From positions 62,001-126,000 of the IMG/VR virus record IMGVR_UViG_3300029286_000009: a stretch of DNA of 64,000 nucleotides, one strand, 5' to 3'. Positions 1-64,000 of the stretch are shown in pieces (within the stretch, counting starts at the first letter, position 1; every line of letters begins with the position of its first letter). The position numbers and the translations under genes are program-made. The notes beneath the pieces were generated by a model that made no database searches, was not told where the DNA came from, and saw nothing but the letters and a program-made list of their open reading frames with translations.

Positions 1-717
1 GCACTGATTGTGGACTACAAGACTTCTCGGCGGGCTAAGACCCCGTCAGAAGCTCAGAGTGATGTGCAGTTGTCCATGTATGACTTGTTAATCTCTAAGA
101 AGTACCCCAAATACAGCAAAGTATGGTTGGCTTTGGAGTTTCTTAGAAGTGAAGCTGTCATTTCTGACCGGGTAGTTGCTGATAGGGTTTCTTTTGAGCG
201 TTGGTTGAATGAACTCTGGGTAAATATGGGGGACCAGCACGAGAAAGATGTTAAGCCGACAATAAACCAGTATTGTCCTTGGTGCGGTTATAAGCATCTT
301 TGTCACGCATTTAAACATGTGTTGGATGCTGATATCCAGTTAATCCCAACAGCGTCATTAGACTCAACGACAGTATTTACTGAAGAGTGGAAGAAAGCCA
401 AGGCATTAGAAAAAATTGCTTCCGAAAGGATACTAGAGCTGAAAGCGTGGGCGAATAATGCGGTGGAACTGGAGGGGCTATTTAAATTTGAGGATGATAC
501 CTCAGTGTTATCCTGGAACCAGAGCAGCCGTACATTTTATGATGCAAAAACTTTACTACCCCATATCCCCCTGGATGACTTGGCAAGGATAGTTTCCATT
601 AAGAATGAAGCATTGCTAACTTATGTAAATAATGAACGCCCCGACCTCAAACCAGTAGTAGACGCAGCTACACGGTCAACAGTAATGGGAGCAAGAATAA
701 CCACAAGGAAGAAGTGA
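1..717 (+). CDS. PD-(D/E)XK (RecB/Cas4-like) exonuclease, 5'-truncated by window edge
   Basis: Open from base 1 (ALIVDYKTS); DYKT motif, QLSMY motif and C-terminal CPWCGYKHLC. Confidence 0.75.
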   Translation, partial: ALIVDYKTSRRAKTPSEAQSDVQLSMYDLLISKKYPKYSKVWLALEFLRSEAVISDRVVADRVSFERWLNELWVNMGDQHEKDVKPTINQYCPWCGYKHLCHAFKHVLDADIQLIPTASLDSTTVFTEEWKKAKALEKIASERILELKAWANNAVELEGLFKFEDDTSVLSWNQSSRTFYDAKTLLPHIPLDDLARIVSIKNEALLTYVNNERPDLKPVVDAATRSTVMGARITTRKK

Positions 718-733
718 TCCTGAGGAGAAGATA

Positions 734-1654
734 ATGAGGTGGCTACTTATTGGCGGAGGTGGTTTTATAGGAAGTCACCTCACTTCTTTCTTGCTTAAAA
801 ATAAACAGGAAGTAATAGTATATGATAATAACTCATTTTGCTTACCAGGAGATTTAATTGCAACAAACTTCCACCGGTATTTAGGTGACGTATCTAATAC
901 GACCACTTTAGCTACTGTGGTAAACGTGCATAACCCAGAAGTAGTATGCTGGTTAGTGGCGTTTCATGCCTATGATGCGGGTGAAAATCCATTTATCAAG
1001 GTGTCTTGGCTGAACTACACATTGAATAATGTTTTACCAGTGGTTGCTACAGCCCCCCGCAAATTTGTTTTATTTTCTTCAGAAGCAGTTTACGTTCCAC
1101 AACAAGAACTTATAGTAGAAGAGAGCCCTTTAAGGTGGGGGCACCCTAGAACGGAAATTCAAGGGCACATAATCACTGAATGGTACACCAGGAGTTTATG
1201 TGGACACCTAAAAATACCCTATATGATTTTAAGACTTTCAAATACAATAGGTAAACGACAATTTTATCACCCAGTAGTAGACCGGCTTTCTTTTATGATA
1301 GACCATATTTTACTGAAGAGTCCTACTCTAATAATTACAAACCCTAACCAAGCCCGAGACTACTTATACATAAATGACGCAATTCCAATGATATATAAAA
1401 TCATTCGTAACGGGCAAGGAGGACAAGTATACAACATTGCGAGTGGGATAGGTGTTACGAATGATGAGCTATTACAGGAACTTATAGAGCTTACCGATCC
1501 GAGTCATTTACCTAAGGTGGTAGACAGTAAAGAGGCGAATATTGTATTGTCAACTGCCAAATCCGCCCCAATTGCTAAGGGTAAGATTACCCCCATCAAT
1601 CGGATATTACCTGGATTAGTAAACTATCGCAAAGAAATACTAGGAGGCTTTTAG
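734..1654 (+). CDS. NAD-dependent epimerase/dehydratase (extended SDR) homolog, catalytic YxxxK not evident
   Basis: GGGGFIGSHL Rossmann motif, FSSEAVY, ILRLSN, RDYLYIND, YNIASG; AGGAG RBS. Confidence 0.8.
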   Translation: MRWLLIGGGGFIGSHLTSFLLKNKQEVIVYDNNSFCLPGDLIATNFHRYLGDVSNTTTLATVVNVHNPEVVCWLVAFHAYDAGENPFIKVSWLNYTLNNVLPVVATAPRKFVLFSSEAVYVPQQELIVEESPLRWGHPRTEIQGHIITEWYTRSLCGHLKIPYMILRLSNTIGKRQFYHPVVDRLSFMIDHILLKSPTLIITNPNQARDYLYINDAIPMIYKIIRNGQGGQVYNIASGIGVTNDELLQELIELTDPSHLPKVVDSKEANIVLSTAKSAPIAKGKITPINRILPGLVNYRKEILGGF

Positions 1655-1656
1655 AT

Positions 1657-3561
1657 TTGAACACTTTGTATGACTTCTTACAAACGGATGCACAAATAAG
1701 TGTAGCACTAGAATATTTCATTAATGCACCAATAATTACCATAGATACAGAAACAAACGGACTAGATCCGCATACTAATCGGGTGTTATTAATACAGATG
1801 TCTATAGGAAATTATACCGTCATCATAGACATGACTACATCTAATAGCTTGGCTCAACGGGATATGGATTCTAAAGTTTGGAGAATGATGGTCGCCATAC
1901 TGACCAGCTCCGCATTAAAAATCGGGCACAACATAGGGTTTGATTTCAAAATGTTGCGGGCGTGGTTTGGTTGTGACATGACCAATATGTATTGTACGAT
2001 GCTAGCGGAACGCATGCTCACATCGGGTAAGGTGGTAGAGAGTAAGTATCCGTCGTTGAAGTCAATTGTTCCGATATATACTTCATTAACTGAAGCAGAT
2101 ATGAAGAAACAAATCCGAGAAGATTTCTACAAAGGCTATGTAATGGATGGGTTTAGCAAAGACCAGTTGGATTATTCAGCCCGTGATGTACAGGTATTGC
2201 ACCCCATATACTGGAAGCAAATGCATTTGCTACAGCAAGAAGGGTTGATGCGTGTGGCGGGGCTAGAATTTAGCGTAATTGCACCGATGTCACTGATGGA
2301 ATATTACGGTGTAAATATTAACGTTCCTCATTGGCGTAAAGTGTTGGAAGATATTGGAAGAGAACGCGTAGAAGTTAGAGCAAAGGTGCAACAACACCTG
2401 CAACCACTCGTAAAACAAAGGAGTGTATTTGACAATTTTTGTAGCATATCTATTGATAGTCCAGCCCAGCTAGTTACTGCTCTACAGAAGCTAGGAATTG
2501 TTGTAGAGTCCACTGGTAAAGGGGTCTTAGATAAGTTAAAGGGTGACCACCCAATTATTCCCTTACTGTTAGAATACCGAAAATATAATCGGCTAATAAC
2601 CGCGTATGGTGAGGAACTGTTAGCAAAAATAAATCCAACCACAGGTAGATTGCATTGCAATTTCAAGCAGATAGGAGCGGATAGCGGGCGAGCCTCATCG
2701 AATAACCCCAATCTGCAGAATATTCCTGGTGATTCCAAGTTTCGTCACGGTTTCATTGCCCCTGATGGGTATGTGTGTATTGCAGCCGATTACTCTCAAC
2801 AAGAACTACGTTGTATAGGAGCACTCAGTCGTGAAACTCATATGATTGAAGCGTACCGGCGGGGAGAAGATATCCATAGTCAAGCTACTGCAGGTATATA
2901 CGGAATTCCTTTAAAGATAATAGAGGAAACCTTGGCGAGTATTGACATAAAACAGCGAGAAGGGCGTTACTCAGAAATTACTCCTGAGGAAGAAGCTATA
3001 AAGAAGAAACGTGGTATTGCGAAGAGTTGCAACTTCCTTTTGTCATACGGTGGTAGTTATATTCGTTTAGCAATGGTAGCTGGTATACCGGAAGAAGAAG
3101 CGAAACATGCTGTGAATACTTACTTTAATTTATACCCTAAAGTGAAGCGTTACATTGATGTGGAGGGGGCAAGGGCAGTTCAGCAGGGTTACAGTGAGAC
3201 ATTGTCAGGAAGAAAAAGATATTATACGTTACCTCCCACAACCGACCCCGACTACAGAAAAATTGAGGCAGCGATAAAGCGGCAAGGGGTCAACCATGGA
3301 ATCCAGGGGGTGTGTGCGGATATTACAAAGCAAGCTATGGTATACATTCATAAGGATGCTTGTGCACGTTTCGGAAACGGCAATGCTTATCTTTGGGGAT
3401 CTGTGCATGATGAACTCCTAGTTTTTGCGAAGCAACAAATTGCTACTGAAGTAGAACAAATGGTAGTTAAAAACATGGAGAAGGCTTTTTATGACTTTAT
3501 CCCAGAAGAGGTATGTCCGATAAAAGTGGACAGCAAACGTGGCCCGATGTGGCTCCACTGA
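1657..3561 (+). CDS. polA: DNA polymerase family A with 3'-5' exonuclease domain
   Basis: DTETNG and GHNIGFD exonuclease motifs; PNLQNIP, motif A DYSQQELR, motif B AKSCNFLLSYG (Phe at the 762-equivalent), motif C VHDEL. Confidence 0.95.
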   Translation: MNTLYDFLQTDAQISVALEYFINAPIITIDTETNGLDPHTNRVLLIQMSIGNYTVIIDMTTSNSLAQRDMDSKVWRMMVAILTSSALKIGHNIGFDFKMLRAWFGCDMTNMYCTMLAERMLTSGKVVESKYPSLKSIVPIYTSLTEADMKKQIREDFYKGYVMDGFSKDQLDYSARDVQVLHPIYWKQMHLLQQEGLMRVAGLEFSVIAPMSLMEYYGVNINVPHWRKVLEDIGRERVEVRAKVQQHLQPLVKQRSVFDNFCSISIDSPAQLVTALQKLGIVVESTGKGVLDKLKGDHPIIPLLLEYRKYNRLITAYGEELLAKINPTTGRLHCNFKQIGADSGRASSNNPNLQNIPGDSKFRHGFIAPDGYVCIAADYSQQELRCIGALSRETHMIEAYRRGEDIHSQATAGIYGIPLKIIEETLASIDIKQREGRYSEITPEEEAIKKKRGIAKSCNFLLSYGGSYIRLAMVAGIPEEEAKHAVNTYFNLYPKVKRYIDVEGARAVQQGYSETLSGRKRYYTLPPTTDPDYRKIEAAIKRQGVNHGIQGVCADITKQAMVYIHKDACARFGNGNAYLWGSVHDELLVFAKQQIATEVEQMVVKNMEKAFYDFIPEEVCPIKVDSKRGPMWLH

Positions 3562-3973
3562 GAGTATACAACATAATGCAATGACAACATTACAAGTAGA
3601 AAGAAAGCGGGCTAAGGTTAAAGCTGAAGCCCGCAGTAAGGATAAGAAGCTTTGTATTTTTCGTAATAATTTTCCATTAACTAAAAAGGAGATAGAACAA
3701 ATATTAAAAGGAATAACAGACGAAGATGTAGCCCTACTAGCCACTACCCGCCCCGCAGAATTGCGGGGTATTTGTGTCTCTGGATACCACGTAGGTGTGG
3801 GCACTTGTTTGGCTAAAAAGTTGGGGCGACACGGAGTAGAAAAGAGTAATGTGTGTGTAGACTGTAAACATCAGGAAGTACTCAATCAATTGAATTATAT
3901 ACTCAGGTTAAAATATGGAGAAAGATACCGGGCAGGTTGGGTTCAGAAAAGAAAGTCACGGAATATAGAATAA
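3539..3973 (+). CDS. hypothetical Cys-containing protein
   Basis: ORF fills the polA-nrdD gap; true start may be the ATG near 3580. Confidence 0.55.
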   Translation: MARCGSTESIQHNAMTTLQVERKRAKVKAEARSKDKKLCIFRNNFPLTKKEIEQILKGITDEDVALLATTRPAELRGICVSGYHVGVGTCLAKKLGRHGVEKSNVCVDCKHQEVLNQLNYILRLKYGERYRAGWVQKRKSRNIE

Positions 3974-3993
3974 ATAAGATATGGAGGCTTGCT

Positions 3994-6000
3994 ATGGATA
4001 ATGTGAAAGGCTACAATGTAATGCTTTCTTACGAAAGCTCTTTTGTGAACTTGATGAACCGGCTCCAAAAAAAATATCCTGCCGAACTATTTGAGATACA
4101 AGGTATTGCAAATAAACATTTAGATATAAATGCTTTTTCTAAGCAATTTTTTAATCGTAACAATGGAAAGACAAATGTTGCTACTTTGTCTACAGACCCA
4201 AACGCCAACGTGTGTGAGATGACTGTATCACAGTGGGCATATGAGCACGGTAAGGGGATCATGCGTGTTAATGGGTTGTATTTGGTATGGGATTATGTAA
4301 CCAAGTTGTTTTCGCAACGGGCGGCTAATGAGGTTGTGGAGCTAATTATCAATGGAAGTATCTTTGTTAATGACCTCCATCAATACGAGAGGCCCTATTG
4401 CTACGGTTTCGACCTTAACCCCATGGTGTGTGAGGGGCTGAAATTCTTCAAAGGTCCCTTTAAAATTGGTCCACCTAAACGGGCAGACAGTTTTATTGAT
4501 TTGCTTATACAAGGGACAGCATACGTATCAAACCAGATTGCTGGAGCAAATAGTTACCCCACACTGTTTGTTAACTTCGATTGGTTTTTGAGAAACGATT
4601 ATGGGGAGGATTACGCAACACGACTAGAAAATTCCAAGGAAAGTGTATACTATCCGATAACCAACTTATTCCAAAACCTGATTTACAGTTGGGGGTTTCC
4701 TTTTAGAGGTAGCCAAAGTCCATTTGTCAACGTATCAATTCTAGACCGCGGTTTTCTTGAGACACTGTTTGGTACCAATGAATACGGTGGTGCCAAGTAT
4801 GTAAATCCAGACGGCACACCGGTTAATATCGACTCGGTATATAAGCTGCAAAAAGCTTTCTACGAGTATTTTAACAAGATTTTTGGTAAGGAAGGGTTAT
4901 TTACATTTCCTATTGTCACTTTAGCAATCTCAATAGGTACTGATAATAATTACAATGACTCAGAGTTTGTTGAGTGGGTATCAAAGATATATGCGAATAA
5001 GTGTTTAGCTAACATATACATTGGGAAACCCAATAGTTTTAGTTCTTGTTGCCGGATGAAAAACGATTACGAGAAAATAGATAAGTTTAATAAAGAGTAT
5101 CAAAATTCATTCGGGGTGGGTGGCATTAGTATAGGCTCTACGCGAGTCGCCGGTGTTAACCTTCCTAGAATAGCATTTAACATGCGGGCGGATGGGGTTT
5201 CAGATTATAAATCCTACTTACAGGATGCACTAGAGGCGTGCAGTAAAGTGTTAATAGCACACAGAAAGGTTATTGCTAACCATATCGCTGCAGGAGCATT
5301 GCCTTTGTATGATACGGGCTGGATTGATATGGATAGGCAATATTCTACCTTTGGATTTATGGGCAGTTATGAGTTCCTCGATTTACTTGGAATGGATGTC
5401 ACTTCAGAGCAAGGTTCAGACTATCTTGTTGAAGTATTGCAGACCATCAGTGACTTTGCCGATAAGTGTTCAGTAGAGAATAAAATTCCGACTAATATTG
5501 AACAAATACCTGGGGAGAGTATGGCTTCTAGGTTGTGCGAAATTGATAAATTACTTGGGTATAACATTGATTATGATGTGGATTTATATAGCAATCAATA
5601 TATACCTCTAACACAAAATGGTAATATTTATGACCGGTTTAAGGTACAAGGTAAACTAGATCGCTTAACGAGCGGTGGTGCAATACTCCATCTGAATATT
5701 GAAGACGGAAGTAATATTACCCCAAAACAAATGATGAAACTTCTAAATACTGCTAAGGAGACGGGCACAGTTTACTTCGCAGTAAACAGAGTATTTTCTG
5801 AGTGTGAGGCGGGGCATATGACTATCTCCAATAGTGGTAGTTGTAAAGAGTGTGGTGGGGTCGTTATTAAACAAGTAACACGCGTAGTTGGATTCTTTAC
5901 TGCGGTATCTAGTTGGGGTGCTGCTCGCCAAAATGAGTTCAAGCAACGGGTGTTTTATAATAACAAAGGAAAGGCGATTTTTACAGATGCAGATAGTTAA
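3994..6000 (+). CDS. nrdD: anaerobic (class III) ribonucleoside-triphosphate reductase
   Basis: RPYCYG, SQSPFVNVS, SSCCRM, EQIPGES, TSGGAILH, C-terminal Zn ribbon and glycyl-radical motif TRVVGFF; GGAGG RBS before ATG 3994. Confidence 0.93.
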   Translation: MDNVKGYNVMLSYESSFVNLMNRLQKKYPAELFEIQGIANKHLDINAFSKQFFNRNNGKTNVATLSTDPNANVCEMTVSQWAYEHGKGIMRVNGLYLVWDYVTKLFSQRAANEVVELIINGSIFVNDLHQYERPYCYGFDLNPMVCEGLKFFKGPFKIGPPKRADSFIDLLIQGTAYVSNQIAGANSYPTLFVNFDWFLRNDYGEDYATRLENSKESVYYPITNLFQNLIYSWGFPFRGSQSPFVNVSILDRGFLETLFGTNEYGGAKYVNPDGTPVNIDSVYKLQKAFYEYFNKIFGKEGLFTFPIVTLAISIGTDNNYNDSEFVEWVSKIYANKCLANIYIGKPNSFSSCCRMKNDYEKIDKFNKEYQNSFGVGGISIGSTRVAGVNLPRIAFNMRADGVSDYKSYLQDALEACSKVLIAHRKVIANHIAAGALPLYDTGWIDMDRQYSTFGFMGSYEFLDLLGMDVTSEQGSDYLVEVLQTISDFADKCSVENKIPTNIEQIPGESMASRLCEIDKLLGYNIDYDVDLYSNQYIPLTQNGNIYDRFKVQGKLDRLTSGGAILHLNIEDGSNITPKQMMKLLNTAKETGTVYFAVNRVFSECEAGHMTISNSGSCKECGGVVIKQVTRVVGFFTAVSSWGAARQNEFKQRVFYNNKGKAIFTDADS

Positions 6001-6592
6001 TTTTATTCCAGAGACTTATCAAGAGTTTGAGAATCATTTGTCGTTGGTGTTGTTTTGTTATGGATGTAATCTTAGTTGTTCGTGGTGTTATAATCGGGAG
6101 TTTGTGACTAATCCGAATAATATCTTACCCAAAACAGCAGAACAGATTATAGATGAGAATGTAAACCCCCTGCTAGACGGACTTGTTTTTCTTGGCGGAG
6201 AACCTTTGCTTTATCCTGATAGATTAGAAGAGCTTGCCAAGTATGTACAAAGTAGACATGGGTTGGAAACTAAGGTGTACACCAATGGGTTTAACTGGAT
6301 AACAACTCTTCGTGGATTACGAGAGGGGTGGCTTAATGCTGCCAGTATAGATTTTAAATGTTTCGATGATTGTAGTTGTCTTGGAGTAGATGCTTATGAT
6401 TACACAAAATCTCTGCGGATATTACTCGACCTCGTTAACCACTTCAATCTTAATGATAAGGTAGAGGTTAGAACAACAATGCACAAAAATTTAACAATGG
6501 ATGACTTAAAAAATATAGAACGTCTTTGTTACTATTTCAACCTAAAACATATTAAGCAACAGGAATTTAATTATGGCACATTATTTTCATAG
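5987..6592 (+). CDS. nrdG: anaerobic RNR activating enzyme (radical SAM)
   Basis: GCNLSCSWCYN, GGEP, YTNG, EVRTT; overlaps the end of nrdD. Confidence 0.9.
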   Translation: MQIVNFIPETYQEFENHLSLVLFCYGCNLSCSWCYNREFVTNPNNILPKTAEQIIDENVNPLLDGLVFLGGEPLLYPDRLEELAKYVQSRHGLETKVYTNGFNWITTLRGLREGWLNAASIDFKCFDDCSCLGVDAYDYTKSLRILLDLVNHFNLNDKVEVRTTMHKNLTMDDLKNIERLCYYFNLKHIKQQEFNYGTLFS

Positions 6593-6699
6593 CCCCGGCT
6601 CTTTTTTTATTGAGGCATTGCAGTTTCTAACAAATAAAGGGATAATAACTTGGGAAGCATATGAAGAGGGTATATTTTTTGCGGAGATAGATACTGACC

Positions 6700-7488
6700 T
6701 TGTGGTTGCCAGTTATTCATTTTTCTAGTAATCCTAAATTCATAGAAGACTTACAGTTATATCTAATAAATACTACTGATGTCTACATGGGTATAGCAAA
6801 ACAATCTGAAAATACGCACGTACTGTATAGTCATTCATGGAAAAAATCTATAGACATATTAGATTATATGTATAGACAATCTACTATATATTTAGAAAGA
6901 AAGTTTGCAAAGGTAAAGGAGATAAAAGAAGCTTACAGAGACTACGTACAGAGACCTTATAAAATTCATTATCCTAAAGATTATTTATTAGACTTAAAAG
7001 CCCGATTTAAAACGTGGATATCTGTTGCAGACCATTTGGGGATAAAAGCAACAGCTTTACATTATCATCTACGTAAAGTGAACATTTATCAAAAGGACTT
7101 TCAGCCTAAAGCAGGAGAAACCTATGGAAGACTAACCATATTAGAAATATTCAGCGATAAAAGAAATAGCGAGAAATACAATTGTTTACGAGCAAGGTGT
7201 ATTTGTGAGTGCGGGAATGAGGCTGTTACTAGGTTGCAAAATTTAAGAGATGGAACTACAAGATCTTGTGGTTGTTTATTTTTAGAAGTTGCTGCTGAAA
7301 AGGGAAGGAAAACAGCAAAAAATAGGAAAGACAACACTTGGATAGAATTTAATGGAAAAAGAATGATTGCTGCTGATTGGATAAGAGAATTAAATATACC
7401 GTCAACAACATTTCACCGACTCTACAGAAAATATAAAGATATAGGAAGGGTAGAAAATGTGTATGAAAAAGTCAAATGTTCTCGTTGA
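6700..7488 (+). CDS. homing endonuclease-like protein (partial LAGLIDADG-type N-terminus plus Cys-rich phage endonuclease-associated domain)
   Basis: YMYRQSTIYLERK resembles LAGLIDADG C-termini; YGRLTIL...CICECGNE...TTRSCGC; AT-rich. Confidence 0.6.
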   Translation: MWLPVIHFSSNPKFIEDLQLYLINTTDVYMGIAKQSENTHVLYSHSWKKSIDILDYMYRQSTIYLERKFAKVKEIKEAYRDYVQRPYKIHYPKDYLLDLKARFKTWISVADHLGIKATALHYHLRKVNIYQKDFQPKAGETYGRLTILEIFSDKRNSEKYNCLRARCICECGNEAVTRLQNLRDGTTRSCGCLFLEVAAEKGRKTAKNRKDNTWIEFNGKRMIAADWIRELNIPSTTFHRLYRKYKDIGRVENVYEKVKCSR

Positions 7489-7657
7489 AAGAACAATGTG
7501 GGTCAATGTGCGTTCACTTAGACATATATTTGATGAACGTCTAAAAGCAGACTGCGAAGCGGACCTGAGAAGATGTATGTGGCAAATATGGGATTTAGTG
7601 GAACCTTTAACACCTTCATTCTATTTCGATTTAAAAGAAAAGATAGATAATGTCTGA
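7457..7657 (+). pseudogene. probable C-terminal remnant of flavin-dependent thymidylate synthase ThyX
   Basis: MWVNVRSLRHIFDERL...DLRRCMWQIWDLVEPLTPSFY resembles the ThyX C-terminal pattern NxRxLxHFxxxR...EIRxxA...P. Confidence 0.45.
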
Positions 7658-8624
7658 TAAGATAAAATTCATAGATTTATTTGCGGGTGTGGGTGGATTT
7701 AGATTGGTGTTAGAACAATTTGGTTTACAATGTGTTTTCTCTTCTGAGATAGACCAGGAATGTGGTAGGATATACAATAAAAATTTTGGAGAATACCCAC
7801 ATGGAGACATTACTAAAATAAATGCTGGAGATATCCCCCAGCACGACTTTCTTTGCGGGGGATTCCCTTGTCAGCCATTCTCGATTTCTGGCAAGAAAGC
7901 AGGGTTTGAGGACACACGTGGTACCTTATTTTTCGAGATATTACGTATTGTAGATTACCATAAGCCCCAAATTCTTCTTCTAGAGAACGTTAAGAACTTT
8001 GTAAGCCATGATAGCGGAAAGACTTTTTCTGTGATCAAAGAAACACTTAGTAGTTTGGGGTATACTGTGTTTGCGTCAGTTCTAAACGCAAGTGATTATG
8101 GGGTGCCCTCTGCTCGTCAAAGGGTTTATATAGTTGCTTTTCATAATCGCCTTGATATAAATGATTTTGAATTTCCAGAAGGGAGTAAAAATAAAATTTC
8201 CTTACAAAGTTTTTTACGCGATGAAATTGATAAAAAATATGTAATTGATAGGAAGGACATTATTCTTCGTTCGTTGGAACAACCTGTAATACAAAATAAA
8301 CCTATACGTGTAGGAGAAATAAACTCGGGTAGACAAGGTGAACGCATATATAGTGCGGAATATGGTCACGCAGTTACATTTTCTGCCTCAGGCGGGGGTA
8401 TCGGTAGCACTAGTGGGCTATATTTGATAAGGGGCGGAGTGGTTAGGAAACTAGCACCTAGAGAATGCTATTCTGTAATGGGGTTTCCAGAGACTTTTGT
8501 AATATCTACAAATGAAAAACAAGCGTATAAACAGATAGGAAATAGTGTAGCATTGCCGGTAGTAAAAAGTGTTGTTAATCAGATTCTTTACACGCTAGCA
8601 AGGAGGACTTTACAGAATAAATGA
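7650..8624 (+). CDS. C5-cytosine DNA methyltransferase, M.HhaI-like (probably GCGC)
   Basis: DLFAGVGG, GFPCQPFS, ENVKN, RQRVY, QIGNSV; target-recognition region QGERIYS...TFSASGGG closely resembles M.HhaI. Confidence 0.93.
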   Translation: MSDKIKFIDLFAGVGGFRLVLEQFGLQCVFSSEIDQECGRIYNKNFGEYPHGDITKINAGDIPQHDFLCGGFPCQPFSISGKKAGFEDTRGTLFFEILRIVDYHKPQILLLENVKNFVSHDSGKTFSVIKETLSSLGYTVFASVLNASDYGVPSARQRVYIVAFHNRLDINDFEFPEGSKNKISLQSFLRDEIDKKYVIDRKDIILRSLEQPVIQNKPIRVGEINSGRQGERIYSAEYGHAVTFSASGGGIGSTSGLYLIRGGVVRKLAPRECYSVMGFPETFVISTNEKQAYKQIGNSVALPVVKSVVNQILYTLARRTLQNK

Positions 8625-9349
8625 GTAAGGCAGGAGCGATCAGCGGACTTAAAGTTGAACAACGAATAATTGATAAGTTTAATAAGATGGACGCCGATGC
8701 CCGAGCATGGGCAACACTGTTAACAAACGATAAAACAGTTCAGGTCATTCAAGCGTATAAGCCTGCTACACAGATAAAGACAGATATCTTCTTGGAAAGT
8801 TTAACTTCTTTGGGAAAATTGAACAAGACAATATCGGTCAAATCAGTGAAATCCAAAGTGGGCAGTAACCAATTAACTAGATTTTGGACGTCCTTATTAG
8901 TTGATAAATTTGGATTAGAAAATGACCTAGCAAATATTTTGAAGCGGTTTACGGGGGAGGCCAGTTGGAACGGAAATAGAGAAAATTTGAAGAGAGAAAA
9001 ATTAAGTGCACACCCAGAGCACAAAGTTGAAAGACTAAAAGAGTTTTTCTATGAGAATAAATATGATTTGATTAAGTGGATGTTTACTGGGGATGAGAAT
9101 ATAGATCATTTTATGGTGGTAACGAATGTTGGAACCGCCTTACCTAGCTATTTTATTTATCCCATGCAAGAGGTTATAAGTTATTATTCTGCTGGAGATG
9201 CCGTAATTACGTCGCGGGGGTGGGGAGGAATAAAAATTGGAAGAGTATCTATTCAGAGAAAGGGAGGCGATAAGGGTAAGTTTTCAGCTTGTCAACTCCA
9301 GAGTAAGATTCGTGTGGGAGAACTTTCTTTAGACTATAAGGATAAATAA
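8621..9349 (+). CDS. type II restriction endonuclease, HinP1I-like
   Basis: KTD...SVK, NQ, ILKRFTGE and GRVSIQRKGGDKG...QLQSKI match HinP1I features; ATGA overlap with the C5 MTase. Confidence 0.8.
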   Translation: MSKAGAISGLKVEQRIIDKFNKMDADARAWATLLTNDKTVQVIQAYKPATQIKTDIFLESLTSLGKLNKTISVKSVKSKVGSNQLTRFWTSLLVDKFGLENDLANILKRFTGEASWNGNRENLKREKLSAHPEHKVERLKEFFYENKYDLIKWMFTGDENIDHFMVVTNVGTALPSYFIYPMQEVISYYSAGDAVITSRGWGGIKIGRVSIQRKGGDKGKFSACQLQSKIRVGELSLDYKDK

Positions 9350-9352
9350 ATA

Positions 9353-9601
9353 ATGGACAAGAATAAACTACAAAATACTCTAGACTTTCTTAAAGACTCC
9401 CAGTCTATATGGTACCCCGGTTCAACGGAATATGAGCACTACCGGGTCGCAATAGACTGTGTAGAAAGGGCGATAAAGGACAATTATTATGATTGGAATA
9501 CACCGGGAAGTGCGGTGCAACAATTTGAAGAGGCATTGTTCAAAGACCTTTGGTATGGTAAAGCTGCTAATCTTACTATCTCTGGTTGTTATAATTTCTA
9601 G
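9353..9601 (+). CDS. hypothetical protein
   Basis: ORF in operon context. Confidence 0.5.
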   Translation: MDKNKLQNTLDFLKDSQSIWYPGSTEYEHYRVAIDCVERAIKDNYYDWNTPGSAVQQFEEALFKDLWYGKAANLTISGCYNF

Positions 9602-9737
9602 TTGTGCTCCTTACCACCAGATACATTCCTGTAATGATTGCGTATCACAGAGCCAGCTAGCACGACCGGAGGAACATAAGACACAAACAGAGTGTAGTTA
9701 CCAATTTAGATTTCCTAGAGAGACACAACATGATTAA
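9489..9737 (+). CDS. small putative lipoprotein
   Basis: MVKLLILLSLVVIISSC lipobox-like signal; real start probably at the internal Met. Confidence 0.4.
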   Translation: MIGIHREVRCNNLKRHCSKTFGMVKLLILLSLVVIISSCAPYHQIHSCNDCVSQSQLARPEEHKTQTECSYQFRFPRETQHD

Positions 9738-10227
9738 ACCTATAATTAAATATGCGGGGGGCAAAAGTAAACTTCTCCCGCATATCTTGGCAGAGTTGCC
9801 ATCAAACTATAATACTTACGTAGAGCCATTCGTAGGAGGTGGGGCTCTTCTGTTTGCTTTATGCCCCCGCCAGGCTATTGTTGCTGATATCAACTGCGAG
9901 ATTATCAACACCTACGTGGTGGTTAGGGACAACTTGTTAGAATTACTTACGGAATTAGACTCAATGGAGAATACACCTGAGTCCTTTTATGCAGTTAGGC
10001 AACAAGACCCTATGGCATTGACCGCTGTGAAGCGTGCAACTCGTTTTATTTATCTCAACAAAACTTGTTTCAATGGGTTGTATAGAGAAAATTCTAAGGG
10101 ACAGTTTAATGTTCCTTTTGGCAATTATAAGAATCCTAAGTTCTATGACGTAGATAATATAGGAGCGGTGGCGGACTATCTAAAAAACGCACAAAAAGAT
10201 AAATGGACAAACAATGCAAGAAATTAA
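9730..10227 (+). pseudogene. Dam-family adenine methyltransferase, N-terminal half only
   Basis: KYAGGKS, EPFVGGG, YLNKTCFNGLYREN present but ends before the DPPY motif. Confidence 0.75.
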
Positions 10228-11059
10228 AATAAAAGCGACGATAAAGTATATTGATGGGAAAAAGAAATATTACTATCCTAGTAAACTAAAACAACGTAAA
10301 GAGTCCGGCCTTTGTATTAGATGCGGGCATTTGCTAGAGGCAAATAATGAATATTTTGTTTGTTTAAAATGTCGTATAAAGCATAAAGAATTTTTAACTT
10401 CTTTGAAAAAAGGGTGTTTTGACAAATATGGTAGTGTATGCCAGAGTTGTGGTGAAGCAAGACTGGAATTTTTATGTATAGATCATATAAATAACGAGGG
10501 TGTGCAACATAGAAAGACATTCAATAATAACGGGTGTGGTGAACATCTTTATAGGTGGCTGAAGAAAAATAATTATCCAGAAGGGTTCCAGGTGCTGTGT
10601 CACAACTGCAATTTGTATAAAAGTAAATGTAATTCTAAAAAAACAGTAGATGTGAATTTAAAAGAGGAGCAGAGATGTTGCAACATTTGCAGAGAACTAA
10701 AAGGCATTTCTAATTTCTATAGAAGGTCAAAACGAAATGATTTAATGCTAAAGTGTAAATTGTGTTTTAATAAACAGATAAGTGGCAATGCCAAAAAATT
10801 AAAGCGGGAGGTACTCAATAATTATAATGGCCCTAAATGTGTCTGTTGTGGTGAAACCAATATTAATTTTTTAACTATTGACCACATCAAGGGCAAAGGA
10901 AATGAGCATAGAAAAATGGTCAATGATCCAAAAGGAAGTAAATTATACAGGTGGTTAAAAAAGAATCATTTTCCTGAAGGATTCAGAGTTTTGTGTATGA
11001 ATTGCAATTTTGCACTCGGACACTTTGGGCATTGTCCACACCAATTAAATAATGTCTAA
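10214..11059 (+). CDS. HNH-type endonuclease with two tandem Cys-rich HNH-like repeats
   Basis: Two copies of CxxCGE...L[CT]IDHI...LYRWLKKN..PEGF.VLCxNCN. Confidence 0.8.
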   Translation: MQEIKIKATIKYIDGKKKYYYPSKLKQRKESGLCIRCGHLLEANNEYFVCLKCRIKHKEFLTSLKKGCFDKYGSVCQSCGEARLEFLCIDHINNEGVQHRKTFNNNGCGEHLYRWLKKNNYPEGFQVLCHNCNLYKSKCNSKKTVDVNLKEEQRCCNICRELKGISNFYRRSKRNDLMLKCKLCFNKQISGNAKKLKREVLNNYNGPKCVCCGETNINFLTIDHIKGKGNEHRKMVNDPKGSKLYRWLKKNHFPEGFRVLCMNCNFALGHFGHCPHQLNNV

Positions 11060-11861
11060 TAATATGAAATTTTTAAAATGGGCAGGCTCCAAATTTAAAC
11101 TAACTGATTTATTATTAGAAAATATACCTAATAATTATGATCGGTACATTGAACCATTTGTAGGCAGTGGTGCATTATTATTTGCACTTTGTCCTACAAA
11201 AGCAATTGTGTCTGACCTTAATTGTCACCTGATTAACACATATGATGTTATCAAAAACAAGCTAGAAGAATTACTTTTAATAATGCCCCTTATGCGGAAT
11301 GAGAAAGAATACTTTTACGAGACGAGAGAAAAGAATTTGTCTTTGCTGTCTGCCCCAGAACAAGCCGCAAGATTTATTTACTTAAATAAAACTTGTTTTA
11401 ATGGATTGTACAGGGAAAACGCAAGCGGTAAATTTAATGTTCCATACGGATTCTATAAAAGCCCAAAGATTTATGATGAAAATGTTTTGGGGAATGTATC
11501 AAGATATTTGAATCAAGCCATTGTAGAGATTTACTGCCAAGACTATAAAAAAACATTATTGTGTACTAATAAAAATGATTTTATTTACATAGATAGCCCA
11601 TATCACAGTGTTTCTAAAACGTCTTTTACAAAATACACAAAGAAAGATTTCAAAGAACAAGATCAACGAGAGCTAGCTGAGGAATTTAAGAGACTAAACG
11701 ACTTAGGATGCTTTGTAATGTTATCAAATGCGAATACAAGTTTAATACGAGAGTTATACAAAGATTTTTGTCAGATTGAATTGGTTGTTAACAGAGTAAT
11801 TAACTCAAAAGGTGATTGCCGGAAAGGCACAGGGCAAGAACTACTAATCAAAAATTATTAG
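11052..11861 (+). CDS. dam: Dam-family N6-adenine DNA methyltransferase
   Basis: KWAGSK, EPFVGSG, YLNKTCFNGLYREN, motif IV DSPY, SN, ELLIKNY. Confidence 0.88.
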   Translation: MSNNMKFLKWAGSKFKLTDLLLENIPNNYDRYIEPFVGSGALLFALCPTKAIVSDLNCHLINTYDVIKNKLEELLLIMPLMRNEKEYFYETREKNLSLLSAPEQAARFIYLNKTCFNGLYRENASGKFNVPYGFYKSPKIYDENVLGNVSRYLNQAIVEIYCQDYKKTLLCTNKNDFIYIDSPYHSVSKTSFTKYTKKDFKEQDQRELAEEFKRLNDLGCFVMLSNANTSLIRELYKDFCQIELVVNRVINSKGDCRKGTGQELLIKNY

Positions 11862-11875
11862 AGGGTAAAGGAGTA

Positions 11876-12346
11876 ATGAAACAATTACAAGGTCAGACTG
11901 CCAATGAGCACGGGAAGAAGCACGAGAATATTATTGAACAATTGTGTAGTGACGCAGGGTGTGTTGTGATTACTTACAAAGAATGGATAAAACAACATGA
12001 CCACTATGGGGATAATATACTAATAAAAAATAAGCCTTATCAAACAATCTATGGTAAAAATGGTAGGATGGAATTCTATTTGTTGTCTAAGCAACTTAGG
12101 TTTAGGGGGCGGATTGAGTGTAGATTTCAGAAGGTTAAAGGTTCAGTTGATGAGAAGTTTCCTTACTTATACCACAATTGTATGTCTGAAACTCACCCTA
12201 AAAGAACACTTCTTATTTGGGAAGGTGGGGGACTACGTGAGGGGTCAATCACATGGCTAAAAGAAGCTGGGCAGGCTATGCCCGATGGACGTAGGATAGA
12301 CGTGTTGCATACGTCTGAATTTAAAAGGTGGATAAGAAGGAACTAA
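11876..12346 (+). CDS. PD-(D/E)XK nuclease, putative restriction endonuclease partner of Dam-like MTase
   Basis: IECRFQKVKGSVDEKFPYL motif; follows the MTase; GGAG RBS before ATG 11876. Confidence 0.6.
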   Translation: MKQLQGQTANEHGKKHENIIEQLCSDAGCVVITYKEWIKQHDHYGDNILIKNKPYQTIYGKNGRMEFYLLSKQLRFRGRIECRFQKVKGSVDEKFPYLYHNCMSETHPKRTLLIWEGGGLREGSITWLKEAGQAMPDGRRIDVLHTSEFKRWIRRN

Positions 12347-12532
12347 TAATGGAAGTTACTAAAATATTTGAAATTACCTTTGATGAATCTAATCCCCTAT
12401 ACTGGCTTTGTGCAGATAGTCTGAAAATAGTCTTAGAATTCCATTGCACTAATACTAATTCAATATTAGAGAGTTAGCTTGTTATCCTAAATATATAGAG
12501 GAATACGAACCGGAAGCTGAGGGAGAGATTTT

Positions 12533-12805
12533 GTGAGGGATAATTATACAACAGACTGGTATGACCACATGATGATAGTGGTGGGGTTTCTTATGTCTAT
12601 AACCCCGCTACCCCACATTCTAACAATGATCGATGTATAGAGTTCCCTTGGGCAATCTCCTTGGGCTCCCGCGGGGCTATCAATAGGATTATTTCTATGG
12701 ATAATTTATGGCATACGTCATAAGTTGCTACCTCTCCTTATTTCTAATTCTATGTGTCTGTTATTTAACCTAATTTATTTAGTCACAATTTTTTATTATG
12801 CTTAA
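12533..12805 (+). pseudogene. SemiSWEET/PQ-loop-like 3-TM protein interrupted by in-frame TAG (12638-12640)
   Basis: Manual translation MRDNY...ITPLPHILTMIDV*SSLGQSPW...GLFLWIIYG...LLISNSMCLLFNLIYLVTIFYYA; absent from the ORF track. Confidence 0.6.
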
Positions 12806-12810
12806 GATAT

Positions 12811-12824
12811 TTTTGGGTACTATA
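12811..12824 (+). promoter_or_regulatory. repeated intergenic motif TTTTGGGTACTATA (candidate promoter), copy 1
   Basis: Identical 14-mer at 14871-14884; contains a -10-like TACTAT; upstream of ligA. Confidence 0.45.
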
Positions 12825-12861
12825 TTTGTAGTGTAACCAAAAAATCTATTGAGGACATTAG

Positions 12862-14865
<2,004 letters not shown>

Positions 14866-14870
14866 GGCAC

Positions 14871-14884
14871 TTTTGGGTACTATA
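14871..14884 (+). promoter_or_regulatory. repeated intergenic motif TTTTGGGTACTATA (candidate promoter), copy 2
   Basis: Identical to 12811-12824; upstream of the ORF at 14908. Confidence 0.45.
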
Positions 14885-14907
14885 CTTATTGTAGAGGGAA
14901 CAGAAAT

Positions 14908-15471
14908 TTGTTACAACTAAGAATTAGTGGAGATGATTACGAACTATGTGTCAAAGCGGCTGCTAATATGGCGTGTAGTCGTAAACCGGGAGGAATCTTT
15001 GAACGGGGCTGTATCAATACCCCGAGTGATAAATTTAAAGTAGAGCGGATAGGTAGACTAGGAGAGGTCGCTCTCGCGAGATACCTCAGAGTTAAACCTG
15101 ATTTAGAATATCATAAAGATGGAGATAAAGAGGACTTCATTTACCGGGGATTATCTGTTGATATTAAAACTGCCAGTTATAATTCGGGAAGAGGATTAAT
15201 ACGAGCCATTACACAGTGGGGTCGTTACGTGCCACTAAATGCAGATGTTTACATATTTGCTTATTTGAATAAAGAATCCCGTGTAGAGCAAACTGCTGAT
15301 TTGGTTTATGTTGGTTTTCTCTACCAAAACGAGGTGCTACGAGAGCCAGTACCTGCACGCATAGGTAAACATTGGAATTTTGAGGTTAATCATAGCGAAT
15401 TGAGACCGATAGAGGAACTTGTGCATGAGGAGTTGTTTAAGATTTCCGGGCGGAAAAACGCGTGCTGTTAA
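14908..15471 (+). CDS. putative PD-(D/E)XK-fold nuclease
   Basis: GRLGE...D...VDIKT pattern; adjacent to an adenine MTase. Confidence 0.5.
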   Translation: MLQLRISGDDYELCVKAAANMACSRKPGGIFERGCINTPSDKFKVERIGRLGEVALARYLRVKPDLEYHKDGDKEDFIYRGLSVDIKTASYNSGRGLIRAITQWGRYVPLNADVYIFAYLNKESRVEQTADLVYVGFLYQNEVLREPVPARIGKHWNFEVNHSELRPIEELVHEELFKISGRKNACC

Positions 15472-16231
15472 ATACTTAAAAGATTTTATACCTAAAGGTA
15501 CAAAAGAATTAGTGTCGCCGTTTCTTGGCGGGGGTTCTTTTGAACTATATTGTGCCTCCGAATTGGGAATACGGGTTTATGCAGCAGATATATTTATACC
15601 TCTGGTTTATTTCTGGAATCACTTGCTATATGATACGAGTGAATTAAAGCGGCGTGTCTCTTCATACTTGCCCTTGGTAACTAAAGAGAAGTATACATTA
15701 ATGCAGAATAAGTTACAGAGCCTGGAGAACACAATAGATATTGCCACCCACTTTTTTGTGTTGAATCGGTGTAGTTTTAGCGGCAATATAGCGGGCGGGT
15801 TTACTCCTTATGGAATTAGCAAAACAGGTAGAAATCCCAGGTTTAACTCTACTATAGTAGACAGGCTAGATATGTATGTGTCTATAAATGAGAGATTCTA
15901 CGTTGAGTTAAGCAGTTTTGAAGACACATTGAATAAGTATGAGAGTAAAATATTTACATATCTTGATCCGCCTTATATAATTAAAGATAAAATATATGGG
16001 GCTAAGCAAGACCGATTACACATGATTAACCATACGAAGCTCAGAGATATATTGAAACGAAGAAAAGGCCCTTGGCTTTTGTCTTATAACAACTGTGATA
16101 AAGTTAAAGAGTTGTATGAGGGATTTAGTATTATAGAAGATATAGAATGGCGTTACGGGATGAGTAAAGACAAGACTTCAAAAGAATTACTCATCTTAAG
16201 CCCAAAACTAGAAAAACTTTTGAAAAGGTGA
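15425..16231 (+). CDS. D12-class N6-adenine DNA methyltransferase
   Basis: RFPGGKTR, SPFLGGGS, LNRCSFSG, YLDPPY, LSYN, ELLI. Confidence 0.9.
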   Translation: MRSCLRFPGGKTRAVKYLKDFIPKGTKELVSPFLGGGSFELYCASELGIRVYAADIFIPLVYFWNHLLYDTSELKRRVSSYLPLVTKEKYTLMQNKLQSLENTIDIATHFFVLNRCSFSGNIAGGFTPYGISKTGRNPRFNSTIVDRLDMYVSINERFYVELSSFEDTLNKYESKIFTYLDPPYIIKDKIYGAKQDRLHMINHTKLRDILKRRKGPWLLSYNNCDKVKELYEGFSIIEDIEWRYGMSKDKTSKELLILSPKLEKLLKR

Positions 16232-16770
16232 GGAAAGAAATGGAATTTTGGAAAGCAGAACAAGCAGTAATTGACGAAGCGAATGAACTCATTGGAAAAT
16301 TTCACCCAGAAATAGCCACAGCTGCTATTGCGTTCGTCTTTAAAGATACTGCTACAGCAGCGGAAGTTGAGTCGGGGCAGGTATGTCAGGCTAAGCGTAT
16401 CACCGGACTAAACAAAACCCTCTCAGAGGGGGATGTGGATTTTGCTATTGTTGTTGCGGCAGACATCTGGAGTGAACTTTCTCCGGTACAACAGACAGCT
16501 ATGTTAGACAGTGCACTAACGAGTTGCACAATTAAAGTAGATGAAAATGGAGATCAGAAAATTGATAAAGCAGGTAAGCCTGTGTGGGCGATTAAACCGC
16601 ACGATATCGTGGCTCACGCTTCTATTATTCAGCGTTACGGATTGGAAGTGTTGCGGGATGCGGGTGACTCTATAAGGTCTTTTGTTGACCAGCCTGCTCC
16701 GAAAGTGACTGACGATTCAGATTATGATGATGTAGAGGAAGCCCCTAAGAAGAAAAGGGAGAAGAAATAG
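16228..16770 (+). CDS. phage metallopeptidase-like domain protein lacking HExxH
   Basis: DFAIVVAADIWSELS..QQTAMLD-SALTS-C and KPHDI follow the phage metallopeptidase pattern, but SALTS sits where HELxH is expected. Confidence 0.6.
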   Translation: MRKEMEFWKAEQAVIDEANELIGKFHPEIATAAIAFVFKDTATAAEVESGQVCQAKRITGLNKTLSEGDVDFAIVVAADIWSELSPVQQTAMLDSALTSCTIKVDENGDQKIDKAGKPVWAIKPHDIVAHASIIQRYGLEVLRDAGDSIRSFVDQPAPKVTDDSDYDDVEEAPKKKREKK

Positions 16771-16830
16771 TGTGTAGTTCTGAGTGACGCGAGACGATGG
16801 TCTTAGCACGACTAAAAGAGGGAAATTGAA

Positions 16831-17745
16831 TTGAAAATAGTGTCTAGATTTGACGAAAAGTCTGATGTAATTTTATTTAATGGGGAGGCGTTAGACCTAT
16901 TAAAAAAAGTTCCCGACTCTTTTGTTCAATTAGTTGTGGCTTCTCCTCCCTATAATATCGGAAAGTCTTATGAGATACAGACTTCTTTGTCGGATTATTT
17001 AGATAGTATGTTACCGGTAATAAAAGAGATTAACCGGGTATTAAATGATACAGGAAGTGTTTGCTGGCAGGTGGGAAATTATGTTAACTCGGGGGAAAAG
17101 TTTCCTTTAGATATATTTTTTTATCCACTTTTTAAGAATGAGGGGATGCGTTTACGCAACCGTATAATTTGGCATTTTGAACACGGGTTGCACGCGTCTA
17201 AACGCTTGTCGGATCGGTATGAAACAATTTTATGGTTTACTAAATCTGATAATTATACGTTTAATCTAGACCCAATACGTGTGCCAGCGAAGTACCCTGG
17301 AAAAACTATATTCAAAAAAGATAGTCCTAACTACGGAAAACCTTCAGGAAACCCTTTAGGTAAAAATCCATCGGATGTATGGGAAGTATTGTTGCAAGAT
17401 TGGGAAAAAGAGATTTGGAACATTCCTAATGTCAAAGCAAATCACCCCGAGAAAACTGATCACCCGTGTCAGTTTCCTATAGAATTAGTGCAGCGTTGTA
17501 TTTTGGCACTTACTAACGAGTTTGATTGGGTTTTGGATCCTTTTGGGGGGGTTGGTTCTTCTGTATTGGCAGCTGTTTTGTTAAACAGAAGGGGGATGCT
17601 GTCGGATAGAGAGGGTAGGTATATTGATATCGCAAAACAGAGAGTCCGCGATTTAATAAATGGAGATTTAAAGATAAGACCAATCAATAAAAAAATATGT
17701 AAACCTTCTGGAAAGGTTTCCAAAATACCTGAGGAGTGGTTATGA
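16831..17745 (+). CDS. N4-cytosine/N6-adenine DNA methyltransferase (beta class, BglII-like)
   Basis: SPPYNIGK, HPCQFP, VLDPFGGVGS. Confidence 0.9.
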   Translation: MKIVSRFDEKSDVILFNGEALDLLKKVPDSFVQLVVASPPYNIGKSYEIQTSLSDYLDSMLPVIKEINRVLNDTGSVCWQVGNYVNSGEKFPLDIFFYPLFKNEGMRLRNRIIWHFEHGLHASKRLSDRYETILWFTKSDNYTFNLDPIRVPAKYPGKTIFKKDSPNYGKPSGNPLGKNPSDVWEVLLQDWEKEIWNIPNVKANHPEKTDHPCQFPIELVQRCILALTNEFDWVLDPFGGVGSSVLAAVLLNRRGMLSDREGRYIDIAKQRVRDLINGDLKIRPINKKICKPSGKVSKIPEEWL

Positions 17746-18278
17746 ATGTCAGGTACGATTATTATATAAATAATGCACAGTCGGTTTTAGAGAATAAGTA
17801 TCCCAAAGAATTGAAAGACACAATAAGTGTTATTAGTGGTATTAACAGTAGTGCATGTCGGGTTAAAGTATCTCAAGAAAAAGGACGAAAAGGGAAACTA
17901 CTTTATTCCCCCACACAATTAAATGGCTCATTCAAAAATATTTTATCAAATAGCGGGTGGCATCCTTATAAGATTAAAATATTTTCTCGATTAAAGGGTA
18001 ACATTCTATCGGGCGAACGAGAAATAGATTTTTTCAAAAATTCTGTTGGTACAGAGATACAATTTGGAAAGTATGCGTTTATGTTGAATGACATATTTGG
18101 TAAATTACAGTTGTTTTATGACCGTAATGTGATAGACGTTGGTATATGTATTGTGCCAACTGCACAGTTTGCCTTAAATATGTCAACGGGTGTATCAACT
18201 TTTGAATACCTCTATTCAACTTTGGAAAATATTAACATTTGTCCAAACCTTCCTATTGCTGTATTTGGTATAGAATGA
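17736..18278 (+). CDS. BglII/BstYI-family type II restriction endonuclease
   Basis: REIDFFKNSVGTEIQFGKY with D...ExQ active-site pattern; overlaps the MTase. Confidence 0.75.
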   Translation: MVMNVRYDYYINNAQSVLENKYPKELKDTISVISGINSSACRVKVSQEKGRKGKLLYSPTQLNGSFKNILSNSGWHPYKIKIFSRLKGNILSGEREIDFFKNSVGTEIQFGKYAFMLNDIFGKLQLFYDRNVIDVGICIVPTAQFALNMSTGVSTFEYLYSTLENINICPNLPIAVFGIE

Positions 18279-18285
18279 GGTACAG

Positions 18286-18945
18286 ATGCCAATATTTTTC
18301 ACAGAAGAAACAAGAAAACTAGATGCTCTAAGACAGAGGGTGATTGAGTGCCAAGAGTGTGAGTTTTATTTAACTCGTACTCAACCTGTTTTTGGCGAGG
18401 GTAGGATAGACGCGGCAGCAATGTCTGTCTCCGAAGCACCCGGTGCGGAAGAAGACGCTACCGGTCTTCCGTTTCAGGGGCGTGCTGGTAAATATTGGGA
18501 AGGGATGCTTACAACAGTAGGATTTAAACGTATAGATTTATATGTATGCAATGCTCTATGTTGCAGACCTCCCCAAAATGTAATACCAGATGATTATCAT
18601 AACATCTTTGCGTGTAACGCTAGACTATTGGCACAGATAGCAATTATTCAGCCTAAATTGATAATGGTGTTTGGTAAGGCAGCATCATTTGCACTGGGGT
18701 TATTGAAAAAATCAGATTCTTTGTCCTCTGTGGTTGGTAATCTTAGAACTAGAACGGGGGAGCCCTTCAAGTATGTAGATTTTAGAGGAAACGGAAGAAC
18801 AGCGGAGTTAGTTGTAACCTATCACCCATCATACTTAATGCGAGGGGGATTAGAACAACAGAAGGCAAGTTGGAAAGCTTATAATCATTTAAAGGAAGCA
18901 AAACAGCTACACGATGGCTTGGTTATATCCCCGAATTCAAAGTAG
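18286..18945 (+). CDS. uracil-DNA glycosylase family 4
   Basis: CQEC, VFGEG, EAPGAEED..G.PFQGRAG, CCRPP, TYHPS. Confidence 0.9.
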   Translation: MPIFFTEETRKLDALRQRVIECQECEFYLTRTQPVFGEGRIDAAAMSVSEAPGAEEDATGLPFQGRAGKYWEGMLTTVGFKRIDLYVCNALCCRPPQNVIPDDYHNIFACNARLLAQIAIIQPKLIMVFGKAASFALGLLKKSDSLSSVVGNLRTRTGEPFKYVDFRGNGRTAELVVTYHPSYLMRGGLEQQKASWKAYNHLKEAKQLHDGLVISPNSK

Positions 18946-19636
18946 AGAACCTCTTACCACAACAGAAATCTATGAGAATTTAGGTATGACTGAGGTTATA
19001 GGTGTGGCTATTGTGGGGAGGAATGCTATTGCTGGTCCTGTATGTGCGGCAGCAGTAACACTTCCTGTAGACGATCCGCTAAAGTTCTTACAACCAGTTA
19101 AGTCTACAAGCCGGGAGGATTTACGAAAGCTTTCTTCTTACATAAAGAATAAGGCACCTTTCATATCAATTGGATGGGGATCAATCGCTGAAATTTACAC
19201 TAATGGAGTAGACCGAGCGATATATATTGCTGTTTCGCATACGCTTAAATTTGTGTCCCAATTTGATCCCAAGGATTTTATAATACTAGATAGTTATAAA
19301 TTTCCCAGGTTGCCTAACAATGTATCGGCTGCAAAGACCCCGCTGTTGTCTATTGAGCGAGCACATGAGTTTATAGAGCCGGTTATAGCGGCACAGATTG
19401 TAGCAACTGTTGCTCGTAATGCAATGATGCTATCTTACTGCGAAGAATTTCCAGAATACGATTGGGAAAATAATTTGGGGTACGCAACCCCCATGCATAT
19501 TGAGGCAGTCCGAATGCACGGGTACACTAGTTGCCATCGCCCATTGGGTATGGTCAAGTCTTTGCGGGGAGAAAGGCTGTTTATGCACTATAAATTAAGG
19601 GAGAGGTTAGAGGATGTACGCATTCATAGTAGCTGA
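18914..19636 (+). CDS. RNase HII homolog with degenerate active site
   Basis: GVAIVGRNAIAGPVCAAAV versus canonical GVDEVGRGPLAGPV; YDWENNLGYATPMH..A...HG...HR. Confidence 0.8.
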   Translation: MAWLYPRIQSREPLTTTEIYENLGMTEVIGVAIVGRNAIAGPVCAAAVTLPVDDPLKFLQPVKSTSREDLRKLSSYIKNKAPFISIGWGSIAEIYTNGVDRAIYIAVSHTLKFVSQFDPKDFIILDSYKFPRLPNNVSAAKTPLLSIERAHEFIEPVIAAQIVATVARNAMMLSYCEEFPEYDWENNLGYATPMHIEAVRMHGYTSCHRPLGMVKSLRGERLFMHYKLRERLEDVRIHSS

Positions 19637-20669
19637 CGATATCGGGGAGAAACTCTGGCCCGTAACTAATTTACAATTTCCGAAAGCACTTTTTCCTGTG
19701 TACAGTGAAAACACATTATTAGAAGAAACTATCTTGAGACTAATATCTTTTGTAGAAAAAGGGGAAAATATATTTATATGTATTCCTGAGAAAGCACTTG
19801 ATACAGTAACCAAGCAAGGCACTTTAGAGGCTTTTAGTATTCCCGTGGGTAATGTGTGTGTGGTGCCAGAGAGCAAGGGTAGCTTATGGTCCATACTAAA
19901 AATGTGTCAAAAAATAAGTCGCAGAAAGAAGAAGGAACCAGTAATTGTTTCTCCAGTTGACCAATTTTTTTGGCCCCAAGAAGCACTTTTATATCATCTC
20001 AACAATATGGTATCTGGGTCTATTGCAAATCCAGAAGAAGTCATTGCTCTTTGCCTTCCCCCTGGCGGACCTTCGCCTTGGTTGAACTATTTACATGGAG
20101 ATTGGGAAGGCGTGGAGATGCCAAGTGCACCCACCGATTCAGTAGCAGGCTTATTGAGTACTCTTTTCATTGACATCCAAGATTGCCGGATTAAGCCAGA
20201 CTATGAAGCCGCTCAATCGTTAGCTACGAGTGACTGGTTGTGGGATTTAACAACTTACATGGCTTCGGTTAGTTTGATAGAGCAAAGCATAAAAAGACTT
20301 GGTGATTATTCTGAATTTACTGTAGCGAAAGACGTGAGTTTGGTATGGGAGCAACTACCAGCAGTCAACTTTGAGGACACTGTTATTCCTTATCTAATTG
20401 AGAGTGGACAAATAAAGGCAGCAGTTATTCCCAGGATATCTTGGTCAACTCTAGATAACTGGGTTTCTATACAACATTTACTGTATGATGCTGGACTTTT
20501 TAATTTGTCTCCTGTAGAAGAGATTCACCAAATAGAATCGCATAATAATCTTGTAATTAAACCAGTTGGAAAAGATGTGGCACTTTATGGGGTCTCGGAT
20601 CTAATTATAATCGACACTGGAAACAAACTTCTAATTGGTACACCGGAGGGATTGTATGAGAACTTCTGA
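19614..20669 (+). CDS. mannose-1-phosphate guanylyltransferase-like protein with degenerate GGxGxR motif
   Basis: IVADDIGEKLWP...FPKAL, TLLEETILRL, PVDQ, WSTLDNW, C-terminal VALYGVSDLIIIDT. Confidence 0.75.
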   Translation: MYAFIVADDIGEKLWPVTNLQFPKALFPVYSENTLLEETILRLISFVEKGENIFICIPEKALDTVTKQGTLEAFSIPVGNVCVVPESKGSLWSILKMCQKISRRKKKEPVIVSPVDQFFWPQEALLYHLNNMVSGSIANPEEVIALCLPPGGPSPWLNYLHGDWEGVEMPSAPTDSVAGLLSTLFIDIQDCRIKPDYEAAQSLATSDWLWDLTTYMASVSLIEQSIKRLGDYSEFTVAKDVSLVWEQLPAVNFEDTVIPYLIESGQIKAAVIPRISWSTLDNWVSIQHLLYDAGLFNLSPVEEIHQIESHNNLVIKPVGKDVALYGVSDLIIIDTGNKLLIGTPEGLYENF

Positions 20670-21297
20670 GTTTTTCCCCGTAGCTTTTGACATAGACGGC
20701 ATTGTGTTGGATACCCCCACATTGATATGGGATGTGGTAACGAAAGAATTGGGACTACCTTGGAAAATTGATAAGTGGGTAGATTATGATATAGGTAGTA
20801 TTATAGGGGTGCCTACTAGAGAACTAAGACCAATTTATGAAAAGGTATTGGTAAGAGATGATTTACCCGAGGTACCGGGGACATTTACAGCTTTAAATTA
20901 CCTGGCTCACTGCTATGCACAACCGTTGTTGTTTGTTACTTCAAGGAGAGCAGCGTTTAAAGATGCAGCTGTAGTTTCCATTCGCAGACAACTTGCTCGT
21001 GATGTAGATTTTTTAGTTGTGTGTACTGACGACACGTGTGAAGACGAATTTAGATCAGACAAGTTGGGCTACTTAAAACAGTATGCCGTTAGACTATTCG
21101 TGGAAGATAATTGGATGCATTGGGAACGATATATGGATAATGGGGTAGATATCGCAACCCTGAAATATCCTTGGACAACTGAACGTGCTAGACAGCTAAA
21201 TAAGAAGGGAAGACTTGTTTGCGTACTTGACGATTGGTGGTTGTTACAGCATTTTATAGTGGGTTTTGTGGGAGGTCTCAGATGGAAAAAAGGCTAA
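20656..21297 (+). CDS. HAD-superfamily 5'(3')-deoxyribonucleotidase-like protein
   Basis: FDIDGIVLD, VTSR, K, FVEDN. Confidence 0.8.
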   Translation: MRTSEFFPVAFDIDGIVLDTPTLIWDVVTKELGLPWKIDKWVDYDIGSIIGVPTRELRPIYEKVLVRDDLPEVPGTFTALNYLAHCYAQPLLFVTSRRAAFKDAAVVSIRRQLARDVDFLVVCTDDTCEDEFRSDKLGYLKQYAVRLFVEDNWMHWERYMDNGVDIATLKYPWTTERARQLNKKGRLVCVLDDWWLLQHFIVGFVGGLRWKKG

Positions 21298-21872
21298 TTA
21301 AACTAGCATTTTATGGTAAGATGGGCGCCGGCAAAACAACAGCGTCCTTAAAAATGTTGGAGTTACTTACAGAGAGGTTTGATGGCGAGAATTCAATTGG
21401 ATATATAATTACTTTTGCTCAACCCCTTAAGTATGCATTGTTAGCGATGCACAGAAACGCGAAGGGTTCAGCTGAAAGGGTCTTCATGCAACGGTTAGGC
21501 GACTTAGCTCGTCGAGAGTTTGGAGAAGATGTATTTGAAAAGATACTTCAGGAGAATGTAGACGGGCTTATAACTAACAAGCTTCCTACGATAAGCCAGC
21601 AAAATGTGTTAATAATGACAGATGACTTAAGATTTCGCGGGGAGTATAAGCTACTTAGAAATCTAGGTTTCTGTATTATTCAGATCGAAACCGATGATAA
21701 ATTCAGAAAACAACGGATTGGCGATGCTTTCACAAATACCCGCCACAGGTCTGAGACTGAACAAGAGGGGTTTGTACCAGATTTTGTTATCCAAAATAAT
21801 GGGAGTCAGTTAGAGTTTGAACAAGCCTTAAGACACTTGACTATTACAGAAAATTTATTTGGGTTGGAATAG
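21282..21872 (+). CDS. deoxynucleoside monophosphate kinase-like P-loop protein
   Basis: GKMGAGKTT, FAQPLK, DDLRFRGE, HRSE. Confidence 0.8.
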   Translation: MEKRLIKLAFYGKMGAGKTTASLKMLELLTERFDGENSIGYIITFAQPLKYALLAMHRNAKGSAERVFMQRLGDLARREFGEDVFEKILQENVDGLITNKLPTISQQNVLIMTDDLRFRGEYKLLRNLGFCIIQIETDDKFRKQRIGDAFTNTRHRSETEQEGFVPDFVIQNNGSQLEFEQALRHLTITENLFGLE

Positions 21873-22308
21873 GGGGTCTCGTATGGCGACATTGATAGAC
21901 TCAATAGATTACATAGCAGATAACTTGGTAGTTGCTCCGCAATCAGAGTGGCGTATCTTTGGAGAAGCTATCGCTAGAGTTACTAAAAAGGTTCCGAGAT
22001 ACTGTCCTCCCAATTGTGCAGAATATAAGATGGACTCAGACAAGTACTGTATAAGAGCTTATGAATGTAATTCTTATGTGTTTGATACACATTTAGTAAA
22101 AAGTGGAGAAAAACTGTATGAAGTATTATTCGCTTCTAACTTTTTTGATCCAAGCGAGGGGTTTATGTGGCGAGTGGGTGCAAACTACCTGGTTAGTATT
22201 TTAGGAGAAAAGCAAGTTAAGAGAATGTTAAAGCAGTATTATAGGATGAAGGAAGATTCTGAACAACAAGAGTTTATTATATCAATGGAGGTAAGCAACG
22301 ATGGTTAG
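21859..22308 (+). CDS. hypothetical protein
   Basis: ORF in operon. Confidence 0.55.
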   Translation: MGWNRGSRMATLIDSIDYIADNLVVAPQSEWRIFGEAIARVTKKVPRYCPPNCAEYKMDSDKYCIRAYECNSYVFDTHLVKSGEKLYEVLFASNFFDPSEGFMWRVGANYLVSILGEKQVKRMLKQYYRMKEDSEQQEFIISMEVSNDG

Positions 22309-22407
22309 ACGAAAGTATTTTCTTAGACCAATTGCTCATTGTCGCGGTGGCTGTTAGGTTCAGACCTGGGCACGTCTTTAAACTGCCTAATTTTATTATG
22401 AACAGGG

Positions 22408-23370
22408 GTGCGTATGGCGAAAAAATCAGAAATAGACAGTAGATCACCACTTAATAAAAAAATGGTAGATGATTTGTATGAGCCCTTTCCTGAGAATAAG
22501 ATAAAGGAACGTAAGGGACGAGCGGGGCAGACATGGAAGTATGTTGAAGCCGCTGAGATGATTAACCGGTTAAATCAGGTCTTTGGCATCAGGTGGAGTT
22601 CTGAAGAGGTGTCGAGTAGATTTGAACCTGCAGGAAAACCTTCACATATAGTAAAACGTGTAAGAATTACGGTACCGGATCCGGATGATGCATCAAGAAC
22701 ATGGTGGAGAGAAGGCAGTGCTTCTCACCCGTTGTTCGACAATCGTGGTAATGCGTATGATCCAGGAGATTGTCATAAGAGTGCTGAAAGCAAAGCATTT
22801 GTCAAGGCAGCATCAAAGTTAGGGGTTGCTTTGCATTTGTGGGGAGTGAGCGGCGAAGTAGATGATGGGGTGGATAGTTTTGTAACCCCATGGGGAGGTC
22901 CTAATGATTTTGCTGCTTCAGAAACACCGGTTTTAACACAGGGCCCACAAGTTACAGTTGTTAATCCGGGCCCACACAACAGTGTTCCCCCGCAGTTAGT
23001 TAATCCGGGTGCAATAAATAATTCTCCACCTTATAATTATAATCCTAACGTGGGCGGTGCTCCTCTACCACAAATGATCAACCCAAATGTCGGGATGACC
23101 CAGGGAGCGGGAACTGCTGCTGCGGCCCAAGTTACACTACAGACCCAGCCCGTTACTCTGCCCCAGTCTGGAAGCGTGCCTGTTCAGGAGTTTCAGGTGG
23201 GGTCTATAAAGGGTGTGGCAGCTAGTAGAGGTATGACTAACCCGCTACAGTTAGTGAGTCTAGCATTGGGTGATGAAGCTGCTACTATTCAAGCCGTTGA
23301 AATGTTGAGTTTTGACCAGGCACTGCGTGTCCTGGATTATATAAGGAATACACAGACCAATTCCTTCTAA
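22408..23370 (+). CDS. Rad52/Rad22-family single-strand annealing protein with P/N/Q-rich linker
   Basis: PFP...RKGRAGQ..KYVE...INRLNQVFG..WS, KSAESKAFVKAASKLGVALHLW. Confidence 0.8.
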   Translation: MRMAKKSEIDSRSPLNKKMVDDLYEPFPENKIKERKGRAGQTWKYVEAAEMINRLNQVFGIRWSSEEVSSRFEPAGKPSHIVKRVRITVPDPDDASRTWWREGSASHPLFDNRGNAYDPGDCHKSAESKAFVKAASKLGVALHLWGVSGEVDDGVDSFVTPWGGPNDFAASETPVLTQGPQVTVVNPGPHNSVPPQLVNPGAINNSPPYNYNPNVGGAPLPQMINPNVGMTQGAGTAAAAQVTLQTQPVTLPQSGSVPVQEFQVGSIKGVAASRGMTNPLQLVSLALGDEAATIQAVEMLSFDQALRVLDYIRNTQTNSF

Positions 23371-23380
23371 AGGAATCAGA

Positions 23381-25486
23381 ATGGATTACCGAACTATCAA
23401 ATTACCAGATTACGGAATTGACATAGAGATAGGGATAGTTCCTAATAGTGAACTAAGCAGATTTCTGTCCCGTGCTACAGTAAAAAGTGGAGCTATTAGT
23501 AAAGCGGACTGGGAAAAATTTTTACTCAGTTCGCTCATCAAAGAACAAGCAACTATTGAGAAGGTGTTGGCGGCGACAGATAACGAACGTGACCGAACAA
23601 TTTTTAAGCATTCTTTAACCGAATTAATATACAAATTCAACAATCGGCTTGACCCTAAACATATCGTTGTAGCAAACGATACACTGTTACATATTTCTGA
23701 CGCTCTTCGGGGCGGTGTACCTACCAGTATTATTCTTTTGAGTAACCCTGGTTGGTTTGGTTCTGTTGAGGTTAATACATTAGTTGACTCTAAACCTGCC
23801 CGTACTATTGCCGAAGTAGTATGGGAACGAGTAAAACAGGATGAGGATCGCAATTATGTTAAAGAATATGTCCAATTGGTAGATATTGAGGTACCTATTC
23901 TTGAAATTTCCTCTTCCGATATATCGGCTGAAGCTGTAGTTGAGGATTTTGTTGAGCGAAGATGTAATGGAGATATAGCTGGTGCTAGGGCTAGTAGTAG
24001 AATGTGGGCAGCCCATGTGATTACTCTCGTAATACCTGATGCGGATAGTTTTGTTTACGCACTAATTCAGGGTGGTTACATGAACTTATACACAGAAAAT
24101 TTGTTGACAACACAGTTATACTTAGCCACTCTGCGAGTAAATCCAGATTTAGACTGGAATCTGATTGATTGGAGTCATTATGAGGATGGAGTTGTTACTG
24201 AATCGGATGAGTCTTGTGATAAGTGCAAAGGGCAGGATCCAAGGTTACTATCAATAGTAAAGCAAGTAAAAAATCGCGGAAGGGCTAGTCAGTCCTCGCG
24301 AGTAAGTCAAAGTCCCACAAAAAAATTCTCTGAGTTACCCCCAAAAGTTATCCTTGGCATGAAGGAGAAGGTTAAACAGAGAATTGTTGGGCAAGATAAG
24401 GCAGTAGATGCTTTAGTAGATGCTCTTACAGTAGCACGTGTGGGGCTCAGGGGGGACAAAAGACCAGTGGGAAGTTTTCTGCTGGCAGGGACAACTGGTG
24501 TGGGGAAGACAGAACTAGCAAAAGTTATTGCTGATGAGTTAGGTGTTCCTTTACATCGTATAGATTGTTCTGAGTTTCAGCAAGCTCACGAAACGTCTAA
24601 ATTAATTGGTGCCCCGCCGGGGTATGTGGGATTTGAGGATATCAACTCAAAGCAAGGGCATGGGTCTACACCACCAACCACGCTTATGGCTAAGGTAAAA
24701 AAGAAGCCTTTTAGTGTGGTGTTGTTCGATGAGATAGAAAAGGCACACGATGCGATCTTTCATATACTGTTACAAATAATGGATGAGGGGCACGCCACGA
24801 GTGGTAGAGGAGAAACGATCTCTTTTAATCAAGCAATTATACTATTGACTTCTAACATAGGAAGTCATGAAGCAGCAAGAGAAGGAGAGCAGCAAACAAT
24901 CGGTTTTGGCGGGGCTGAGGTAGACAAAGCTTCGCAACGTTTTAAAACTATAAATAAAGCGATTAAGGACAGATTTAGTCCTGAATTTCTGAACAGATTA
25001 TCTGAGGTTATTCAATTTGATGAGCTATCCCCCGAGGTGTGCTGTGGAATTGTAGACATACTACTTAACAAGACTAAGACGAACTTAACAAAAGCACAGA
25101 ACATGGATATGGACTGGGGAGAAGATGTAAAGAAATTTATTGTGGATATTGGGTTTAGTAACGAGTATGGTGCTAGAAGCTTAGAACGCATTATACAGAA
25201 AAATGTAGAGTTACCCTTGGCAGTTTATCTACTTGAGCATAAATATTTGGAAAATAAAGTAGAAGAGCCCACTGAAGATACAGCAAAAAAATTGAACTTT
25301 TTGCCCGCTCAGACCTCTGGGCAAGTCACGATAAGTCTGACGGTAAAAAAAGATGCGATTACATTTACTGAGGCTATAAAAAATGAGAAAAGTAATAATG
25401 ACACCAAAAGACTTTCTAGTGCAAGTAATCCCAATGCCAGAAGGACAACCAGACAAAGTCCTGGTAAAACACCGCGGAACCGATAA
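23381..25486 (+). CDS. Clp/Hsp100 AAA+ ATPase (single D2-type module) with unrecognised N-terminal region
   Basis: IVGQDKAV, GTTGVGKTE, pore loop GYVG, FDEIEKAH, IGF loop, PEFLNR, YGARSL. Confidence 0.9.
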   Translation: MDYRTIKLPDYGIDIEIGIVPNSELSRFLSRATVKSGAISKADWEKFLLSSLIKEQATIEKVLAATDNERDRTIFKHSLTELIYKFNNRLDPKHIVVANDTLLHISDALRGGVPTSIILLSNPGWFGSVEVNTLVDSKPARTIAEVVWERVKQDEDRNYVKEYVQLVDIEVPILEISSSDISAEAVVEDFVERRCNGDIAGARASSRMWAAHVITLVIPDADSFVYALIQGGYMNLYTENLLTTQLYLATLRVNPDLDWNLIDWSHYEDGVVTESDESCDKCKGQDPRLLSIVKQVKNRGRASQSSRVSQSPTKKFSELPPKVILGMKEKVKQRIVGQDKAVDALVDALTVARVGLRGDKRPVGSFLLAGTTGVGKTELAKVIADELGVPLHRIDCSEFQQAHETSKLIGAPPGYVGFEDINSKQGHGSTPPTTLMAKVKKKPFSVVLFDEIEKAHDAIFHILLQIMDEGHATSGRGETISFNQAIILLTSNIGSHEAAREGEQQTIGFGGAEVDKASQRFKTINKAIKDRFSPEFLNRLSEVIQFDELSPEVCCGIVDILLNKTKTNLTKAQNMDMDWGEDVKKFIVDIGFSNEYGARSLERIIQKNVELPLAVYLLEHKYLENKVEEPTEDTAKKLNFLPAQTSGQVTISLTVKKDAITFTEAIKNEKSNNDTKRLSSASNPNARRTTRQSPGKTPRNR

Positions 25487-25607
25487 GTCGGAACAGGGAG
25501 AAAATCTTAATAGTGTAATGCACAAACTGATAGAGGGGCTTTCGGCTCATTATGGATGGAAGATTATTTATAAAGATAATATTCCTCAGGATTTTGTAGA
25601 TGGGTAA
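25383..25607 (+). CDS. hypothetical protein
   Basis: Short overlapping ORF linking to the next gene. Confidence 0.4.
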   Translation: MRKVIMTPKDFLVQVIPMPEGQPDKVLVKHRGTDKSEQGENLNSVMHKLIEGLSAHYGWKIIYKDNIPQDFVDG

Positions 25608-26127
25608 GAGGTGGCGGGAGCGAGAATTGGGACATCTACGTATGGTATTAGAACGCAAGCAAGGTCGCTCTGTGTATGAGATGTCCCAGATTGCACAAGA
25701 GGAAATTAAGAGCAGGTCATTAGACTCCATTATGCATAAACTTCGCGAAATGATAACTGAAAGAGAGTTTAATGCAGATACTATAGAACTAGCCGGGGAG
25801 ATATTCCCGGCTAAATCTGTTTCTGGGTATATAGTTATTACGTTACCAGATGGAACGAAAAGACCCGCTCACCACTGGGTGTGGGAACAACATTATGGTA
25901 AAATTCAGCCAGGCTATCATCTTCATCACATTGACGGGGATACAAAAAATAACAACCTCAATAATCTTGCCATAATGTCTTCCTCCGACCACATCTTACT
26001 GCATTATAAAAAACAACCACCAGAAACTATGGCTCTATTTTATTTTTTACAAGAACATAGTTTGTGGGATGAATATCTTCAATATCGAGAGAAACTATTA
26101 GAAAATTTTGGTACAAAAAATCCTTAA
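25600..26127 (+). CDS. HNH endonuclease
   Basis: HHWVWEQHYG...HHIDGDTKNNNLNNL...H. Confidence 0.8.
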   Translation: MGKRWRERELGHLRMVLERKQGRSVYEMSQIAQEEIKSRSLDSIMHKLREMITEREFNADTIELAGEIFPAKSVSGYIVITLPDGTKRPAHHWVWEQHYGKIQPGYHLHHIDGDTKNNNLNNLAIMSSSDHILLHYKKQPPETMALFYFLQEHSLWDEYLQYREKLLENFGTKNP

Positions 26128-26138
26128 ATATAGGTGGT

Positions 26139-26164
26139 AAGGGGAGCTGGATAGCTCCCCTTTT
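26139..26164. terminator. intrinsic terminator at the junction of the convergent gene blocks
   Basis: AAGGGGAGCT-GGAT-AGCTCCCCTT hairpin followed by a T run. Confidence 0.75.
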
Positions 26165-26338
26165 ATAAGTGTTATATACTAAACCACTTTATTATCTTAT
26201 CCCACCCGCTATCGTCTGTTACACAAACTACATTAGGAGCAACAAGTTCTGGGCTTTCTTCCTGAATAAACTCCCTATACCAATCGAAGCTAAATGTAGA
26301 CCAGATAACAAACAGGGTGTGGGGTAGTTAACCCTTTC

Positions 26339-26776
26339 TTACCCGTCGTAAACACTCCAACAGTGAAGGTTGGGTTTTGGTTTCTTTTTTCCTACCTTTT
26401 CTGCCATCAAAACCATGGCTGAATAGTGGTCAGGAGTAATGTCTGTAAGCACTACGTGGTTATCTATTATGTCGCAAGCTAGACTACCAGCAAAATCTAG
26501 ATATTCATCCCCTTCCCCAAGAACTAAGTTAATACCGGCAGGAAGCAAATCATTTATTAAATATTCCCAGTCATCCATTTCTCTTATGGCGTCGCACACG
26601 TCGGCAGGACGTTCCTCTTCCCAGTACGCATCCAACTCCGTATCAATTGCTTCTTTATTCTGATCATACAAAAGGTTAATTAGTTTATCTAGCCCGCCCC
26701 CAGGTAACATAATACCATATACTATATTGCATGTGGAGCTAGAGTTAGTTACGAAAATATTGCGTGTAAATGTCAT
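26339..26776 (-). CDS. TNSSS-motif family protein 1
   Basis: MTFTRNIFVTNSSSTCNIVYG. Confidence 0.8.
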   Translation of the reverse strand: MTFTRNIFVTNSSSTCNIVYGIMLPGGGLDKLINLLYDQNKEAIDTELDAYWEEERPADVCDAIREMDDWEYLINDLLPAGINLVLGEGDEYLDFAGSLACDIIDNHVVLTDITPDHYSAMVLMAEKVGKKKPKPNLHCWSVYDG

Positions 26777-27087
26777 CCGTTATACCAGCTCTCCTCTATG
26801 TAGTAAATTACCTGCCCTAAATTATGTTCATCTATCCATGCCTGCAAATCTTGAAATTTCTTTTGCAGACAATCTGCGGGCGGAAAAGCAAAGAGTCCAT
26901 CCTTTTGCAGGTGTATTGGTGGGAATCCGATATGTACATAGACAGTGTCCCATCTTCCCCACGTTGCGTACAACCCCTTAGGGAGCGTGTCTTCCAGTTC
27001 ATTAAATCTATTCTCATCGATTTCAATACCGTAAGCAATTACTGATGTACTGCTTGAGTTTGTTATAAATTTAATGCGTTTATACAT
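26773..27087 (-). CDS. TNSSS-motif family protein 2
   Basis: MYKRIKFITNSSSTSVIAYG. Confidence 0.8.
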   Translation of the reverse strand: MYKRIKFITNSSSTSVIAYGIEIDENRFNELEDTLPKGLYATWGRWDTVYVHIGFPPIHLQKDGLFAFPPADCLQKKFQDLQAWIDEHNLGQVIYYIEESWYNG

Positions 27088-27092
27088 TATTG

Positions 27093-27437
27093 TCAGCCCG
27101 TAGAACAGCTAAAGATCCAGGTGGGCTTTGCTTTTGGTTTGAGATTATACTCTAATAAAACATTTAGGAGAGCAACTTCGTATTTAGCTTTCTCGTAGAC
27201 ATCATCCTCGATAAAAAAGCAGAAGTCTTCATCTGAAAAGTGTTCAATCTTATATATAAGTGCCTTCCCTTTTTTCCCATTTTCGAATGAAACACCATGA
27301 TCCCAAGACCGAGTGTTGAATAGGTTTTCTTGTTGTTCATCACTTAAATGAACTAAATCTTCACTAGTAATTCTGTAGCCCCACCCAATAAATGAGCTAG
27401 AGCTAGAGTTGGTTATGAATTTGTTTCGTCTGTACGT
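27093..27437 (-). CDS. TNSSS-motif family protein 3 (no canonical start; probable ACG start)
   Basis: Manual translation (ACG)YRRNKFITNSSSSSFIGWGY...KPTWIFSCSTG*; AGGAG 6 nt upstream of the ACG; missed by the ORF track. Confidence 0.75.
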   Translation of the reverse strand, partial: TYRRNKFITNSSSSSFIGWGYRITSEDLVHLSDEQQENLFNTRSWDHGVSFENGKKGKALIYKIEHFSDEDFCFFIEDDVYEKAKYEVALLNVLLEYNLKPKAKPTWIFSCSTG

Positions 27438-27446
27438 AACTTTCTC

Positions 27447-27740
27447 CTATTTCTCCAGAAAATCAATAATATCCTGTAATCCGAAGTGGTGGGGGAATAG
27501 ACTAAGCAATTTGTCAATTCGAACCATTCCCCGTTGGTTACATATAACACAAGCAACTTGTAGGTAATAAGGTTCTCCCTTGTAAAATCTCTGGGGCATA
27601 CACCCACGCATAGGACCCCATGTTGGAACCATAAAGGGGACTGTCCCCTTTCCTTCGCACACCGGACAAGTTATTTTTTGCCAGGTCTTAAATCCTGCTT
27701 GTTCTACAGCTTGAATTTCCCAATCTTCTAGATACTCCAT
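27447..27740 (-). CDS. DnaJ-like zinc-finger small protein
   Basis: CPVCEGKG...CVICNQRG. Confidence 0.6.
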   Translation of the reverse strand: MEYLEDWEIQAVEQAGFKTWQKITCPVCEGKGTVPFMVPTWGPMRGCMPQRFYKGEPYYLQVACVICNQRGMVRIDKLLSLFPHHFGLQDIIDFLEK

Positions 27741-28097
27741 TTAATTCGCCCACTCATCACCCACTACATCAAGTTTGACATACTGGGGACTCACTTTCCA
27801 TTTCCCGTTTACTGGGCTGTTAACAACTATATTTACGGTTTTTCGGTTGATCTTCTCAATTACGCCCGTAAATTTTATCCCTTTATAAGGTGTTTTTGTT
27901 CCGATCCAATACACCTTTTGCCCAGGGAAGAACTTCAATGCTTCCTTAGCTTCGAGAATATCCCACTGTTGTTTTATTAATTCCCATGCTTCTTTACATT
28001 CTGCTACGGTTTTAAGTTTTTGTACACACTCTCTCAATTCTTTTGATAGCAATTTTTCTCCTTTACAGTTACATAATATGCAGCATCTGTTCGTCAC
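27741..28097 (-). CDS. hypothetical protein (SH3/KOW-like C-terminus)
   Basis: PGQKV...GVIEKINRKTV...WKVSP. Confidence 0.5.
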   Translation of the reverse strand: MTNRCCILCNCKGEKLLSKELRECVQKLKTVAECKEAWELIKQQWDILEAKEALKFFPGQKVYWIGTKTPYKGIKFTGVIEKINRKTVNIVVNSPVNGKWKVSPQYVKLDVVGDEWAN

Positions 28098-28100
28098 TCA

Positions 28101-28550
28101 CTACACCCCGTCACTCACTACGTCAATATGGTCGTTGATTCCTAGTTCAGTGAGCAACTTTTTTAGATTGTGAAACCCTTTCTTTAATTCTTCTGGGTCT
28201 TCCAAGACCACAATACCATCAGCTGTTAAGTAAAAACCAGGATAACCTATGCACATATAGAATAAATCGTAAGGTGGGCATTCAAGATAAACTCCCTCAG
28301 GCAAACAGGTCCCCAGTGCACCAAGAATCCCACTAAGCTCCCGCAGGATATAGCTCTCGGGGTCTTTCAAAAAGTTTTCCTTATTTGCTCTCCCGTAGTT
28401 TCTGTTGTATCTATCTAGTAGTTCTTCAGCGGGGCAAGATTTAACCAAATGTTTAAAAATAGACTCTGCTCGATCTCGGTGTAGTGAAACCCCAACAGCA
28501 ATAAACGATGTTGAACTTGAATTTGTTATGAATGTGTGGCAGTAGAACAT
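28101..28550 (-). CDS. TNSSS-motif family protein 4
   Basis: MFYCHTFITNSSSTSFIAVG. Confidence 0.8.
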   Translation of the reverse strand: MFYCHTFITNSSSTSFIAVGVSLHRDRAESIFKHLVKSCPAEELLDRYNRNYGRANKENFLKDPESYILRELSGILGALGTCLPEGVYLECPPYDLFYMCIGYPGFYLTADGIVVLEDPEELKKGFHNLKKLLTELGINDHIDVVSDGV

Positions 28551-29062
28551 TATAATCCATACCCCTCAACCCACCATTTCGCAGAGCCTTTTGGTAGTTC
28601 AAACATATCACAGAATTCATCTATATATTTTTGTACCTCTTCTGGACTCATTTCGTAAGGGTCAAATCCTTCTGGTTCCCAATCACACGATCTACACAGG
28701 ACATAGAAGATCATGTAATAATCATCCGGATCATGCCGATCTAAGTCGCAAGTAGTAATTTTAACAGGTGTTTTAACATATGTCCTTTCTATACCGTTAT
28801 CATTCCATCCAATTCTACTCTCAGGATGTTTCTTTTCGTACTCTTTTTGGTATAGCCACATAATAAACTCTCTAAGGTCATTCAAATCGTTGAGTTGCTC
28901 TTTTGCCCAGCTATGACTGGCTTTGTAGGTATCCTTGTGTTGTTCGTAGAGTAGACGTATTCGGTCGTAAATTCCATCCAACTCTGGTTGGCGGTATAGA
29001 TTACCAAAACATACAAAAGCAGTTGTTGAACTATTAGTGATGTATTTAGAACGAATAAACAT
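28550..29062 (-). CDS. TNSSS-motif family protein 5
   Basis: MFIRSKYITNSSTTAFVCFG. Confidence 0.8.
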   Translation of the reverse strand: MFIRSKYITNSSTTAFVCFGNLYRQPELDGIYDRIRLLYEQHKDTYKASHSWAKEQLNDLNDLREFIMWLYQKEYEKKHPESRIGWNDNGIERTYVKTPVKITTCDLDRHDPDDYYMIFYVLCRSCDWEPEGFDPYEMSPEEVQKYIDEFCDMFELPKGSAKWWVEGYGL

Positions 29063-29289
29063 CAGTCTATCTTTTTAACCTCGAATGCCCAATCCTGATT
29101 CCACGCATCATCTTTAGCAGTTTCCATATCTTTGTTACCGATGAACTCGGCATAGTCGGGGTATGCTGCAACAAAAGCATGCTTCCAGTGTGCTGAACCT
29201 ATTTCAACAATTTTAATTTGAAGGTCGTTGTCAAAAAAGTTAATAAATGCAACAGCAAATTTGTTCATGATTCTCTCCAAGTAAACCAA
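29062..29289 (-). CDS. hypothetical protein
   Basis: Coupled small ORF. Confidence 0.5.
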   Translation of the reverse strand: MVYLERIMNKFAVAFINFFDNDLQIKIVEIGSAHWKHAFVAAYPDYAEFIGNKDMETAKDDAWNQDWAFEVKKID

Positions 29290-29645
29290 CTTGGTTTTTG
29301 TGGTGCAATTCCAAGTTTTTTACACGCTGCTTCTATAATGTCGTCCCACCCAGGCATTACTGTTGGGATTACATATGAATTATACCCGTAGGGGATTATA
29401 AATTGAGAGTGTTTAATATACATAATAGCAGTCTCCTCATCCCCAGAAAGGTATACAGGACACTTATCCCATGACAAGTTGCTTTTATCGTGATAAAAGT
29501 CTTCCCAATACAACGTGTCCCCGAATTCATCTACTAGGGGTTCGCTGTTCTCGTCCAGAGGGGAGACAGAGGGTAATTGTATTCCATAGGCAATAAGAGA
29601 TGTTGAAGAACTATTGGTAATAAATTTTGCACGATGGTAGGTCAT
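29265..29645 (-). CDS. TNSSS-motif family protein 6
   Basis: MTYHRAKFITNSSSTSLIAYG; ATGA overlap with the upstream gene. Confidence 0.8.
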   Translation of the reverse strand: MTYHRAKFITNSSSTSLIAYGIQLPSVSPLDENSEPLVDEFGDTLYWEDFYHDKSNLSWDKCPVYLSGDEETAIMYIKHSQFIIPYGYNSYVIPTVMPGWDDIIEAACKKLGIAPQKPSWFTWRES

Positions 29646-30001
29646 GAAGGCCCCCTTGTAAAGAACCACCCAGGGGATAGTCCGTCTAGGTTAATATTTA
29701 GTTCCTTAGCAAACTTGCGTAGAGCAATTTTTGATTCAGGCGTAACTCTATAAGAAATGCTATCCAGATGTAATGTGTAATTGCCACAGTTTTCAGTGTT
29801 TTCATAGCTGCGATCAACGTATAGAAGAATATTACCAGTATGGTCAGGGGTACCCCTGACGCCACTGTTGCCCTCATATAACAAATCGTAGAGGTCATCA
29901 GTTTTCTCTTTGACGAAAGGGGGCATATTAGGTACAATATAGCCCCACGCTATGAACGAAGTTGAACTTGAGTTCGTTACGTATGCTTTCCTTGTAAACA
30001 C
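29642..30001 (-). CDS. TNSSS-motif family protein 7
   Basis: GTG start with GGAG RBS; (M)FTRKAYVTNSSSTSFIAWG. Confidence 0.8.
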   Translation of the reverse strand: MFTRKAYVTNSSSTSFIAWGYIVPNMPPFVKEKTDDLYDLLYEGNSGVRGTPDHTGNILLYVDRSYENTENCGNYTLHLDSISYRVTPESKIALRKFAKELNINLDGLSPGWFFTRGPS

Positions 30002-30002
30002 T

Positions 30003-30422
30003 CTAACGCTCCACATTAATAGCAATAGACCACTCGGGACACACATAATGCGGTATGTCATTCGCATCACAAAATCTTCTCAGTTGTTTAGCCATACCTA
30101 GTTCTTGTTCTCTTGTATAACCCATCAATTCCCGCAACTTTGACATAGGAAGAGGCATTACTCCGCCCTCCCACAAGCTTAGATATGAGTCTTGGTGGTA
30201 TATGATGGTGCGTTCGGAATCCCACATAGGATGTACAGCTATGGCGGGGTAACTTTTGTGGGCTATTTCTCCCAGCTTTTCTCCAGCTTTGTAGCTTAAC
30301 TCAGTTTCAAACCCGTAGAAAATAAAACTGGTGGAAGAAGAGTTAGTTATGAATGCCCGTCTAATAAAGTATTTATTAGCACTGGAATGAGTAGTGCCCA
30401 GAGTCTTCGTTACCGTATTCAA
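30003..30422 (-). CDS. TNSSS-motif family protein 8 (N-terminally extended)
   Basis: TTG start preceded by AAGGAGG; ...KYFIRRAFITNSSSTSFIFYG. Confidence 0.75.
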   Translation of the reverse strand: MNTVTKTLGTTHSSANKYFIRRAFITNSSSTSFIFYGFETELSYKAGEKLGEIAHKSYPAIAVHPMWDSERTIIYHQDSYLSLWEGGVMPLPMSKLRELMGYTREQELGMAKQLRRFCDANDIPHYVCPEWSIAINVER

Positions 30423-30732
30423 ATTCGTCCTCCTTAAAATGTCCTAGGTATTCTATACAATAGAAAACCGCGTATCCTTTAAGTAATTTATCTGTTATGA
30501 CTGCCATTGCTTTGTTGTCCAGATACCTGTCAAGGGGGTCAGTTTCAACCACTAGTGGCATCTCGCAATGGGGGCAACGAAAACCTTCGCCACCTTTGTA
30601 CTGAGTCATCTCGTCCTCGTCAGGATATCTGCTAGGGTCTCTCTCCCACACAATCATACAGGATGAAGATGAATTTGTGACATACTTAGGTCGGTAGTAT
30701 ATTATGTATTTAAGTTGCATGCAATTCTCCAT
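30376..30732 (-). CDS. TNSSS-motif family protein 9 (with CPHC)
   Basis: YYRPKYVTNSSSSCMIVW. Confidence 0.75.
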   Translation of the reverse strand: MENCMQLKYIIYYRPKYVTNSSSSCMIVWERDPSRYPDEDEMTQYKGGEGFRCPHCEMPLVVETDPLDRYLDNKAMAVITDKLLKGYAVFYCIEYLGHFKEDEFEYGNEDSGHYSFQC

Positions 30733-31133
30733 CCTGGATCGGGGTTGTCAAAACGGTCGGGAGTTATACCATATTTGTGGCAGAATTCTATTATTTGAAG
30801 AGCCCACAGTCTTTTCGTAGAACTACATTTTCTCATATGCGTAAGCGGAAGTGCCTGTATACCACTTGTTGGTAAATAGTATCTTGATGCAGCAGCATAA
30901 ACAGCCCCTTCGATGTAGCCACCCTCCATCAGCATTACACTTATTGGTCCTTTTATATTTTCAGACCAATCAAATACAGCATTGTACACTTGCTGCTCAT
31001 CCATTAGCCCGATTTTTTCAGGTAGAATAATAGCTTGAGACATGGTGGCAAAGGAGTCATCAGAGAAGGTTATTCCAAAGAAGAGAAAGCTAGTTGATGA
31101 CGAATTCGTTATAAACGATCTTCTAACAAACAT
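30702..31133 (-). CDS. TNSSS-motif family protein 10
   Basis: MFVRRSFITNSSSTSFLFFG. Confidence 0.8.
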   Translation of the reverse strand: MFVRRSFITNSSSTSFLFFGITFSDDSFATMSQAIILPEKIGLMDEQQVYNAVFDWSENIKGPISVMLMEGGYIEGAVYAAASRYYLPTSGIQALPLTHMRKCSSTKRLWALQIIEFCHKYGITPDRFDNPDPGWRIACNLNT

Positions 31134-31245
31134 GCTGTTGTTGTCCTTTTTCTAGTCACTTACCTGTATAGAAATGCTTTGAGTGCGTAGTTGCCTATTA
31201 CGCTGGCTTAAAGCACTCATTTTAAACTCCTTTATCGCACCTTAG

Positions 31246-31476
31246 TTAATCGTTCCACGCGATTTCTTCGTCAGCTTTTCTCTTTTCGTATGAGTCAATT
31301 GTTTTACACAATTTGAAAGCAGCTGATTTTAGCTCGGACAGGTCCGCTTCGTTCACATCCACCCATTGATTCTCAAGGTAGGAGGACGCATCCTTTATGG
31401 CACCAGCTACATCTGAGAGCAAAAACGCAGTGGAACTCGAGTTGGTTACATACTTCGTTCGGATATACCGGTTCAT
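31246..31476 (-). CDS. TNSSS-motif family protein 11 (helical body)
   Basis: MNRYIRTKYVTNSSSTAFLL followed by a helical-looking body. Confidence 0.75.
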   Translation of the reverse strand: MNRYIRTKYVTNSSSTAFLLSDVAGAIKDASSYLENQWVDVNEADLSELKSAAFKLCKTIDSYEKRKADEEIAWND

Positions 31477-31484
31477 ACAAATTC

Positions 31485-31775
31485 CTACGGCCACAGAGGT
31501 TCAACACCATTTTTTGCAGCTATATCCAGTAACGTTTGACATGCATTTGCGTAGTGGGCGTGGCTTTCTTGTAACTGCTTGAGAGTTCTGAGTTTGTTTG
31601 GAAGACTGATACCACTACCAATTGAGAGGCGCACATTGAGGGTTAAAGGTTTATTTTCATACGCAGTTAACAGCCCGTCTATTAAACAGCTAAGAGTTTC
31701 TTTAGACACTTCCATTTCTTTTCCTTTGGCTTCCCAAGACTTAGAAGAACCACAGTGGGGGCATATTAATTTCAT
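31485..31775 (-). CDS. hypothetical protein with N-terminal CPHC
   Basis: ORF in operon. Confidence 0.5.
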   Translation of the reverse strand: MKLICPHCGSSKSWEAKGKEMEVSKETLSCLIDGLLTAYENKPLTLNVRLSIGSGISLPNKLRTLKQLQESHAHYANACQTLLDIAAKNGVEPLWP

Positions 31776-32002
31776 GGATAGATCACCAACGCTTTTTCAA
31801 TTTTATGTTCTTTATAGTGTTCGGGATGTAAGTCCATGCAGTCTGTATCAACAGGTTCCATATCAGTTTTATCGAAGAGGCAGACTTCCATTGACCACAA
31901 GGGAGCATAGCTATTTCCTTCCGGGTCTTTAGACACATAGATAGCCATATCGTCAGGTATTTTTTGCACTAATTTCTTTAAGTCCTTTCCGAGGAGTGTC
32001 AT
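31772..32002 (-). CDS. hypothetical phage protein
   Basis: SKDPEGNSY motif. Confidence 0.55.
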   Translation of the reverse strand: MTLLGKDLKKLVQKIPDDMAIYVSKDPEGNSYAPLWSMEVCLFDKTDMEPVDTDCMDLHPEHYKEHKIEKALVIYP

Positions 32003-32040
32003 GATATTTCCTTAGCAATTACGTTGAGTGTTTTTGGTAT

Positions 32041-32061
32041 GGGGAGCTATGAGAGCTCCCC
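32041..32061. terminator. hairpin with the same stem as the 26141 terminator
   Basis: GGGGAGCT-ATGAG-AGCTCCCC in an intergenic region. Confidence 0.5.
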
Positions 32062-32075
32062 TATTGCGTAAAGGT

Positions 32076-32444
32076 TTACATCTCGTTAACAAGCTTAGTC
32101 AACTCATCTACAGACATATCTCGCAAAGCTGCATCCTGCTTTTCTGCAATCACACCCAACAATTTCTGCTTGCGTTCTGACTTTGCTGCGACGTCTCGCC
32201 GGTCCTTCTGCTCCTGCAAGCGGATTCCCACGATGTGTTTCACGAGGGATATCTTAAGGTCGAGGATCTCGTCTTCTTGGCTCTTTATTTCGAGTAGGCT
32301 TTCTTCTTTCTGTGTCTTGATCTGTGCATTCAGTTCCTTGAAGATCGCATCAAGTGCCTTGAGGGACAAATCCCACAAGTCTTCTACTGAACACAGCCCT
32401 TTGTGGTTGAAACGTAACTTCAAACGTGTAGCTTTTTCGAACAT
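32076..32444 (-). CDS. phage coiled-coil hypothetical protein
   Basis: MFEKATRLKLRF..KG..SVEDLWDL followed by a long coiled coil. Confidence 0.7.
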   Translation of the reverse strand: MFEKATRLKLRFNHKGLCSVEDLWDLSLKALDAIFKELNAQIKTQKEESLLEIKSQEDEILDLKISLVKHIVGIRLQEQKDRRDVAAKSERKQKLLGVIAEKQDAALRDMSVDELTKLVNEM

Positions 32445-32462
32445 AGTGATACTCCTTTTGTG

Positions 32463-34505
32463 TTAAAATACGACCTTTACGGTTCGTGTTATATGTCCCC
32501 CCAACTTGCAGACTACTGAGTTTCGTTTGGTCGTGCTAAACCCCAATCCCGATAGCTGGTTTGCGGAAGGTGCGACATGCATTTTACCACCCAGGGCCTC
32601 GAATACCTGTCTGTGCGGCATAAGATCTTCCCGCAAAAACTCGTTGAAGAATCCGTTAGGCGATGTGTCATTAACACAGTCTTTCAGGAGAAAGAAACAG
32701 TGCCGATGCCCGATTCCTGTTTGTGCATCCCAGTAGTTCGGGGAGAACATGCAAACAGAAACTGGTTGGAACTGATTAGTGTTAAGATTCCATATTTCTT
32801 TTGACGAAAGAGAAGAAGGTAAAGATTGGACGAAGTGAATACCCTTTTTCTTGTCAAAAGCTACTTTAGCTACAATAACTCGCTCATCCTGTCGGACTTC
32901 TTTATTATACTCATATGAGTAAACTTGTCCATCGTACTCAATTTCTGCTCTGAATCCGCCTCTTCCCCCGCGGTGTGTGTAGTTGTGAACATAAAAGTCA
33001 TACACACCTTCTTGCATTCTGTCTGAGGAGGTCCATGTGATGTTTTCTACCGCAACTTGGTCCCGGTTAGGGTGGATGATGTCTACGTCTAGCATACCAG
33101 TTGATGAGTGCTTACGCCCTTTGTTATGAAACCAAATGTGGGTCCCATTAGGTTCTTTGCAGTGTGCATCCAAGTCATTCAGATCCTTTCCGTCTTCGTT
33201 CCACTGTAGTGAAAATCTGAGCACCCCTTCGACGTTGCCTCCAGCTGCCTTCACCCGCTCTTTCATGCTGTCAGTGATGTTTCCGTTGTACGCCCATGAG
33301 AAACCGTTATTCCATTTGAAAAGAGTTTTGCTGTTTTTGTTCTGAGGAGCAATCACAGACACTAGATCTGAACTATGGCGGTTTTCCAGAAACACCTCAA
33401 TACCAGTAGTCCTGGGCAGTATCTGCGAAAGAAAGTGTTCAATTGGAACTTCTTCCACTCTATCAAACTGCTTAGGACTAGCGGCTACTTGCTGTTCCAG
33501 CTCTGCAAATATATTACTGCCCATTCGTTTCAGTGCATCTCTGTTAGCGAAAAGGATATTGTTAATCGTAATATCCTCGAGAGTAGCAAATCTCCGTTCC
33601 AACGAATCGAGTAGTCCCAACTCCGCTAGAGTAACTTGTGCCTGTTCAATCATTTTCTTCGTGAAGATCGCCTTAGGGCGTTTATAGTTCGTAGGTGCCA
33701 CGATGGACTCATACTTTCTTACAGCACCAGTTACATCCATTCCTGTTGTGATATCACTCAGAAGAACACCAACAGAATGGTTTCTTATCTTGCCTATAGC
33801 TCCACCAACTTCAACTGACTTACACCAGCAGTAGCAATCTTGTGCATTACTTGGCAAACTATGGTATGTGTTGTGCAAGGACAAGAACTTTGTTAAAGGA
33901 CCTTGCCATTCCTCTCCCCTGTAAAGAGAGTTCTGGGAGATAAGATCAAGAACAGTTTCAATAGCGTCCTTCGATATTTCGTCTAAAGAACGTTTGAACA
34001 CATTCTTTACATCTCGAAACTCCCCCATAAGAGATGCTTCCGATTTAGTTGAGCAAGTGACAAATTGTTTTGGCAGAGTAATCTGGAAATGATCCCACTT
34101 GCAGACACTATTGTTTGTGTGTGAATCATAATTGTGATCTGTCCCGAAGCTGGCAACCTTAGTCGCGAAAACGTCCTTGATAGCACCAGTCTTTACATAT
34201 GCGGACAACGCTTTGACGACTGGTCCATAGGTTGTATCTTCAGTTTCAAAATCCCACACAGTGATGACTTTGCTATTGGAGTCAATAACCGCAACATTTC
34301 CGAACGCACGAATGAACTGCTTGCAACAATTACAGTCGTGTTCCCGTCGCTCTCGAAAAACTTCATTTGTGCCAGGAGGAAAACTGTTGAGGTATATCTC
34401 CCATAATTCATTTTTGTCGATATCTGTTGTGAAGAGTGTTGTATGTTCTTTTAGCAGTGCTGAGACGTGCAACTGCATCAATTTTCTGAATTGCGTGAAT
34501 TCCAT
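32463..34505 (-). CDS. large phage protein with YfaP/DUF2135-like C-terminal domain
   Basis: HDCNCCKQF N-terminus; LRFSLQWN...DLDAHC.EP...LDVD...VENITW. Confidence 0.65.
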   Translation of the reverse strand: MEFTQFRKLMQLHVSALLKEHTTLFTTDIDKNELWEIYLNSFPPGTNEVFRERREHDCNCCKQFIRAFGNVAVIDSNSKVITVWDFETEDTTYGPVVKALSAYVKTGAIKDVFATKVASFGTDHNYDSHTNNSVCKWDHFQITLPKQFVTCSTKSEASLMGEFRDVKNVFKRSLDEISKDAIETVLDLISQNSLYRGEEWQGPLTKFLSLHNTYHSLPSNAQDCYCWCKSVEVGGAIGKIRNHSVGVLLSDITTGMDVTGAVRKYESIVAPTNYKRPKAIFTKKMIEQAQVTLAELGLLDSLERRFATLEDITINNILFANRDALKRMGSNIFAELEQQVAASPKQFDRVEEVPIEHFLSQILPRTTGIEVFLENRHSSDLVSVIAPQNKNSKTLFKWNNGFSWAYNGNITDSMKERVKAAGGNVEGVLRFSLQWNEDGKDLNDLDAHCKEPNGTHIWFHNKGRKHSSTGMLDVDIIHPNRDQVAVENITWTSSDRMQEGVYDFYVHNYTHRGGRGGFRAEIEYDGQVYSYEYNKEVRQDERVIVAKVAFDKKKGIHFVQSLPSSLSSKEIWNLNTNQFQPVSVCMFSPNYWDAQTGIGHRHCFFLLKDCVNDTSPNGFFNEFLREDLMPHRQVFEALGGKMHVAPSANQLSGLGFSTTKRNSVVCKLGGHITRTVKVVF

Positions 34506-34519
34506 GGTAGTCCCTTTCT

Positions 34520-34789
34520 TTAGCCTTCCAGTTCGTTCACTTCGTAATCGTCTATGTATACTTCCGGCTTAAACACTAGTCCGCATCTCGGGCATCTAGT
34601 TGTATCTGGTTTGTCATTGTCACAGTAGATTCCATAAAGTTCTGGGTCAACTCCGTATGTACGTTTGATATAATTGTAGGGGTGCTCGGGGTGGTTCGAG
34701 TCCAGGCAGTCTCTGTTGTAAAGCATTCCTCCGGATTTCCACCACACAGGTATATCTATTTCTAGGGGTGGCACTTTGGTAATAGTCAT
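34520..34789 (-). CDS. hypothetical protein
   Basis: ORF in operon, CPRCG. Confidence 0.5.
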   Translation of the reverse strand: MTITKVPPLEIDIPVWWKSGGMLYNRDCLDSNHPEHPYNYIKRTYGVDPELYGIYCDNDKPDTTRCPRCGLVFKPEVYIDDYEVNELEG

Positions 34790-35055
34790 GGTGACAAACC
34801 CCCAGTGTTTCTCTTGAAGAGTAGTTTAACATAATCCTCTACACATAGTTGCTTGTGTTTATCGTAACCTTCAACAGCTGCTTGTATCTCTGCCGCTAGT
34901 TCATACAATTGGGGAAGCATATCTTGCCCTTCTCTATCCTCAAAATAGGCAGCACTAAGCAGGAGTTGGTGGGCGTTTTGTAGGTCGGCAATTGCTTCGT
35001 GAATCAAGTGCATACTCGAACTTGAGTTTGTTACGTATCTTGCTCGTGCGAACAT
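34786..35055 (-). CDS. TNSSS-motif family protein 12 (helical body)
   Basis: MFARARYVTNSSSSMHLI. Confidence 0.78.
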   Translation of the reverse strand: MFARARYVTNSSSSMHLIHEAIADLQNAHQLLLSAAYFEDREGQDMLPQLYELAAEIQAAVEGYDKHKQLCVEDYVKLLFKRNTGGLSP

Positions 35056-35057
35056 TG

Positions 35058-35444
35058 CTATCCCTCATATCCTGTGTACCAGCCCAACCATGTGGGCTTC
35101 TGGTTTTCTACCCCTAAGACTCTGCAGGCGTCCTTAATTGTTTTATCCCAGTTTTCCTTAACACCAAGCTTAAGTTCAACACACCCATACTCAATATCTT
35201 GCCTGGATTTACTGACTACCATTACAGCGGCGTCCGACTCAGCCGCAATCCAAAATTCTACTTTAATGTCGCCGTAAGGTATTCCAGACAACTCCTCATA
35301 ATAATCTTCCCAGTATATCCTGTTACCGTTTTCATCACGTAGTTGTTCCTCGGAATCATCTGTAGGATATCCTGAGAGGGTTATCCCATAAGCAATAAAA
35401 GCAGTTGAGGAACTATTTGTTATAAATTTACGTCGTGTATACAT
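35058..35444 (-). CDS. TNSSS-motif family protein 13
   Basis: MYTRRKFITNSSSTAFIAYG; close paralog of 29265-29645. Confidence 0.8.
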   Translation of the reverse strand: MYTRRKFITNSSSTAFIAYGITLSGYPTDDSEEQLRDENGNRIYWEDYYEELSGIPYGDIKVEFWIAAESDAAVMVVSKSRQDIEYGCVELKLGVKENWDKTIKDACRVLGVENQKPTWLGWYTGYEG

Positions 35445-35451
35445 AATTGCC

Positions 35452-35787
35452 TCATCTTTGTTCTAATTCGGGAGCTAATATTTCATATTGGTTGAGGTCT
35501 TCTTGGTAATCAATAAACCAACCAAATTTTTCCAGCATAATGTTTATTTCTTGCTCCGCTTCTTGTACGCTCTCTTTCATTGTATAGAGTGTGTTCACCA
35601 GAGTTTGGAGTTCCCCGAGGATCTGTTCGTTGGGTTCCTCGTCAGACTGTATACATTCTCTGAATTTACACAGGAGACTGGTGGCTGCGATAGGTGCTGC
35701 CCACAAGTATGTTTGCAACTTATGTAGTTCTTCAAGTATAATTTTTGTTGTTTCGTACCCAAAGCACGCTTTCTCAGATGTCATCAT
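35452..35787 (-). CDS. hypothetical coiled-coil protein
   Basis: ORF in operon. Confidence 0.5.
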   Translation of the reverse strand: MMTSEKACFGYETTKIILEELHKLQTYLWAAPIAATSLLCKFRECIQSDEEPNEQILGELQTLVNTLYTMKESVQEAEQEINIMLEKFGWFIDYQEDLNQYEILAPELEQR

Positions 35788-36040
35788 TGTCCTGTATCAT
35801 TCCTTTCTTCTTGAGCCACTCGATGGTTTCTGCTTCAGTGAAACCTACAGTAAATCCGCATTCAGCACAAGCATAATCTAACACTTTGGCTACATCGGTT
35901 TCAAGGATACATCCTTCGCCTAAGCGGTCAAAGTCATCGTAAGTTTCTACACCTATTAGTTCTACTGCTTTACGTTCTAGTCGGTAGACACACAGCATGT
36001 TGTACCCACATCCTGGGCACTCAAAGTTAATTATTCTCAC
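35774..36040 (-). CDS. zinc-ribbon paralog A
   Basis: FECPGCG...YACAECG...EWLKKKGMI. Confidence 0.65.
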   Translation of the reverse strand: MRIINFECPGCGYNMLCVYRLERKAVELIGVETYDDFDRLGEGCILETDVAKVLDYACAECGFTVGFTEAETIEWLKKKGMIQDNDDI

Positions 36041-36115
36041 CTTAAATCTCCTATAGGTTCTAAGATGGTGACGATGATTTCAGGACTGCGTCTCCTGATA
36101 TACTGATCGTCAATC

Positions 36116-36496
36116 TCAATTAAGATTTTCAATTCGTTCTCCAACAACCTCTACTTTATCGGGCCAAAGGATGCCAGTGCACGGAGCATAATCTGGGTTC
36201 TTGTTCTGCTTATCAAGCTCTTCAATAAGTTTGTCTCTTGCCTCCGCTCGGGTGTTAAACGACCTTGAACATGTTACGATATGCCCATATTGGTCGTATA
36301 TCTCGAAACAGAAACCAGAAAAATCGTTTGCCATGATAAGTTTAGTGTTTCGTATCTGTTGTATCTCTGGAACACGTGGGGATTCTTTCCAACTACACTC
36401 ACGACAGCCACGCTGAAGCTTTCTGCCGGATCCCCATTGGTCGTAGATATTGGTAGATTCGCAGCTAGGACATTGGGTTAGTTCTTTTATTCCCAT
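36116..36496 (-). CDS. zinc-ribbon hypothetical protein
   Basis: CPSC...CRECSW. Confidence 0.55.
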   Translation of the reverse strand: MGIKELTQCPSCESTNIYDQWGSGRKLQRGCRECSWKESPRVPEIQQIRNTKLIMANDFSGFCFEIYDQYGHIVTCSRSFNTRAEARDKLIEELDKQNKNPDYAPCTGILWPDKVEVVGERIENLN

Positions 36497-36783
36497 TGTT
36501 ACCTCATAAATCCTCTTTCCTTACTGATCGGGGAAAAACTATTAGTTTTGGACTTAAATAAGCAATTCTTTTGAAGTTTTATTTTTGCTCCTCATCATCC
36601 CATACTATCTTTCTATATCTAATTATCTCATCATCTACAGCATGAATAGGCTCATAGGATACGCGTCGCCTGTTTATTTTCGTGTCATCTATAGCGTAAT
36701 CGAACTCTTCATAAATCTTATTGGGGTTCATATTTTCTACCTTCCAACCTTTTCAAAAGTTTTTTTAGTTTTGGTCAGCGTCT

Positions 36784-37041
36784 TCAACTCTTTTCCAACA
36801 TGTCATTGGTTTTCAACCATTCTATTGCTGTTATTTCAGAGTTACCAATACCATATCCGCATAACTCACATTCGTAGCCCAACACATCAACAACATCTGT
36901 TTCTAGAACGTCTCCTACTACCAACCAGTCGCTGTTGTTGTGTGTGTCTAAGTCTGTGATGTGTATCGTCTCGTAAACTGTTTGGACTGAGCAGAGGACT
37001 TCACCCCTACACCTTGGGCATACAAATTTAATTCTGCTCAT
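36784..37041 (-). CDS. zinc-ribbon paralog B
   Basis: FVCPRC...YECELCG...EWLKTNDML. Confidence 0.65.
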   Translation of the reverse strand: MSRIKFVCPRCRGEVLCSVQTVYETIHITDLDTHNNSDWLVVGDVLETDVVDVLGYECELCGYGIGNSEITAIEWLKTNDMLEKS

Positions 37042-37372
37042 TGTTCACCTTAACTAATTCAAGCTGCTTCTGTTCCCATTCTGGTGTATACCATTGTAAA
37101 GCCATACCTCTTTCCATTAACCATTTATAGAGTTCTGCTTCCCCGTACGCAAACTGGGTACAACAATTTGCACATTTATACAGTGGCATAGCATGCGTGT
37201 TTCTATTTTCTGGACCTCCGCCGTCATATGATACGCCAAAATCTTTTTCATCTAATGTTGATATTCTCTCGACGATTTGTGTTTGGACAATCGTTCTTTC
37301 TTCATGTAAAATGGTCTTGCCGCATTCAGGACATACAAAATAAATATCTCTTGGGTAATTATTTTTGGTCAT
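37028..37372 (-). CDS. zinc-ribbon paralog C
   Basis: FVCPECG...YKCANC...KWLMERGM. Confidence 0.65.
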   Translation of the reverse strand: MTKNNYPRDIYFVCPECGKTILHEERTIVQTQIVERISTLDEKDFGVSYDGGGPENRNTHAMPLYKCANCCTQFAYGEAELYKWLMERGMALQWYTPEWEQKQLELVKVNNEQN

Positions 37373-37631
37373 TCTCTATCATTCCTTGCTCTTCCAGCCA
37401 TTCATAAAGTTCTGTTTTAGTTGTGGCTATTGGTTCTAAACAGCAACCACACATATATTCTTTCAAGCCTTGCAGATCAATTATAGGTTCCTGATTTGGA
37501 CCTACTTCAAAATTTATATCTTCATCAATATCTTTTTCTACTGTGTCTATAGTGTATCGGACTTCGGCGTAAGAAACTTCTTCTAATATGTTCTCGCCAC
37601 AATGTGGACATTTGAATTCAATCAATGACAC
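37359..37631 (-). CDS. zinc-ribbon paralog D
   Basis: FKCPHCG...YMCGCC...EWLEEQGMI. Confidence 0.65.
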   Translation of the reverse strand: MSLIEFKCPHCGENILEEVSYAEVRYTIDTVEKDIDEDINFEVGPNQEPIIDLQGLKEYMCGCCLEPIATTKTELYEWLEEQGMIENDQK

Positions 37632-38175
37632 TTTTTATTCCTTGCTTAGCATAGTATTCAATAAGGTTTTGTATCCGGCTAGTCACCTCATCTATGTGCC
37701 AGAGTTGGAAATTGTTTGCATCAACGCCCGCGTCGAAAGAAAGCCCATATGGGTCTAACTTGTTGTGGCTATGCCCAAACAGGTGCCATGATCCATGGAA
37801 GGAGTTCTTCCAGGAACGATGTGCATAATGGCTCATCCATATGCCTGCTTGGTTAAAGCCAGTTAGCCATAGCACATCTTTAACCGCTTCCCAACCCATA
37901 TGGGTGGTAGGAGCTTTATCATGGTTGCCCAATATTAGGACCTTCCTACCTTTCAATCTAGCAAAAATTTGGCGGGGGTCTACAATAAGTGTGCTCGAGA
38001 AGAAAGCGAAGTCCCCCAGGTGATAAACTATATCTGAGGGACTTTCTATTCTCTTATTCCAATTCTCAATTATTGTTTCATCCATCTCATCTGCACAAGA
38101 GAATGGGCGGTTAGAGTGTCGTATTATGTTTGTATGCCCGAAGTGGGTGTCTGCGGTGAAAAAGATATTTGCCAT
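37618..38175 (-). CDS. calcineurin-like metallophosphoesterase
   Basis: DTHFGH, GDF, GNHD, GHSH. Confidence 0.9.
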   Translation of the reverse strand: MANIFFTADTHFGHTNIIRHSNRPFSCADEMDETIIENWNKRIESPSDIVYHLGDFAFFSSTLIVDPRQIFARLKGRKVLILGNHDKAPTTHMGWEAVKDVLWLTGFNQAGIWMSHYAHRSWKNSFHGSWHLFGHSHNKLDPYGLSFDAGVDANNFQLWHIDEVTSRIQNLIEYYAKQGIKSVID

Positions 38176-38178
38176 AAG

Positions 38179-38601
38179 TTACTCATAAGAGATGTAGAAC
38201 CAACCAGGTCCCACTAAGATGCATGCATTTCTTTCATTTAAGGCCGCTTGTAGTTCACGATACCAAGCAGAATAGGTTGCACCATCACGGGGTGCGTTCA
38301 CATGCCATGTCATATCAGTTACAGTTTTTGCTCTCCACTGGTCGTCTTCACGAATTAATTCTTGCGATAAGATGCGGGTGTTTCCGTCGATAGTATAATT
38401 GTAGCACTCTTCGAAGGAATCTGTGTGCCCCACAAAGAATAGCCCACCACCCCTACTCTCCTTGAACAGATTACCTTCAGTAGTGTTACACATAATTTCT
38501 AGTTTATCTAGCCCGTCATACGTAGCTTTGTCTACTAATACTCCCCACGCGACAAACCCCGTTGAGGAGGAGTTAGTTATAAATGCGTATCTCTTGAACA
38601 T
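38179..38601 (-). CDS. TNSSS-motif family protein 14
   Basis: MFKRYAFITNSSSTGFVAWG...GPGWFYI. Confidence 0.8.
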   Translation of the reverse strand: MFKRYAFITNSSSTGFVAWGVLVDKATYDGLDKLEIMCNTTEGNLFKESRGGGLFFVGHTDSFEECYNYTIDGNTRILSQELIREDDQWRAKTVTDMTWHVNAPRDGATYSAWYRELQAALNERNACILVGPGWFYISYE

Positions 38602-38609
38602 TGTTTTTC

Positions 38610-38942
38610 CTAAGGTATAAGTTTTCCATACCATTGCGGAGAGTCAGAAGGACAATTGGCAGTCAAGATCGTAAAGAAGTCGAAAAAGTGTGCTGCCCAA
38701 TCGTGATATTCATCAGCACCGATCCGCATATCCTGCAAAGCAACATTACCAGCATCAGGTCCTACCTCAAATACGGATGCTCCAACATATACAATATCCC
38801 CATCAACTTGGATAGGAAACTGGTGATCCTCTGCACTATGATACTGCTCGCGTGTACGCCGGACGTATTTTCTGTATTCCTCAATGCTGGGTTTAAGATC
38901 AGTAGCAATTTTATAGCCATACATAAAACGAAAAGATGCCAT
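38610..38942 (-). CDS. hypothetical protein, possible tag-less relative of the TNSSS family
   Basis: MASFRFMYGY...SPQWYG. Confidence 0.5.
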   Translation of the reverse strand: MASFRFMYGYKIATDLKPSIEEYRKYVRRTREQYHSAEDHQFPIQVDGDIVYVGASVFEVGPDAGNVALQDMRIGADEYHDWAAHFFDFFTILTANCPSDSPQWYGKLIP

Positions 38943-38947
38943 TATTA

Positions 38948-39379
38948 TTACCCCGCGAATATAGCATGTTCTTTTACGTGCTTCCCGTCGAAACACCATT
39001 GCCACATATATCCATCTTCTCCTGTCATGTTGATATAGGACCCATTTCTCACAAAACGAGCGATTATTTCGAATAGCAATTCTTCCTGTCCTATTTTCTC
39101 CCCTGTAAATTCTAAACTCACAATGTTACCTGCGACATCCAGGATAGGTTTCCATCTGAACTCTTCGAGTACTTCTTCGATTGCCTGTGCCTGTTCTAAT
39201 ACAGAATTACTGGTCCAAGAAAACCAGTATTTTACTTTCTCACCGTTTTGCCAACCCCCACCGTCCCCCAGAGTTTTCACTTTTGCTAGCATTTCTAATC
39301 TAAATGCGGATAAAGCTGCCTGTTTATCATGGCAGCCCATAAAAAAACTGATTTCACGTTGAGTCATCGAGTATCCCAT
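38948..39379 (-). CDS. hypothetical phage protein
   Basis: MGYSMTQ...FTGEKIG...GEDG..WQW. Confidence 0.55.
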   Translation of the reverse strand: MGYSMTQREISFFMGCHDKQAALSAFRLEMLAKVKTLGDGGGWQNGEKVKYWFSWTSNSVLEQAQAIEEVLEEFRWKPILDVAGNIVSLEFTGEKIGQEELLFEIIARFVRNGSYINMTGEDGYMWQWCFDGKHVKEHAIFAG

Positions 39380-39588
39380 TATTGCTTCTCCTTGCGTGGT
39401 TCTTGTGCGGTTGGGGCATTGGGCACCTGAGTATTGGATATCTCTTTCGTGATAGGGCACTCGGGGCACACCCACGACTGAATGTCTTTCTTTAGACCGT
39501 CAAACATTGCACAACTACTTAGCATGAGTGTGGCTACTATTATACATAGCAGTGTCTTCATTATTCTTAGCCTTATACGACGAGCCAA
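39379..39588 (-). CDS. small putative lipoprotein
   Basis: MKTLLCIIVATLMLSSC lipobox. Confidence 0.5.
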   Translation of the reverse strand: MARRIRLRIMKTLLCIIVATLMLSSCAMFDGLKKDIQSWVCPECPITKEISNTQVPNAPTAQEPRKEKQ

Positions 39589-40058
39589 TCAAAAATGGTC
39601 GGGTCGTGATGAAATATTTGTTGAAAAGGTTGAGCTAATAATTCTTTCAGGTGATTAATTCTGTAGGGGCTTTGCCCCTCTGCCAGAGCTTTTTCGAGTG
39701 CAAACTCTAGCAGTCTTTTCCATCGATCTTTGTGCTGCAAGATGGTATAATAGATGTGAGAATCTTTGGTTCTATGTCTAAGCCACCCCATATATCCGCG
39801 TGAGGCTAGCTCTACAAACAATGCTTCGGCGTCAAGTTTCTCCACAGAAGTTATCTCAAGCACTTTATATGATTCGGTGTCGGGAGGCTCTACATTTGAA
39901 AGCCTAAATCTTAATCCAAAGAGTGGGATATCCACGAAGCCCACACTAGGCATACTGATTAGTGGGGCAAGAAGAAAACCCTGCAACTCATGTTTGAGCT
40001 GCAGGGCTAGTTTGTTAACTTGCTCTGCTTCTTTGTTACGAACTGTGTGTGTTGGCAT
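39573..40058 (-). CDS. hypothetical protein
   Basis: ORF in operon. Confidence 0.5.
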   Translation of the reverse strand: MPTHTVRNKEAEQVNKLALQLKHELQGFLLAPLISMPSVGFVDIPLFGLRFRLSNVEPPDTESYKVLEITSVEKLDAEALFVELASRGYMGWLRHRTKDSHIYYTILQHKDRWKRLLEFALEKALAEGQSPYRINHLKELLAQPFQQIFHHDPTIFDWLVV

Positions 40059-40260
40059 GTCTTAACCGGTAAGCTTCTTTTACGGTAGCATCAGATTTGT
40101 TCCCTATCTTACCTTCTTTACGCAATCGAGTCATTTTACGCTCAATACTCGCTTGTGAGTGTCTCGGGAATAGTTTGACTAACTCTTGGACGGGCAAATC
40201 ATAGCTCTTAATCAATTCTATTGTCTCCGATAAAGTCCAAGCCATTCTGTGTCCTGCCAT
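40036..40260 (-). CDS. small HTH-like protein
   Basis: WTLSETIEL...FPRHSQASIERKMTRL. Confidence 0.5.
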   Translation of the reverse strand: MAGHRMAWTLSETIELIKSYDLPVQELVKLFPRHSQASIERKMTRLRKEGKIGNKSDATVKEAYRLRHANTHSS

Positions 40261-40852
40261 ATGTCCTCCTATTATGCTGGAATGTCACTGAAAGTAGGGG
40301 CACACTGTTTATAACCAACCCAGCGGTTGTTCAAGAATGTTATTACGTGCCGTTACTATCTTCCGCGGGGGCAGTAGAGGAAGCAGGCAGGCTATTAATC
40401 ATGTCTTTAACGCGTGACCCTACTTTGACAAATCGATCCACGGACCGCACTACAGACACGAGTAATGCCTCATCTAGCTCTCGAAGAGTATTAAACATAT
40501 CTACTTGCTCAAGTCTCCACTCCCATGTAATAGAGGCACGATAATTGTCATTAATATTTTTAATGCTACCGTCAGCCAGAGTGATTGTGCTTGGTCTACA
40601 CTTTGCTATACTAATGTCTCTGATAAGACCCTCATCTATTAGTTGAAGAATGACAGGAGTCATCCCACTCTCCTTTTTATTTACGATAGGCGTTCAATCC
40701 GAGCCATAAGTTGTCTTCGTCCGGAACCAGTTTGTTACCTCCTGAAGAAGCCACAATAATTGTCTTTCCAGTTTTGGAAGGACCAAATGTTTTCTTAGTA
40801 TCAATTTTGATGTGCAAAACTTTGTCGTCGTCCATTGTCATTTCAACATTTT

Positions 40853-41614
40853 TCATGCTCTGATTTCTCCATTGGTGTCAAGATCAATGATTGCGTTATT
40901 TACCAGTTCAACCAGTCCCGCATGCCGCGGGCCAGTTGAAATTAGAGAGTTTCTTCCCCACAACTGTGTGATAGCACCATGGAATCCGTATAGGCTATCA
41001 TCATAATGTGCTAGGTTTTCATCATTCTTCTTCTCAAAGAATAGCTGATAAAACTTTGCGAAGCTACCTTCTGGGAGCACGTTGTTTTCCACAGCACGAA
41101 AGGTCAGTGCCTGTGCGCTTCGTTTTGTTATCTTGTAACTTTGCAGACCCATATGCCATTGTTCAAAGGTTTCCAGTTTATCTGCCACTGCTCGTATCGC
41201 TTTTTGTGCAGATTCCTTGAGGATATTGATAGTAAGTCTTCCGTAGTGCACGTGGTAAGAAATGAACTCTCCACTGAACAAGAGGTTGTCACAAACAGTC
41301 ACGCGTCGCCCCGCAGTGATTCCGGCTGCCAGAGACTTATCTATACTGTTACGGCACCCTATCATGCGTGTGCCCACAGCGTCACCAACATCTAAGGTGA
41401 GCACCCCGAACATCTTACCCCCATTCTTAGATAGGGAGAATTCTTGGTGAATAACCCGGTAACCATTATCTGCTATTGCGTCGGTGAGCAAATCCACGAA
41501 TTCGCCGTGCCCTATAGTCCCCCAAGTACGAGTACGTTCGGGTGTAGGTATAGCCTTTACTGCGTTGTAATCCGTCCTATTTGTGTCAATATGCGCGATG
41601 AGTCCTGCCATCAT
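40853..41614 (-). CDS. DUF932-like phage protein
   Basis: PTPERTRTW..IGH, RNSIDKS, RVTVCDNLLF, H, SLYGFHGAIT. Confidence 0.65.
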   Translation of the reverse strand: MMAGLIAHIDTNRTDYNAVKAIPTPERTRTWGTIGHGEFVDLLTDAIADNGYRVIHQEFSLSKNGGKMFGVLTLDVGDAVGTRMIGCRNSIDKSLAAGITAGRRVTVCDNLLFSGEFISYHVHYGRLTINILKESAQKAIRAVADKLETFEQWHMGLQSYKITKRSAQALTFRAVENNVLPEGSFAKFYQLFFEKKNDENLAHYDDSLYGFHGAITQLWGRNSLISTGPRHAGLVELVNNAIIDLDTNGEIRA

Positions 41615-42077
41615 TTACTCCCTGTTGCTGCACGCTTGGACGCCTTTAGCGGGTTAACTTTGCCTTGTTGCTCAACTTTTTCAGTGAACGCAAAGGGACA
41701 CTTTGATTGGTACCATTTCCTTCCAGGGTAGGCATATGTAGTGCAATAATCACCATCTATGCGGGGGCATGGGATGAGCACCGGCTTCTTTACTCTAGCT
41801 TCTCCGGTCGCTATGAACTCCACTCCTGCAGCCTTGCACTCCTCAACAATGGGTTGTTTGTCCGCGGGAGTTAGGAAATGCCAGGCTTTAGTTATTTTCT
41901 GTGCCATTTTTTTCTCCTACCTTTTCGATAGTTAAGAGGTTTCGGGGTGACATAATCAGTATGGGTAACTCGTTGTCTTTCTCGAGCTCAATACTAAGGG
42001 AATCACCTTTCTTTGTCATGCTGACGAGTCTACCCGCATAATCTGTTTGCCATCCCGACACGTGTACTCTGATTCTC

Positions 42078-42398
42078 TCACCTTTTCGGTACTTTGCCAT
42101 CTGTACATCCTGTTATGATTGTGTATGAATGCTCGTCTGTACGTGCTCGGAGTGGGTATCTTGTCGTAGTCTCAACTACTTTGACAGGGTAATCGAATTT
42201 GAAGTCGCCAACTTTATTGGTAACGATTTCCTCGGTAGTAGAAATTGGGGTGATCCAGAATGTTACCCATATGAATATGGTTATAAATATGACTATCCCA
42301 GTTATAGTCACGAACTGCCAAAGGGGGTGTTCCTCCACAAATGCCCATATAAGGGGGGCTATTAACCAAATAGCAAGCATGAGACTGATTATATCCAT
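42078..42398 (-). CDS. membrane protein (paralog of 43164-43496)
   Basis: Two TM segments followed by KFDYPVKV....YP.R. Confidence 0.55.
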   Translation of the reverse strand: MDIISLMLAIWLIAPLIWAFVEEHPLWQFVTITGIVIFITIFIWVTFWITPISTTEEIVTNKVGDFKFDYPVKVVETTTRYPLRARTDEHSYTIITGCTDGKVPKR

Positions 42399-42480
42399 TT
42401 ATCCTCTCTTTATTACTTCTCGATTTTCGTGATCCAAGGGGGTTTAATAGGTAAGGCATCACAGGATGAAAGGAACGTTC

Positions 42481-43101
42481 CTATTTCGTCTCGCGGTTGT
42501 GGTGGTTGTCTTGGAACCCGACCCGATCAACTGCCTCGCTAATGTGTACACTTGTTATCACGCCATCACGCGTAAGTTCATCGAGCCTGCGCAAATTGGG
42601 TAGGTGTGCATTACATGCACCAACCTTAACCTGCACTCGATCGGGCTCAAAATCACGGTAGTCAAGTCGTGCGCCTTGTTGGAACATATTGACCACACGT
42701 ACCCCCGCCTCCTTGCACTGCACAAATGCTGCAATGTTATTAAGGAGACGCTTGTCACCCCCGCAGACGAAACATCCGGGCGTTATGTCGAGACCAATAC
42801 CACGGGATCTAAAGAACTCACCTCCACAATCTGGTTGTTTATCGGCTCTTCCGCGTTTTGGAATACCATGCCGTGGGTGATCCTGAAGTTCTGGATAAAA
42901 ACTACCGAAGCCAATAGATGACTTAGTGTTACCTTCACCAAGAATGCAGCAAGTCCTACCGCATTCTCCACAATCCCAAGCGGCGGCTCCGTGTCCCGAA
43001 ATGGGCGAGTAGCCAGATCGATACCCGCAATAGGGACAGCCAAACTTTTGAAGGTCGGCAGCTGATATCGCAACGATAGTTTGGGGTTCGTTTGTACCCA
43101 T
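42481..43101 (-). CDS. Cys-rich hypothetical protein
   Basis: CPYCG, CGECG, CFVCG. Confidence 0.55.
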   Translation of the reverse strand: MGTNEPQTIVAISAADLQKFGCPYCGYRSGYSPISGHGAAAWDCGECGRTCCILGEGNTKSSIGFGSFYPELQDHPRHGIPKRGRADKQPDCGGEFFRSRGIGLDITPGCFVCGGDKRLLNNIAAFVQCKEAGVRVVNMFQQGARLDYRDFEPDRVQVKVGACNAHLPNLRRLDELTRDGVITSVHISEAVDRVGFQDNHHNRETK

Positions 43102-43163
43102 TGAATTCTCCTATAGGAGGTGTTTCGAAATAAGGTAACTCTGCCATATTTATACAGAGCAAG

Positions 43164-43496
43164 TCATTTTTCAGATACCCTGTCACCAATTTCTCTAGTG
43201 TCTATCTCATAAAGTTTACTATCATTTTTAACTCGATAGGGGTAACTGATCGTTCTAATTTTTACTGTGACTGGTCGATCGAACTTAATGATAGTATCAA
43301 ACCCAATTTCTAACTGGTTTGTAACAATGGTGTTTGTTACTTCTACTGGGATTGTTTGGAGTATCACGTAGATGGGGATGGATGTGAGGAGTAGCAGAAC
43401 TCCGCCTATGATGACTTCACCAAAATCTTTATCTATCGATCCAAATATGATGAACAGTGTCGCCGCCAAAACAAAAGCAACGATAGCTATCTCCAT
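43164..43496 (-). CDS. membrane protein (paralog of 42078-42398)
   Basis: Two TM segments followed by KFDRPVTV....YPYR. Confidence 0.55.
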   Translation of the reverse strand: MEIAIVAFVLAATLFIIFGSIDKDFGEVIIGGVLLLLTSIPIYVILQTIPVEVTNTIVTNQLEIGFDTIIKFDRPVTVKIRTISYPYRVKNDSKLYEIDTREIGDRVSEK

Positions 43497-43509
43497 TTTA
43501 AACCTCCGC

Positions 43510-44055
43510 TCAGTGGTGTGACGTCTTAGTCACAAACTCCTGTGTGCCTCTACACACATAGGTCTTATTCGTAATCATATCCATAGCGGCCCACTTCCCA
43601 GGATTATCATCACTCGAGGTGCGATGAAAAACATAGTAACCCATTTTGAGTAGGTTCTGATACGTTTGCCAAAGGTCGTAAACATCATCCATTCTGTCCC
43701 ATGCAGCACACGTATCCTGGTAGAATTTTGCCATTTCGCTGTCTCCGCCGTCTATTCTAGCAACAGCATCCGGGATTATCTGCTCGAGGTCTGATATAAT
43801 TTCATCTATGCAGTCAGCGTTGACATAGGCATCACTCCTATGTATGTCCTTCTTTTCCTCCTCATCGGGCATCAGCATTTCTGCCAACTCCGTCAGGGTT
43901 ATAGAGAAATTGGAACCACCATAGGAAGAACCGTCCCAGAAAAAATCTGACATGCCAACTTTCGCCAAGAACGCTTTTGTTATGATAGGACTTCTGGTCA
44001 CTACTACAAAACTGGAACCCGAAGAGTTGGTTATGAATCCAGGTCTACAAAGCAT
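43510..44055 (-). CDS. TNSSS-motif family protein 15, adjacent to the radical SAM gene
   Basis: MLCRPGFITNSSGSSFVVV. Confidence 0.8.
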   Translation of the reverse strand: MLCRPGFITNSSGSSFVVVTRSPIITKAFLAKVGMSDFFWDGSSYGGSNFSITLTELAEMLMPDEEEKKDIHRSDAYVNADCIDEIISDLEQIIPDAVARIDGGDSEMAKFYQDTCAAWDRMDDVYDLWQTYQNLLKMGYYVFHRTSSDDNPGKWAAMDMITNKTYVCRGTQEFVTKTSHH

Positions 44056-44061
44056 TTTTTG

Positions 44062-45126
44062 TTACACAGTCCTTTCTTTTTTCTCACACGGATTGATTGC
44101 TGGTAACACTGCACACCCCCGGCATATCTCTCGGCTAGTACAGTCGGGGCACGCATTTATTACTTTATTGCGGTAATCATCAAATTTGTTTAGCCAAATG
44201 TCACTGAATGTTGTGTCCTCCAATGAGAAGATATCGGTTTTGTTGAAACTGCAGGGAGATACTTTCAGCTCTTCGTCAATGAAGACTGAAAAGCATCCGG
44301 AGTCGCAGGGACCCAAGTTGTCAACAGGCAAATTCTCAATCGGGGTAGATGCTATCAATGATGGAGCAGCACAACTATCAACACCCAGTGCAATTTTACC
44401 TTCGTAAGCACGCAGGGCGGAGACAAAGTTCATCTTTTGTACGAATGTGGGATGCTGCTCCCAATTCCCTCGACCGATAGGCTTGTGCATGAGAAAAATA
44501 CAGCTATAGAGGGGCAACTTTCCTCCTAGCATACCTTTGCCCACTTTCGCCAGCCTGAGTTGTGTAGTCCATGAGTCGATTAAATCATGAGTCAATACTA
44601 CATGTATTGCAGTAGCCACACCGCCTGTCATCAGTTTGAGAATAGCGGGCAGGGGGTTGATACCGGGGTGCATCGATACAGCTACGGCACCACAATACTT
44701 CCTACTTGCCTCAATGATTTCGGGTGTGAGGTCAACACCATTAGTGGTCCATGACGGAACCACCCCCTTGTCCCGTGCGATACGTAGTAGCTCGGGGAAT
44801 TCGGGGTGGTGTTGCGGACTTCCTCCCCCAATAGCTACTTGACAAACCCATGGGGTTAGAGTATCAATGGCGTTACTAAAGTCACTCACAGACATATGTT
44901 GCTTCTTATCCGCTGCACTTTCACGGTAGCAGTAAGCACAATTGAGTGGGCAGTACTTAGTGATATGGATATCTGCCAATTCAGGACCATTAGGGGACCA
45001 CTCGGGGCGCACGTGTTGTTCGTTGCCGTCTGCACCTACCAGAACTGTTTCGTGTCGTTCAAAATACCCTGTTTCCGGGTCAAATTTGGCAATATAATCT
45101 CCATGGTCGTATATCTGTAGGCTCAT
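44062..45126 (-). CDS. radical SAM protein with C-terminal SPASM domain (peptide/protein maturase-like)
   Basis: CPLNCAYC, GGGSP, TTNG, AVAVS; SPASM-like CDSG..SVFID....SPCSF...CPDC....CRGC. Confidence 0.9.
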   Translation of the reverse strand: MSLQIYDHGDYIAKFDPETGYFERHETVLVGADGNEQHVRPEWSPNGPELADIHITKYCPLNCAYCYRESAADKKQHMSVSDFSNAIDTLTPWVCQVAIGGGSPQHHPEFPELLRIARDKGVVPSWTTNGVDLTPEIIEASRKYCGAVAVSMHPGINPLPAILKLMTGGVATAIHVVLTHDLIDSWTTQLRLAKVGKGMLGGKLPLYSCIFLMHKPIGRGNWEQHPTFVQKMNFVSALRAYEGKIALGVDSCAAPSLIASTPIENLPVDNLGPCDSGCFSVFIDEELKVSPCSFNKTDIFSLEDTTFSDIWLNKFDDYRNKVINACPDCTSREICRGCAVLPAINPCEKKERTV

Positions 45127-45833
45127 CGACTTTCCTTTCTTTGATCGGGTTTCTTCTTTGATTTCTTAATCGGTTTAGATTTATCGCCGTAGCCAGAGTA
45201 AACTACTGCTGGAGCCGCTTTCCTGTCTGTAGTAATCACATCTACTACGCCATACGCAAGACACTCTTCTGGAGTAAGCCAAAGGTCTGTGTCTTGTAAA
45301 AGATACTTCCTTATGTCCGCCTCTGTCTTCAAATTAGTATGCTGTGAGTAGTGCCTAATCTGTATCTCATACATAATGTCTTGCCCACGCCGTGTAGCTA
45401 CCAATTGGGGGTAGTTCCCATAGTCGAATCCGCTAAAGTTATGGCTTAGAAATTGTGTACGAGGCGTACATATTCTGTGTCCCTTCTCTCCCGCCATCAT
45501 AACTATGAATCCGCCTGATGCACAAATACCATTTGCAAAAGTGTGCACAGGAATAGTAGACCAATCCATAAAGTCAACAATACCCAATGTGGCGGCGGCA
45601 TCTCCGCCGTAGGAGTTTATAATCATGTTGATTTCGTCAAAAGTTTCCCACTGGGCATTCCACTTCACGATCTTTTCGACAAAGTCGTGATAGTTTTCGT
45701 GGTCGATCTCGTCAATGAGAAGAAATATTCCCTGTTCTTCTAAAGTTGTCAGTTTCTTTTCTTCCGGCATACTGCCTGTTAGCACGTGCCCAACATGTGT
45801 TCCCTTTAAGATTGGTATCATTCTTGGAGCCAT
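45123..45833 (-). CDS. clpP: ClpP-family protease subunit
   Basis: INSYGG, CASGG (Ser), FLSHNF (His), DLWLTPEECLAYGVVD. Confidence 0.85.
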   Translation of the reverse strand: MAPRMIPILKGTHVGHVLTGSMPEEKKLTTLEEQGIFLLIDEIDHENYHDFVEKIVKWNAQWETFDEINMIINSYGGDAAATLGIVDFMDWSTIPVHTFANGICASGGFIVMMAGEKGHRICTPRTQFLSHNFSGFDYGNYPQLVATRRGQDIMYEIQIRHYSQHTNLKTEADIRKYLLQDTDLWLTPEECLAYGVVDVITTDRKAAPAVVYSGYGDKSKPIKKSKKKPDQRKESR

Positions 45834-46225
45834 TGGTCAACGGGTCCCTTTCCTCCCCATATATGTCCACAGGTTAGGCAAACAAACTCTATAGGTGTAT
45901 TGAGCTTCTCGAATATTCTTGTCGTTCTACAATTAGCCCTGTGTGGACTCTCTCCACACCGTAATTGAGTCCATGACCTTATCATACTGAATACTACTGA
46001 GAACTCAATATACCAACTATTACAGCTAGGACAGACGAGTAATTCTCCCTTGAGTTTTTTATTTTCGAATTCGATTTGTGCAATTTTGGCTTTTACGTCT
46101 CCTATAGCACATTCCAGGGTATTGAATTTCTGATGGACATGATAATTTTCCAGTACATTTAGTGCTCGATTGAGCTCTGTGATTGAGGCTTCATTATTCA
46201 TTATCTCTAAAGCATTTAGTGACAT
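45818..46225 (-). CDS. coiled-coil plus zinc-ribbon protein
   Basis: CPSC...CLTCG. Confidence 0.5.
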   Translation of the reverse strand: MSLNALEIMNNEASITELNRALNVLENYHVHQKFNTLECAIGDVKAKIAQIEFENKKLKGELLVCPSCNSWYIEFSVVFSMIRSWTQLRCGESPHRANCRTTRIFEKLNTPIEFVCLTCGHIWGGKGPVDQWLQE

Positions 46226-46487
46226 GGGTCATCTACCTCCGTGTGTAAAGCTAGTGTGTCATAGATATCAGACATCTCTGTTCGTTCCTCTGCAGATGTG
46301 GGTTCCTCCATGAATCCTGCCACTAGTTCGTTAGGTATCCAATCTAGCAGGTTATCTAAGCATAAGTCTTCTACAGACATCTGCTTATTTGTATAAGATA
46401 TTATACGGCGGTAAACCTGTTGCATCTGTAGATGGACGAAGCGTCGGATTAGGTCCCGACGCTTCTCACCTTGTATTATCCAAGGCA

Positions 46488-46943
46488 TTATTTTATTTCT
46501 GTATCGTTGGGTAGATTGATGTTAATATTGATAGCGATGTGCGGACGCGGGACACTTTCTAGTCTGGTTGCTATTAATCCAGTTTGGTAAGCAGTCGGAT
46601 CCCGTAATGACTCAGCTTCTTCCTCTAGTTCAGTTACTTCTTGCGGAGCCAGCGCACGCTGTGCTCGCTGATCAGCTGTATAATCAGCGGGACAGTTTGT
46701 GGGTGGGTAGTAGAGGGTAGCTAGAGTGAGTTCTTTGGAAGCTGGGATTGTAACTTCGATGGAAGCATTGTAATAGTGGGGTGCAATTTCGGACATTTGA
46801 TCGCGCAGAAATTTAGCCACATGTGCGTTACTTATCCACGTACCAGACAGTTTAATAGTGTTAGCAATGTCTACCGAAGTAAACAGTTTTTCATTTTGGA
46901 CGAAGTAGTTTATAACCTCTAGTAATAATGTATTATTAGGCAT
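46488..46943 (-). CDS. hypothetical phage protein
   Basis: FTSVDIAN motif; GGAG RBS. Confidence 0.55.
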   Translation of the reverse strand: MPNNTLLLEVINYFVQNEKLFTSVDIANTIKLSGTWISNAHVAKFLRDQMSEIAPHYYNASIEVTIPASKELTLATLYYPPTNCPADYTADQRAQRALAPQEVTELEEEAESLRDPTAYQTGLIATRLESVPRPHIAINININLPNDTEIK

Positions 46944-46973
46944 GTTTCTCCTTTTTGTTTAAGGTGTAGTTAT

Positions 46974-47927
46974 TCATAAAGCAAGTTTTATACGTCCGTA
47001 ATCCCCCAAGTAATCATCTTTGTCATCGTAATCAAAGTCATCTGTATAGTCAGAAGAATCATTGCTTTTTCGTCTACGGTCTAGGGGTGTTTCGTCGTGC
47101 TCATTATAGTATTGGCGTCCGATAGTGTCTTCTTCTCGTTCCCACCATGGGTCTCTATTGCTCTTGCGTATGCCACTCCACTTACCTGGAGCAGACCATG
47201 TAGCTGCCCCGCTTAAGGTGCGTGGCTCAGGAGTGTGAGTAAACTTTGTTTCAGAAAATGCATCAAAGAACGATTTCAATTTTCTGAGTTGCCCAGCTAA
47301 TTCTAGCATGGATGCACAGCACTTGTTGGTGTGCTGGAAGTGGTAGCCTATACCCATATTGAACGCGGACGTTTGCATAGGCTCCATATAACTGATATCA
47401 GAGAAGGAACCTAAGCTAAGCTTGAACTCGGCTGCTTTCAAAGCGTCTACAAAGTCAGTGTTAGTATCGTAATCATACAGAACTACATCAGAGCCTTTTC
47501 TATCAAGCCCAACTATCCAATTGTAGTCCTTGCCACAGTAGTCTACGAATTCCTCTGCAGTAGAGGAGCACCGCTCTTCATCAGTGGTAAAGAGTAAATC
47601 CATTTCTAAACCAAATTGTTTCAGAAGGTGTGTCATAGTGAATACCCCTAGGCGGTCATCAAGAGCGGGACTGAATACCATAATATCATCAGGAGTGCTG
47701 AAGGAGTCAAAGCTTGAGGACTCGGAGACCACATCCATGTGGGCCACTGCGAGTACCGTTGCACCAGAGGTCTCTCTGTAGAGAAAATGTTCACGGTTTT
47801 CGAGGTCTGGAATTACACTAAGTAAGAACCGCCTAACTTTCTTTTCTTTCATAGTGCATAGTTTACGTAGAGCGGCGATATCAACTTTCATGCTACTTTC
47901 TCTCTTTCGGCCCGACACACGGAACAA
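46974..47927 (-). CDS. M28/M42-like zinc peptidase-fold protein
   Basis: AHMD, LDDRLG, TDEE, DRKG, GYHFQH; acidic tail. Confidence 0.7.
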   Translation of the reverse strand: MFRVSGRKRESSMKVDIAALRKLCTMKEKKVRRFLLSVIPDLENREHFLYRETSGATVLAVAHMDVVSESSSFDSFSTPDDIMVFSPALDDRLGVFTMTHLLKQFGLEMDLLFTTDEERCSSTAEEFVDYCGKDYNWIVGLDRKGSDVVLYDYDTNTDFVDALKAAEFKLSLGSFSDISYMEPMQTSAFNMGIGYHFQHTNKCCASMLELAGQLRKLKSFFDAFSETKFTHTPEPRTLSGAATWSAPGKWSGIRKSNRDPWWEREEDTIGRQYYNEHDETPLDRRRKSNDSSDYTDDFDYDDKDDYLGDYGRIKLAL

Positions 47928-49216
47928 TCATCATGACCATCATTTTTGGAAACTACCCCACATTTAACGCAAATTGTGTACTCTTGATCAAGACAAACCG
48001 GGCACACGTAGTAACCTTTGCCAACTTTAGTCAAGACACCTGCGAGGCAACCTTTGCCACATGCGTCACACTGTAGAGCATGCCCCTCACAGCACTCACC
48101 ACAAAGCCATAGTTCTTCACGATCTTTGCCCATAACGGGGACTAAACGATCTACATCATCCCAGCCACTACAGAAATCGCAGTGTGTGGCGAACCCATCA
48201 AAGCAACTGTGGCACCAAACTTCGCCCTTAACAGTGTGGCAATTCTCTCTGTCAGCATAACCGGGGCATCGTTGGCATTTGGTGAATCTTTGGGTAAAGC
48301 AATCTTCGCAGAATGGGTCCTCAGATTCCTCGTGCTCATAATAGGCGTCGTTCTCCCGAATCAGCCTCCCGCATTCATAGCACGCAATCTGCCCATCTTC
48401 GCACTCTCCACATACAATTATGTCGTCGCCGTGCCATACAGCAGTATGTGGATGACTACGTCCACATTTGGTGCACGTAATGCGATACTTAAAATCTACA
48501 GCTTCGCAATCAGACACTTCCTGTGCTCCTACTATATACCCACGCCCATTGTTTATCCACAGGGCACCTTCGATGTCATCCATGTAGGACACATCAACGT
48601 TACGGTAGTATGAGCGGTTGAATATGTCAGAAAATATTCTGGCAAACGATACAATGTTCAGGTGTTCCCCCGAGCCACTGTAGACGTTGAATATAACGTG
48701 TGCTTCTTCAATAAATTTTGGATCATTGTATGGAATGCACCAAGCACGTGCCTTGGGATCATTGTTAGCTCCGTGTATTAGGAGGGCTTTGCCACCTAGT
48801 TTAGATATAATATAACGTGCCGCAGATCGGCAAGTCCAAAAACATGAGTCATGGTCACCATAGTCGCCTGGTTTCCAATCGAAATCAGATGTAACTATCA
48901 ATTGGTTATTCGAAACAGTTATACAAGATTCACGAGCAACCTTGCCTACTTTAGAAAGGAGATCGTTGGATGCTTTGTACCCATTTTTCTTTAATACTTT
49001 AGCAAATCGCTTGGGCCAGTTACCCAGCTTATTGGTCCACTCAGAGCCAATCTCGGTCATCATGCAGTATAGGACATTTCTGGTAGGAGTACATTCTTCT
49101 GACCCCCTAAGAACATCTATAATAGTTTCAATTGCACAATTGGATATTTCTTTAATTGACTTAATTGGGTATTTTCCGTCTTCAAACAAAAGTGCTCTCC
49201 TATTTTGATAGCTCAA
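47888..49216 (-). CDS. large protein with multiple C-terminal CxxC repeats
   Basis: SCFW motif; at least 10 CxxC pairs in the C-terminal half. Confidence 0.65.
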   Translation of the reverse strand: MSYQNRRALLFEDGKYPIKSIKEISNCAIETIIDVLRGSEECTPTRNVLYCMMTEIGSEWTNKLGNWPKRFAKVLKKNGYKASNDLLSKVGKVARESCITVSNNQLIVTSDFDWKPGDYGDHDSCFWTCRSAARYIISKLGGKALLIHGANNDPKARAWCIPYNDPKFIEEAHVIFNVYSGSGEHLNIVSFARIFSDIFNRSYYRNVDVSYMDDIEGALWINNGRGYIVGAQEVSDCEAVDFKYRITCTKCGRSHPHTAVWHGDDIIVCGECEDGQIACYECGRLIRENDAYYEHEESEDPFCEDCFTQRFTKCQRCPGYADRENCHTVKGEVWCHSCFDGFATHCDFCSGWDDVDRLVPVMGKDREELWLCGECCEGHALQCDACGKGCLAGVLTKVGKGYYVCPVCLDQEYTICVKCGVVSKNDGHDDCSVCRAEREKVA

Positions 49217-50567
49217 TCAAGTGTGTAATTGTACATTGTTCAAGAGAATATACAATAAACTCATCGTTTCTCAACCCAGTTTTACTGGCGTAGGCTGCAA
49301 GGCTGTCATACCCGCCGGGCGGCCCTCCCGCACAAGAGCCAGAAATTTCATAAACTTTTCCCATTGCGAATGTTATTCGTAGAAGGAACACGTTGTCAAA
49401 TTTATTCTGGCGTCCCGACCAATAGCCAGTACTATAATTGAGAGATTTTGTAGAGCTGTTAGCTCCATAAATTCCATTGCCAAACATACGCCCAGCAATC
49501 GTGTAGTTATCTCCGCTAGACAGGGGCGGGATAATAAGTCCCCCGAGAATAATTGATAGCAGGTTTCCATTTTGTGTACCATGGAATAGTTGCATTAGAT
49601 TACCGCGTTGTTTTCCTCTTGCTTCGAATCTTTCTCGTTCAGGTCCAATCTTTACTTCATAAATCGACCTCACTTTCCAGGCATCCAAATCACGATGTCT
49701 TCGTGATGTTTCGATAGCTTTTACTATTCTATTGTAAACTTTAGGGTCTTCTATAACAATTATATCCGTGTCCAGTTGGTTAAACTCTTCTGTGTCAGTG
49801 TTGTTATTAATCCCCAGCTTAGTTGCCGTGGCTAGCTGGTCTAGCAAGTCGTATTTCTCGACTAACTTGTTATCCGAGTCAATAATATCTTCGGCACGTA
49901 TCTTCCGCCCAAATTTGTGGGGGATAAGACTGAAGAACAAATTGTTAGCGATATTGACTTCATTACCACCTTTATCCAAGTTCAGTTTGATGGTGTCAAG
50001 AGCTTCTCTAGCACGCAGAATGTGCAGCTCCGTGACGGGTCCTAGGGCTGTTTCCATGCCGCTACTGGTGAAGGAAATAGCTGTGTTAGACTTAATCTTA
50101 TGTATGTTCTCTTATGCAAACTGGCGCAGCAATCGCAGAACGCGGGGGTCATATCTACTACCCACCTTTTCAATGAGGTCTCTGGGCGGGAGAACTGAGA
50201 TTTGATTTACTTTGCTTCTAATATTAAGAGAGCCAACGGTAGGACATAAGATTTCAACTATCTCGTATTTGGAAGTTCCTCCTGACTTACCACGCTGTTT
50301 CTGCCTTACAATTTCATTGTAAGTATGTCGGGCGGAGCCTTCATCGTGCCATGGTCCGCGCTCTTCGTATACGCTAGAACCTCCAATTCTACCGTAGTTA
50401 GTAAAAACACGATAGCGTTTGGTAGTTGGGTCTTCTTGTAATTCTACCATGTAAAACTTGTTAGAGTTAATATTGATATTCCCGCAAGAGAGTAAGGTAT
50501 ATTCAATTGTATTTGTGAACGGATGTGCATCCGGACCAGAAACCTTGGTTACGTTAGTGCCCAACAA
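49200..50567 (-). pseudogene. WGR plus poly(ADP-ribose) polymerase (PARP-like) gene split by one in-frame TAA at 50112-50114
   Basis: WGR-like NSNKFYMVELQ...NYGRIG; regulatory-like FSLIPH; catalytic FHGT, GRMFGNGIYGA, KSLNY, NDEFIVY (H-Y-E); ORFs 50112-50567 and 49200-50057 are in frame with an open 18-codon linker. Confidence 0.85.
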
Positions 50568-50579
50568 TTCCCTCCGCTG

Positions 50580-50930
50580 TTATTTGAGTTTCTCTTTTAT
50601 GATTTGTCCATTAGAGATGTATAGCATGTTAGCGATTCGGTGATGCTCCAGAAGCCGGATGCATTCACTACACGGACGGGAATTGAGCAAGTCGCCTGTT
50701 CGATTTATTCGAACGGAAACGATGCTAGTACCATCTTTGTCTATACCTTCGGCTAAACGGACACACATAAACTCTGCATGTTGGTAAGGATACTTGTAGA
50801 AAGGAAGAGCCTTTGGATGAGTTTTCTTTTGATTAAAGCCAACACTAATTATGTTTCTTCTCTTGTAGAGGATCGCACCATGCCGCTGTTTGTAGGTGCT
50901 ATTATACGCAACCTCTGCAGCAAGGTGCAA
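50580..50930 (-). CDS. cytidine/dCMP deaminase-fold protein
   Basis: HGA, GFN, HAE, RPCSEC. Confidence 0.8.
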   Translation of the reverse strand: MHLAAEVAYNSTYKQRHGAILYKRRNIISVGFNQKKTHPKALPFYKYPYQHAEFMCVRLAEGIDKDGTSIVSVRINRTGDLLNSRPCSECIRLLEHHRIANMLYISNGQIIKEKLK

Positions 50931-50970
50931 TGCTCTTATGTCATGTTCGGTAATACCAATAAGCTCCCTC

Positions 50971-51429
50971 CTATACCAACCCTGTTAACTCATCCAGATC
51001 CTCTCCACTAGCTCCGCAGACTGGGCATGTGCTTTGGTCGCATCTTCCTCGCACAAAAAATTCAGCGAGGCACTCCCGACATGAGCACTCCTGACGAGCT
51101 ATCTCCTCTGTTCCCTTGTTCTCTTTCATGTGTTTAAACATTTCAATCTGCTTCAGCCGTTTCTTTGCTTGTGGCTTAGTGGGATAGCACCCGAGTCGCT
51201 TACCGGATTCAGAATAGATACACCACTGGTTACCGGACTTGACAATGACTGCTTGTTCAGTCATTAGATCAAACTCAAGGATATCTGCACATTCCGGGTA
51301 TATATCTATTAGTGCGTCCCACAGGTTAGTAATTTCTGAGTACTCCTCCCGCATGTCCATCATAAATAACCTCCGATTTTTAATTCTTCTACTATCAATT
51401 TCCCTAGGTCTTTTCCACAGTAGTCGCAC
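50971..51429 (-). CDS. hypothetical phage protein with zinc ribbon
   Basis: WCIYSESGKRLGCYPTKPQAKKRLKQIEMFK; CREC..CPVC. Confidence 0.55.
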   Translation of the reverse strand: MRLLWKRPREIDSRRIKNRRLFMMDMREEYSEITNLWDALIDIYPECADILEFDLMTEQAVIVKSGNQWCIYSESGKRLGCYPTKPQAKKRLKQIEMFKHMKENKGTEEIARQECSCRECLAEFFVRGRCDQSTCPVCGASGEDLDELTGLV

Positions 51430-51634
51430 TGTTCAAACCCAGTAACAATTTCAAAGGTACCCATTCGTCGGTCCACAGAGACAGTGATTAGGTCAGATAC
51501 CTCTCCTCTGCCGCGTATATAACCCCTACCTCGGCATTGTACGCAAGAAGAGTTTTCCGACCAACCTTCTCCGGTACCATAACACTTACCACATCCCACA
51601 TAACATTCGTGTCCTACATCAACTGTAATTTTCA

Positions 51635-52708
51635 CTATTCGTCCAGATCAGCGATTTTCTTTGCCCGTGCTACAAGCACTTTGGTTGTGATGTGCAGTAG
51701 TTCCTGCTTCGAGTCTTCGTCGAGCATATCTACGTCTATAAAGGAATTGAATCGCATGGAGGCCCCTGCGGCATGATCCCCACCCCCTGCACCGCAGTCA
51801 GGGAAAAGAGCACGTGCTATTTCTGATGCCTTGCCCCCGCCGTTCTTTGTGCGTACTGAAGCCCACAGTTCTTTTCCTACGATAGCATATACAACGACTA
51901 TATGCAGGCGTTCTCGTCGCATCCATAGATCGGCGATCTGTGATATCACTCCTGCACGTTCTTCTTTCAGGAAGCCTAGATTGTATATGCCAAAGGGCTC
52001 CGAGATTATTTTGCTGCTATCAGAGATACGAAGACAGTCGTAGAAATAAGCAGGAAAGTCATAACGCATCAGCTTGTGGTACAAGTGTGGATCGTAGTGC
52101 TCTTTTAGATAGAGAAAAGCGGGAATATCTCTGGTTGCGTCCACATTATCTCTTAAGAGGTTTTCTGTGTCTGTCATAAGCCCGAGCATCAGTGCAGTTG
52201 CTACTCCTTCATCTTTTCTTGATTCAGAAGAGAAGGTGATATCAAAACTCTGTAGGTATTCTGTTATTATAGTGGAGGCAGACCCCACAGCGTGCATATC
52301 CACATTGCTACCCACCGGGCTATCTTTGTCGCAGTGGTGGTCAATTGTCCAGACATTTTCTTTGGGGGTATTCGCGGTATCACACAGTGTAAGACTGCCC
52401 GCCTTAGCATTACAATCTACAAGAACGCAAGTGGGATTACGACTATACCCTGCCCATTTGCGGGGGTCGTGTAAAGTAATATCTAGTTCACTAACCATTA
52501 ACCGATTTTGTGTTTGGTTTGGGGGCACTCCCCAAATCATTACCGGTTTGTCAAACTTGTCCCGTATCAATTTCTCTAATCCTAATGCACTCGCCATTGA
52601 ATCAGGATCTGGTGTAGGATGATCATGTAGGAGGATATCTACAGCCGCAGCACGGCATAGCATCTCTGAGAAAGCCTGCTTCTTCTCATCGTTTAATATC
52701 ATTACCAC
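51635..52708 (-). CDS. DHH/DHHA1 phosphoesterase (NrnA-like)
   Basis: HPTPDPDSMAS, LVD, IDHH, TDT, SVR, GGGDHAAG. Confidence 0.88.
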   Translation of the reverse strand: MVMILNDEKKQAFSEMLCRAAAVDILLHDHPTPDPDSMASALGLEKLIRDKFDKPVMIWGVPPNQTQNRLMVSELDITLHDPRKWAGYSRNPTCVLVDCNAKAGSLTLCDTANTPKENVWTIDHHCDKDSPVGSNVDMHAVGSASTIITEYLQSFDITFSSESRKDEGVATALMLGLMTDTENLLRDNVDATRDIPAFLYLKEHYDPHLYHKLMRYDFPAYFYDCLRISDSSKIISEPFGIYNLGFLKEERAGVISQIADLWMRRERLHIVVVYAIVGKELWASVRTKNGGGKASEIARALFPDCGAGGGDHAAGASMRFNSFIDVDMLDEDSKQELLHITTKVLVARAKKIADLDE

Positions 52709-52970
52709 ACTCCACTAGCGGGGTTGTTCTTATAAACCGCTCTATCGAATTTATTTTGTGGCGTAACTCCTGCATTTCTGCAGGAGTTACACTCGAACTG
52801 TCTATTGGTTTATATTGTAGGTTATCTAATGCCCGTTCGATCTTGTTGAAGTTGAAGGTGTTATTCACTAGGATGAGTGAGAGTAAGAAAACAATTAGAA
52901 TGGTTAGGGCCAACCCGATCTGCCACCGTCTACTAGGCGACGGCACGGGTGAGTCGATCGATTGAGTCAT
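52686..52970 (-). CDS. single-TM coiled-coil protein
   Basis: Hydrophobic helix followed by a coiled coil. Confidence 0.5.
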   Translation of the reverse strand: MTQSIDSPVPSPSRRWQIGLALTILIVFLLSLILVNNTFNFNKIERALDNLQYKPIDSSSVTPAEMQELRHKINSIERFIRTTPLVECGNDIKR

Positions 52971-53924
52971 CTAATCTCTTCCTTAGTTCTTGCAACTTGG
53001 GTGTGAGCGTTTCCCGCATCATCCGATCCCAATTCGCGTGGCTCTTAGTTTGAGTCAGCCCGTTAAGATTATACGCAGTAATTACCAGAGGCCCTTCCCA
53101 ACCTACTTGTTCTGTTACTGTGAAGTCTCCTGCCAAATCCATCCCCAATGCCTGCATTAGCTTATCCATCAGACTGCGTGTGAGGGGTGTGGGTGGAGTA
53201 TGCAAGCCTACGTTACTTACAGGCACCGCTGGCACCTCTGGCTTTGGGGGCAGCCCAGGTAACTGTCTGAACATTGGTGCATCATAAAATGCGGTCATCC
53301 TAAGTTGCCCTCCCCATCTATCCTGAAGACCGCGGGCTTACAGTATGCAACGAACCATTCGTCAGTAAAGTCAGGCAACACGAACTCGTATGAGGAGTTC
53401 CTTCTCTCCAGCTCACTCGCAATCATATCGAGACGCTCATATATTGCTTGCTTCTTACTAAGATGCTCTACTTGATCAACAAACTGGTTGTAGGTTATGT
53501 AGAGTTCGTGCACCAGATCGTTCCAATCTCCACGAAACATGCACACTTCCTGATACTCATACCTTTTCCCTTTCCCCAGTCTACGTTTAACAATTACGCA
53601 AACATTGACTTCCAAGGCTTTGTCAAATGTTGTCCATATATCATTCATCTTTACCATTTTGCTCCTTGGGGTTCGTTACCCAGGCACCGTTAAGTTTTAT
53701 ACCACGCAGAGTTCCAAAAACAAAATTGGGGTGATTTTCTTCAACAAATTTAAAAATATTATCTGGAGTAATCGCATCGCACAGTTGATTTAAACTGTTC
53801 CAACCACTATCGTAATCCTGTTCGTCATCGTCGTATATTCGGTAACCCCAATGTGTATCAAGAATATTGCCCTCTCTGGTATAGTCTACAAATTTACAGA
53901 ATTGAATTGTTAATCTGTTAGACA

Positions 53925-54374
53925 TTAAGCTTTAGCTCGTCGTACCGGGGCAGCATTGGCAGGCCGCACCTTGGGTTGCTTTTCTGGAGCGGTCGCCTTC
54001 AGAAGTTTTACCGATAGAATTGGTGTGGTTTCTATTTTACTGATATTCTTTATATCTTCTTCGCCCAAAAACTCTCGTACGCCCCACACACGTTTGCTTG
54101 TGTTGGAGTCCAGCCTAACGGATACACAGGATATAAAACGCATCCAGTCATTTTCTAGAGCATCGTAGAGTTTATCTGGGTCAGGTATCAATGTTGTTCT
54201 CTCTGAATACTGTGCAGACACGCGGTCCGTGTCTATAATTAGCACTCTGTTGTTAGACATATATTCCTTCACAGTAATCACAAGATCTGTTTCCTGTTTC
54301 TTGAACATATCAATTTCTTTACGTAATCTAAAAATTTCATTGATAGCATTCGTAATTCCTACTGGAACCTTCAT
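53925..54374 (-). CDS. hypothetical protein
   Basis: ORF with AGAGG RBS. Confidence 0.55.
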   Translation of the reverse strand: MKVPVGITNAINEIFRLRKEIDMFKKQETDLVITVKEYMSNNRVLIIDTDRVSAQYSERTTLIPDPDKLYDALENDWMRFISCVSVRLDSNTSKRVWGVREFLGEEDIKNISKIETTPILSVKLLKATAPEKQPKVRPANAAPVRRAKA

Positions 54375-54393
54375 ACTTTTTCCTCTTTAGCAA

Positions 54394-54999
54394 TTAATGT
54401 CTGTAAAATACAACGTCTTTTTCCAATATACTGATATTCCAACATTTCCAACAACCTGTGCACTTCCCTACGCATGTAAAGTAGTTTCCCATAATCCTGC
54501 AATCAGGTTTACGCGGGTCATACAACCATGCTATTGGACGATCTTTAAATGTTTCTGGTCTTCCAAACTCTATCCACATAGAAGGAATAATCACCAGATT
54601 CTGCGGTAGGTTGGATAAATCGAGTGAATAGTTTTTTGTAAATGCTAGCATTCTTATGGCAGGCAACCTTCTAGCAATTTCTTGCATACTATCCAGGTAA
54701 TGCTGTGAGGGGATATCCCCATCAACATGCCACCTAAACCGATCAGGTCTCTTCTCAATTATATACGCTTCTATATCTCTAAAAAATCTGTTGTGGTCTT
54801 TACTCAGAACATCCCAGTTGTGCTCACGAGCAGCACGTACACAAGCAAATCTTCGCATCGCTTTCAAGGAGTAACAACCCTCTTTGGCACAAGGAATATC
54901 TTTTTGACACGACACTATTGGAGGCAAACTCACGTTCGGAGTATTACCTATTTTAGTATTCCCTTTCGATATAACAATTTGGTCAGAAAATTGATACAT
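54394..54999 (-). CDS. phage Gp88-like protein
   Basis: GNTKIG, C...C...CY, FRWHVDGDI, FTK, C-terminal C..C..CW. Confidence 0.6.
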   Translation of the reverse strand: MYQFSDQIVISKGNTKIGNTPNVSLPPIVSCQKDIPCAKEGCYSLKAMRRFACVRAAREHNWDVLSKDHNRFFRDIEAYIIEKRPDRFRWHVDGDIPSQHYLDSMQEIARRLPAIRMLAFTKNYSLDLSNLPQNLVIIPSMWIEFGRPETFKDRPIAWLYDPRKPDCRIMGNYFTCVGKCTGCWKCWNISILEKDVVFYRH

Positions 55000-55448
55000 A
55001 ATCTAACGAGTAGGTCCTCGGTGCACTTTGTCGGTCTTCCCCCACTTAAAAATGCGTGCGGAAGGAGTAGGGATCAGACTGGTAAAGATGCTGTTTAGTT
55101 TTACAATAGTTGGTTTATACGGAACATCCTCGGGAAATTTTGGCAAAATCGGAATTTCGAACAGAATTTCGTTTTCCGTGATTTCTAAATTTTTTTCCCC
55201 TGGCTCCGTATTAACTAAGGATGGTATGCGACTTACTGGCACTACTACGTGCTTTAAACGTCCTCGACTATCCTCAGCCCACTTTCTCTCAAATGAACTT
55301 CGCCCGAAACGAGCTTCATGGGCTTTTAATACTTCTGGGTCGATCACATAGTTGGTGTTAACCAACTTATTGTCGTGTCTTTTGCGTGCATATCCGTAAT
55401 CTACTAATAATGGTAGAATTAGAATGGTGATTATTGCGTATCTTATAG

Positions 55449-56156
55449 TCATTCCAAAAATCCTCTCAATCTCTCCTCGAATTCCCGTTGGCGGGGCGTG
55501 ACAGGTTCAAGCCCACGACTCATTCTATCAGCAATTCTTAAGCAGAACAATGGAAATTCATCTGGGCGTTTCAAGTCTTCGTGAGTTATACCATATTTAG
55601 ACACAAAGCGTGCTAACCCGTTATCGGTCCATCGAGATGTATAATTATACATATGTCCCCCCACCAATGTGACCACATTCGACTGTAGAGGCTTCTTAAC
55701 CTGAAATTTTCGCATAGTTGCTAATGCCACACGCTCACCCACAATCTCGTGTCTATAGAATGTAATACGCCTTATTGTACTTTTACACTGGGGATAGCAA
55801 CTCTTATTTTTGAAAGGGCAGAACTCCACACTCCTCGGCCTGGGCCAATATCTATTGCACATAAGCACAGTTGCTACTGTGTCCACTTTTCCTAAGTCAT
55901 GCAATAATCCTGCCCAGCGTAAAGTTACATTTGGCGGGGTCGCATCACAGGTCTTTACACAGTGTAAGAACACATTATCTACATGAAAAGCAACATCTTG
56001 TTTTACTGCCGCACTCTTATGCAAGCGATTAAAGTGTTTTTTTAGCATACCGTTACCTAACCACTTCACTAGCAAGATAGACGGCTTAGGGCGTAGTAGA
56101 TTTTGAATAAACAGTTCTTTGAATTGGTAGAAGTCCCTCATGCTGTCTGAATGCAT
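55449..56156 (-). CDS. HD-domain phosphohydrolase (CCA-adding enzyme HD-like) with Cys-rich insertion
   Basis: H..NVFLH, LLHDLGK, FYRHEIVG, HM, AD. Confidence 0.75.
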   Translation of the reverse strand: MHSDSMRDFYQFKELFIQNLLRPKPSILLVKWLGNGMLKKHFNRLHKSAAVKQDVAFHVDNVFLHCVKTCDATPPNVTLRWAGLLHDLGKVDTVATVLMCNRYWPRPRSVEFCPFKNKSCYPQCKSTIRRITFYRHEIVGERVALATMRKFQVKKPLQSNVVTLVGGHMYNYTSRWTDNGLARFVSKYGITHEDLKRPDEFPLFCLRIADRMSRGLEPVTPRQREFEERLRGFLE

Positions 56157-57090
56157 TTATGAGTCTGTCACCCTGTTTTAATAATCTCCTTAATTCGATA
56201 GGTTTTATACCGTAATCCTCCCGAATGATGCGACTTTGCCAACTTTTTATTGGCGGAAAGTACAATTGAGTATTCAAAGCGTCGGTGTCTACACTAGTCA
56301 TTAACTGACAATATATGTCGAACAACTTGGGATGTATTTTTTTCATCTTTTGTTGAACACGTTTTAGGGTAAGTCCACGTTCCATATCATAGGATGCTGG
56401 AAGTTCTTGTTTATCAACTTGAAATGAGGAAAAATCCTTAAGGCTTTCCATTATCCGTATCCATATCTTGTAAGGGGTGTTGTGATAGTAGTCTGCATAG
56501 TGGCTAAGACTCTGGTCGGAGTTAGTTACGAGCGAATGCAACGTTTGTAAATCATCAGTGGAAATTACCGTAAGTGGGCACTCTGCTAATTTGAATATGC
56601 ATTTTTTGCATTTAGCTATAGTGTCAATCGAGCAACGTTTCAACAATATGGACTTGTAAAGCACAGAAGAGCGAATATTACTTAATCTACTATATTTCTG
56701 AAGAATACCTACTGCATCAGAGTACTTCTTAAGACTGAATCTAATAGCTCTTGGTAGGTTGAAGGGATACAGCAGATATTTTGCACTCTCTATCACCCCA
56801 TCGTAAAACCGGCTGTATAAACGTCTTTTCCATTCTACTTTACTCCAAGAATAGGCGGTCTCCTTATGCCGGGTGCTTACATTACGGATATAGCTTATTC
56901 CACGAAGAAGTGCATCAGATTCTGCATCTTCGTAATCTTGAAAGTTGCTTGCGTAAGGTAGACACTTGGTTGTTATCATATACAATAAACCTATTAATTC
57001 ACTATAGGCTTCTATTGCTTGTGGTGGTACGTCCTTCATGCATTCCGGGGTTAAACCTTTTCTTAATTTCTGTGTAGCACTATATAGCAT
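56086..57090 (-). CDS. hypothetical protein (possible divergent sigma-like factor)
   Basis: 334-aa helical, basic ORF; function unsupported. Confidence 0.45.
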   Translation of the reverse strand: MLYSATQKLRKGLTPECMKDVPPQAIEAYSELIGLLYMITTKCLPYASNFQDYEDAESDALLRGISYIRNVSTRHKETAYSWSKVEWKRRLYSRFYDGVIESAKYLLYPFNLPRAIRFSLKKYSDAVGILQKYSRLSNIRSSVLYKSILLKRCSIDTIAKCKKCIFKLAECPLTVISTDDLQTLHSLVTNSDQSLSHYADYYHNTPYKIWIRIMESLKDFSSFQVDKQELPASYDMERGLTLKRVQQKMKKIHPKLFDIYCQLMTSVDTDALNTQLYFPPIKSWQSRIIREDYGIKPIELRRLLKQGDRLINAFRQHEGLLPIQRTVYSKSTTP

Positions 57091-58507
57091 TCAGCCTCCA
57101 TGGGTAGACTGCGACATCCATACCCAGACCCGCTGCGATGGCTCTTCTCGTGTTAGACTGCTTGGCAAGCATAGCGTTATTGTCGGACATGTCAATTATA
57201 CGTGCGAATGTCTTTCCTTCACGTAAACGTTGTGCTCTACCTACCATTTGTTCTAGAACCACAGGATTCTTAAACGGAGTACCTATAATAATTGTGTTAA
57301 TGGGGGGGTGATCAAAGCCTTCTCCCAAGAGTTTGTCTGTAGCTAGAATAACACCTGGATTGCTACGTAGACGCTCATAGGCAAGAGAACGTTCAAGTTT
57401 AGATAAGCTACCAATCAATTTTACAGTATTTACTCCGTAGTCATAGCAATATCGTTCTATCTCGTTCACGTGCTTAACACGACTACTCAGAAATAACACT
57501 ACGTTGTTTTCTTCACGGCTCGTGTTGTCTATTATTAGGGACAGTATGTCCCGGTTTCTGCTGGGGTCATCAACAAGGTGTGATACGATTTCTTGGAAAG
57601 ACTCCCCGCTGTAACTTCGCCCGGTGTAGTAGATATAGTAATCAGGCACAATCATAACACCGGCTTTTACTAGTAGCTCTTTATTTGAACACGCTACTAC
57701 GGGACCAATACAGTCGAACAGCATTTGACTGAGCCCGTCAGGGCGGTAGGAAGTAGCTGTTAAGCCAATAGTCTTGGCGGGTGCGAACTGGTATATCACA
57801 TGTCTCCAGGTAGTAGCCGGAGAATGGTGCACTTCGTCAATAATGATTGTGCCAAACTCATACTTTAATTGTTCTAAAGCTTCTGGTTTACGTTGCAGAC
57901 TTTGTATGAGGGCAATAGTTAGAAACTCGCCAATTTTAAAGTTACCACTACCAATAAAACCAATGTCCTTCTTAGGAAGCGCCAGCACCTTGACCTTTGC
58001 TTCGTCTGACGCCGCCAACATAGTCTGTTGGGCTAACTCTTTAGTATGAGTAATCCATAAGGTCTTCCGACTCTCCCGTCGTGCTAGCTCTAGCCCGCAC
58101 AGCGTTTTACCTGTGCCCGGAGGCGACTGAATAACATAGCCAGCGCCTGGATAGATCGCAGCGTGCGAAACTAAATCTTCTTGATAGTCTCGTAATTCAA
58201 TTTGCTGTATTGGGGCTTCTGTGCAACAAACGAAGTTACGGCGGTCGGTTACATTAAACTTAATTCCATGGTCTCCGAGCAACGTAAAAAGCTCCATCAT
58301 TATGCCTCGGGGGAGACATAGTTGGTTATCAACAAAATCCCACGTGCGTAATGTACTCGGAATCCCCCGACCAACAAATCCCCGCCCGTATTTTGTAGCA
58401 TTTACAAAGGAGGGATTATCATAAGTAAGGCGTTTCCGCAACTGCGTAAACAGAGCCTTAGATATACCTGAGATTCGTATATAATTGTCAATTTCTATTG
58501 CTACCAT
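57080..58507 (-). CDS. superfamily II helicase (DExH)
   Basis: LRDYQ, PPGTGKT, DEVHH, TAT, EGFD, QMVGRAQR. Confidence 0.92.
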   Translation of the reverse strand: MVAIEIDNYIRISGISKALFTQLRKRLTYDNPSFVNATKYGRGFVGRGIPSTLRTWDFVDNQLCLPRGIMMELFTLLGDHGIKFNVTDRRNFVCCTEAPIQQIELRDYQEDLVSHAAIYPGAGYVIQSPPGTGKTLCGLELARRESRKTLWITHTKELAQQTMLAASDEAKVKVLALPKKDIGFIGSGNFKIGEFLTIALIQSLQRKPEALEQLKYEFGTIIIDEVHHSPATTWRHVIYQFAPAKTIGLTATSYRPDGLSQMLFDCIGPVVACSNKELLVKAGVMIVPDYYIYYTGRSYSGESFQEIVSHLVDDPSRNRDILSLIIDNTSREENNVVLFLSSRVKHVNEIERYCYDYGVNTVKLIGSLSKLERSLAYERLRSNPGVILATDKLLGEGFDHPPINTIIIGTPFKNPVVLEQMVGRAQRLREGKTFARIIDMSDNNAMLAKQSNTRRAIAAGLGMDVAVYPWRLNAI

Positions 58508-58918
58508 TTTACCTTTTTACTCGGCACTTGGGGTAGAACACCCCAAGTACCAATAAGAACAGCAATTATGTTGGGCAGTCGTTGTCCCTACATGGCTGAC
58601 TGCCCGCTGGGAGGTAAGCACACTCTCCCTTTTCATCGCCAACGCAACAACAAGCACGAGGGCGAAGATTGGTAGTATCAGTTATCCCCACTCGTCTCCA
58701 CTCGGGTACCCTGTTCTGCCAATCCCAGAAACCTAGGTGTTCTTCAGCAGACCTTCTAATCGTAGCGTAATCAGAGCTAGTCTCACCTCGTACAAACATG
58801 GCGTTGGCACGTTTCTGCAGGCGTATTCCTTCTGCATAGTCGCGGGCAGTTGGCTTAGAAATTATCTTTTCAGCTTTCGCTATCCTAATCATACTTTACC
58901 TCCCCTTCAATATCCAAG

Positions 58919-59581
58919 TCATATCTTTTGTGGGTTAGCAGCCTCTCTATGTTCACGTTTGATGGCAGCGTCCCTACTTAACCAAAGCTCATTCTGCCGC
59001 ACCAACCTGTCTAATATACTCGCGGGAACCCCGGCAGGGTTGGGCTCAGTGGGTAACCAGTTGAATGTCTTACCTGTGATAACATTTTGTATTGCACTCA
59101 CAGTGAACACGTTCAGAGCAGTTGCAACCGCATCTAGGTTAGCAGCCATGCCCGCGGTTGCCAAATCTCGTATTGTGCCTACATGGGGAAGTAGCTTGCA
59201 AGGTAAGCGCCCGGATAGAATGGCCTGGCGAGCACAATATTTACCACTATCCCACATAAGATTTTCTCCTCGGTTATCTGTGAAATCCCCATTCTTGTGT
59301 ATTGCCATGGGGCGTTTCATATAAATGGGTGGGGCTCCCCATGCTGCCCAACATATAAGGCGGTTCAGCCGCATTGTGCGCCCACTGCCTAGCGGATGTC
59401 CACCCATGTTCATGGGCAAGGGTATTTCCATTGTTTGCCCTTTCCGGTGGTTGATGTGTGGTGCGATGGGATCACCAGTAAATTTATTATACACTCGACC
59501 CAACACAGGGTCAGCGTGTATTCCAAACCCAGAGAAACTATACATTTGTGAATTGAATTTGGGTTGTTGGGCACTAGGCAT
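58919..59581 (-). CDS. HNH-like endonuclease domain protein
   Basis: RLICWAAWG...IHKNGDFTDNRGENLMW. Confidence 0.6.
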   Translation of the reverse strand: MPSAQQPKFNSQMYSFSGFGIHADPVLGRVYNKFTGDPIAPHINHRKGQTMEIPLPMNMGGHPLGSGRTMRLNRLICWAAWGAPPIYMKRPMAIHKNGDFTDNRGENLMWDSGKYCARQAILSGRLPCKLLPHVGTIRDLATAGMAANLDAVATALNVFTVSAIQNVITGKTFNWLPTEPNPAGVPASILDRLVRQNELWLSRDAAIKREHREAANPQKI

Positions 59582-59645
59582 TCAGTGTCCTCCAGTTTAA
59601 TTATTAGCACCCTATAGTGCTGTGTAGGCTACCCGAGGGAGCGTA

Positions 59646-60128
59646 CTAGCATACTGCCGTGTTCTGGTGTTGCTTAGGCTTGCTACGCCTAGTCGAACCT
59701 ATATGGGCAGCATAGATGACGGTCACATGAAATTGGTCTTCCATAACGTGTTCAATATTTTGTTGGTCACCATCAATATCGATAATACACGGTATCCAAC
59801 ATTTGGACTTTTGTGAATATGACATTTTCTGGCGTTTCTTGGTGATACAGTAGCCTTCAATTATGACTCGGTCGCCGGACTTGAAATCCTGCATAAACCG
59901 ATCTGTGGCTTTATTGTCCTCTACAGTTAAATGAAAAATAGTACGTGTTTTGTTTCGTTCTTTATCCGGAATTTTCTGTCCCGTCCTCCGATCATAACGT
60001 CGGGCGGGGGCGTTAGAAGCCAGTTTACAAAAACATCTTTTTCGTTTTGCGTTCTTTGGTAATTGCGGATCAGATACTAGGTTGCCAATAATCCGCACAA
60101 ATATTTCATCGTGGTCTTCTGTAAACAC
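59646..60128 (-). CDS. single-stranded DNA-binding (OB-fold)-like protein
   Basis: IIGNLVSDP...KSGDRVIIEG. Confidence 0.55.
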   Translation of the reverse strand: MFTEDHDEIFVRIIGNLVSDPQLPKNAKRKRCFCKLASNAPARRYDRRTGQKIPDKERNKTRTIFHLTVEDNKATDRFMQDFKSGDRVIIEGYCITKKRQKMSYSQKSKCWIPCIIDIDGDQQNIEHVMEDQFHVTVIYAAHIGSTRRSKPKQHQNTAVC

Positions 60129-60866
60129 AATTAAGTCTCCTGTATTAATTGCAATATTTTCTGATCAACGAGGAAGTGCGTATGGATTCCTCTTAAATGT
60201 CAAGGCGGCGACTGTTTTTAACAACATACCGGCTATTTGTGCCCCAGACACACATATTGCCGCTGCCGTACGGTAATCCATTCTCAGGAACGTCCTATTG
60301 TAGTCACTCCTCACGCTACCAAAGCGGTCATACTTCCGTCGGTTCACATTATAGTACTCGAGCATCTCTCCTCCATGCTTCTTCTAACTACCCACTAACC
60401 TTTATGCATCTACTATTTATATCACTTAATATTAGGCTGTGGGGTCTCAATAAATGACTAATCTATTAATAACAATTTTGACTTGTAGGAATTACCCTCT
60501 TGATTAGTTCATTCATAAAAGCACAGAGCATTGACTACCGACGAAAACGTTTCTTTGGGGGTTTAATTGTATTTTCCACTACAGCCGGTGGAGTTGTCGA
60601 TAGGTCTGTTAACCTCACGCGTCGGGTTCTGCATACCCATCGACTGTTTGGTGAATTACAAACAATATACATATCTTCATGCCACTTCTTCCAGCACTCT
60701 ATTGATTCTCGTGCTTGTTGCGGAGGAAATTTCTCAGAAGGTGGCTTCATATATTTAATGACCCCCGCATCAATCCGGGCATCGTGATCCGTGGGCCGAT
60801 CATGTGCGGGGATAATGTGAACCACGATTACTGTGTCATTATCGCACCACACACGGTCTCCCGCCT

Positions 60867-61598
60867 CTATACTGCTTGTTGTTTTATCTGTCGGGCCACT
60901 CGCCGAGTTTTCCATTGGTTAACCTTCTCGAGTTCAACTTGTGTTAGTTGACCTGGGTCAGGTAGAAACACAGATTTGGCAACCCAATTTGCCATGTAGT
61001 TGGCTTCAGAATCTACCCATTCAACCATCTCTTTTGCTTCGTCTCGTCTTACTGGAAGAGAAGTGTATTTTTCTTTAAAGGCCACCAGTGCTCGTTCGAG
61101 CGACTGGTGTCTTCCTTTCAGTCGACTTGGGTTGTCTAGTTCAGACACCAGTGTAATCCCTTTTGCACATACTTCGTAAGTCTCATGGTCCACAAGCAAG
61201 CAGGTGGTCGCTTTCAGCATCTTCATAAAGTCATAACCGCCCCATCTCCACCCATAATAATGAGAGAACATCGGATGGATATTAGGATTGATATATTGTG
61301 CTTCTTCTAGTAACCCCGCAATCGAGTTTTTCAAATCTTCGTGGAATAGCATGGCTCGCTGGGCACGCACTACTTTACGAGTATCTGCATTCCTTATCCT
61401 TTCTGTAATAAAAGCTGCCTTTTGCTCAGAAGTCAGAGATTTAATGTAGTTAATAAGACTTTGTCTTTTGCACTCTTTGGATCGAATGGTTGCTGGGGTT
61501 TTGGCAAATACTATCTTTATAGCGTGCTTACGATCCTCGGTACTACACAAACGAGAACACAACTCGTGCAATCGGTGTATCGTAGTCTTGTCAAGCAT
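60867..61598 (-). CDS. hypothetical phage protein
   Basis: ORF with GAGG RBS; GITLVSELDNPSRLKGRHQSLERAL. Confidence 0.55.
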   Translation of the reverse strand: MLDKTTIHRLHELCSRLCSTEDRKHAIKIVFAKTPATIRSKECKRQSLINYIKSLTSEQKAAFITERIRNADTRKVVRAQRAMLFHEDLKNSIAGLLEEAQYINPNIHPMFSHYYGWRWGGYDFMKMLKATTCLLVDHETYEVCAKGITLVSELDNPSRLKGRHQSLERALVAFKEKYTSLPVRRDEAKEMVEWVDSEANYMANWVAKSVFLPDPGQLTQVELEKVNQWKTRRVARQIKQQAV

Positions 61599-61982
61599 TT
61601 AATCCTCTTTCGTTGTTTGCATATTTAAATTTTGACGAGCCTTTTACCGACCTGCTCAGGTCTTAGCTTTACGCTACGTGCGTAACTCGCGGTTTGTCGA
61701 GTCGCACTTCCTTGGTTGCTTTGGCGACGAGCATTTTGAAGTTGCCTTCATCAAATCCGTCTGTCTTGGACAACTTGTCGTAAAGCAACGCGTTAGCTTC
61801 CTTCTTGTTGTCCACACCAGACACAACCATTCCAACTGTTCCATTTACAAATACCTTCATCTTTTCTTCCTCTTTCCCTTCTAGGGTCGATTAGACTCTA
61901 CGATGTAGAGTGTTTCTTAATTTTTTCGGAATTATTCACTTACCAAATAAGCGTTGACAACAGACAAATTTATTGTAAGTGT

Positions 61983-62150
61983 CCAGTGCTCGCACCCGCC
62001 TATGGAGCACCTGGTAGGGGCACAACCGGGAACCTGCCTCTAGTCTAAGGGGCGCGCTTAGGGTGGGGCAGCCACCAATAACAGGAGGTGCCCAATGGAC
62101 TCCTACAACAGCATTGAAGGTTTGGCTCGAACCACAGTGCAGTGGTTCAA
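61983..62150. ncRNA. candidate structured ncRNA (six consecutive hairpins)
   Basis: GC-rich tract with back-to-back inverted repeats. Confidence 0.35.
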
Positions 62151-62623
62151 ACGCCATCGTCGAGCAGTAGTGATCGTGGCAAAGATTCTGTATATTCTCT
62201 ATAGAATCTGTAGAATCTATATGTGCGACCCAGACTACTTGATGCGGAGGATGACAGACTCACACTCTGCCATCTGTAGCACCGCCGCCCTTAGCAAAAT
62301 CACTTCTTCCATAGTCTCTTCTCCTTTACTTCCCAACAAGATAGGGGTTCCTATACTGGTCTGTTGTTTCTGGGGTAATGATACCTTGTCTCAAAAAGGA
62401 ATCTCGTAGAAGCATCCGAGATAAGTGACCAATTTCGTCCTCGATAAAGAGCAAGTCATTGGTGATGTGTGTTATGTCTTTTCCATCCGCCACCATTCTA
62501 AATTTGGACTTTGTGAGGAATCGGTAAGCGAACCAGTTGAGTCGCAGAAGGCTTTTTACCAATAACCGTAACCACCAAGTTAATGGTCGATCCATTTTAA
62601 TTTTCCTTTCTTTTACATTTTTC

Positions 62624-62700
62624 AGCCAAACGGCGACGGGGAGTTGAACCCCGCCACCTCCGGGTATGAGCCGTTGGTCAGACCGCTTTACCGTTTAGCT
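62624..62700 (-). tRNA. degenerate tRNA-Met(CAT)-like element
   Basis: Minus strand: CGG-CTCATAC-CCG anticodon arm, GGGG-TTCAACT-CCCC T arm, 11-bp closing stem; reduced D arm; no CCA. Confidence 0.55.
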
Positions 62701-63546
62701 GCTCCGCCCTCCTCAGGCTGGCCGGGACCGCGGGGAAAACAGAAACCAAATTTTTTGTTTTGCTGGCGACAATTGGAGTTGGCCACCAGCAGTTTGAAAG
62801 GAGACGAAAGAGATAAGTCAAGAACTGGAAGAGGTTTGTGAGACAACCCTCATGTATGTGCTATCTTGATTATCCCGAATATTCATTAAATATACCTTAT
62901 TGGGGTAGTGGGACTACCAATAAAGGCATATTAGAAAGGGTACATGCGTAATTAACTTAGGTAGGGGCCTCTACATAAGAGACTCCTACTCTTTCGGAAC
63001 GTCTTTTTCTAGGATGATTAGTTACTGCATAAACTGAAGATTGACAGTCATCTGGGGTTCTTCTCCATTGTGTTTTTTAGCTTCCATGTCTGCTCCTTGC
63101 TGGATTCCGACTAGGAAGATTGATTGCATCGCCAAGGCCAGCGGAATATCAAGTTTAGTAGTTAACTCAAGTGCACGTCTGGCAAGATATTCTGCCCACC
63201 GCATTCCTTCTTGGTCTAGAAGGTTCTGGGCGTTTTTCCTGGTTTCAACGAAACTCTCATTCTTCAGTTTTTTTTCCAGTGTCATAATATCGTTAATTGT
63301 GAATTTTGGCACTTTACCTCCGTTCTCCGGGCGGGTTCTTTTGCAAGAGGTTTAGCCTCACCCATAGTTCTGCATGCTCTTTTTGCACTACTTCTTCAAT
63401 TTTGTCGAGCTTATAGTCAATATAGGCGGCTTCATAGCCTGCGGTTCTTCCACTAATCCTACCTATTGTAGCACCAATTGACAAGCTCAGAACGAGAATG
63501 ATTAGAACTAAGAGACTTACGTCGTTATCATTCCACATGCGACCTC

Positions 63547-64000
63547 CTACTTTTTGACTACCGGGTCGTACTTGAGCCACGTAAATTCATCCGGGTTTTC
63601 GGCATCATTCCACGAAGGATGTGACCCATTCATTTCCTTGATATCTTGCAGGTTGTCCAGCAAGCACTGTTTAAATGCAAGTATTTGACTTACCTTGGAC
63701 GCACTGGAATAGTTCCACACAGCAACAATATTGCGGGGAGCTGCAGTAATGATACCCATGGCCCCAAGCTTGGGGTAGTTGAGCTTCACGAGCTTGTAAG
63801 GCTCACCTAGTTTTTTCACGTAGCTTTCATCCAGACTGGCAAGCGTGAAAGTGTTTGGGTCAAGATCATCTATCCACTCGATAGGCCACCCAGCTGTAGC
63901 AAACACTGCTACGACTTCGCCGCTCTTTAGCATGCCCGTAGCCTCTGCGGGGGACTTCATCCTTACCAACTGCAGCCCTGCCTGAAGTCTTTCGTTCAGA
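63547..64000 (-). CDS. TAXI/periplasmic-binding-protein-like fragment (truncated by window edge)
   Basis: AEATGMLKSGEVVAVFATAGWP resembles TAXI solute receptors. Confidence 0.4.
   Translation of the reverse strand, partial: LNERLQAGLQLVRMKSPAEATGMLKSGEVVAVFATAGWPIEWIDDLDPNTFTLASLDESYVKKLGEPYKLVKLNYPKLGAMGIITAAPRNIVAVWNYSSASKVSQILAFKQCLLDNLQDIKEMNGSHPSWNDAENPDEFTWLKYDPVVKK

Follow-up and report, generated by a model that had tools for sequence, protein, structure and literature searches.

A small-protein tag, Thr-Asn-Ser-Ser-Ser, linked to one clade of radical SAM/SPASM enzymes in phages, bacteria and archaea suggests an undescribed protein-modification system

We analysed a 64,000-nucleotide stretch of a large phage (positions 62,001 to 126,000 of IMG/VR record IMGVR_UViG_3300029286_000009), referred to here as the window. 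A six-frame scan for the motif [FY][IV]TNSS[STG] found exactly 15 occurrences, all on the minus strand, in small and otherwise unrelated proteins encoded between 26339 and 44055. A gene for a radical SAM (rSAM) enzyme and a clpP gene lie next to the last of these. The features are as follows, with the position of the motif Thr codon given for each tagged ORF.
26339..26776, minus strand: tagged protein, 145 aa, Thr is residue 10 (Thr codon 26749)
26773..27087, minus strand: tagged protein, 104 aa (27063)
27093..27437, minus strand: tagged ORF with ACG where ATG is expected and a GGAG a few bases upstream, not listed by the ORF search of this analysis; either a non-canonical start or a pseudogene (27413)
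28101..28550, minus strand: tagged protein, 149 aa (28526)
28550..29062, minus strand: tagged protein, 170 aa, TNSST variant (29038)
29265..29645, minus strand: tagged protein, 126 aa from MTYH, Thr is residue 10 (29618)
29642..30001, minus strand: tagged protein, 119 aa from a GTG at the canonical position (29977)
30003..30422, minus strand: tagged protein with TAC at the canonical start position; the only in-frame start is a TTG 25 codons before the Thr, overlapping the 3' end of the previous gene (30347)
30376..30732, minus strand: tagged protein with ATA at the canonical start position; in-frame ATG codons lie 15 and 18 codons before the Thr (30678)
30702..31133, minus strand: tagged protein, 143 aa (31109)
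31246..31476, minus strand: tagged protein, 76 aa from MNRY, Thr is residue 11 (31446)
34786..35055, minus strand: tagged protein, 89 aa (35031)
35058..35444, minus strand: tagged protein, 128 aa, used for structure prediction (35420)
38179..38601, minus strand: tagged protein, 140 aa from the Met eight codons before the Thr (38577)
43510..44055, minus strand: tagged protein, 181 aa, of the subfamily that ends in Ser/Asn-His-His (44031)
44062..45126, minus strand: radical SAM/SPASM enzyme, 354 aa, the proposed maturase
45123..45833, minus strand: ClpP-family protease (Pfam CLP_protease, 2.6e-25)

These 15 ORFs are the same as those listed in the initial annotation, and its observation was confirmed. 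In 200 mononucleotide shuffles of the sequence the full motif was never found, while bare TNSS occurred 2.6 times on average, against 18 observed. All four Thr codons, both Asn codons and both Ser codon families (TCN and AGY) are used, and mean nucleotide identity over the four invariant codons is 0.63, indicating that the constraint is on the peptide. On alignment of the window members, T, N, S and S were invariant, and the Arg five residues upstream was at least 90% conserved. Thr is residue 9 (or 10-11) wherever a canonical start codon is present, and only the four members noted above carry ACG, GTG, TAC or ATA where ATG is expected. The gene junctions were also as described earlier: the rSAM stop codon TAA is followed by 6 nt and then the ATG of the 43510-44055 member, and clpP and the rSAM gene overlap by ATGA.

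The rSAM protein matched Pfam Radical_SAM (PF04055) at 1e-13, with 52.2 bits against a cut-off of 29.5, and C59-x3-C63-x2-C66 of the cluster motif was invariant in 31 homologues. The C-terminal cysteines, C252, C274, C278, C292 and C326-x2-C329-x5-C335-x2-C338...C347, agree with a SPASM domain, although the last spacing is x2 and not x3. The Pfam SPASM model was not reported for the window protein, but passed its cut-off in homologues from two of the sequences collected for comparison, L003 (21.6 against 21.5) and L190 (24.8), and TIGR04085 scored 35.7 against 27 in L190. The clade formed by L002, L003 and L004 lacks the last three Cys. The best solved relative in a profile search was the streptide maturase SuiB (5v1q, 1.7e-13, rSAM core plus SPASM), followed by PqqE and SkfB, all of which are peptide-modifying SPASM enzymes. 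Only about 48 residues precede the cluster motif, and Pfam reported no peptide-recognition domain there.

In order to determine whether the tag and the enzyme are linked outside this phage, we first searched for the enzyme. An alignment of the rSAM family retrieved 249 confirmed viral loci, and of the 79 that were kept, starting from homologues only 28-36% identical, 73 hold 1-8 ORFs starting MK.[RK]..[FY][VI][TS]NSSS, nearly all on the rSAM strand and almost always within 5 kb downstream. Of the six without a tagged ORF, four are cut off less than 0.5 kb beyond the rSAM and two have about 2.5-3 kb of downstream sequence. The rSAMs of L002, L003 and L004 are only 28-31% identical to that of the window (E 1e-32 to 2e-45), yet these loci hold 3-6 tagged paralogues, and a related huge phage (L006, rSAM 60% identical) has 19.

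We then performed the reverse search, using a degenerate DNA pattern for the tag alone, and found 103 viral stretches. The rSAM was present in 37 of 40 stretches with at least 4 kb available upstream and in 18 of 20 with 2-4 kb, that is, in 55 of 60 with at least 2 kb. All 65 rSAM hits are on the same strand as the tags, and in 29 of 65 the first tagged ORF starts within 30 nt of the rSAM end; the genes are often translationally coupled. However, three stretches with at least 4 kb upstream (L095, L165 and L173) lack an rSAM, and in the window itself most tagged genes lie 5-18 kb from the rSAM rather than adjacent to it. Frequent occurrence of tagged proteins without the enzyme, which had been set out beforehand as a result that would count against a link, was thus not seen in these viral loci.

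In cellular genomes, 425 confirmed loci were found across many bacterial and archaeal phyla, and 78 of the 80 that were kept hold a tagged ORF, usually a single one of about 133 aa directly upstream of the rSAM. Here the unit is a cassette of a SMEK-STAND NTPase, a tag-less paralogue, one tagged protein and the rSAM, which places it in a conflict-system context. The NTPase, an 882-aa neighbour in 51 of 80 cellular loci, has a SMEK N-terminal domain (7e-41) and a STAND NTPase module that matches models of Avs2, an Avs/AVAST-type defence gene (PADLOC, 1.4e-20). It nevertheless scored only 54.1 bits against the curated Avs2 cut-off of 1000 (NF041813), none of the library models matched here links Avs to an rSAM or to a tagged small protein, and there is no STAND gene in this region of the window. 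The cellular neighbourhood is the only indication of a role in phage-host conflict, and the proposal in the initial annotation of a panel of phage effectors was not supported as a phage-only system.

Across 156 family representatives the Thr/Ser is exactly residue 9 in 145, and N10, S11 and S12 were invariant in every set examined. In contrast, the proteins beyond the tag differ completely between subfamilies, with zinc ribbons, BRCT and LRR domains and lengths of 82 to 712 aa. Searches of Pfam and NCBIfam with tagged proteins of both kinds, of PHROGs and PADLOC with phage ones, and motif searches of the paper library returned no match. The initial annotation had also noted [YWF]G 6-7 residues after the motif in many members and proposed it as a second candidate target site. 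While 10 of 15 window members have [YWF]G, at positions 19-20, it was found in only 18 of 121 phage representatives and in none of 59 cellular ones. It is a subfamily feature, its role as a target site was not supported, and the family as a whole does not have the conserved X-Tyr-Gly target site of spliceotide substrates.

A further proposal was that ClpP trims a short leader from the tagged proteins. We used phmmer to search the ORFs of all 272 sequences collected, and found ClpP homologues only in the same phage, in L270, which has no tags, and about 7 kb away in L249; the gene recurs only in close relatives of this phage. ClpP as a processing partner was therefore not supported, and the protease is a neighbour in this lineage only, not a conserved part of the system. 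These results also bear on the possibility that the tag is a signal for targeting, packaging or degradation, for example by ClpP and a ClpB-like AAA+ protein encoded at 23381-25486, with the rSAM adjacent only by incidental synteny. The layout does resemble the T4 internal-protein locus, where highly diverse small phage proteins share only a capsid-targeting N-terminal leader of roughly 10 residues, and clpP does overlap the rSAM start. However, the leader sequence differs, the conserved partner here is an rSAM and not a prohead protease, and the tag and rSAM travel together in non-phage cellular cassettes. The two-way linkage across rSAMs under 36% identical cannot be inherited synteny, and we consider this explanation very unlikely.

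The structure of the 35058-35444 protein was predicted with AlphaFold2 (mean pLDDT 87.4, pTM 0.79). Residues 1-14, which include the tag, had no secondary structure, and residues 1-10 had a pLDDT of 54, so that the predicted tag is an unstructured tail ahead of a compact body which begins with a strand at residues 15-24. The motif is thus not buried in a core strand in this model, although the low confidence of the tail may only reflect the absence of a partner in the prediction. The body had no significant match among solved structures in the PDB, and only uncharacterized viral proteins matched in BFVD. The model of the 43510-44055 protein was unusable (pLDDT 51.9).

Taken together, the interpretation offered in the initial annotation was partly supported: its core idea, a tag that ties a diversified panel of proteins to one rSAM/SPASM maturase, was supported, while its proposals for ClpP, [YWF]G and a phage-only system of effectors were not. 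We suggest that the segment M-x-x-[RK]-x-x-[FY]-[VI]-[TS]-N-S-S-S-x-S-[FY] is a recognition and modification tag, and that the enzyme most likely binds this flexible tail and uses a 5'-deoxyadenosyl radical to modify one of the invariant residues Thr9, Asn10, Ser11 or Ser12. In this view it would do so on every tagged protein that the genome encodes, 15 in the window, 19 in the related huge phage, 1-8 in other phages and one in the cellular cassettes, and the variable bodies would be independent folded domains that provide different specificities. The analysis establishes the motif, its fixed position, its constraint at the peptide level, the genomic linkage in both directions and the predicted unstructured tail. 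That any residue is modified, that the tag is a substrate rather than a docking handle, and any biological function are inferred without chemical evidence, and we place the probability of this reading at about 0.6.

The linkage data fit equally well an adaptor model, in which the tag is a docking handle and each variable domain brings a different protein, nucleic acid or small molecule to the rSAM, which then modifies that target. The presence of typical binding modules (BRCT, LRR and zinc ribbons) and the ratio of one enzyme to many tagged proteins are in keeping with this. However, an invariant run of small polar residues in a flexible tail looks more like a reaction site than a docking surface, and the precedents SuiB, PqqE and SkfB act directly on a short motif of the adjacent gene product. 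We therefore regard the adaptor model as unlikely.

No known chemistry maps onto the tag, which has no Cys, no aromatic-x-x spacing tied to a characterized SPASM reaction and no sulfatase motif; candidate reactions are Ser oxidation to formylglycine, a carbon-carbon or ether crosslink, or epimerisation. Anaerobic sulfatase-maturing enzymes (anSME/AtsB) likewise serve many paralogous full-size clients through a short invariant Ser-containing motif near the N-terminus, without a leader-recognition domain. The clients described here are not sulfatases and share no fold among themselves, and there is no Pro/Ala-x-Arg after any Ser of the tag, as the sulfatase motif (C/S)-x-(P/A)-x-R would require. 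Further, no anSME was found among the PDB profile hits at E <= 0.001 or among the 25 best NCBIfam matches. The SPASM-class maturases of RiPPs (SuiB, PqqE, SkfB and MftC) are the closest relatives by sequence profile. Their substrate gene is adjacent, as is the gene of the putative substrate here, which is often translationally coupled, and multi-precursor clusters have several precursors per enzyme. RiPP precursors, however, are short, with an N-terminal leader and a C-terminal core that is modified, whereas in the tagged proteins the conserved, presumably modified element is the first 16-20 residues and the remainder is a folded protein, as predicted for the modelled member, of 80-700 aa. There is no Lys-Trp or Glu-Tyr pair in the motif, and no protease or exporter is conserved alongside.

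A broader reading is possible but tentative, in which the rSAM and the tag form a previously unrecognized, widely transferred maturation module with new radical chemistry on an Asn-Ser-Ser segment. The module would install a common functional group on modular proteins whose variable domains pick different targets. Cells would deploy it next to a STAND NTPase as part of an immune cassette, and large phages would have expanded it into arrays of up to 19 clients as a counter-measure or takeover arsenal.

Finally, the tag could be the first element of an active or ligand-binding site within each protein, for example a Ser-rich phosphate-binding loop completed by the conserved C-terminus, with the rSAM supplying a cofactor or small molecule rather than modifying the tag. 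S15-G20 of the motif is the first core strand in the predicted structure, and several subfamilies have acidic/His motifs. We nevertheless consider this unlikely, since nothing outside the tag is conserved across the whole family, the bodies carry unrelated domains, and residues 1-14 are not packed in a confident model even though they are the best-conserved columns of its alignment. Many subfamilies do have conserved extreme C-termini (-SHH, -CNHMG, -GRNG and -GGY), which would fit a site formed by both termini within each protein. Window members share a C-terminal P-x-W strand, and in the subfamily of the 43510-44055 protein a terminal His was present in at least 90% of 23 members drawn from many phage lineages.

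The window is part of a very large phage genome. Proteins identical to those it encodes occur on contigs of up to 320 kb, and a 259.7 kb IMG/VR contig contains the same locus. The plus-strand half encodes a DNA polymerase, NrdD, an NAD-dependent ligase and a ClpB-like AAA+ protein, while the minus-strand half is dense with small genes and also encodes a helicase and a PARP-like protein. A blastn search of phages using 8 kb of the window found no nucleotide similarity to cultured phages. Apart from the tagged genes, the following features of the window were seen.

23381-26127 (+): a ClpB/ClpX-like AAA+ protein (AAA_2 plus ClpB_D2-small) followed by a 175-aa ORF; in a related 83 kb contig, the corresponding pair (AAA+ plus an HNH_3 protein) sits at the same boundary of the small-gene array.
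27447-27740 (-): a 97-aa protein inside the tagged array with two CxxCxGxG-like repeats, reminiscent of the DnaJ zinc-finger domain, judged from reading the translation only.
32463-34505 (-): a 680-aa protein in the middle of the array that matches phrog_1735 (unknown function) end to end at 1.6e-262 and has no Pfam hit.
35774-37631 (-): a second paralogous family, of four adjacent small zinc-ribbon proteins (CPxC...CxxC, ending in a conserved E-x-x-x-W-L-x-x-x-G-M helix) at 35774-36040, 36784-37041, 37028-37372 and 37359-37631, with a more distant fifth at 36116-36496.
42078-42398 and 43164-43496 (-): two paralogous small proteins with hydrophobic N-terminal halves (31% identical, E 1e-9), just downstream of the pair formed by the radical SAM (rSAM) gene and a tagged gene.
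49200-50057 (-): a phage-encoded protein with PARP catalytic (3e-19) and PARP regulatory (1.6e-9) domains.

The initial annotation had listed fifteen minus-strand ORFs sharing an N-terminal tag, and this observation held. A six-frame scan found [FY][IV]TNSS[STG] fifteen times, all on the minus strand and at the listed ORFs, and the motif occurred in none of 200 shuffles of the sequence. The four invariant codons use all Thr codons, both Asn codons and both families of Ser codons, with a mean nucleotide identity of 0.63, indicating that selection acts on the peptide. T, N, S and S are invariant, an Arg five residues upstream is nearly so, and the Thr is residue 9-11 wherever a normal start codon exists. 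Four members carry ACG, GTG, TAC or ATA at the position where the others have ATG, and some of these may be pseudogenes or may use unusual starts. Of the three with ACG, TAC and ATA (27093-27437, 30003-30422 and 30376-30732, respectively, all on the minus strand), the 30003 member can only start at a TTG that overlaps the end of the previous tagged gene, so a fused or frameshifted product is possible. The gene junctions were also as described, with the rSAM stop codon followed by six bases and the next ATG, and an ATGA overlap of clpP with the rSAM gene.

The tagged proteins of the window share a weak common body plan, consisting of a first strand straight after the tag, a helix and a final P-x-W strand, but across the wider family only the tag is conserved. 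A profile built from 44 members matched 13,636 cluster representatives (clustered at 50% identity) at E <= 0.001 among 1.84 billion, and most of the best 150 are 100-190 aa in length. In 145 of 156 family representatives the Thr/Ser is exactly residue 9, and the logo reads M1 [KF]2 h3 [KR]4 x x F7 [VI]8 [TS]9 N10 S11 S12 S13 x S15 F16. Bodies range from 82 aa to 712 aa and include zinc ribbons, BRCT and LRR domains, and several subfamilies have fixed C-terminal ends such as -SHH. Some database proteins (P0103, P0104, P0133, P0139 and P0185) contain two tags, the second preceded by its own Met-Lys; these may be adjacent genes fused by gene calling, possibly in stop-codon-recoded phages. Another, P0179, has an internal tag without a Met.

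No family hit was obtained for the tagged proteins on searching Pfam with ten window members and five cellular ones, NCBIfam with two window, four other phage and two cellular members, PHROGs with ten window members, or PADLOC with five phage members and one cellular member. A search of PDB sequences with the family profile gave only chance-level hits, and NCBI and UniProt call all listed members hypothetical or uncharacterized. A tblastn search of cultured phage genomes with two members found nothing, probably because the only conserved part is short and of low complexity. We also considered whether the tag could be an N-terminal loop of the PP-loop, MIDAS, SGNH or PIN-like type, but no other catalytic residues are conserved.

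An AlphaFold2 model of the 35058-35444 product was confident (pLDDT 87.4, pTM 0.79). Residues 1-14 were left without secondary structure, with a pLDDT of 54 over residues 1-10, and the fold starts at a strand spanning residues 15-24. The modelled body has no significant match in the PDB (best E 0.05, TM <= 0.32), and in BFVD it matches only uncharacterized viral proteins. In this prediction the tag is therefore a conserved, exposed tail attached to variable domains. The model of the 43510-44055 product had a pLDDT of only 51.9 and was not used.

The main result was the linkage of the tag to the rSAM. The window rSAM has the CX3CX2C motif and a C-terminal Cys-rich domain of SPASM type, and its nearest solved relatives by profile are SuiB, PqqE and SkfB. 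Close homologues sit on the same metagenomic contigs as tagged proteins. The locus L006, from a 381 kb contig of a related phage, has an rSAM 60% identical to that of the window, with 17 tagged ORFs upstream of it and two downstream. In this contig two IS605 OrfB/TnpB-type genes interrupt the tagged array, and a Ser/Thr protein kinase, an adenylosuccinate-synthetase homologue and a Thg1-like gene lie just downstream (L006 6087-7046 and 12205-13308; 14033-15118; 17001-18320). Three other huge-phage loci were retrieved through the tag alone, and each turned out to have, next to the tagged cluster, an rSAM that is 28-31% identical over its full length. In one of these loci, L004 (3162-5345), an RtcB RNA ligase gene is interrupted by an intein carrying an HNH endonuclease, a few kb upstream of that phage's rSAM.

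We then examined the linkage in both directions. Starting from an alignment of the rSAM family, 249 viral loci were confirmed, and of 79 examined, 73 hold 1-8 tagged ORFs, nearly all on the rSAM strand; four of the six without are truncated less than 0.5 kb beyond the rSAM. Starting instead from a degenerate DNA pattern for the tag, 37 of 40 loci with at least 4 kb upstream and 18 of 20 with 2-4 kb contain the rSAM, which is always on the same strand, and 29 of 65 junctions fall within 30 nt. In cellular genomes, 425 loci were confirmed across many bacterial phyla and several archaea, and of the 80 kept, 78 hold a tagged ORF. Vibrio phage D479, an isolate with a 258 kb genome, carries the rSAM (VPHD479_0104) and five tagged genes (VPHD479_0110, 0127, 0128, 0132 and 0134), and in its locus (L271) a homing endonuclease gene (12971-13699) lies directly after, and on the opposite strand to, the rSAM gene. 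A tree of 150 rSAMs showed three tag-associated groups, namely the window plus L006, a cellular cassette clade and a phage/Firmicutes clade, with a tag-less T4-like outgroup on a long branch. The T4-like phage rSAMs (Lw1, Slopekvirus and others; 26-29% identical) were therefore rejected as members of the system, since they form this outgroup and have no tagged ORFs nearby. The uncultured phage LR756500 was likewise rejected, as its rSAM is 23% identical and no tags lie within 12 kb.

Two further proposals of the initial annotation, that ClpP is a processing partner and that a [YWF]G dipeptide is a second target site, were not supported. ClpP homologues are absent from the fetched loci of every other tag-bearing lineage, apart from one about 7 kb away in the locus L249, and they recur only in close relatives of this phage. 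The [YWF]G dipeptide is a feature of one subfamily.

The most economical reading is that one maturase acts on many clients through a short tag. In logic this resembles anSME with its sulfatases, and in enzyme ancestry it resembles the RiPP maturases, but the system is a member of neither, because the sulfatase motif is absent and the clients are folded proteins tagged at the N-terminus. The tag, its constraint at the peptide level and its linkage to the rSAM are shown by the analysis, are statistically overwhelming and extend far wider than the window, whereas modification of the tag by the enzyme is inferred. None of the linkage data distinguishes a substrate from a docking handle. An adaptor model, in which the tag is such a handle, remains possible, as do a shared-site model, in which the tag is part of a site within each protein, and a signal model, but all three at lower probability. 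The interpretation offered in the initial annotation is thus partly supported: comparative genomics supports its central inference that the tag ties many proteins to one rSAM/SPASM maturase, but not the ClpP and YG additions.

If the enzyme does modify the tag, this is a large, cross-domain family of post-translationally matured proteins that no searched database names, with the rSAM clade encoded at no fewer than 249 viral loci and 425 cellular genome loci. The substrate logic, a short N-terminal tag on full-size, unrelated proteins, is unusual for SPASM enzymes. It would give a handle on dozens of hypothetical genes per huge-phage genome and would point to new radical chemistry on Ser or Asn, and it links a phage gene expansion to a STAND-NTPase cassette in bacteria and archaea. 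Literature searches by motif string and by topic found no description of the system; Kaur et al. 2020 (PMC7159879) describe a different pairing, of an rSAM-SPASM enzyme with FxSxx peptides. The system is directly testable, and cultured carriers include Vibrio phage D479, Orbus sasakiae JCM 18050, Roseovarius albus CECT 7450 and Clostridium puniceum DSM 2619.

In 46-51 of the 80 cellular loci, the genes run in the following order.

First, an 882-aa SMEK-domain STAND NTPase with Avs2-like matches, far below curated cut-offs.
Second, a protein of about 120-130 aa that is a tag-less paralogue of the tagged protein's body.
Third, the tagged protein.
Fourth, the rSAM.

Orbus sasakiae and Roseovarius albus carry this four-gene cassette. 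The short branches across distant phyla in the cellular cassette clade indicate horizontal transfer. This suggests a role in a conflict system but does not prove one. Several public annotations of the cellular tagged protein (cluster members P0205, P0206, P0210, P0217 and P0221) are shorter, at 86-110 aa, than the full 132-133 aa, and if the missing residues are N-terminal, the gene call has dropped the tag.

Follow-up and report, generated by a model that had tools for sequence, protein, structure and literature searches.

A conserved N-terminal block on unrelated phage and clostridial proteins, encoded beside a radical SAM enzyme, is a candidate modification handle

A 17-residue block centred on F-V-T-N-S-S-S begins a large set of phage and bacterial proteins and is almost always encoded beside one family of radical SAM enzymes. 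The block is discrete, is conserved at the protein level and lies at a fixed distance from the start codon. Since it stands next to one such enzyme in hundreds of phages and Clostridia, its most likely role is that of the enzyme's recognition and modification site; on genomic evidence and predictions, we consider it probable that the block is a portable N-terminal handle, recognised and modified by the neighbouring SPASM-type enzyme. Enzyme and handle together would constitute a system that nobody has described, and we found no record of it in Pfam, NCBIfam, PHROG, PADLOC, PDB or the literature.

An array of small proteins with a common N-terminus

The window analysed here is a stretch of 64,000 nt from a 260-kb phage genome. 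A six-frame scan identified 15 minus-strand ORFs within 26339-44061 that carry [TS][NH]SS[STG], always near the ORF start, and 11 of them form a near-contiguous array (26339-31476). A sixteenth copy lies beyond the window, at 160111-160887 of the genome. The TNSSS motif described in the initial annotation is real: a stricter family pattern matches the window 15 times, compared with a mean of 0.43 and a maximum of 3 in 200 shuffled versions. The members, the enzyme and the neighbouring genes discussed below are as follows (coordinates in the window; strand).

23381-25486: Lon-like protease
26339-26776, minus: motif protein, 145 aa (M-T-F-T-R...F-V-T-N-S-S-S, Thr at residue 10); body in a small cluster with metagenomic relatives
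26773-27087, minus: motif protein, 104 aa; body of a large class whose relatives end in E-E-G-W-Y-D-G
27093-27437, minus: motif protein, about 114 aa, P-x-W (KPTWIF); ACG at the canonical Met position, no canonical start codon
28101-28550, minus: motif protein, 149 aa; body class of 26773 (BLAST E 3e-8, tag removed)
28550-29062, minus: motif protein, 170 aa, T-N-S-S-T variant; body linked to the P-x-W class (HHalign 91%)
29265-29645, minus: motif protein, 126 aa, common P-x-W body (KPSWFT); E 1e-17 to 35058
29642-30001, minus: motif protein, 119 aa, GTG start, P-x-W body (SPGWFF)
30003-30422, minus: motif protein, 139 aa, TTG start with AAGGAGG ribosome-binding site, 25-residue extension before the motif, P-x-W body (CPEWSI)
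30376-30720, minus: motif protein, 114 aa; CPHC-containing body, unlinked to other members
30702-31133, minus: motif protein, 143 aa, P-x-W body (DPGWRI); many metagenomic relatives
31246-31476, minus: motif protein, 76 aa; short body, no link to any cluster
34786-35055, minus: motif protein, 89 aa; short body, no link to any cluster
35058-35444, minus: motif protein, 128 aa, reference member; predicted body beta-alpha-beta-beta-alpha-beta with residues 1-11 unplaced (AlphaFold)
37618-38175, minus: metallophosphoesterase, 185 aa, directly downstream of member 38179
38179-38601, minus: motif protein, 140 aa, P-x-W (GPGWFY); body without profile link
38610-38942, minus: untagged ORF, 110 aa, probably a P-x-W body homologue (HHalign 59-70%)
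43510-44055, minus: motif protein, 181 aa, T-N-S-S-G variant; acidic, unlinked body; starts 6 nt past the radical SAM gene end
44062-45126, minus: radical SAM enzyme, 354 aa, SPASM-type Cys-rich C-terminus; conserved partner gene of the motif proteins
45123-45833, minus: ClpP-family protease, 236 aa; 4-nt overlap with the radical SAM start; not a conserved part of the system elsewhere

Nine members have an ATG or GTG exactly 8 codons ahead of the motif Thr, two have their start 9 codons ahead and one 10 codons ahead; longer N-terminal extensions occur in 30003 (25 residues) and 30376 (14-18 residues). Ser11-13 are written with a mixture of TCN and AGY codons and Arg4 with a mixture of CGN and AGR, which argues that the block is kept at the protein level and not as a DNA repeat.

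Searched against 1.84 billion representatives, a profile of the 16 paralogues retrieved 349 proteins at E <= 1e-3; nearly all are 90-170 aa long, with the motif beginning at residue 1. Across the 490 distinct motif proteins of phages and bacteria, the block has the consensus M-[KF]-[IV]-R-x-[DGK]-F-[VI]-T-N-S-S-S-[ST]-S-[FY]-[IV], Thr or Ser is residue 9 in 96%, and conservation stops at about residue 17. Their lengths range from 61 to 882 aa (median 136).

The block is carried by many different bodies

With the 18 N-terminal residues removed, only two pairs of window members are still similar by BLAST. The more sensitive profile-profile comparison unites seven of them (29265, 35058, 30702, 30003, 27093, 29642 and 28550) in one family and joins 26773, 28101 and 26339 weakly (25-32%), while 31246, 34786, 38179, 43510 and 30376 show no body links to other window members. 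The initial annotation had described a C-terminal P-x-W signature in most members; it is exact in the seven listed there, so that "most" was slightly generous for 7 of 15. Its CPHC body on 30376 and acidic body on 43510 both read as described. Relatives of member 28550 also have P-x-W-W. The short bodies of 31246 and 34786 were called helical there; an ESM Atlas model of 34786, at a low pLDDT of 0.57, lies structurally closest to helical hairpins.

The same picture extends to the databases. The stripped bodies of the 490 unique motif proteins fall into 111 BLAST clusters, and HHalign profile-profile comparison without the N-terminus leaves most bodies unlinked (probability <10% for most cluster pairs). 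Long motif proteins of 400-880 aa (maximum 882 aa) contain BspA-type leucine-rich repeats (LRR_5, E 1e-237) or a BRCT domain (E 2e-10). The C-terminal tails of motif proteins have a mild common bias towards Cys, His and Gly.

Structure prediction for two members gave confident AlphaFold models (pLDDT 85.2 and 86.2) of different topology; the second, of a 124-aa Clostridia class, is mainly helical, with an order of elements unlike that of 35058. In both models the motif is left unplaced, and residues 1-10 fall below pLDDT 50; as modelled, the block is not packed into the body. The hydrophobic residues 14-24 of the 35058 model, right after the Ser run, form the first body strand. Only residues 1-13 act as a free appendage in this model; with the post-Ser residues contributing a core strand, handle and body are not entirely independent. 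By these predictions, the motif proteins are folded proteins and not short RiPP precursors.

A probable untagged homologue completes this evidence. The ORF at 38610-38942 begins with M-A-S-F-R-F-M-Y-G-Y directly after a triple stop, and its start aligns to S-F-I-A-W-G-Y, the strand behind the motif in tagged members. Its HHalign probability against the common-body profile is 59-70% (E 4e-5 to 9e-5); the alignment spans 59 columns, the S-P-x-W end among them. The ORF is probably a version of the commonest window body that lacks the tag (handle residues 1-13), as the initial annotation had supposed from its sequence. That tag and body are separable, also proposed there, is supported by four independent lines: BLAST with profile comparison, the 111 clusters, the two model topologies and this homologue. 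The bodies bearing the block are, as judged from their sequences and, where modelled, from their folds, unrelated in many cases.

A radical SAM enzyme is the constant neighbour

The enzyme at 44062-45126 belongs to the radical SAM superfamily (PF04055, 52.2 bits against a cut-off of 29.5, E 1e-13). It contains C59-x3-C63-x2-C66 with a Tyr directly behind, and all 35 relatives compared keep C59, C66 and Y67; the spacing of the three-Cys loop is longer in some relatives. Just about 50 residues stand ahead of this cluster motif. Towards the C-terminus, Cys 252, 274, 292 and 329 are conserved, and a C-x2-C...C-x2-C...C tail is present in the window copy and the Clostridia copies, with several phage copies truncated after C329. 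The SPASM model TIGR04085 scores 21.2 and 26.2 bits in two relatives, just below its cut-off of 27, and all curated NCBIfam maturase models stay far under their cut-offs. Matches in PDB include the cluster domains of anSME, BtrN and PqqE, and the sequence relation to anSME is confined to the C-terminal cluster domain (E 5e-4). The nearest solved relatives, SuiB, SkfB, PqqE and anSME, modify peptides or proteins. Scans with Pfam and NCBIfam found no RRE/PqqD-like leader-binding domain in the enzyme. Complex prediction of the enzyme with a motif member gave no usable answer (score 0.00).

We sampled the linkage in two ways, from the motif (21 IMG/VR loci) and from the enzyme (80 viral and 80 bacterial loci). 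In the enzyme-based sample, at least one motif ORF occurs on the same strand in 73 of the 80 viral loci and in 68 of the 80 bacterial ones; altogether 342 motif ORFs (248 viral, 94 bacterial) lie on the enzyme strand and 0 on the opposite strand. When bacterial enzymes are clustered at 70% identity, 28 of 30 clusters are paired with a motif protein; the two exceptions are L162, which does have a member with a GTG start, and L113, a fragment of 2.9 kb. The gap between the two genes has a median of 11 nt in bacteria; at viral loci the first member is often separated from the enzyme by other genes, with a median gap of 1.5 kb. Motif proteins are the sole recurrent neighbour family of the enzyme (67 of 80 loci), followed by an XRE-type regulator (17 of 80), and no recurring protease or transporter family, nor any third conserved gene, was found beside the pair in the 80 loci. 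Metallophosphoesterases are occasional neighbours (L006, L012, L109, L170).

Starting from the motif, a homologue of the window enzyme (E 1e-29 to 1e-51) lies immediately upstream, in the same orientation, at 11 of the 21 IMG/VR loci; on a twelfth contig the distance is about 20 kb. At three of the 21 loci, a second radical SAM type adjoins motif members. The gene neighbourhood therefore strongly supports the radical SAM link suggested initially. Linkage by itself would also fit a role of the motif proteins as partners, carriers or product binders.

Comparison with known systems

In its radical SAM core with a Cys-rich C-terminal extension, the enzyme resembles the SPASM peptide maturases SuiB/streptide, SkfB, PqqE/PqqA and MftC/MftA, of which SuiB, SkfB and PqqE are its best solved relatives. 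As in those systems, the enzyme adjoins genes with a conserved N-terminal sequence and a variable remainder, and one enzyme would serve several putative substrates; co-located genes sharing a recognition sequence, as expected of RiPP precursors, are present at the proportions of loci given above. Unlike in those systems, no RRE domain was found, either in the enzyme or as a separate partner, nor was a conserved leader protease or exporter found nearby. The putative precursors are confidently folded proteins of 61-882 aa instead of short peptides, and the target site probably lies within the 17-residue block at their extreme N-terminus, not in a core downstream of it.

The anaerobic sulfatase maturases anSME and AtsB offer a further parallel. 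These SPASM radical SAM enzymes act on whole proteins without an RRE domain, and anSME oxidises a Ser or Cys contained in a short linear motif, one enzyme serving many paralogous sulfatases. The motif here is F-V-T-N-S-S-S, in contrast to C/S-x-P/A-x-R in sulfatases, and the putative substrates are not sulfatases and have no common fold. Sulfatase maturation proper was rejected: the block consensus lacks Pro or Arg in those positions, and the members scanned have no Sulfatase family match.

The proposed logic, in which one enzyme serves many substrates encoded alongside it, their N-terminal recognition sequence conserved and the rest diversified, also recalls prochlorosin-type systems, where one lanthipeptide synthetase processes dozens of precursors that combine conserved leaders and hypervariable cores. 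There the enzyme is a LanM, the substrates are peptides and the longer leader is removed, unlike the radical SAM arrangement here. The capsid-targeting sequence of T4-type phages is similar in being an N-terminal sequence of about 10 residues on otherwise unrelated small phage proteins in variable arrays. The block differs in being linked to a radical SAM gene and not to head genes, and in occurring also in bacterial two-gene cassettes and being conserved across unrelated phages. Capsid targeting of this type was set aside, as no Glu is conserved at positions 1-26 of the 490 unique motif proteins to match the T4-type cleavage site, and the radical SAM gene is the sole conserved neighbour.

Alternative readings

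Tight two-gene linkage equally fits a complex, in which the motif proteins would be accessory subunits, carriers or binders of the enzyme product and the handle an interaction peptide instead of a modification site. The lack of an RRE domain agrees with this, and a Ser-rich loop after a strand, typical of phosphate or ligand binding, could dock the ligand or the enzyme. We nevertheless consider it rather unlikely: up to 16 diversified paralogues per genome for a single enzyme are the pattern of substrates and not of a stoichiometric subunit, the unrelated bodies, LRR and BRCT proteins included, offer no common binding fold past the 17 residues, the motif is unplaced in both AlphaFold models, and the enzyme's nearest solved relatives act on peptides or proteins. 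Improbable, in our estimate, is a single ancient, fast-diverging fold of which the block would be an integral structural or catalytic element, its apparent portability being divergence past detection. In its favour, seven to nine window members belong to a single family marked by a C-terminal P-x-W strand, three further members are weakly linked to others, residues 14-24 are the first core strand of 35058, and the C-terminal tails share their mild compositional bias. Against this stand the mainly helical clostridial model, the long LRR_5 and BRCT members, the low HHalign values between most clusters, and the fact that both models place the best-conserved residues with the lowest confidence.

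A sorting or turnover signal, with the radical SAM gene as an unrelated neighbour, appears very improbable to us. Such a signal could target capsids, as the roughly 10-residue N-terminal sequence that is all T4 internal proteins have in common does, or be an N-terminal degron for phage ClpP or Lon-like proteases. The window has both proteases; its ClpP gene overlaps the start of the radical SAM gene and has matches to PHROGs that bear the name head maturation protease. Yet ClpP relatives accompany the system at only about three of more than 180 loci (L006 and L119 among them), so that neither a Clp/Lon degron nor the Clp link of the initial annotation held up; the bacterial cassettes in 28 of 30 enzyme clusters do without protease or head genes. 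Moreover, the block is near letter-for-letter the same across very different phages and bacteria, which is not expected of a signal read by each phage's own scaffold. Serine runs are common as low-complexity sequence, and chance or an overlapping-frame artefact might be invoked; the excess over shuffles, the fixed position relative to start codons, the 349 database relatives and the complete strand bias near the enzyme gene refute such an origin, which we discount almost entirely.

Proposed mechanism and implications

If the block is a modification handle, one enzyme (44062-45126 in the window) would serve many diversified bodies, of which this phage has 16. The enzyme would directly bind the exposed N-terminal strand and abstract a hydrogen inside the invariant T-N-S-S-S stretch; epimerisation, cross-linking or an oxidation of Ser like that carried out by anaerobic sulfatase maturases are possible outcomes, and the modification may activate or equip the variable bodies. 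The phage bodies resemble early, host-directed proteins in the course of diversification. All evidence for a modification is genomic and predicted, and its particular chemistry and biological role are guesses.

More broadly, and tentatively, these observations may reflect an unrecognised protein-level maturation system, in which a radical SAM enzyme modifies a universal 17-residue handle that can be attached to any body. Phages would use it to equip arrays of fast-evolving, host-directed proteins, and Clostridia to equip LRR, BRCT and other proteins. If true, this would possibly be new chemistry, an oxidation or cross-linking within T-N-S-S-S, perhaps to the Cys-, His- or aromatic-rich C-terminal tails, and the handle could become a genetically encodable tag that brings radical SAM chemistry to folded proteins.

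Motif proteins in the phage genome

A six-frame scan of the window placed the T-N-S-S-S motif in 15 ORFs of the minus strand, which span 26339 to 44061 and carry it near the ORF start each time; the family pattern is found 15 times, compared with 0.43 times on average in 200 shuffles, and chance is excluded as its origin. For nine of these members, the Thr is preceded by an ATG or GTG at a distance of exactly eight codons; three others carry one or two extra residues and two have longer extensions. The member at 27093–27437 (-) shows ACG at the canonical Met position, with GTT one codon upstream and GGAG 6–9 nt upstream; either a non-canonical start is used here or the start codon has been lost. 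A sixteenth motif protein is encoded ~55 kb from the array. Its block reads I-Y-Q-R-E-T-F-T-T-N-S-S-S-S, with an Ile codon at the expected Met position and the closest ATG 21 codons before the Thr. Since both TCN and AGY codons are used for the three invariant Ser residues and both CGN and AGR for the Arg, conservation acts on the protein and not on a DNA repeat.

The virus record is a single contig of 259,732 bases, estimated to be 96% complete, of which the window comprises bases 62001–126000. A megablast search with 20 kb found no DNA-level relative among cultured phages. The plus-strand half of the window is given over to genes for replication and nucleotide metabolism (family A polymerase, NrdD/NrdG, NAD-dependent ligase, Lon-like protease), and the motif array is located in a long minus-strand block of small genes. 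The following features are referred to in the text (window coordinates unless stated otherwise).

3937–6592 (+): NrdD (anaerobic ribonucleotide reductase) adjoining NrdG (radical SAM activase)
23381–25486 (+): Lon-like ATP-dependent protease
32463–34505 (-): 680-aa protein corresponding to PHROG 1735 end to end (E 1e-262, no known function)
35774–36040, 36784–37041, 37028–37372, 37359–37631 (all -): second paralogue family, four members
44062–45126 (-): radical SAM enzyme, 354 aa
45123–45833 (-): ClpP-family protease, Ser-His-Asp apparently intact by eye
49200–50057 (-): one phage protein combining PARP catalytic (E 3e-19) and PARP regulatory (E 2e-9) domains
Genome C1:160111–160887 = L001:4112–4888 (-): sixteenth motif protein, 258 aa

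The NrdD/NrdG pair points to an anaerobic or facultative host, and NrdG is the only radical SAM gene of the genome besides the enzyme at 44062–45126. Two protease systems, one Lon-like and one of the ClpP family, are encoded by the phage. The PHROG 1735 protein sits in the middle of the motif-protein region. Also within this region lies the second paralogue family, whose proteins (85–114 aa) have two CxxC pairs and a common C-terminal E-x-x-x-W-L; Pfam gave nothing above threshold for them.

A conserved N-terminal block on hundreds of proteins

A profile built from the 16 paralogues returned 349 matches at E ≤ 1e-3 among 1.84 billion representative proteins, nearly all of them 90–170 aa long with the block starting at residue 1. 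Pooling the motif ORFs of all loci fetched from phage and bacterial collections yielded 490 distinct proteins, in 96% of which the Thr/Ser is residue 9. Their consensus is M-K-[IV]-R-x-D-F-V-T-N-S-S-S-S-S-[FY]-[IV], beyond which (residue 17) conservation collapses; positions 7–13 are set by the search expression, while positions 1–6, positions 14–17 and the distance to the start are not. The window copies represent a variant, M-F-x-R-x-x-F-[IV]-T-N-S-S-S-T-S-F. In the following, this N-terminal sequence is called the handle and the remainder of each protein the body.

Pfam, PHROG and NCBIfam contain no model for the motif proteins, with zero Pfam matches among 73 diverse members. Scans of members against these three collections and PADLOC gave nothing above noise, since the PADLOC matches of one member are due solely to its BRCT domain. 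Searching PDB sequences with the family profile produced nothing meaningful, and none of the 73 members matches a solved structure by sequence. A word-indexed protein search retrieved only the query itself, and the literature searched with motif strings and for radical SAM plus phage held nothing relevant. As far as searched, no family model, structure or paper describes the motif or its pairing with the enzyme.

Motif proteins are linked to one radical SAM family

Our main new result is the linkage of the motif proteins to one radical SAM family. In the window, the enzyme gene ends 6 nt before the start of member 43510–44055. Of 21 IMG/VR loci retrieved with residues 1–32 of the family, 11 carried a clear enzyme homologue (E 1e-29 to 1e-51) a short distance upstream of the array and on its strand, and a twelfth had one 20 kb away on the same contig. 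In three, a different radical SAM gene abuts a member; the remaining contigs are fragments (11–34% complete). Sampling from the enzyme side gave 298 relatives in IMG/VR and 296 in bacterial assemblies (one genome per species), the latter mostly from Lachnospiraceae, Oscillospiraceae and other Clostridia and including cultured isolates, and tblastn against cultured phages found three weak records only. From each collection we fetched 80 enzyme loci, and at least one motif ORF was present in 73 of the viral and 68 of the bacterial ones. These ORFs lay on the strand of the enzyme in 248 viral and 94 bacterial instances and never on the opposite strand. Phage arrays typically hold 2–12 members and bacterial loci usually one, at a median distance from the enzyme of 11 nt in bacteria (≤100 nt in 64 of 68). 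When all neighbours were clustered, motif proteins were the sole recurrent family (67/80 loci), followed by an XRE-type regulator (17/80).

Grouped at 70% identity, the bacterial enzymes form 30 clusters, of which 28 were paired with a motif ORF. As for the two exceptions, L162 does contain a member, which begins with GTG, and L113 is a fragment of 2.9 kb. In Schaedlerella arabinosiphila DSM 106076 (L117:7700–8014), the motif protein encoded upstream of the enzyme reaches a stop 26 residues from its start; this partner is truncated or a pseudogene and was missed by the pattern search, although the enzyme of this locus belongs to a paired cluster.

Three phage loci (L012:2301–3353, L023:10362–11438 and L024:15424–16473) carry, adjacent or close to motif proteins, a radical SAM gene of a second and different family (N-terminal L-L-T-R-R-C-N-x2-C-x-Y-C), with the main type also present on the contig of L012. 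One group of gut phage contigs of ~100 kb has an adenylosuccinate-synthetase-like gene (L044:6676–7923) directly upstream of the enzyme, and LemA-like and membrane-protein genes are found between the enzyme and the first motif protein.

The enzyme itself combines a radical SAM domain (PF04055, E 1e-13) with a Cys-rich, possibly SPASM-type C-terminus. Curated NCBIfam radical SAM maturase models all scored far below their thresholds, PADLOC gave weak viperin-like core matches only, and no RRE domain was detectable. The closest solved structures by sequence are SuiB (E 8e-7), SkfB, PqqE, BtrN and anSME, which, with the exception of BtrN, modify peptides or proteins. Among relatives, the SAM-cluster cysteines are spaced C-x8-C-x6-C or C-x5-C-x3-C, compared to C-x3-C-x2-C, in L002:6591–7673, L006:6596–7675 and most Clostridia copies (alignments A6 and A7). 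This difference is probably why the copy in phage locus L002, a 360-aa gene directly upstream of the array and the true enzyme homologue there, has no precomputed Radical_SAM annotation. A metallophosphoesterase and a radical SAM gene beside the same array were considered as counterparts of the window genes and turned out to be superfamily-level relatives only.

Handle and body are separable

The initial annotation had proposed that tag and body are separable, and the wider family bears this out. With the first 18–20 residues removed, BLAST similarity remains for only two window pairs, 29265/35058 and 26773/28101 (members named by start position). Profile-profile comparison, using body clusters built from all loci, united 29265, 35058, 30702, 30003, 27093 and 29642 in one body family, to which 28550 is related at 91%. 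The bodies of 26773, 28101 and 26339 are weakly linked (25–32%), and those of 31246, 34786, 38179, 43510 and 30376 show no linkage (at most 7%). BLAST sorts the full set of 490 bodies into 111 clusters. In long bacterial members, the same 17 residues precede BspA-type LRR repeats (882 aa, E 1e-237) or a BRCT domain (408 aa, E 2e-10).

Two AlphaFold models built with family alignments also differ. Member 35058–35444 (mean pLDDT 85) is predicted to fold as strand, helix, two strands, helix, strand, and a 124-aa class common in Clostridia (mean pLDDT 86) is modelled as mainly helical. In both, residues 1–10, the most conserved part of the protein, have pLDDT below 50. As the first core strand in the model of 35058–35444 is made up of residues 14–24, which follow the Ser run immediately, the free appendage would comprise approximately residues 1–13. 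For this model, Foldseek against the PDB found nothing at E ≤ 1e-3, and an exhaustive structural aligner reached best Z values of 3.9 and, for the helical model, 4.1, both in the noise range; these searches of predicted structures yield no convincing neighbour, yet fold novelty does not follow.

The P-x-W signature, described earlier as a second element near the C-terminus, was recovered in exactly the seven members named, and it opens the final strand in the model of 35058–35444. An untagged version of the common body had been suggested at 38610–38942, which receives moderate support: this ORF starts directly after a triple stop, the beginning of its sequence aligns to the post-motif strand of tagged members, and its match to the common-body profile covers 59 columns, the S-P-x-W end among them, with a probability of 59–70% (E 4e-5 to 9e-5). 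A C-terminal aromatic signature common to all classes was rejected, as Trp is only mildly enriched (33% in the last 10 residues versus 16% internally). Counted once per body cluster in the 490 proteins, the last five residues are enriched relative to bodies in Cys (3.1x), His (2.7x) and Gly (2.1x), which may mark a second functional element or be noise.

A putative maturase with co-encoded substrates

Short peptides and a few dedicated proteins are the main known targets of tailoring by radical SAM/SPASM enzymes. We consider it fairly probable that the present system is, in kind, a radical SAM maturase with co-encoded substrates. The handle would then be the recognition element of the enzyme and would probably contain the modified residue, with Ser oxidation, epimerisation or a cross-link at F7, T9, N10 or the Ser run as candidate chemistry. 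The closest analogy is offered by the anaerobic sulfatase maturases, which read a short motif on whole proteins, as proposed here for the handle. In contrast to known radical SAM maturases, the partners are folded proteins of many folds with a 17-residue N-terminal handle, no RRE is found, and phage arrays are involved. That chemistry and use are new enough for a new class is possible, though less likely than not. In phages, the arrays are embedded among small genes of early type and resemble host-directed proteins undergoing diversification, and bacterial partners include LRR and BRCT proteins.

The motif proteins might instead be accessory or binding partners of the enzyme, which we regard as unlikely: a substrate role accounts better than a subunit role for a single enzyme being accompanied by as many as 16 diversified partners in a genome, for their unrelated bodies and for the exposure of the N-terminal peptide. 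A complex prediction of the enzyme with member 35058, SAM and 4Fe-4S scored 0.00 and speaks neither for nor against binding. A single hidden fold common to all members is very improbable given the two differing models and the LRR and BRCT fusions. Slightly less probable still is that the handle serves as a capsid-targeting signal or degron, a role to which the ClpP gene of the window, which overlaps the enzyme gene, might point; this ClpP gene is not conserved elsewhere. F-V-T-N followed by Ser resembles an intein C-terminal junction, a reading we rejected since no Hint or N-intein partner is conserved beside the motif genes.

In gut Clostridia and many uncultured phages, one enzyme family nearly always goes together with a very short N-terminal sequence borne by hundreds of unrelated folded proteins. 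Should the handle prove to be a modification site, it would define a new, widespread post-translational modification, supply a small candidate tag for directing enzyme chemistry to any chosen protein, and give the function-free arrays of phage 'dark matter' a common biochemical entry point.

Follow-up and report, generated by a model that had tools for sequence, protein, structure and literature searches.

One in-frame TAA interrupts a PARP gene in a freshwater jumbo phage, and we consider it likely (roughly 65%) that this stop is a recent nonsense mutation that has become fixed in the phage lineage. The interrupted gene would then yield a 151-aa WGR fragment, with its catalytic product abolished or strongly reduced, and would represent a young accessory pseudogene. 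The window, by which we mean the whole analysed stretch of 64,000 nucleotides, corresponds to bases 62001-126000 of a 259,732-bp IMG/VR virus record (G000), and its DNA comes from lake and freshwater metagenomes. An earlier description made from the letters of the window, here called the sequence-only reading, had treated the gene as phage-encoded, which its source in a virus record of this length bears out.

The PARP gene lies on the minus strand at 50567..49200, an orientation that had been absent from the sequence-only reading. That reading had also described two open frames separated by a single in-frame TAA, and we confirmed both the quoted junction (...LLRQFA, stop, ENIHKIKSNTAISFTSSG, METALG...) and the TAA as the sole break. 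ORF A and ORF B together form a single frame of 1368 nt, or 456 codons, with the following features.

50571..50575, minus strand: Shine-Dalgarno sequence GGAGG; the WGR frame starts at a TTG 3 nt further downstream.
50115..50567, minus strand: ORF A, 151 codons, then TAA (50567..50112 with the stop); aligns with the N-terminal parts of one-piece relatives.
50489..50292, minus strand: WGR domain (PF05406), ORF A residues 27-92, E 5e-11.
50388..50396, minus strand: YGR, the bacterial form of the W-G-R motif, within the WGR domain.
50153..50115, minus strand: first conserved helix segment, YDPRVLRLLRQFA, at the end of ORF A.
50112..50114, minus strand: in-frame TAA at codon 152.
50058..50111, minus strand: 18 in-frame codons from the stop to the next ATG, with family-invariant E, N, H, T and G retained.
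50055..50057, minus strand: ATG opening ORF B; an internal Met, without a Shine-Dalgarno sequence and not a conserved start.
49200..50057, minus strand: ORF B, 285 codons and a TAG stop; holds the remainder of the helical (PARP_reg) domain, then the ART catalytic domain.
49767..50087, minus strand: PARP_reg helical domain by Pfam, residues 9-115 of the post-stop protein, profile positions 22-133 of 135.
49203..49736, minus strand: ART (PARP catalytic) domain, PF00644, with the H, Y, E triad inside.
49583..49581, minus strand: triad H, H177 of the 303-aa piece.
49469..49467, minus strand: triad Y, Y215 of the 303-aa piece.
49262..49260, minus strand: triad E, E284 of the 303-aa piece.

ORF A encodes an N-terminal tail, the WGR domain, a linker and the first conserved helix segment ahead of the helical domain. 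The GGAGG that precedes its start also lies 6 nt upstream of a second TTG (50564..50562).

Domain matches and predicted structure agreed on the identity of the gene. The sequence-only reading had staked its assignment on a PARP-family HMM hit, and the search returned three Pfam matches, all of which exceeded the curated cut-offs and were far from chance level: WGR (PF05406) on ORF A (E 5e-11, 43 bits against a cut-off of 22), PARP_reg (PF02877) on ORF B (E 1.6e-9), and PARP (PF00644) on ORF B (E 3.2e-19). Directly before the ART domain, PARP_reg reached E 4.2e-10 (40.3 bits against a cut-off of 26.8). When the 18 post-stop codons were added, the PARP_reg match began at profile position 22 instead of 34 and its score rose; since the match extends 5' of the ATG, the helical domain begins before ORF B. 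The FHGT, GIYGA and NDEF motifs were all found. The triad, which had been described as intact, is so, and its H, Y and E columns were invariant in 56 out of 56 aligned family members. This triad does not distinguish enzymes with a mono-ADP-ribose product from those with a poly-ADP-ribose product, as the example of PARP3 illustrates.

Compared with PDB sequences, the 303 post-stop residues matched the PARP1 catalytic fragment (E 2e-15). An AlphaFold model built from an alignment of 56 sequences had a pLDDT of 87 and a pTM of 0.81, and Foldseek matched it to catalytic fragments of PARP1, PARP3 and PARP4 (E ~1e-20, TM ~0.7). The model has helices in the helical domain and can be superposed on PARP1 and PARP3 fragments that comprise the helical domain plus ART. 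The proposed architecture of WGR, helical and ART domains therefore held up by Pfam, PDB match and Foldseek alike. Judging from these matches, the gene is by descent a PARP of the DNA-dependent clade, but a broken one: the single polypeptide expected of this clade is interrupted here by the TAA at codon 152.

All relatives found on contigs of sufficient length were single, uninterrupted proteins. A megablast search with 48500-51500 gave no match among cultured phages, so the locus has no close cultured relative, and a scan of IMG/VR returned distant relatives only (39% identity or less). With a word-based protein search we obtained 241 relatives at E <= 1e-10, one of which had 67% identity. 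All 17 homologous loci in cultured phages and IMG/VR were single frames (17/17, 393-435 aa). About 115 metagenomic relatives, among the matches listed on contigs that were long enough, were single proteins of 390-511 aa with three domains, and the few shorter relatives were all on contigs of 1.6 kb or less. Split relatives were absent from the 17 phage and IMG/VR loci and from the listed metagenomic proteins on adequate contigs.

The nearest relative (P0002) is a 456-aa protein encoded on an 83-kb contig, with 67% identity over the post-stop part. Its contig shares the gene order of the window, which runs GP88, a DHH phosphoesterase, small ORFs, the PARP gene, a protein of ~435 aa and then a protein of ~310 aa. 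Opposite the TAA, P0002 has CAA, and across 58 relatives the column of the stop contained D, Q, E or N. The window gene falls into a large, mostly metagenomic subgroup of 450-480 aa proteins in which the helical domain opens with an invariant ENIH motif. By this comparison, the gene is an orthologue in a widespread phage family of one-piece WGR, helical and ART enzymes (~450-480 aa), and its ancestral state, as reconstructed from these relatives, is a single one-piece gene. Among the explanations that the sequence-only reading had offered for the stop, an inactivating mutation is thus favoured, given the CAA in the nearest syntenic relative.

The stop falls at a highly conserved position, and the sequence around it shows little sign of decay. 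It lies inside an invariant block at the start of the helical domain, Q-x-x-[D/Q/E]-E-N-I-H, where x-x denotes two hydrophobic residues. The block continues as E-N-I-H-x-I-T and is followed by invariant T, G, T and L-G-P-V-T, all of which are preserved in the window gene. The 18 gap codons themselves encode the motif ENIHxIT...T..G, whose invariant residues were found in 58 out of 58 relatives and are all retained here. In the structural model, the gap residues are predicted to form a helix (residues 2-9) and a strand (residues 13-15), the latter pairing with the strand that holds the ORF B Met.

Compared with P0002, the gap segment contained 9 synonymous and 4 non-synonymous differences (pS 0.79, pN 0.09). 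Since pN is far below pS, the segment appears to have been translated for nearly all of the divergence time. Synonymous sites were saturated in the dN/dS comparison with P0002 (pS 0.79-0.87), so this comparison speaks to pN being much lower than pS and not to the recent period. We also counted deviations at the 116 columns that were at least 90% conserved, scoring the read-through sequence with X at the stop. The window gene deviated at five of these 116 columns, compared with zero to seven in intact relatives, and no decay was visible elsewhere in the gene by this count. The lack of visible decay suggests that the nonsense change is young or that the gene is still used somehow. An undecayed gene is also what would be expected of a functional split gene or a read-through gene, which weighs against the nonsense reading.

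The stop was identical in every assembly compared. Logan contigs from three studies span the site, with zero differences over 48000-52000 at depths of 12, 21 and 4. Three contigs, of JGI 3300029286 (the source), ENA ERZ27250635 and ENA ERZ27250602 (320 kb), agreed at every base of a 4,858-bp locus, and in Logan SRR15164342 an overlapping 2,993-bp locus, which includes the stop, showed no differences. The contig sources may share runs, and we counted them as at least four separately named samples. A sequencing error, which the sequence-only reading had put forward as one explanation of the stop, is effectively excluded by this agreement. More generally, an artefact of assembly or sequencing would mean that the real genome has a sense codon at this position. 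The window is a metagenome assembly and two of the compared runs may be its own source, but the same base occurs in independently assembled contigs of three studies and in JGI, ENA (two samples) and Logan assemblies, which makes an artefact extremely improbable. As far as the assemblies show, the stop is genuine and fixed in the phage population. The comparison was of assembled contigs, which hide minority alleles, so a sense variant may co-circulate with the stop allele; this counts to some extent against the nonsense reading. The stop allele occurs in runs dated 2019 and 2021, which indicates that it is at least not strongly counter-selected, a further point against simple loss.

We considered whether translation might pass through the stop. 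Among 281 long ORFs, TAA was used as the stop 133 times, TGA 83 times and TAG 65 times. No tRNA genes were found in the 259,732 bp, and other interrupted in-frame gene pairs gave no pattern suggestive of recoding; where neighbouring ORFs elsewhere share a frame, the second mostly begins within 0-6 codons, like ordinary adjacent genes. An alternative genetic code or a suppressor tRNA was rejected on these grounds.

Low-level read-through or suppression of the TAA would be a subtler possibility, in which a little full-length 455-aa enzyme is made and the stop keeps in check an activity that could deplete NAD. Such a role would fit a frame that shows full conservation of the gap codons and of the halves on either side, with one stop as its sole lesion. 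Of the three stops, UAA is the one that bacteria read through least, and here it is also the main terminator of a genome that encodes no suppressor tRNA. RNA around the stop folded no better than shuffled sequence (z = +1.5), and the stop is not conserved, as no relative carries one at this column. We regard read-through as very unlikely.

The catalytic half could be produced separately if ribosomes re-initiated at the ATG at 50057. The sequence-only reading had suggested such a switch, with a separate WGR protein and a re-initiated catalytic domain. A functional two-piece enzyme of this kind would release a free WGR protein at the TAA, and the catalytic fragment, with its truncated helical domain, would either be active without DNA sensing or reassemble with the WGR piece. 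Several observations are consistent with this: ORF B retains all three invariant H-Y-E residues and a complete ART fold, the gene has no further decay, an in-frame ATG lies 54 nt past the stop, and the allele recurs in several samples and years. Catalysis could survive the truncation, as deletion of the helical domain of PARP1 leads to constitutive activity. In addition, re-initiation of ribosomes after termination occurs in bacteria independently of Shine-Dalgarno sequences, so some ORF B product is possible, and this tempers the nonsense reading.

The details of the start site argue in the other direction. In this genome, Shine-Dalgarno sequences of at least 4 nt preceded 67% of 181 first-ATG starts compared with 15% of internal ATGs. 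There was none before ATG 50057, whereas the WGR start has GGAGG. The column of the ORF B Met was F in 30, L in 18, Y in 8 and M in 1 of 58 relatives (F, L or Y in 56 out of 58), and the intact P0002 has this Met as well. We interpret it from this distribution as an ordinary internal residue that did not evolve as a start. The 18 codons that would be skipped include invariant residues, the modelled helix and one strand of a hairpin, and no relative on an adequate contig is split. Re-initiation 54 nt past the stop without a Shine-Dalgarno sequence should be weak and would omit invariant residues. The proposed switch is therefore unsupported, and a functional two-piece enzyme seems unlikely. It is quite unlikely, too, that the stop is adaptive, giving a free WGR protein that binds DNA ends and, through Shine-Dalgarno-independent re-initiation and truncation of the autoinhibitory helical domain, an always-on catalytic fragment. 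If it were, the locus would represent a natural split and deregulated PARP used against the host.

We therefore return to a recent nonsense mutation as the preferred explanation. One nonsense substitution at codon 152 (CAA in P0002, TAA here) has cut the frame. Translation from the strong Shine-Dalgarno sequence and TTG start would end at the TAA, and the resulting 151-aa WGR fragment may remain able to bind DNA ends. Output of the helical and catalytic part would be low or nil: the next ATG lies 54 nt beyond the stop and lacks a Shine-Dalgarno sequence, and starting there would leave out invariant residues. With little or no catalytic product, the allele would be a null or strong hypomorph of a dispensable accessory gene. 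In intact family members, by analogy with PARP1-3, HaPARP and CdPARP (PMC8120803, PMC5966428), the WGR domain would sense DNA breaks, which would relieve autoinhibition by the helical domain and unblock the NAD+ site, and the H-Y-E site would then transfer ADP-ribose from NAD+ to protein or DNA targets. Any part in host takeover, DNA repair or counter-defence, as the sequence-only reading had put forward, would be speculative.

A candidate eraser of such marks is encoded elsewhere in the same genome.

G000:C1:37944-38609, plus strand, outside the window: ADP-ribosylglycohydrolase (locus L019), intact; PF03747 E 1.9e-30, 286-codon open frame.

This was the sole ADP-ribose eraser found; a search of the whole 259,732-bp genome for a macrodomain, a bacterial-type PARG and a NAPRTase found none of them. 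ADP-ribosylglycohydrolases are present in only ~5% of jumbo phages (PMC9503650). A full NAD-dependent DNA ligase, built of adenylation, OB, zinc-finger, HhH and BRCT domains and encoded at 12865-14865 (plus strand of the window), gives the same phage a second enzyme that uses NAD+.

The genes around the PARP locus are largely those of replication and nucleotide metabolism. The window encodes DNA polymerase A, NrdD, a C5 cytosine methylase, the NAD-dependent DNA ligase, ClpB-like and ClpP proteins, a radical-SAM protein, a DHH phosphoesterase and a DEAD/ResIII helicase, which places the PARP gene in that region and outside the head module. The C5 cytosine DNA methylase is at 7650-8624 (plus strand, E 1.4e-90); the difference at the stop, C in P0002 and T here, is a transition of the type made by deamination of methyl-cytosine. 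Near position 26000 of the window, gene orientation flips from plus to minus and GC skew changes sign, possibly marking a divergent or convergent module boundary or a replication landmark.

Directly upstream of the WGR frame, at 50580-50930 on the minus strand, is a 116-codon ORF with a TTG start that matched the zinc-binding region of cytidine/dCMP deaminases (E 4e-8). It was not called by the JGI and ENA gene callers, and the P0002 contig has no gene of similar size there. Downstream, a 442-aa cysteine-rich protein with many CxxC pairs (47888-49216, minus strand) shares 17 nt with the end of the PARP gene. It had no Pfam or PHROG match, and its counterpart on the P0002 contig is a conserved downstream neighbour of 435 aa. 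The DHH/DHHA1 phosphoesterase (51635-52708, minus strand, 357 aa) lies three to four genes upstream of the PARP gene both in this phage and on the P0002 contig.

A 320,389-bp ENA contig (locus L023) bears an identical PARP locus, so the true genome may exceed the 259,732-bp record, which CheckV rated as 96% complete. Outside the window, back-to-back open frames of 3199 and 2158 codons (G000:C1:2975-19048, plus strand) are parted by one TAA and an immediate start codon and would encode giant proteins. ARAGORN reported a 518-nt 'tmRNA' at G000:C1:215104-215621, also outside the window, although the genome has no tRNA genes; this is probably a false call.

One jumbo-phage lineage in nature endures although its PARP gene is severed ahead of the catalytic half, which argues that the enzyme is dispensable under at least some conditions. 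Under the nonsense reading, the locus would be a natural loss-of-function allele that can be compared with the intact, syntenic P0002. Phage PARP-like enzymes are common in sequence surveys, and the locus adds little on their role. The ENIH subgroup, with its 450-480 aa proteins, is a reasonable target for a first biochemical study of phage PARPs.

Comparison with known systems places the gene among enzymes that are already familiar. PARPs are annotated in Xanthomonas phages XacN1 and Xoo-sp13, Stenotrophomonas phages CM1 and RAS14, and Klebsiella phages 05F01, FBKp34 and KP13-16; we know of no phage PARP with an assayed function. Known phage PARPs are likewise phage-borne WGR, helical and ART proteins, with 30%-36% identity over the catalytic part. 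They differ in being single ORFs of 420-433 aa, whereas the window gene is cut by a TAA and belongs to the separate, mostly metagenomic ENIH subgroup. Reports from 2014 concerned Aeromonas phage Aeh1 and Cellulophaga phage phi4:1 (PMC4245714). PARP-type ARTs (the 'PART' family) are among the commonest viral ARTs (PMC9503650), and with this and the number of relatives found here, the description of such proteins as rare was overstated.

Among cellular enzymes, PARP1, PARP2 and PARP3 gave the best solved-structure matches, in sequence as well as in fold, and share the order of a helical domain followed by an ART domain, with WGR upstream. Compared with these, the window gene has no zinc fingers, BRCT domain or N-terminal extension, has ~23% identity and is cut at the start of the helical domain. 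HaPARP from Herpetosiphon aurantiacus and CdPARP from Clostridioides difficile CD160 are closer in design, with the minimal WGR, PARP_reg and PARP_cat domains, Y-G-R and the H-Y-E triad (PMC5966428, PMC8120803). Y-G-R is carried by most bacterial PARPs (PMC5966428). Both enzymes make poly(ADP-ribose) in vitro, in a DNA-dependent manner for HaPARP, whereas the window gene is interrupted. Both also pair with a PARG, in contrast to this phage, which has an ARH-type hydrolase only.

T4 Alt, ModA and ModB are also phage-encoded, NAD+-dependent ARTs and are used in host takeover. Unlike the window gene, they belong to the R-S-E clade instead of the H-Y-E clade, lack both WGR and helical domains and in many cases are carried in the phage head (PMC9503650), while the window gene sits among replication and nucleotide-metabolism genes. 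Against this background of known phage PARPs, what is unusual about the locus is confined to one clean stop, recurring from sample to sample, in a gene that is pristine elsewhere.
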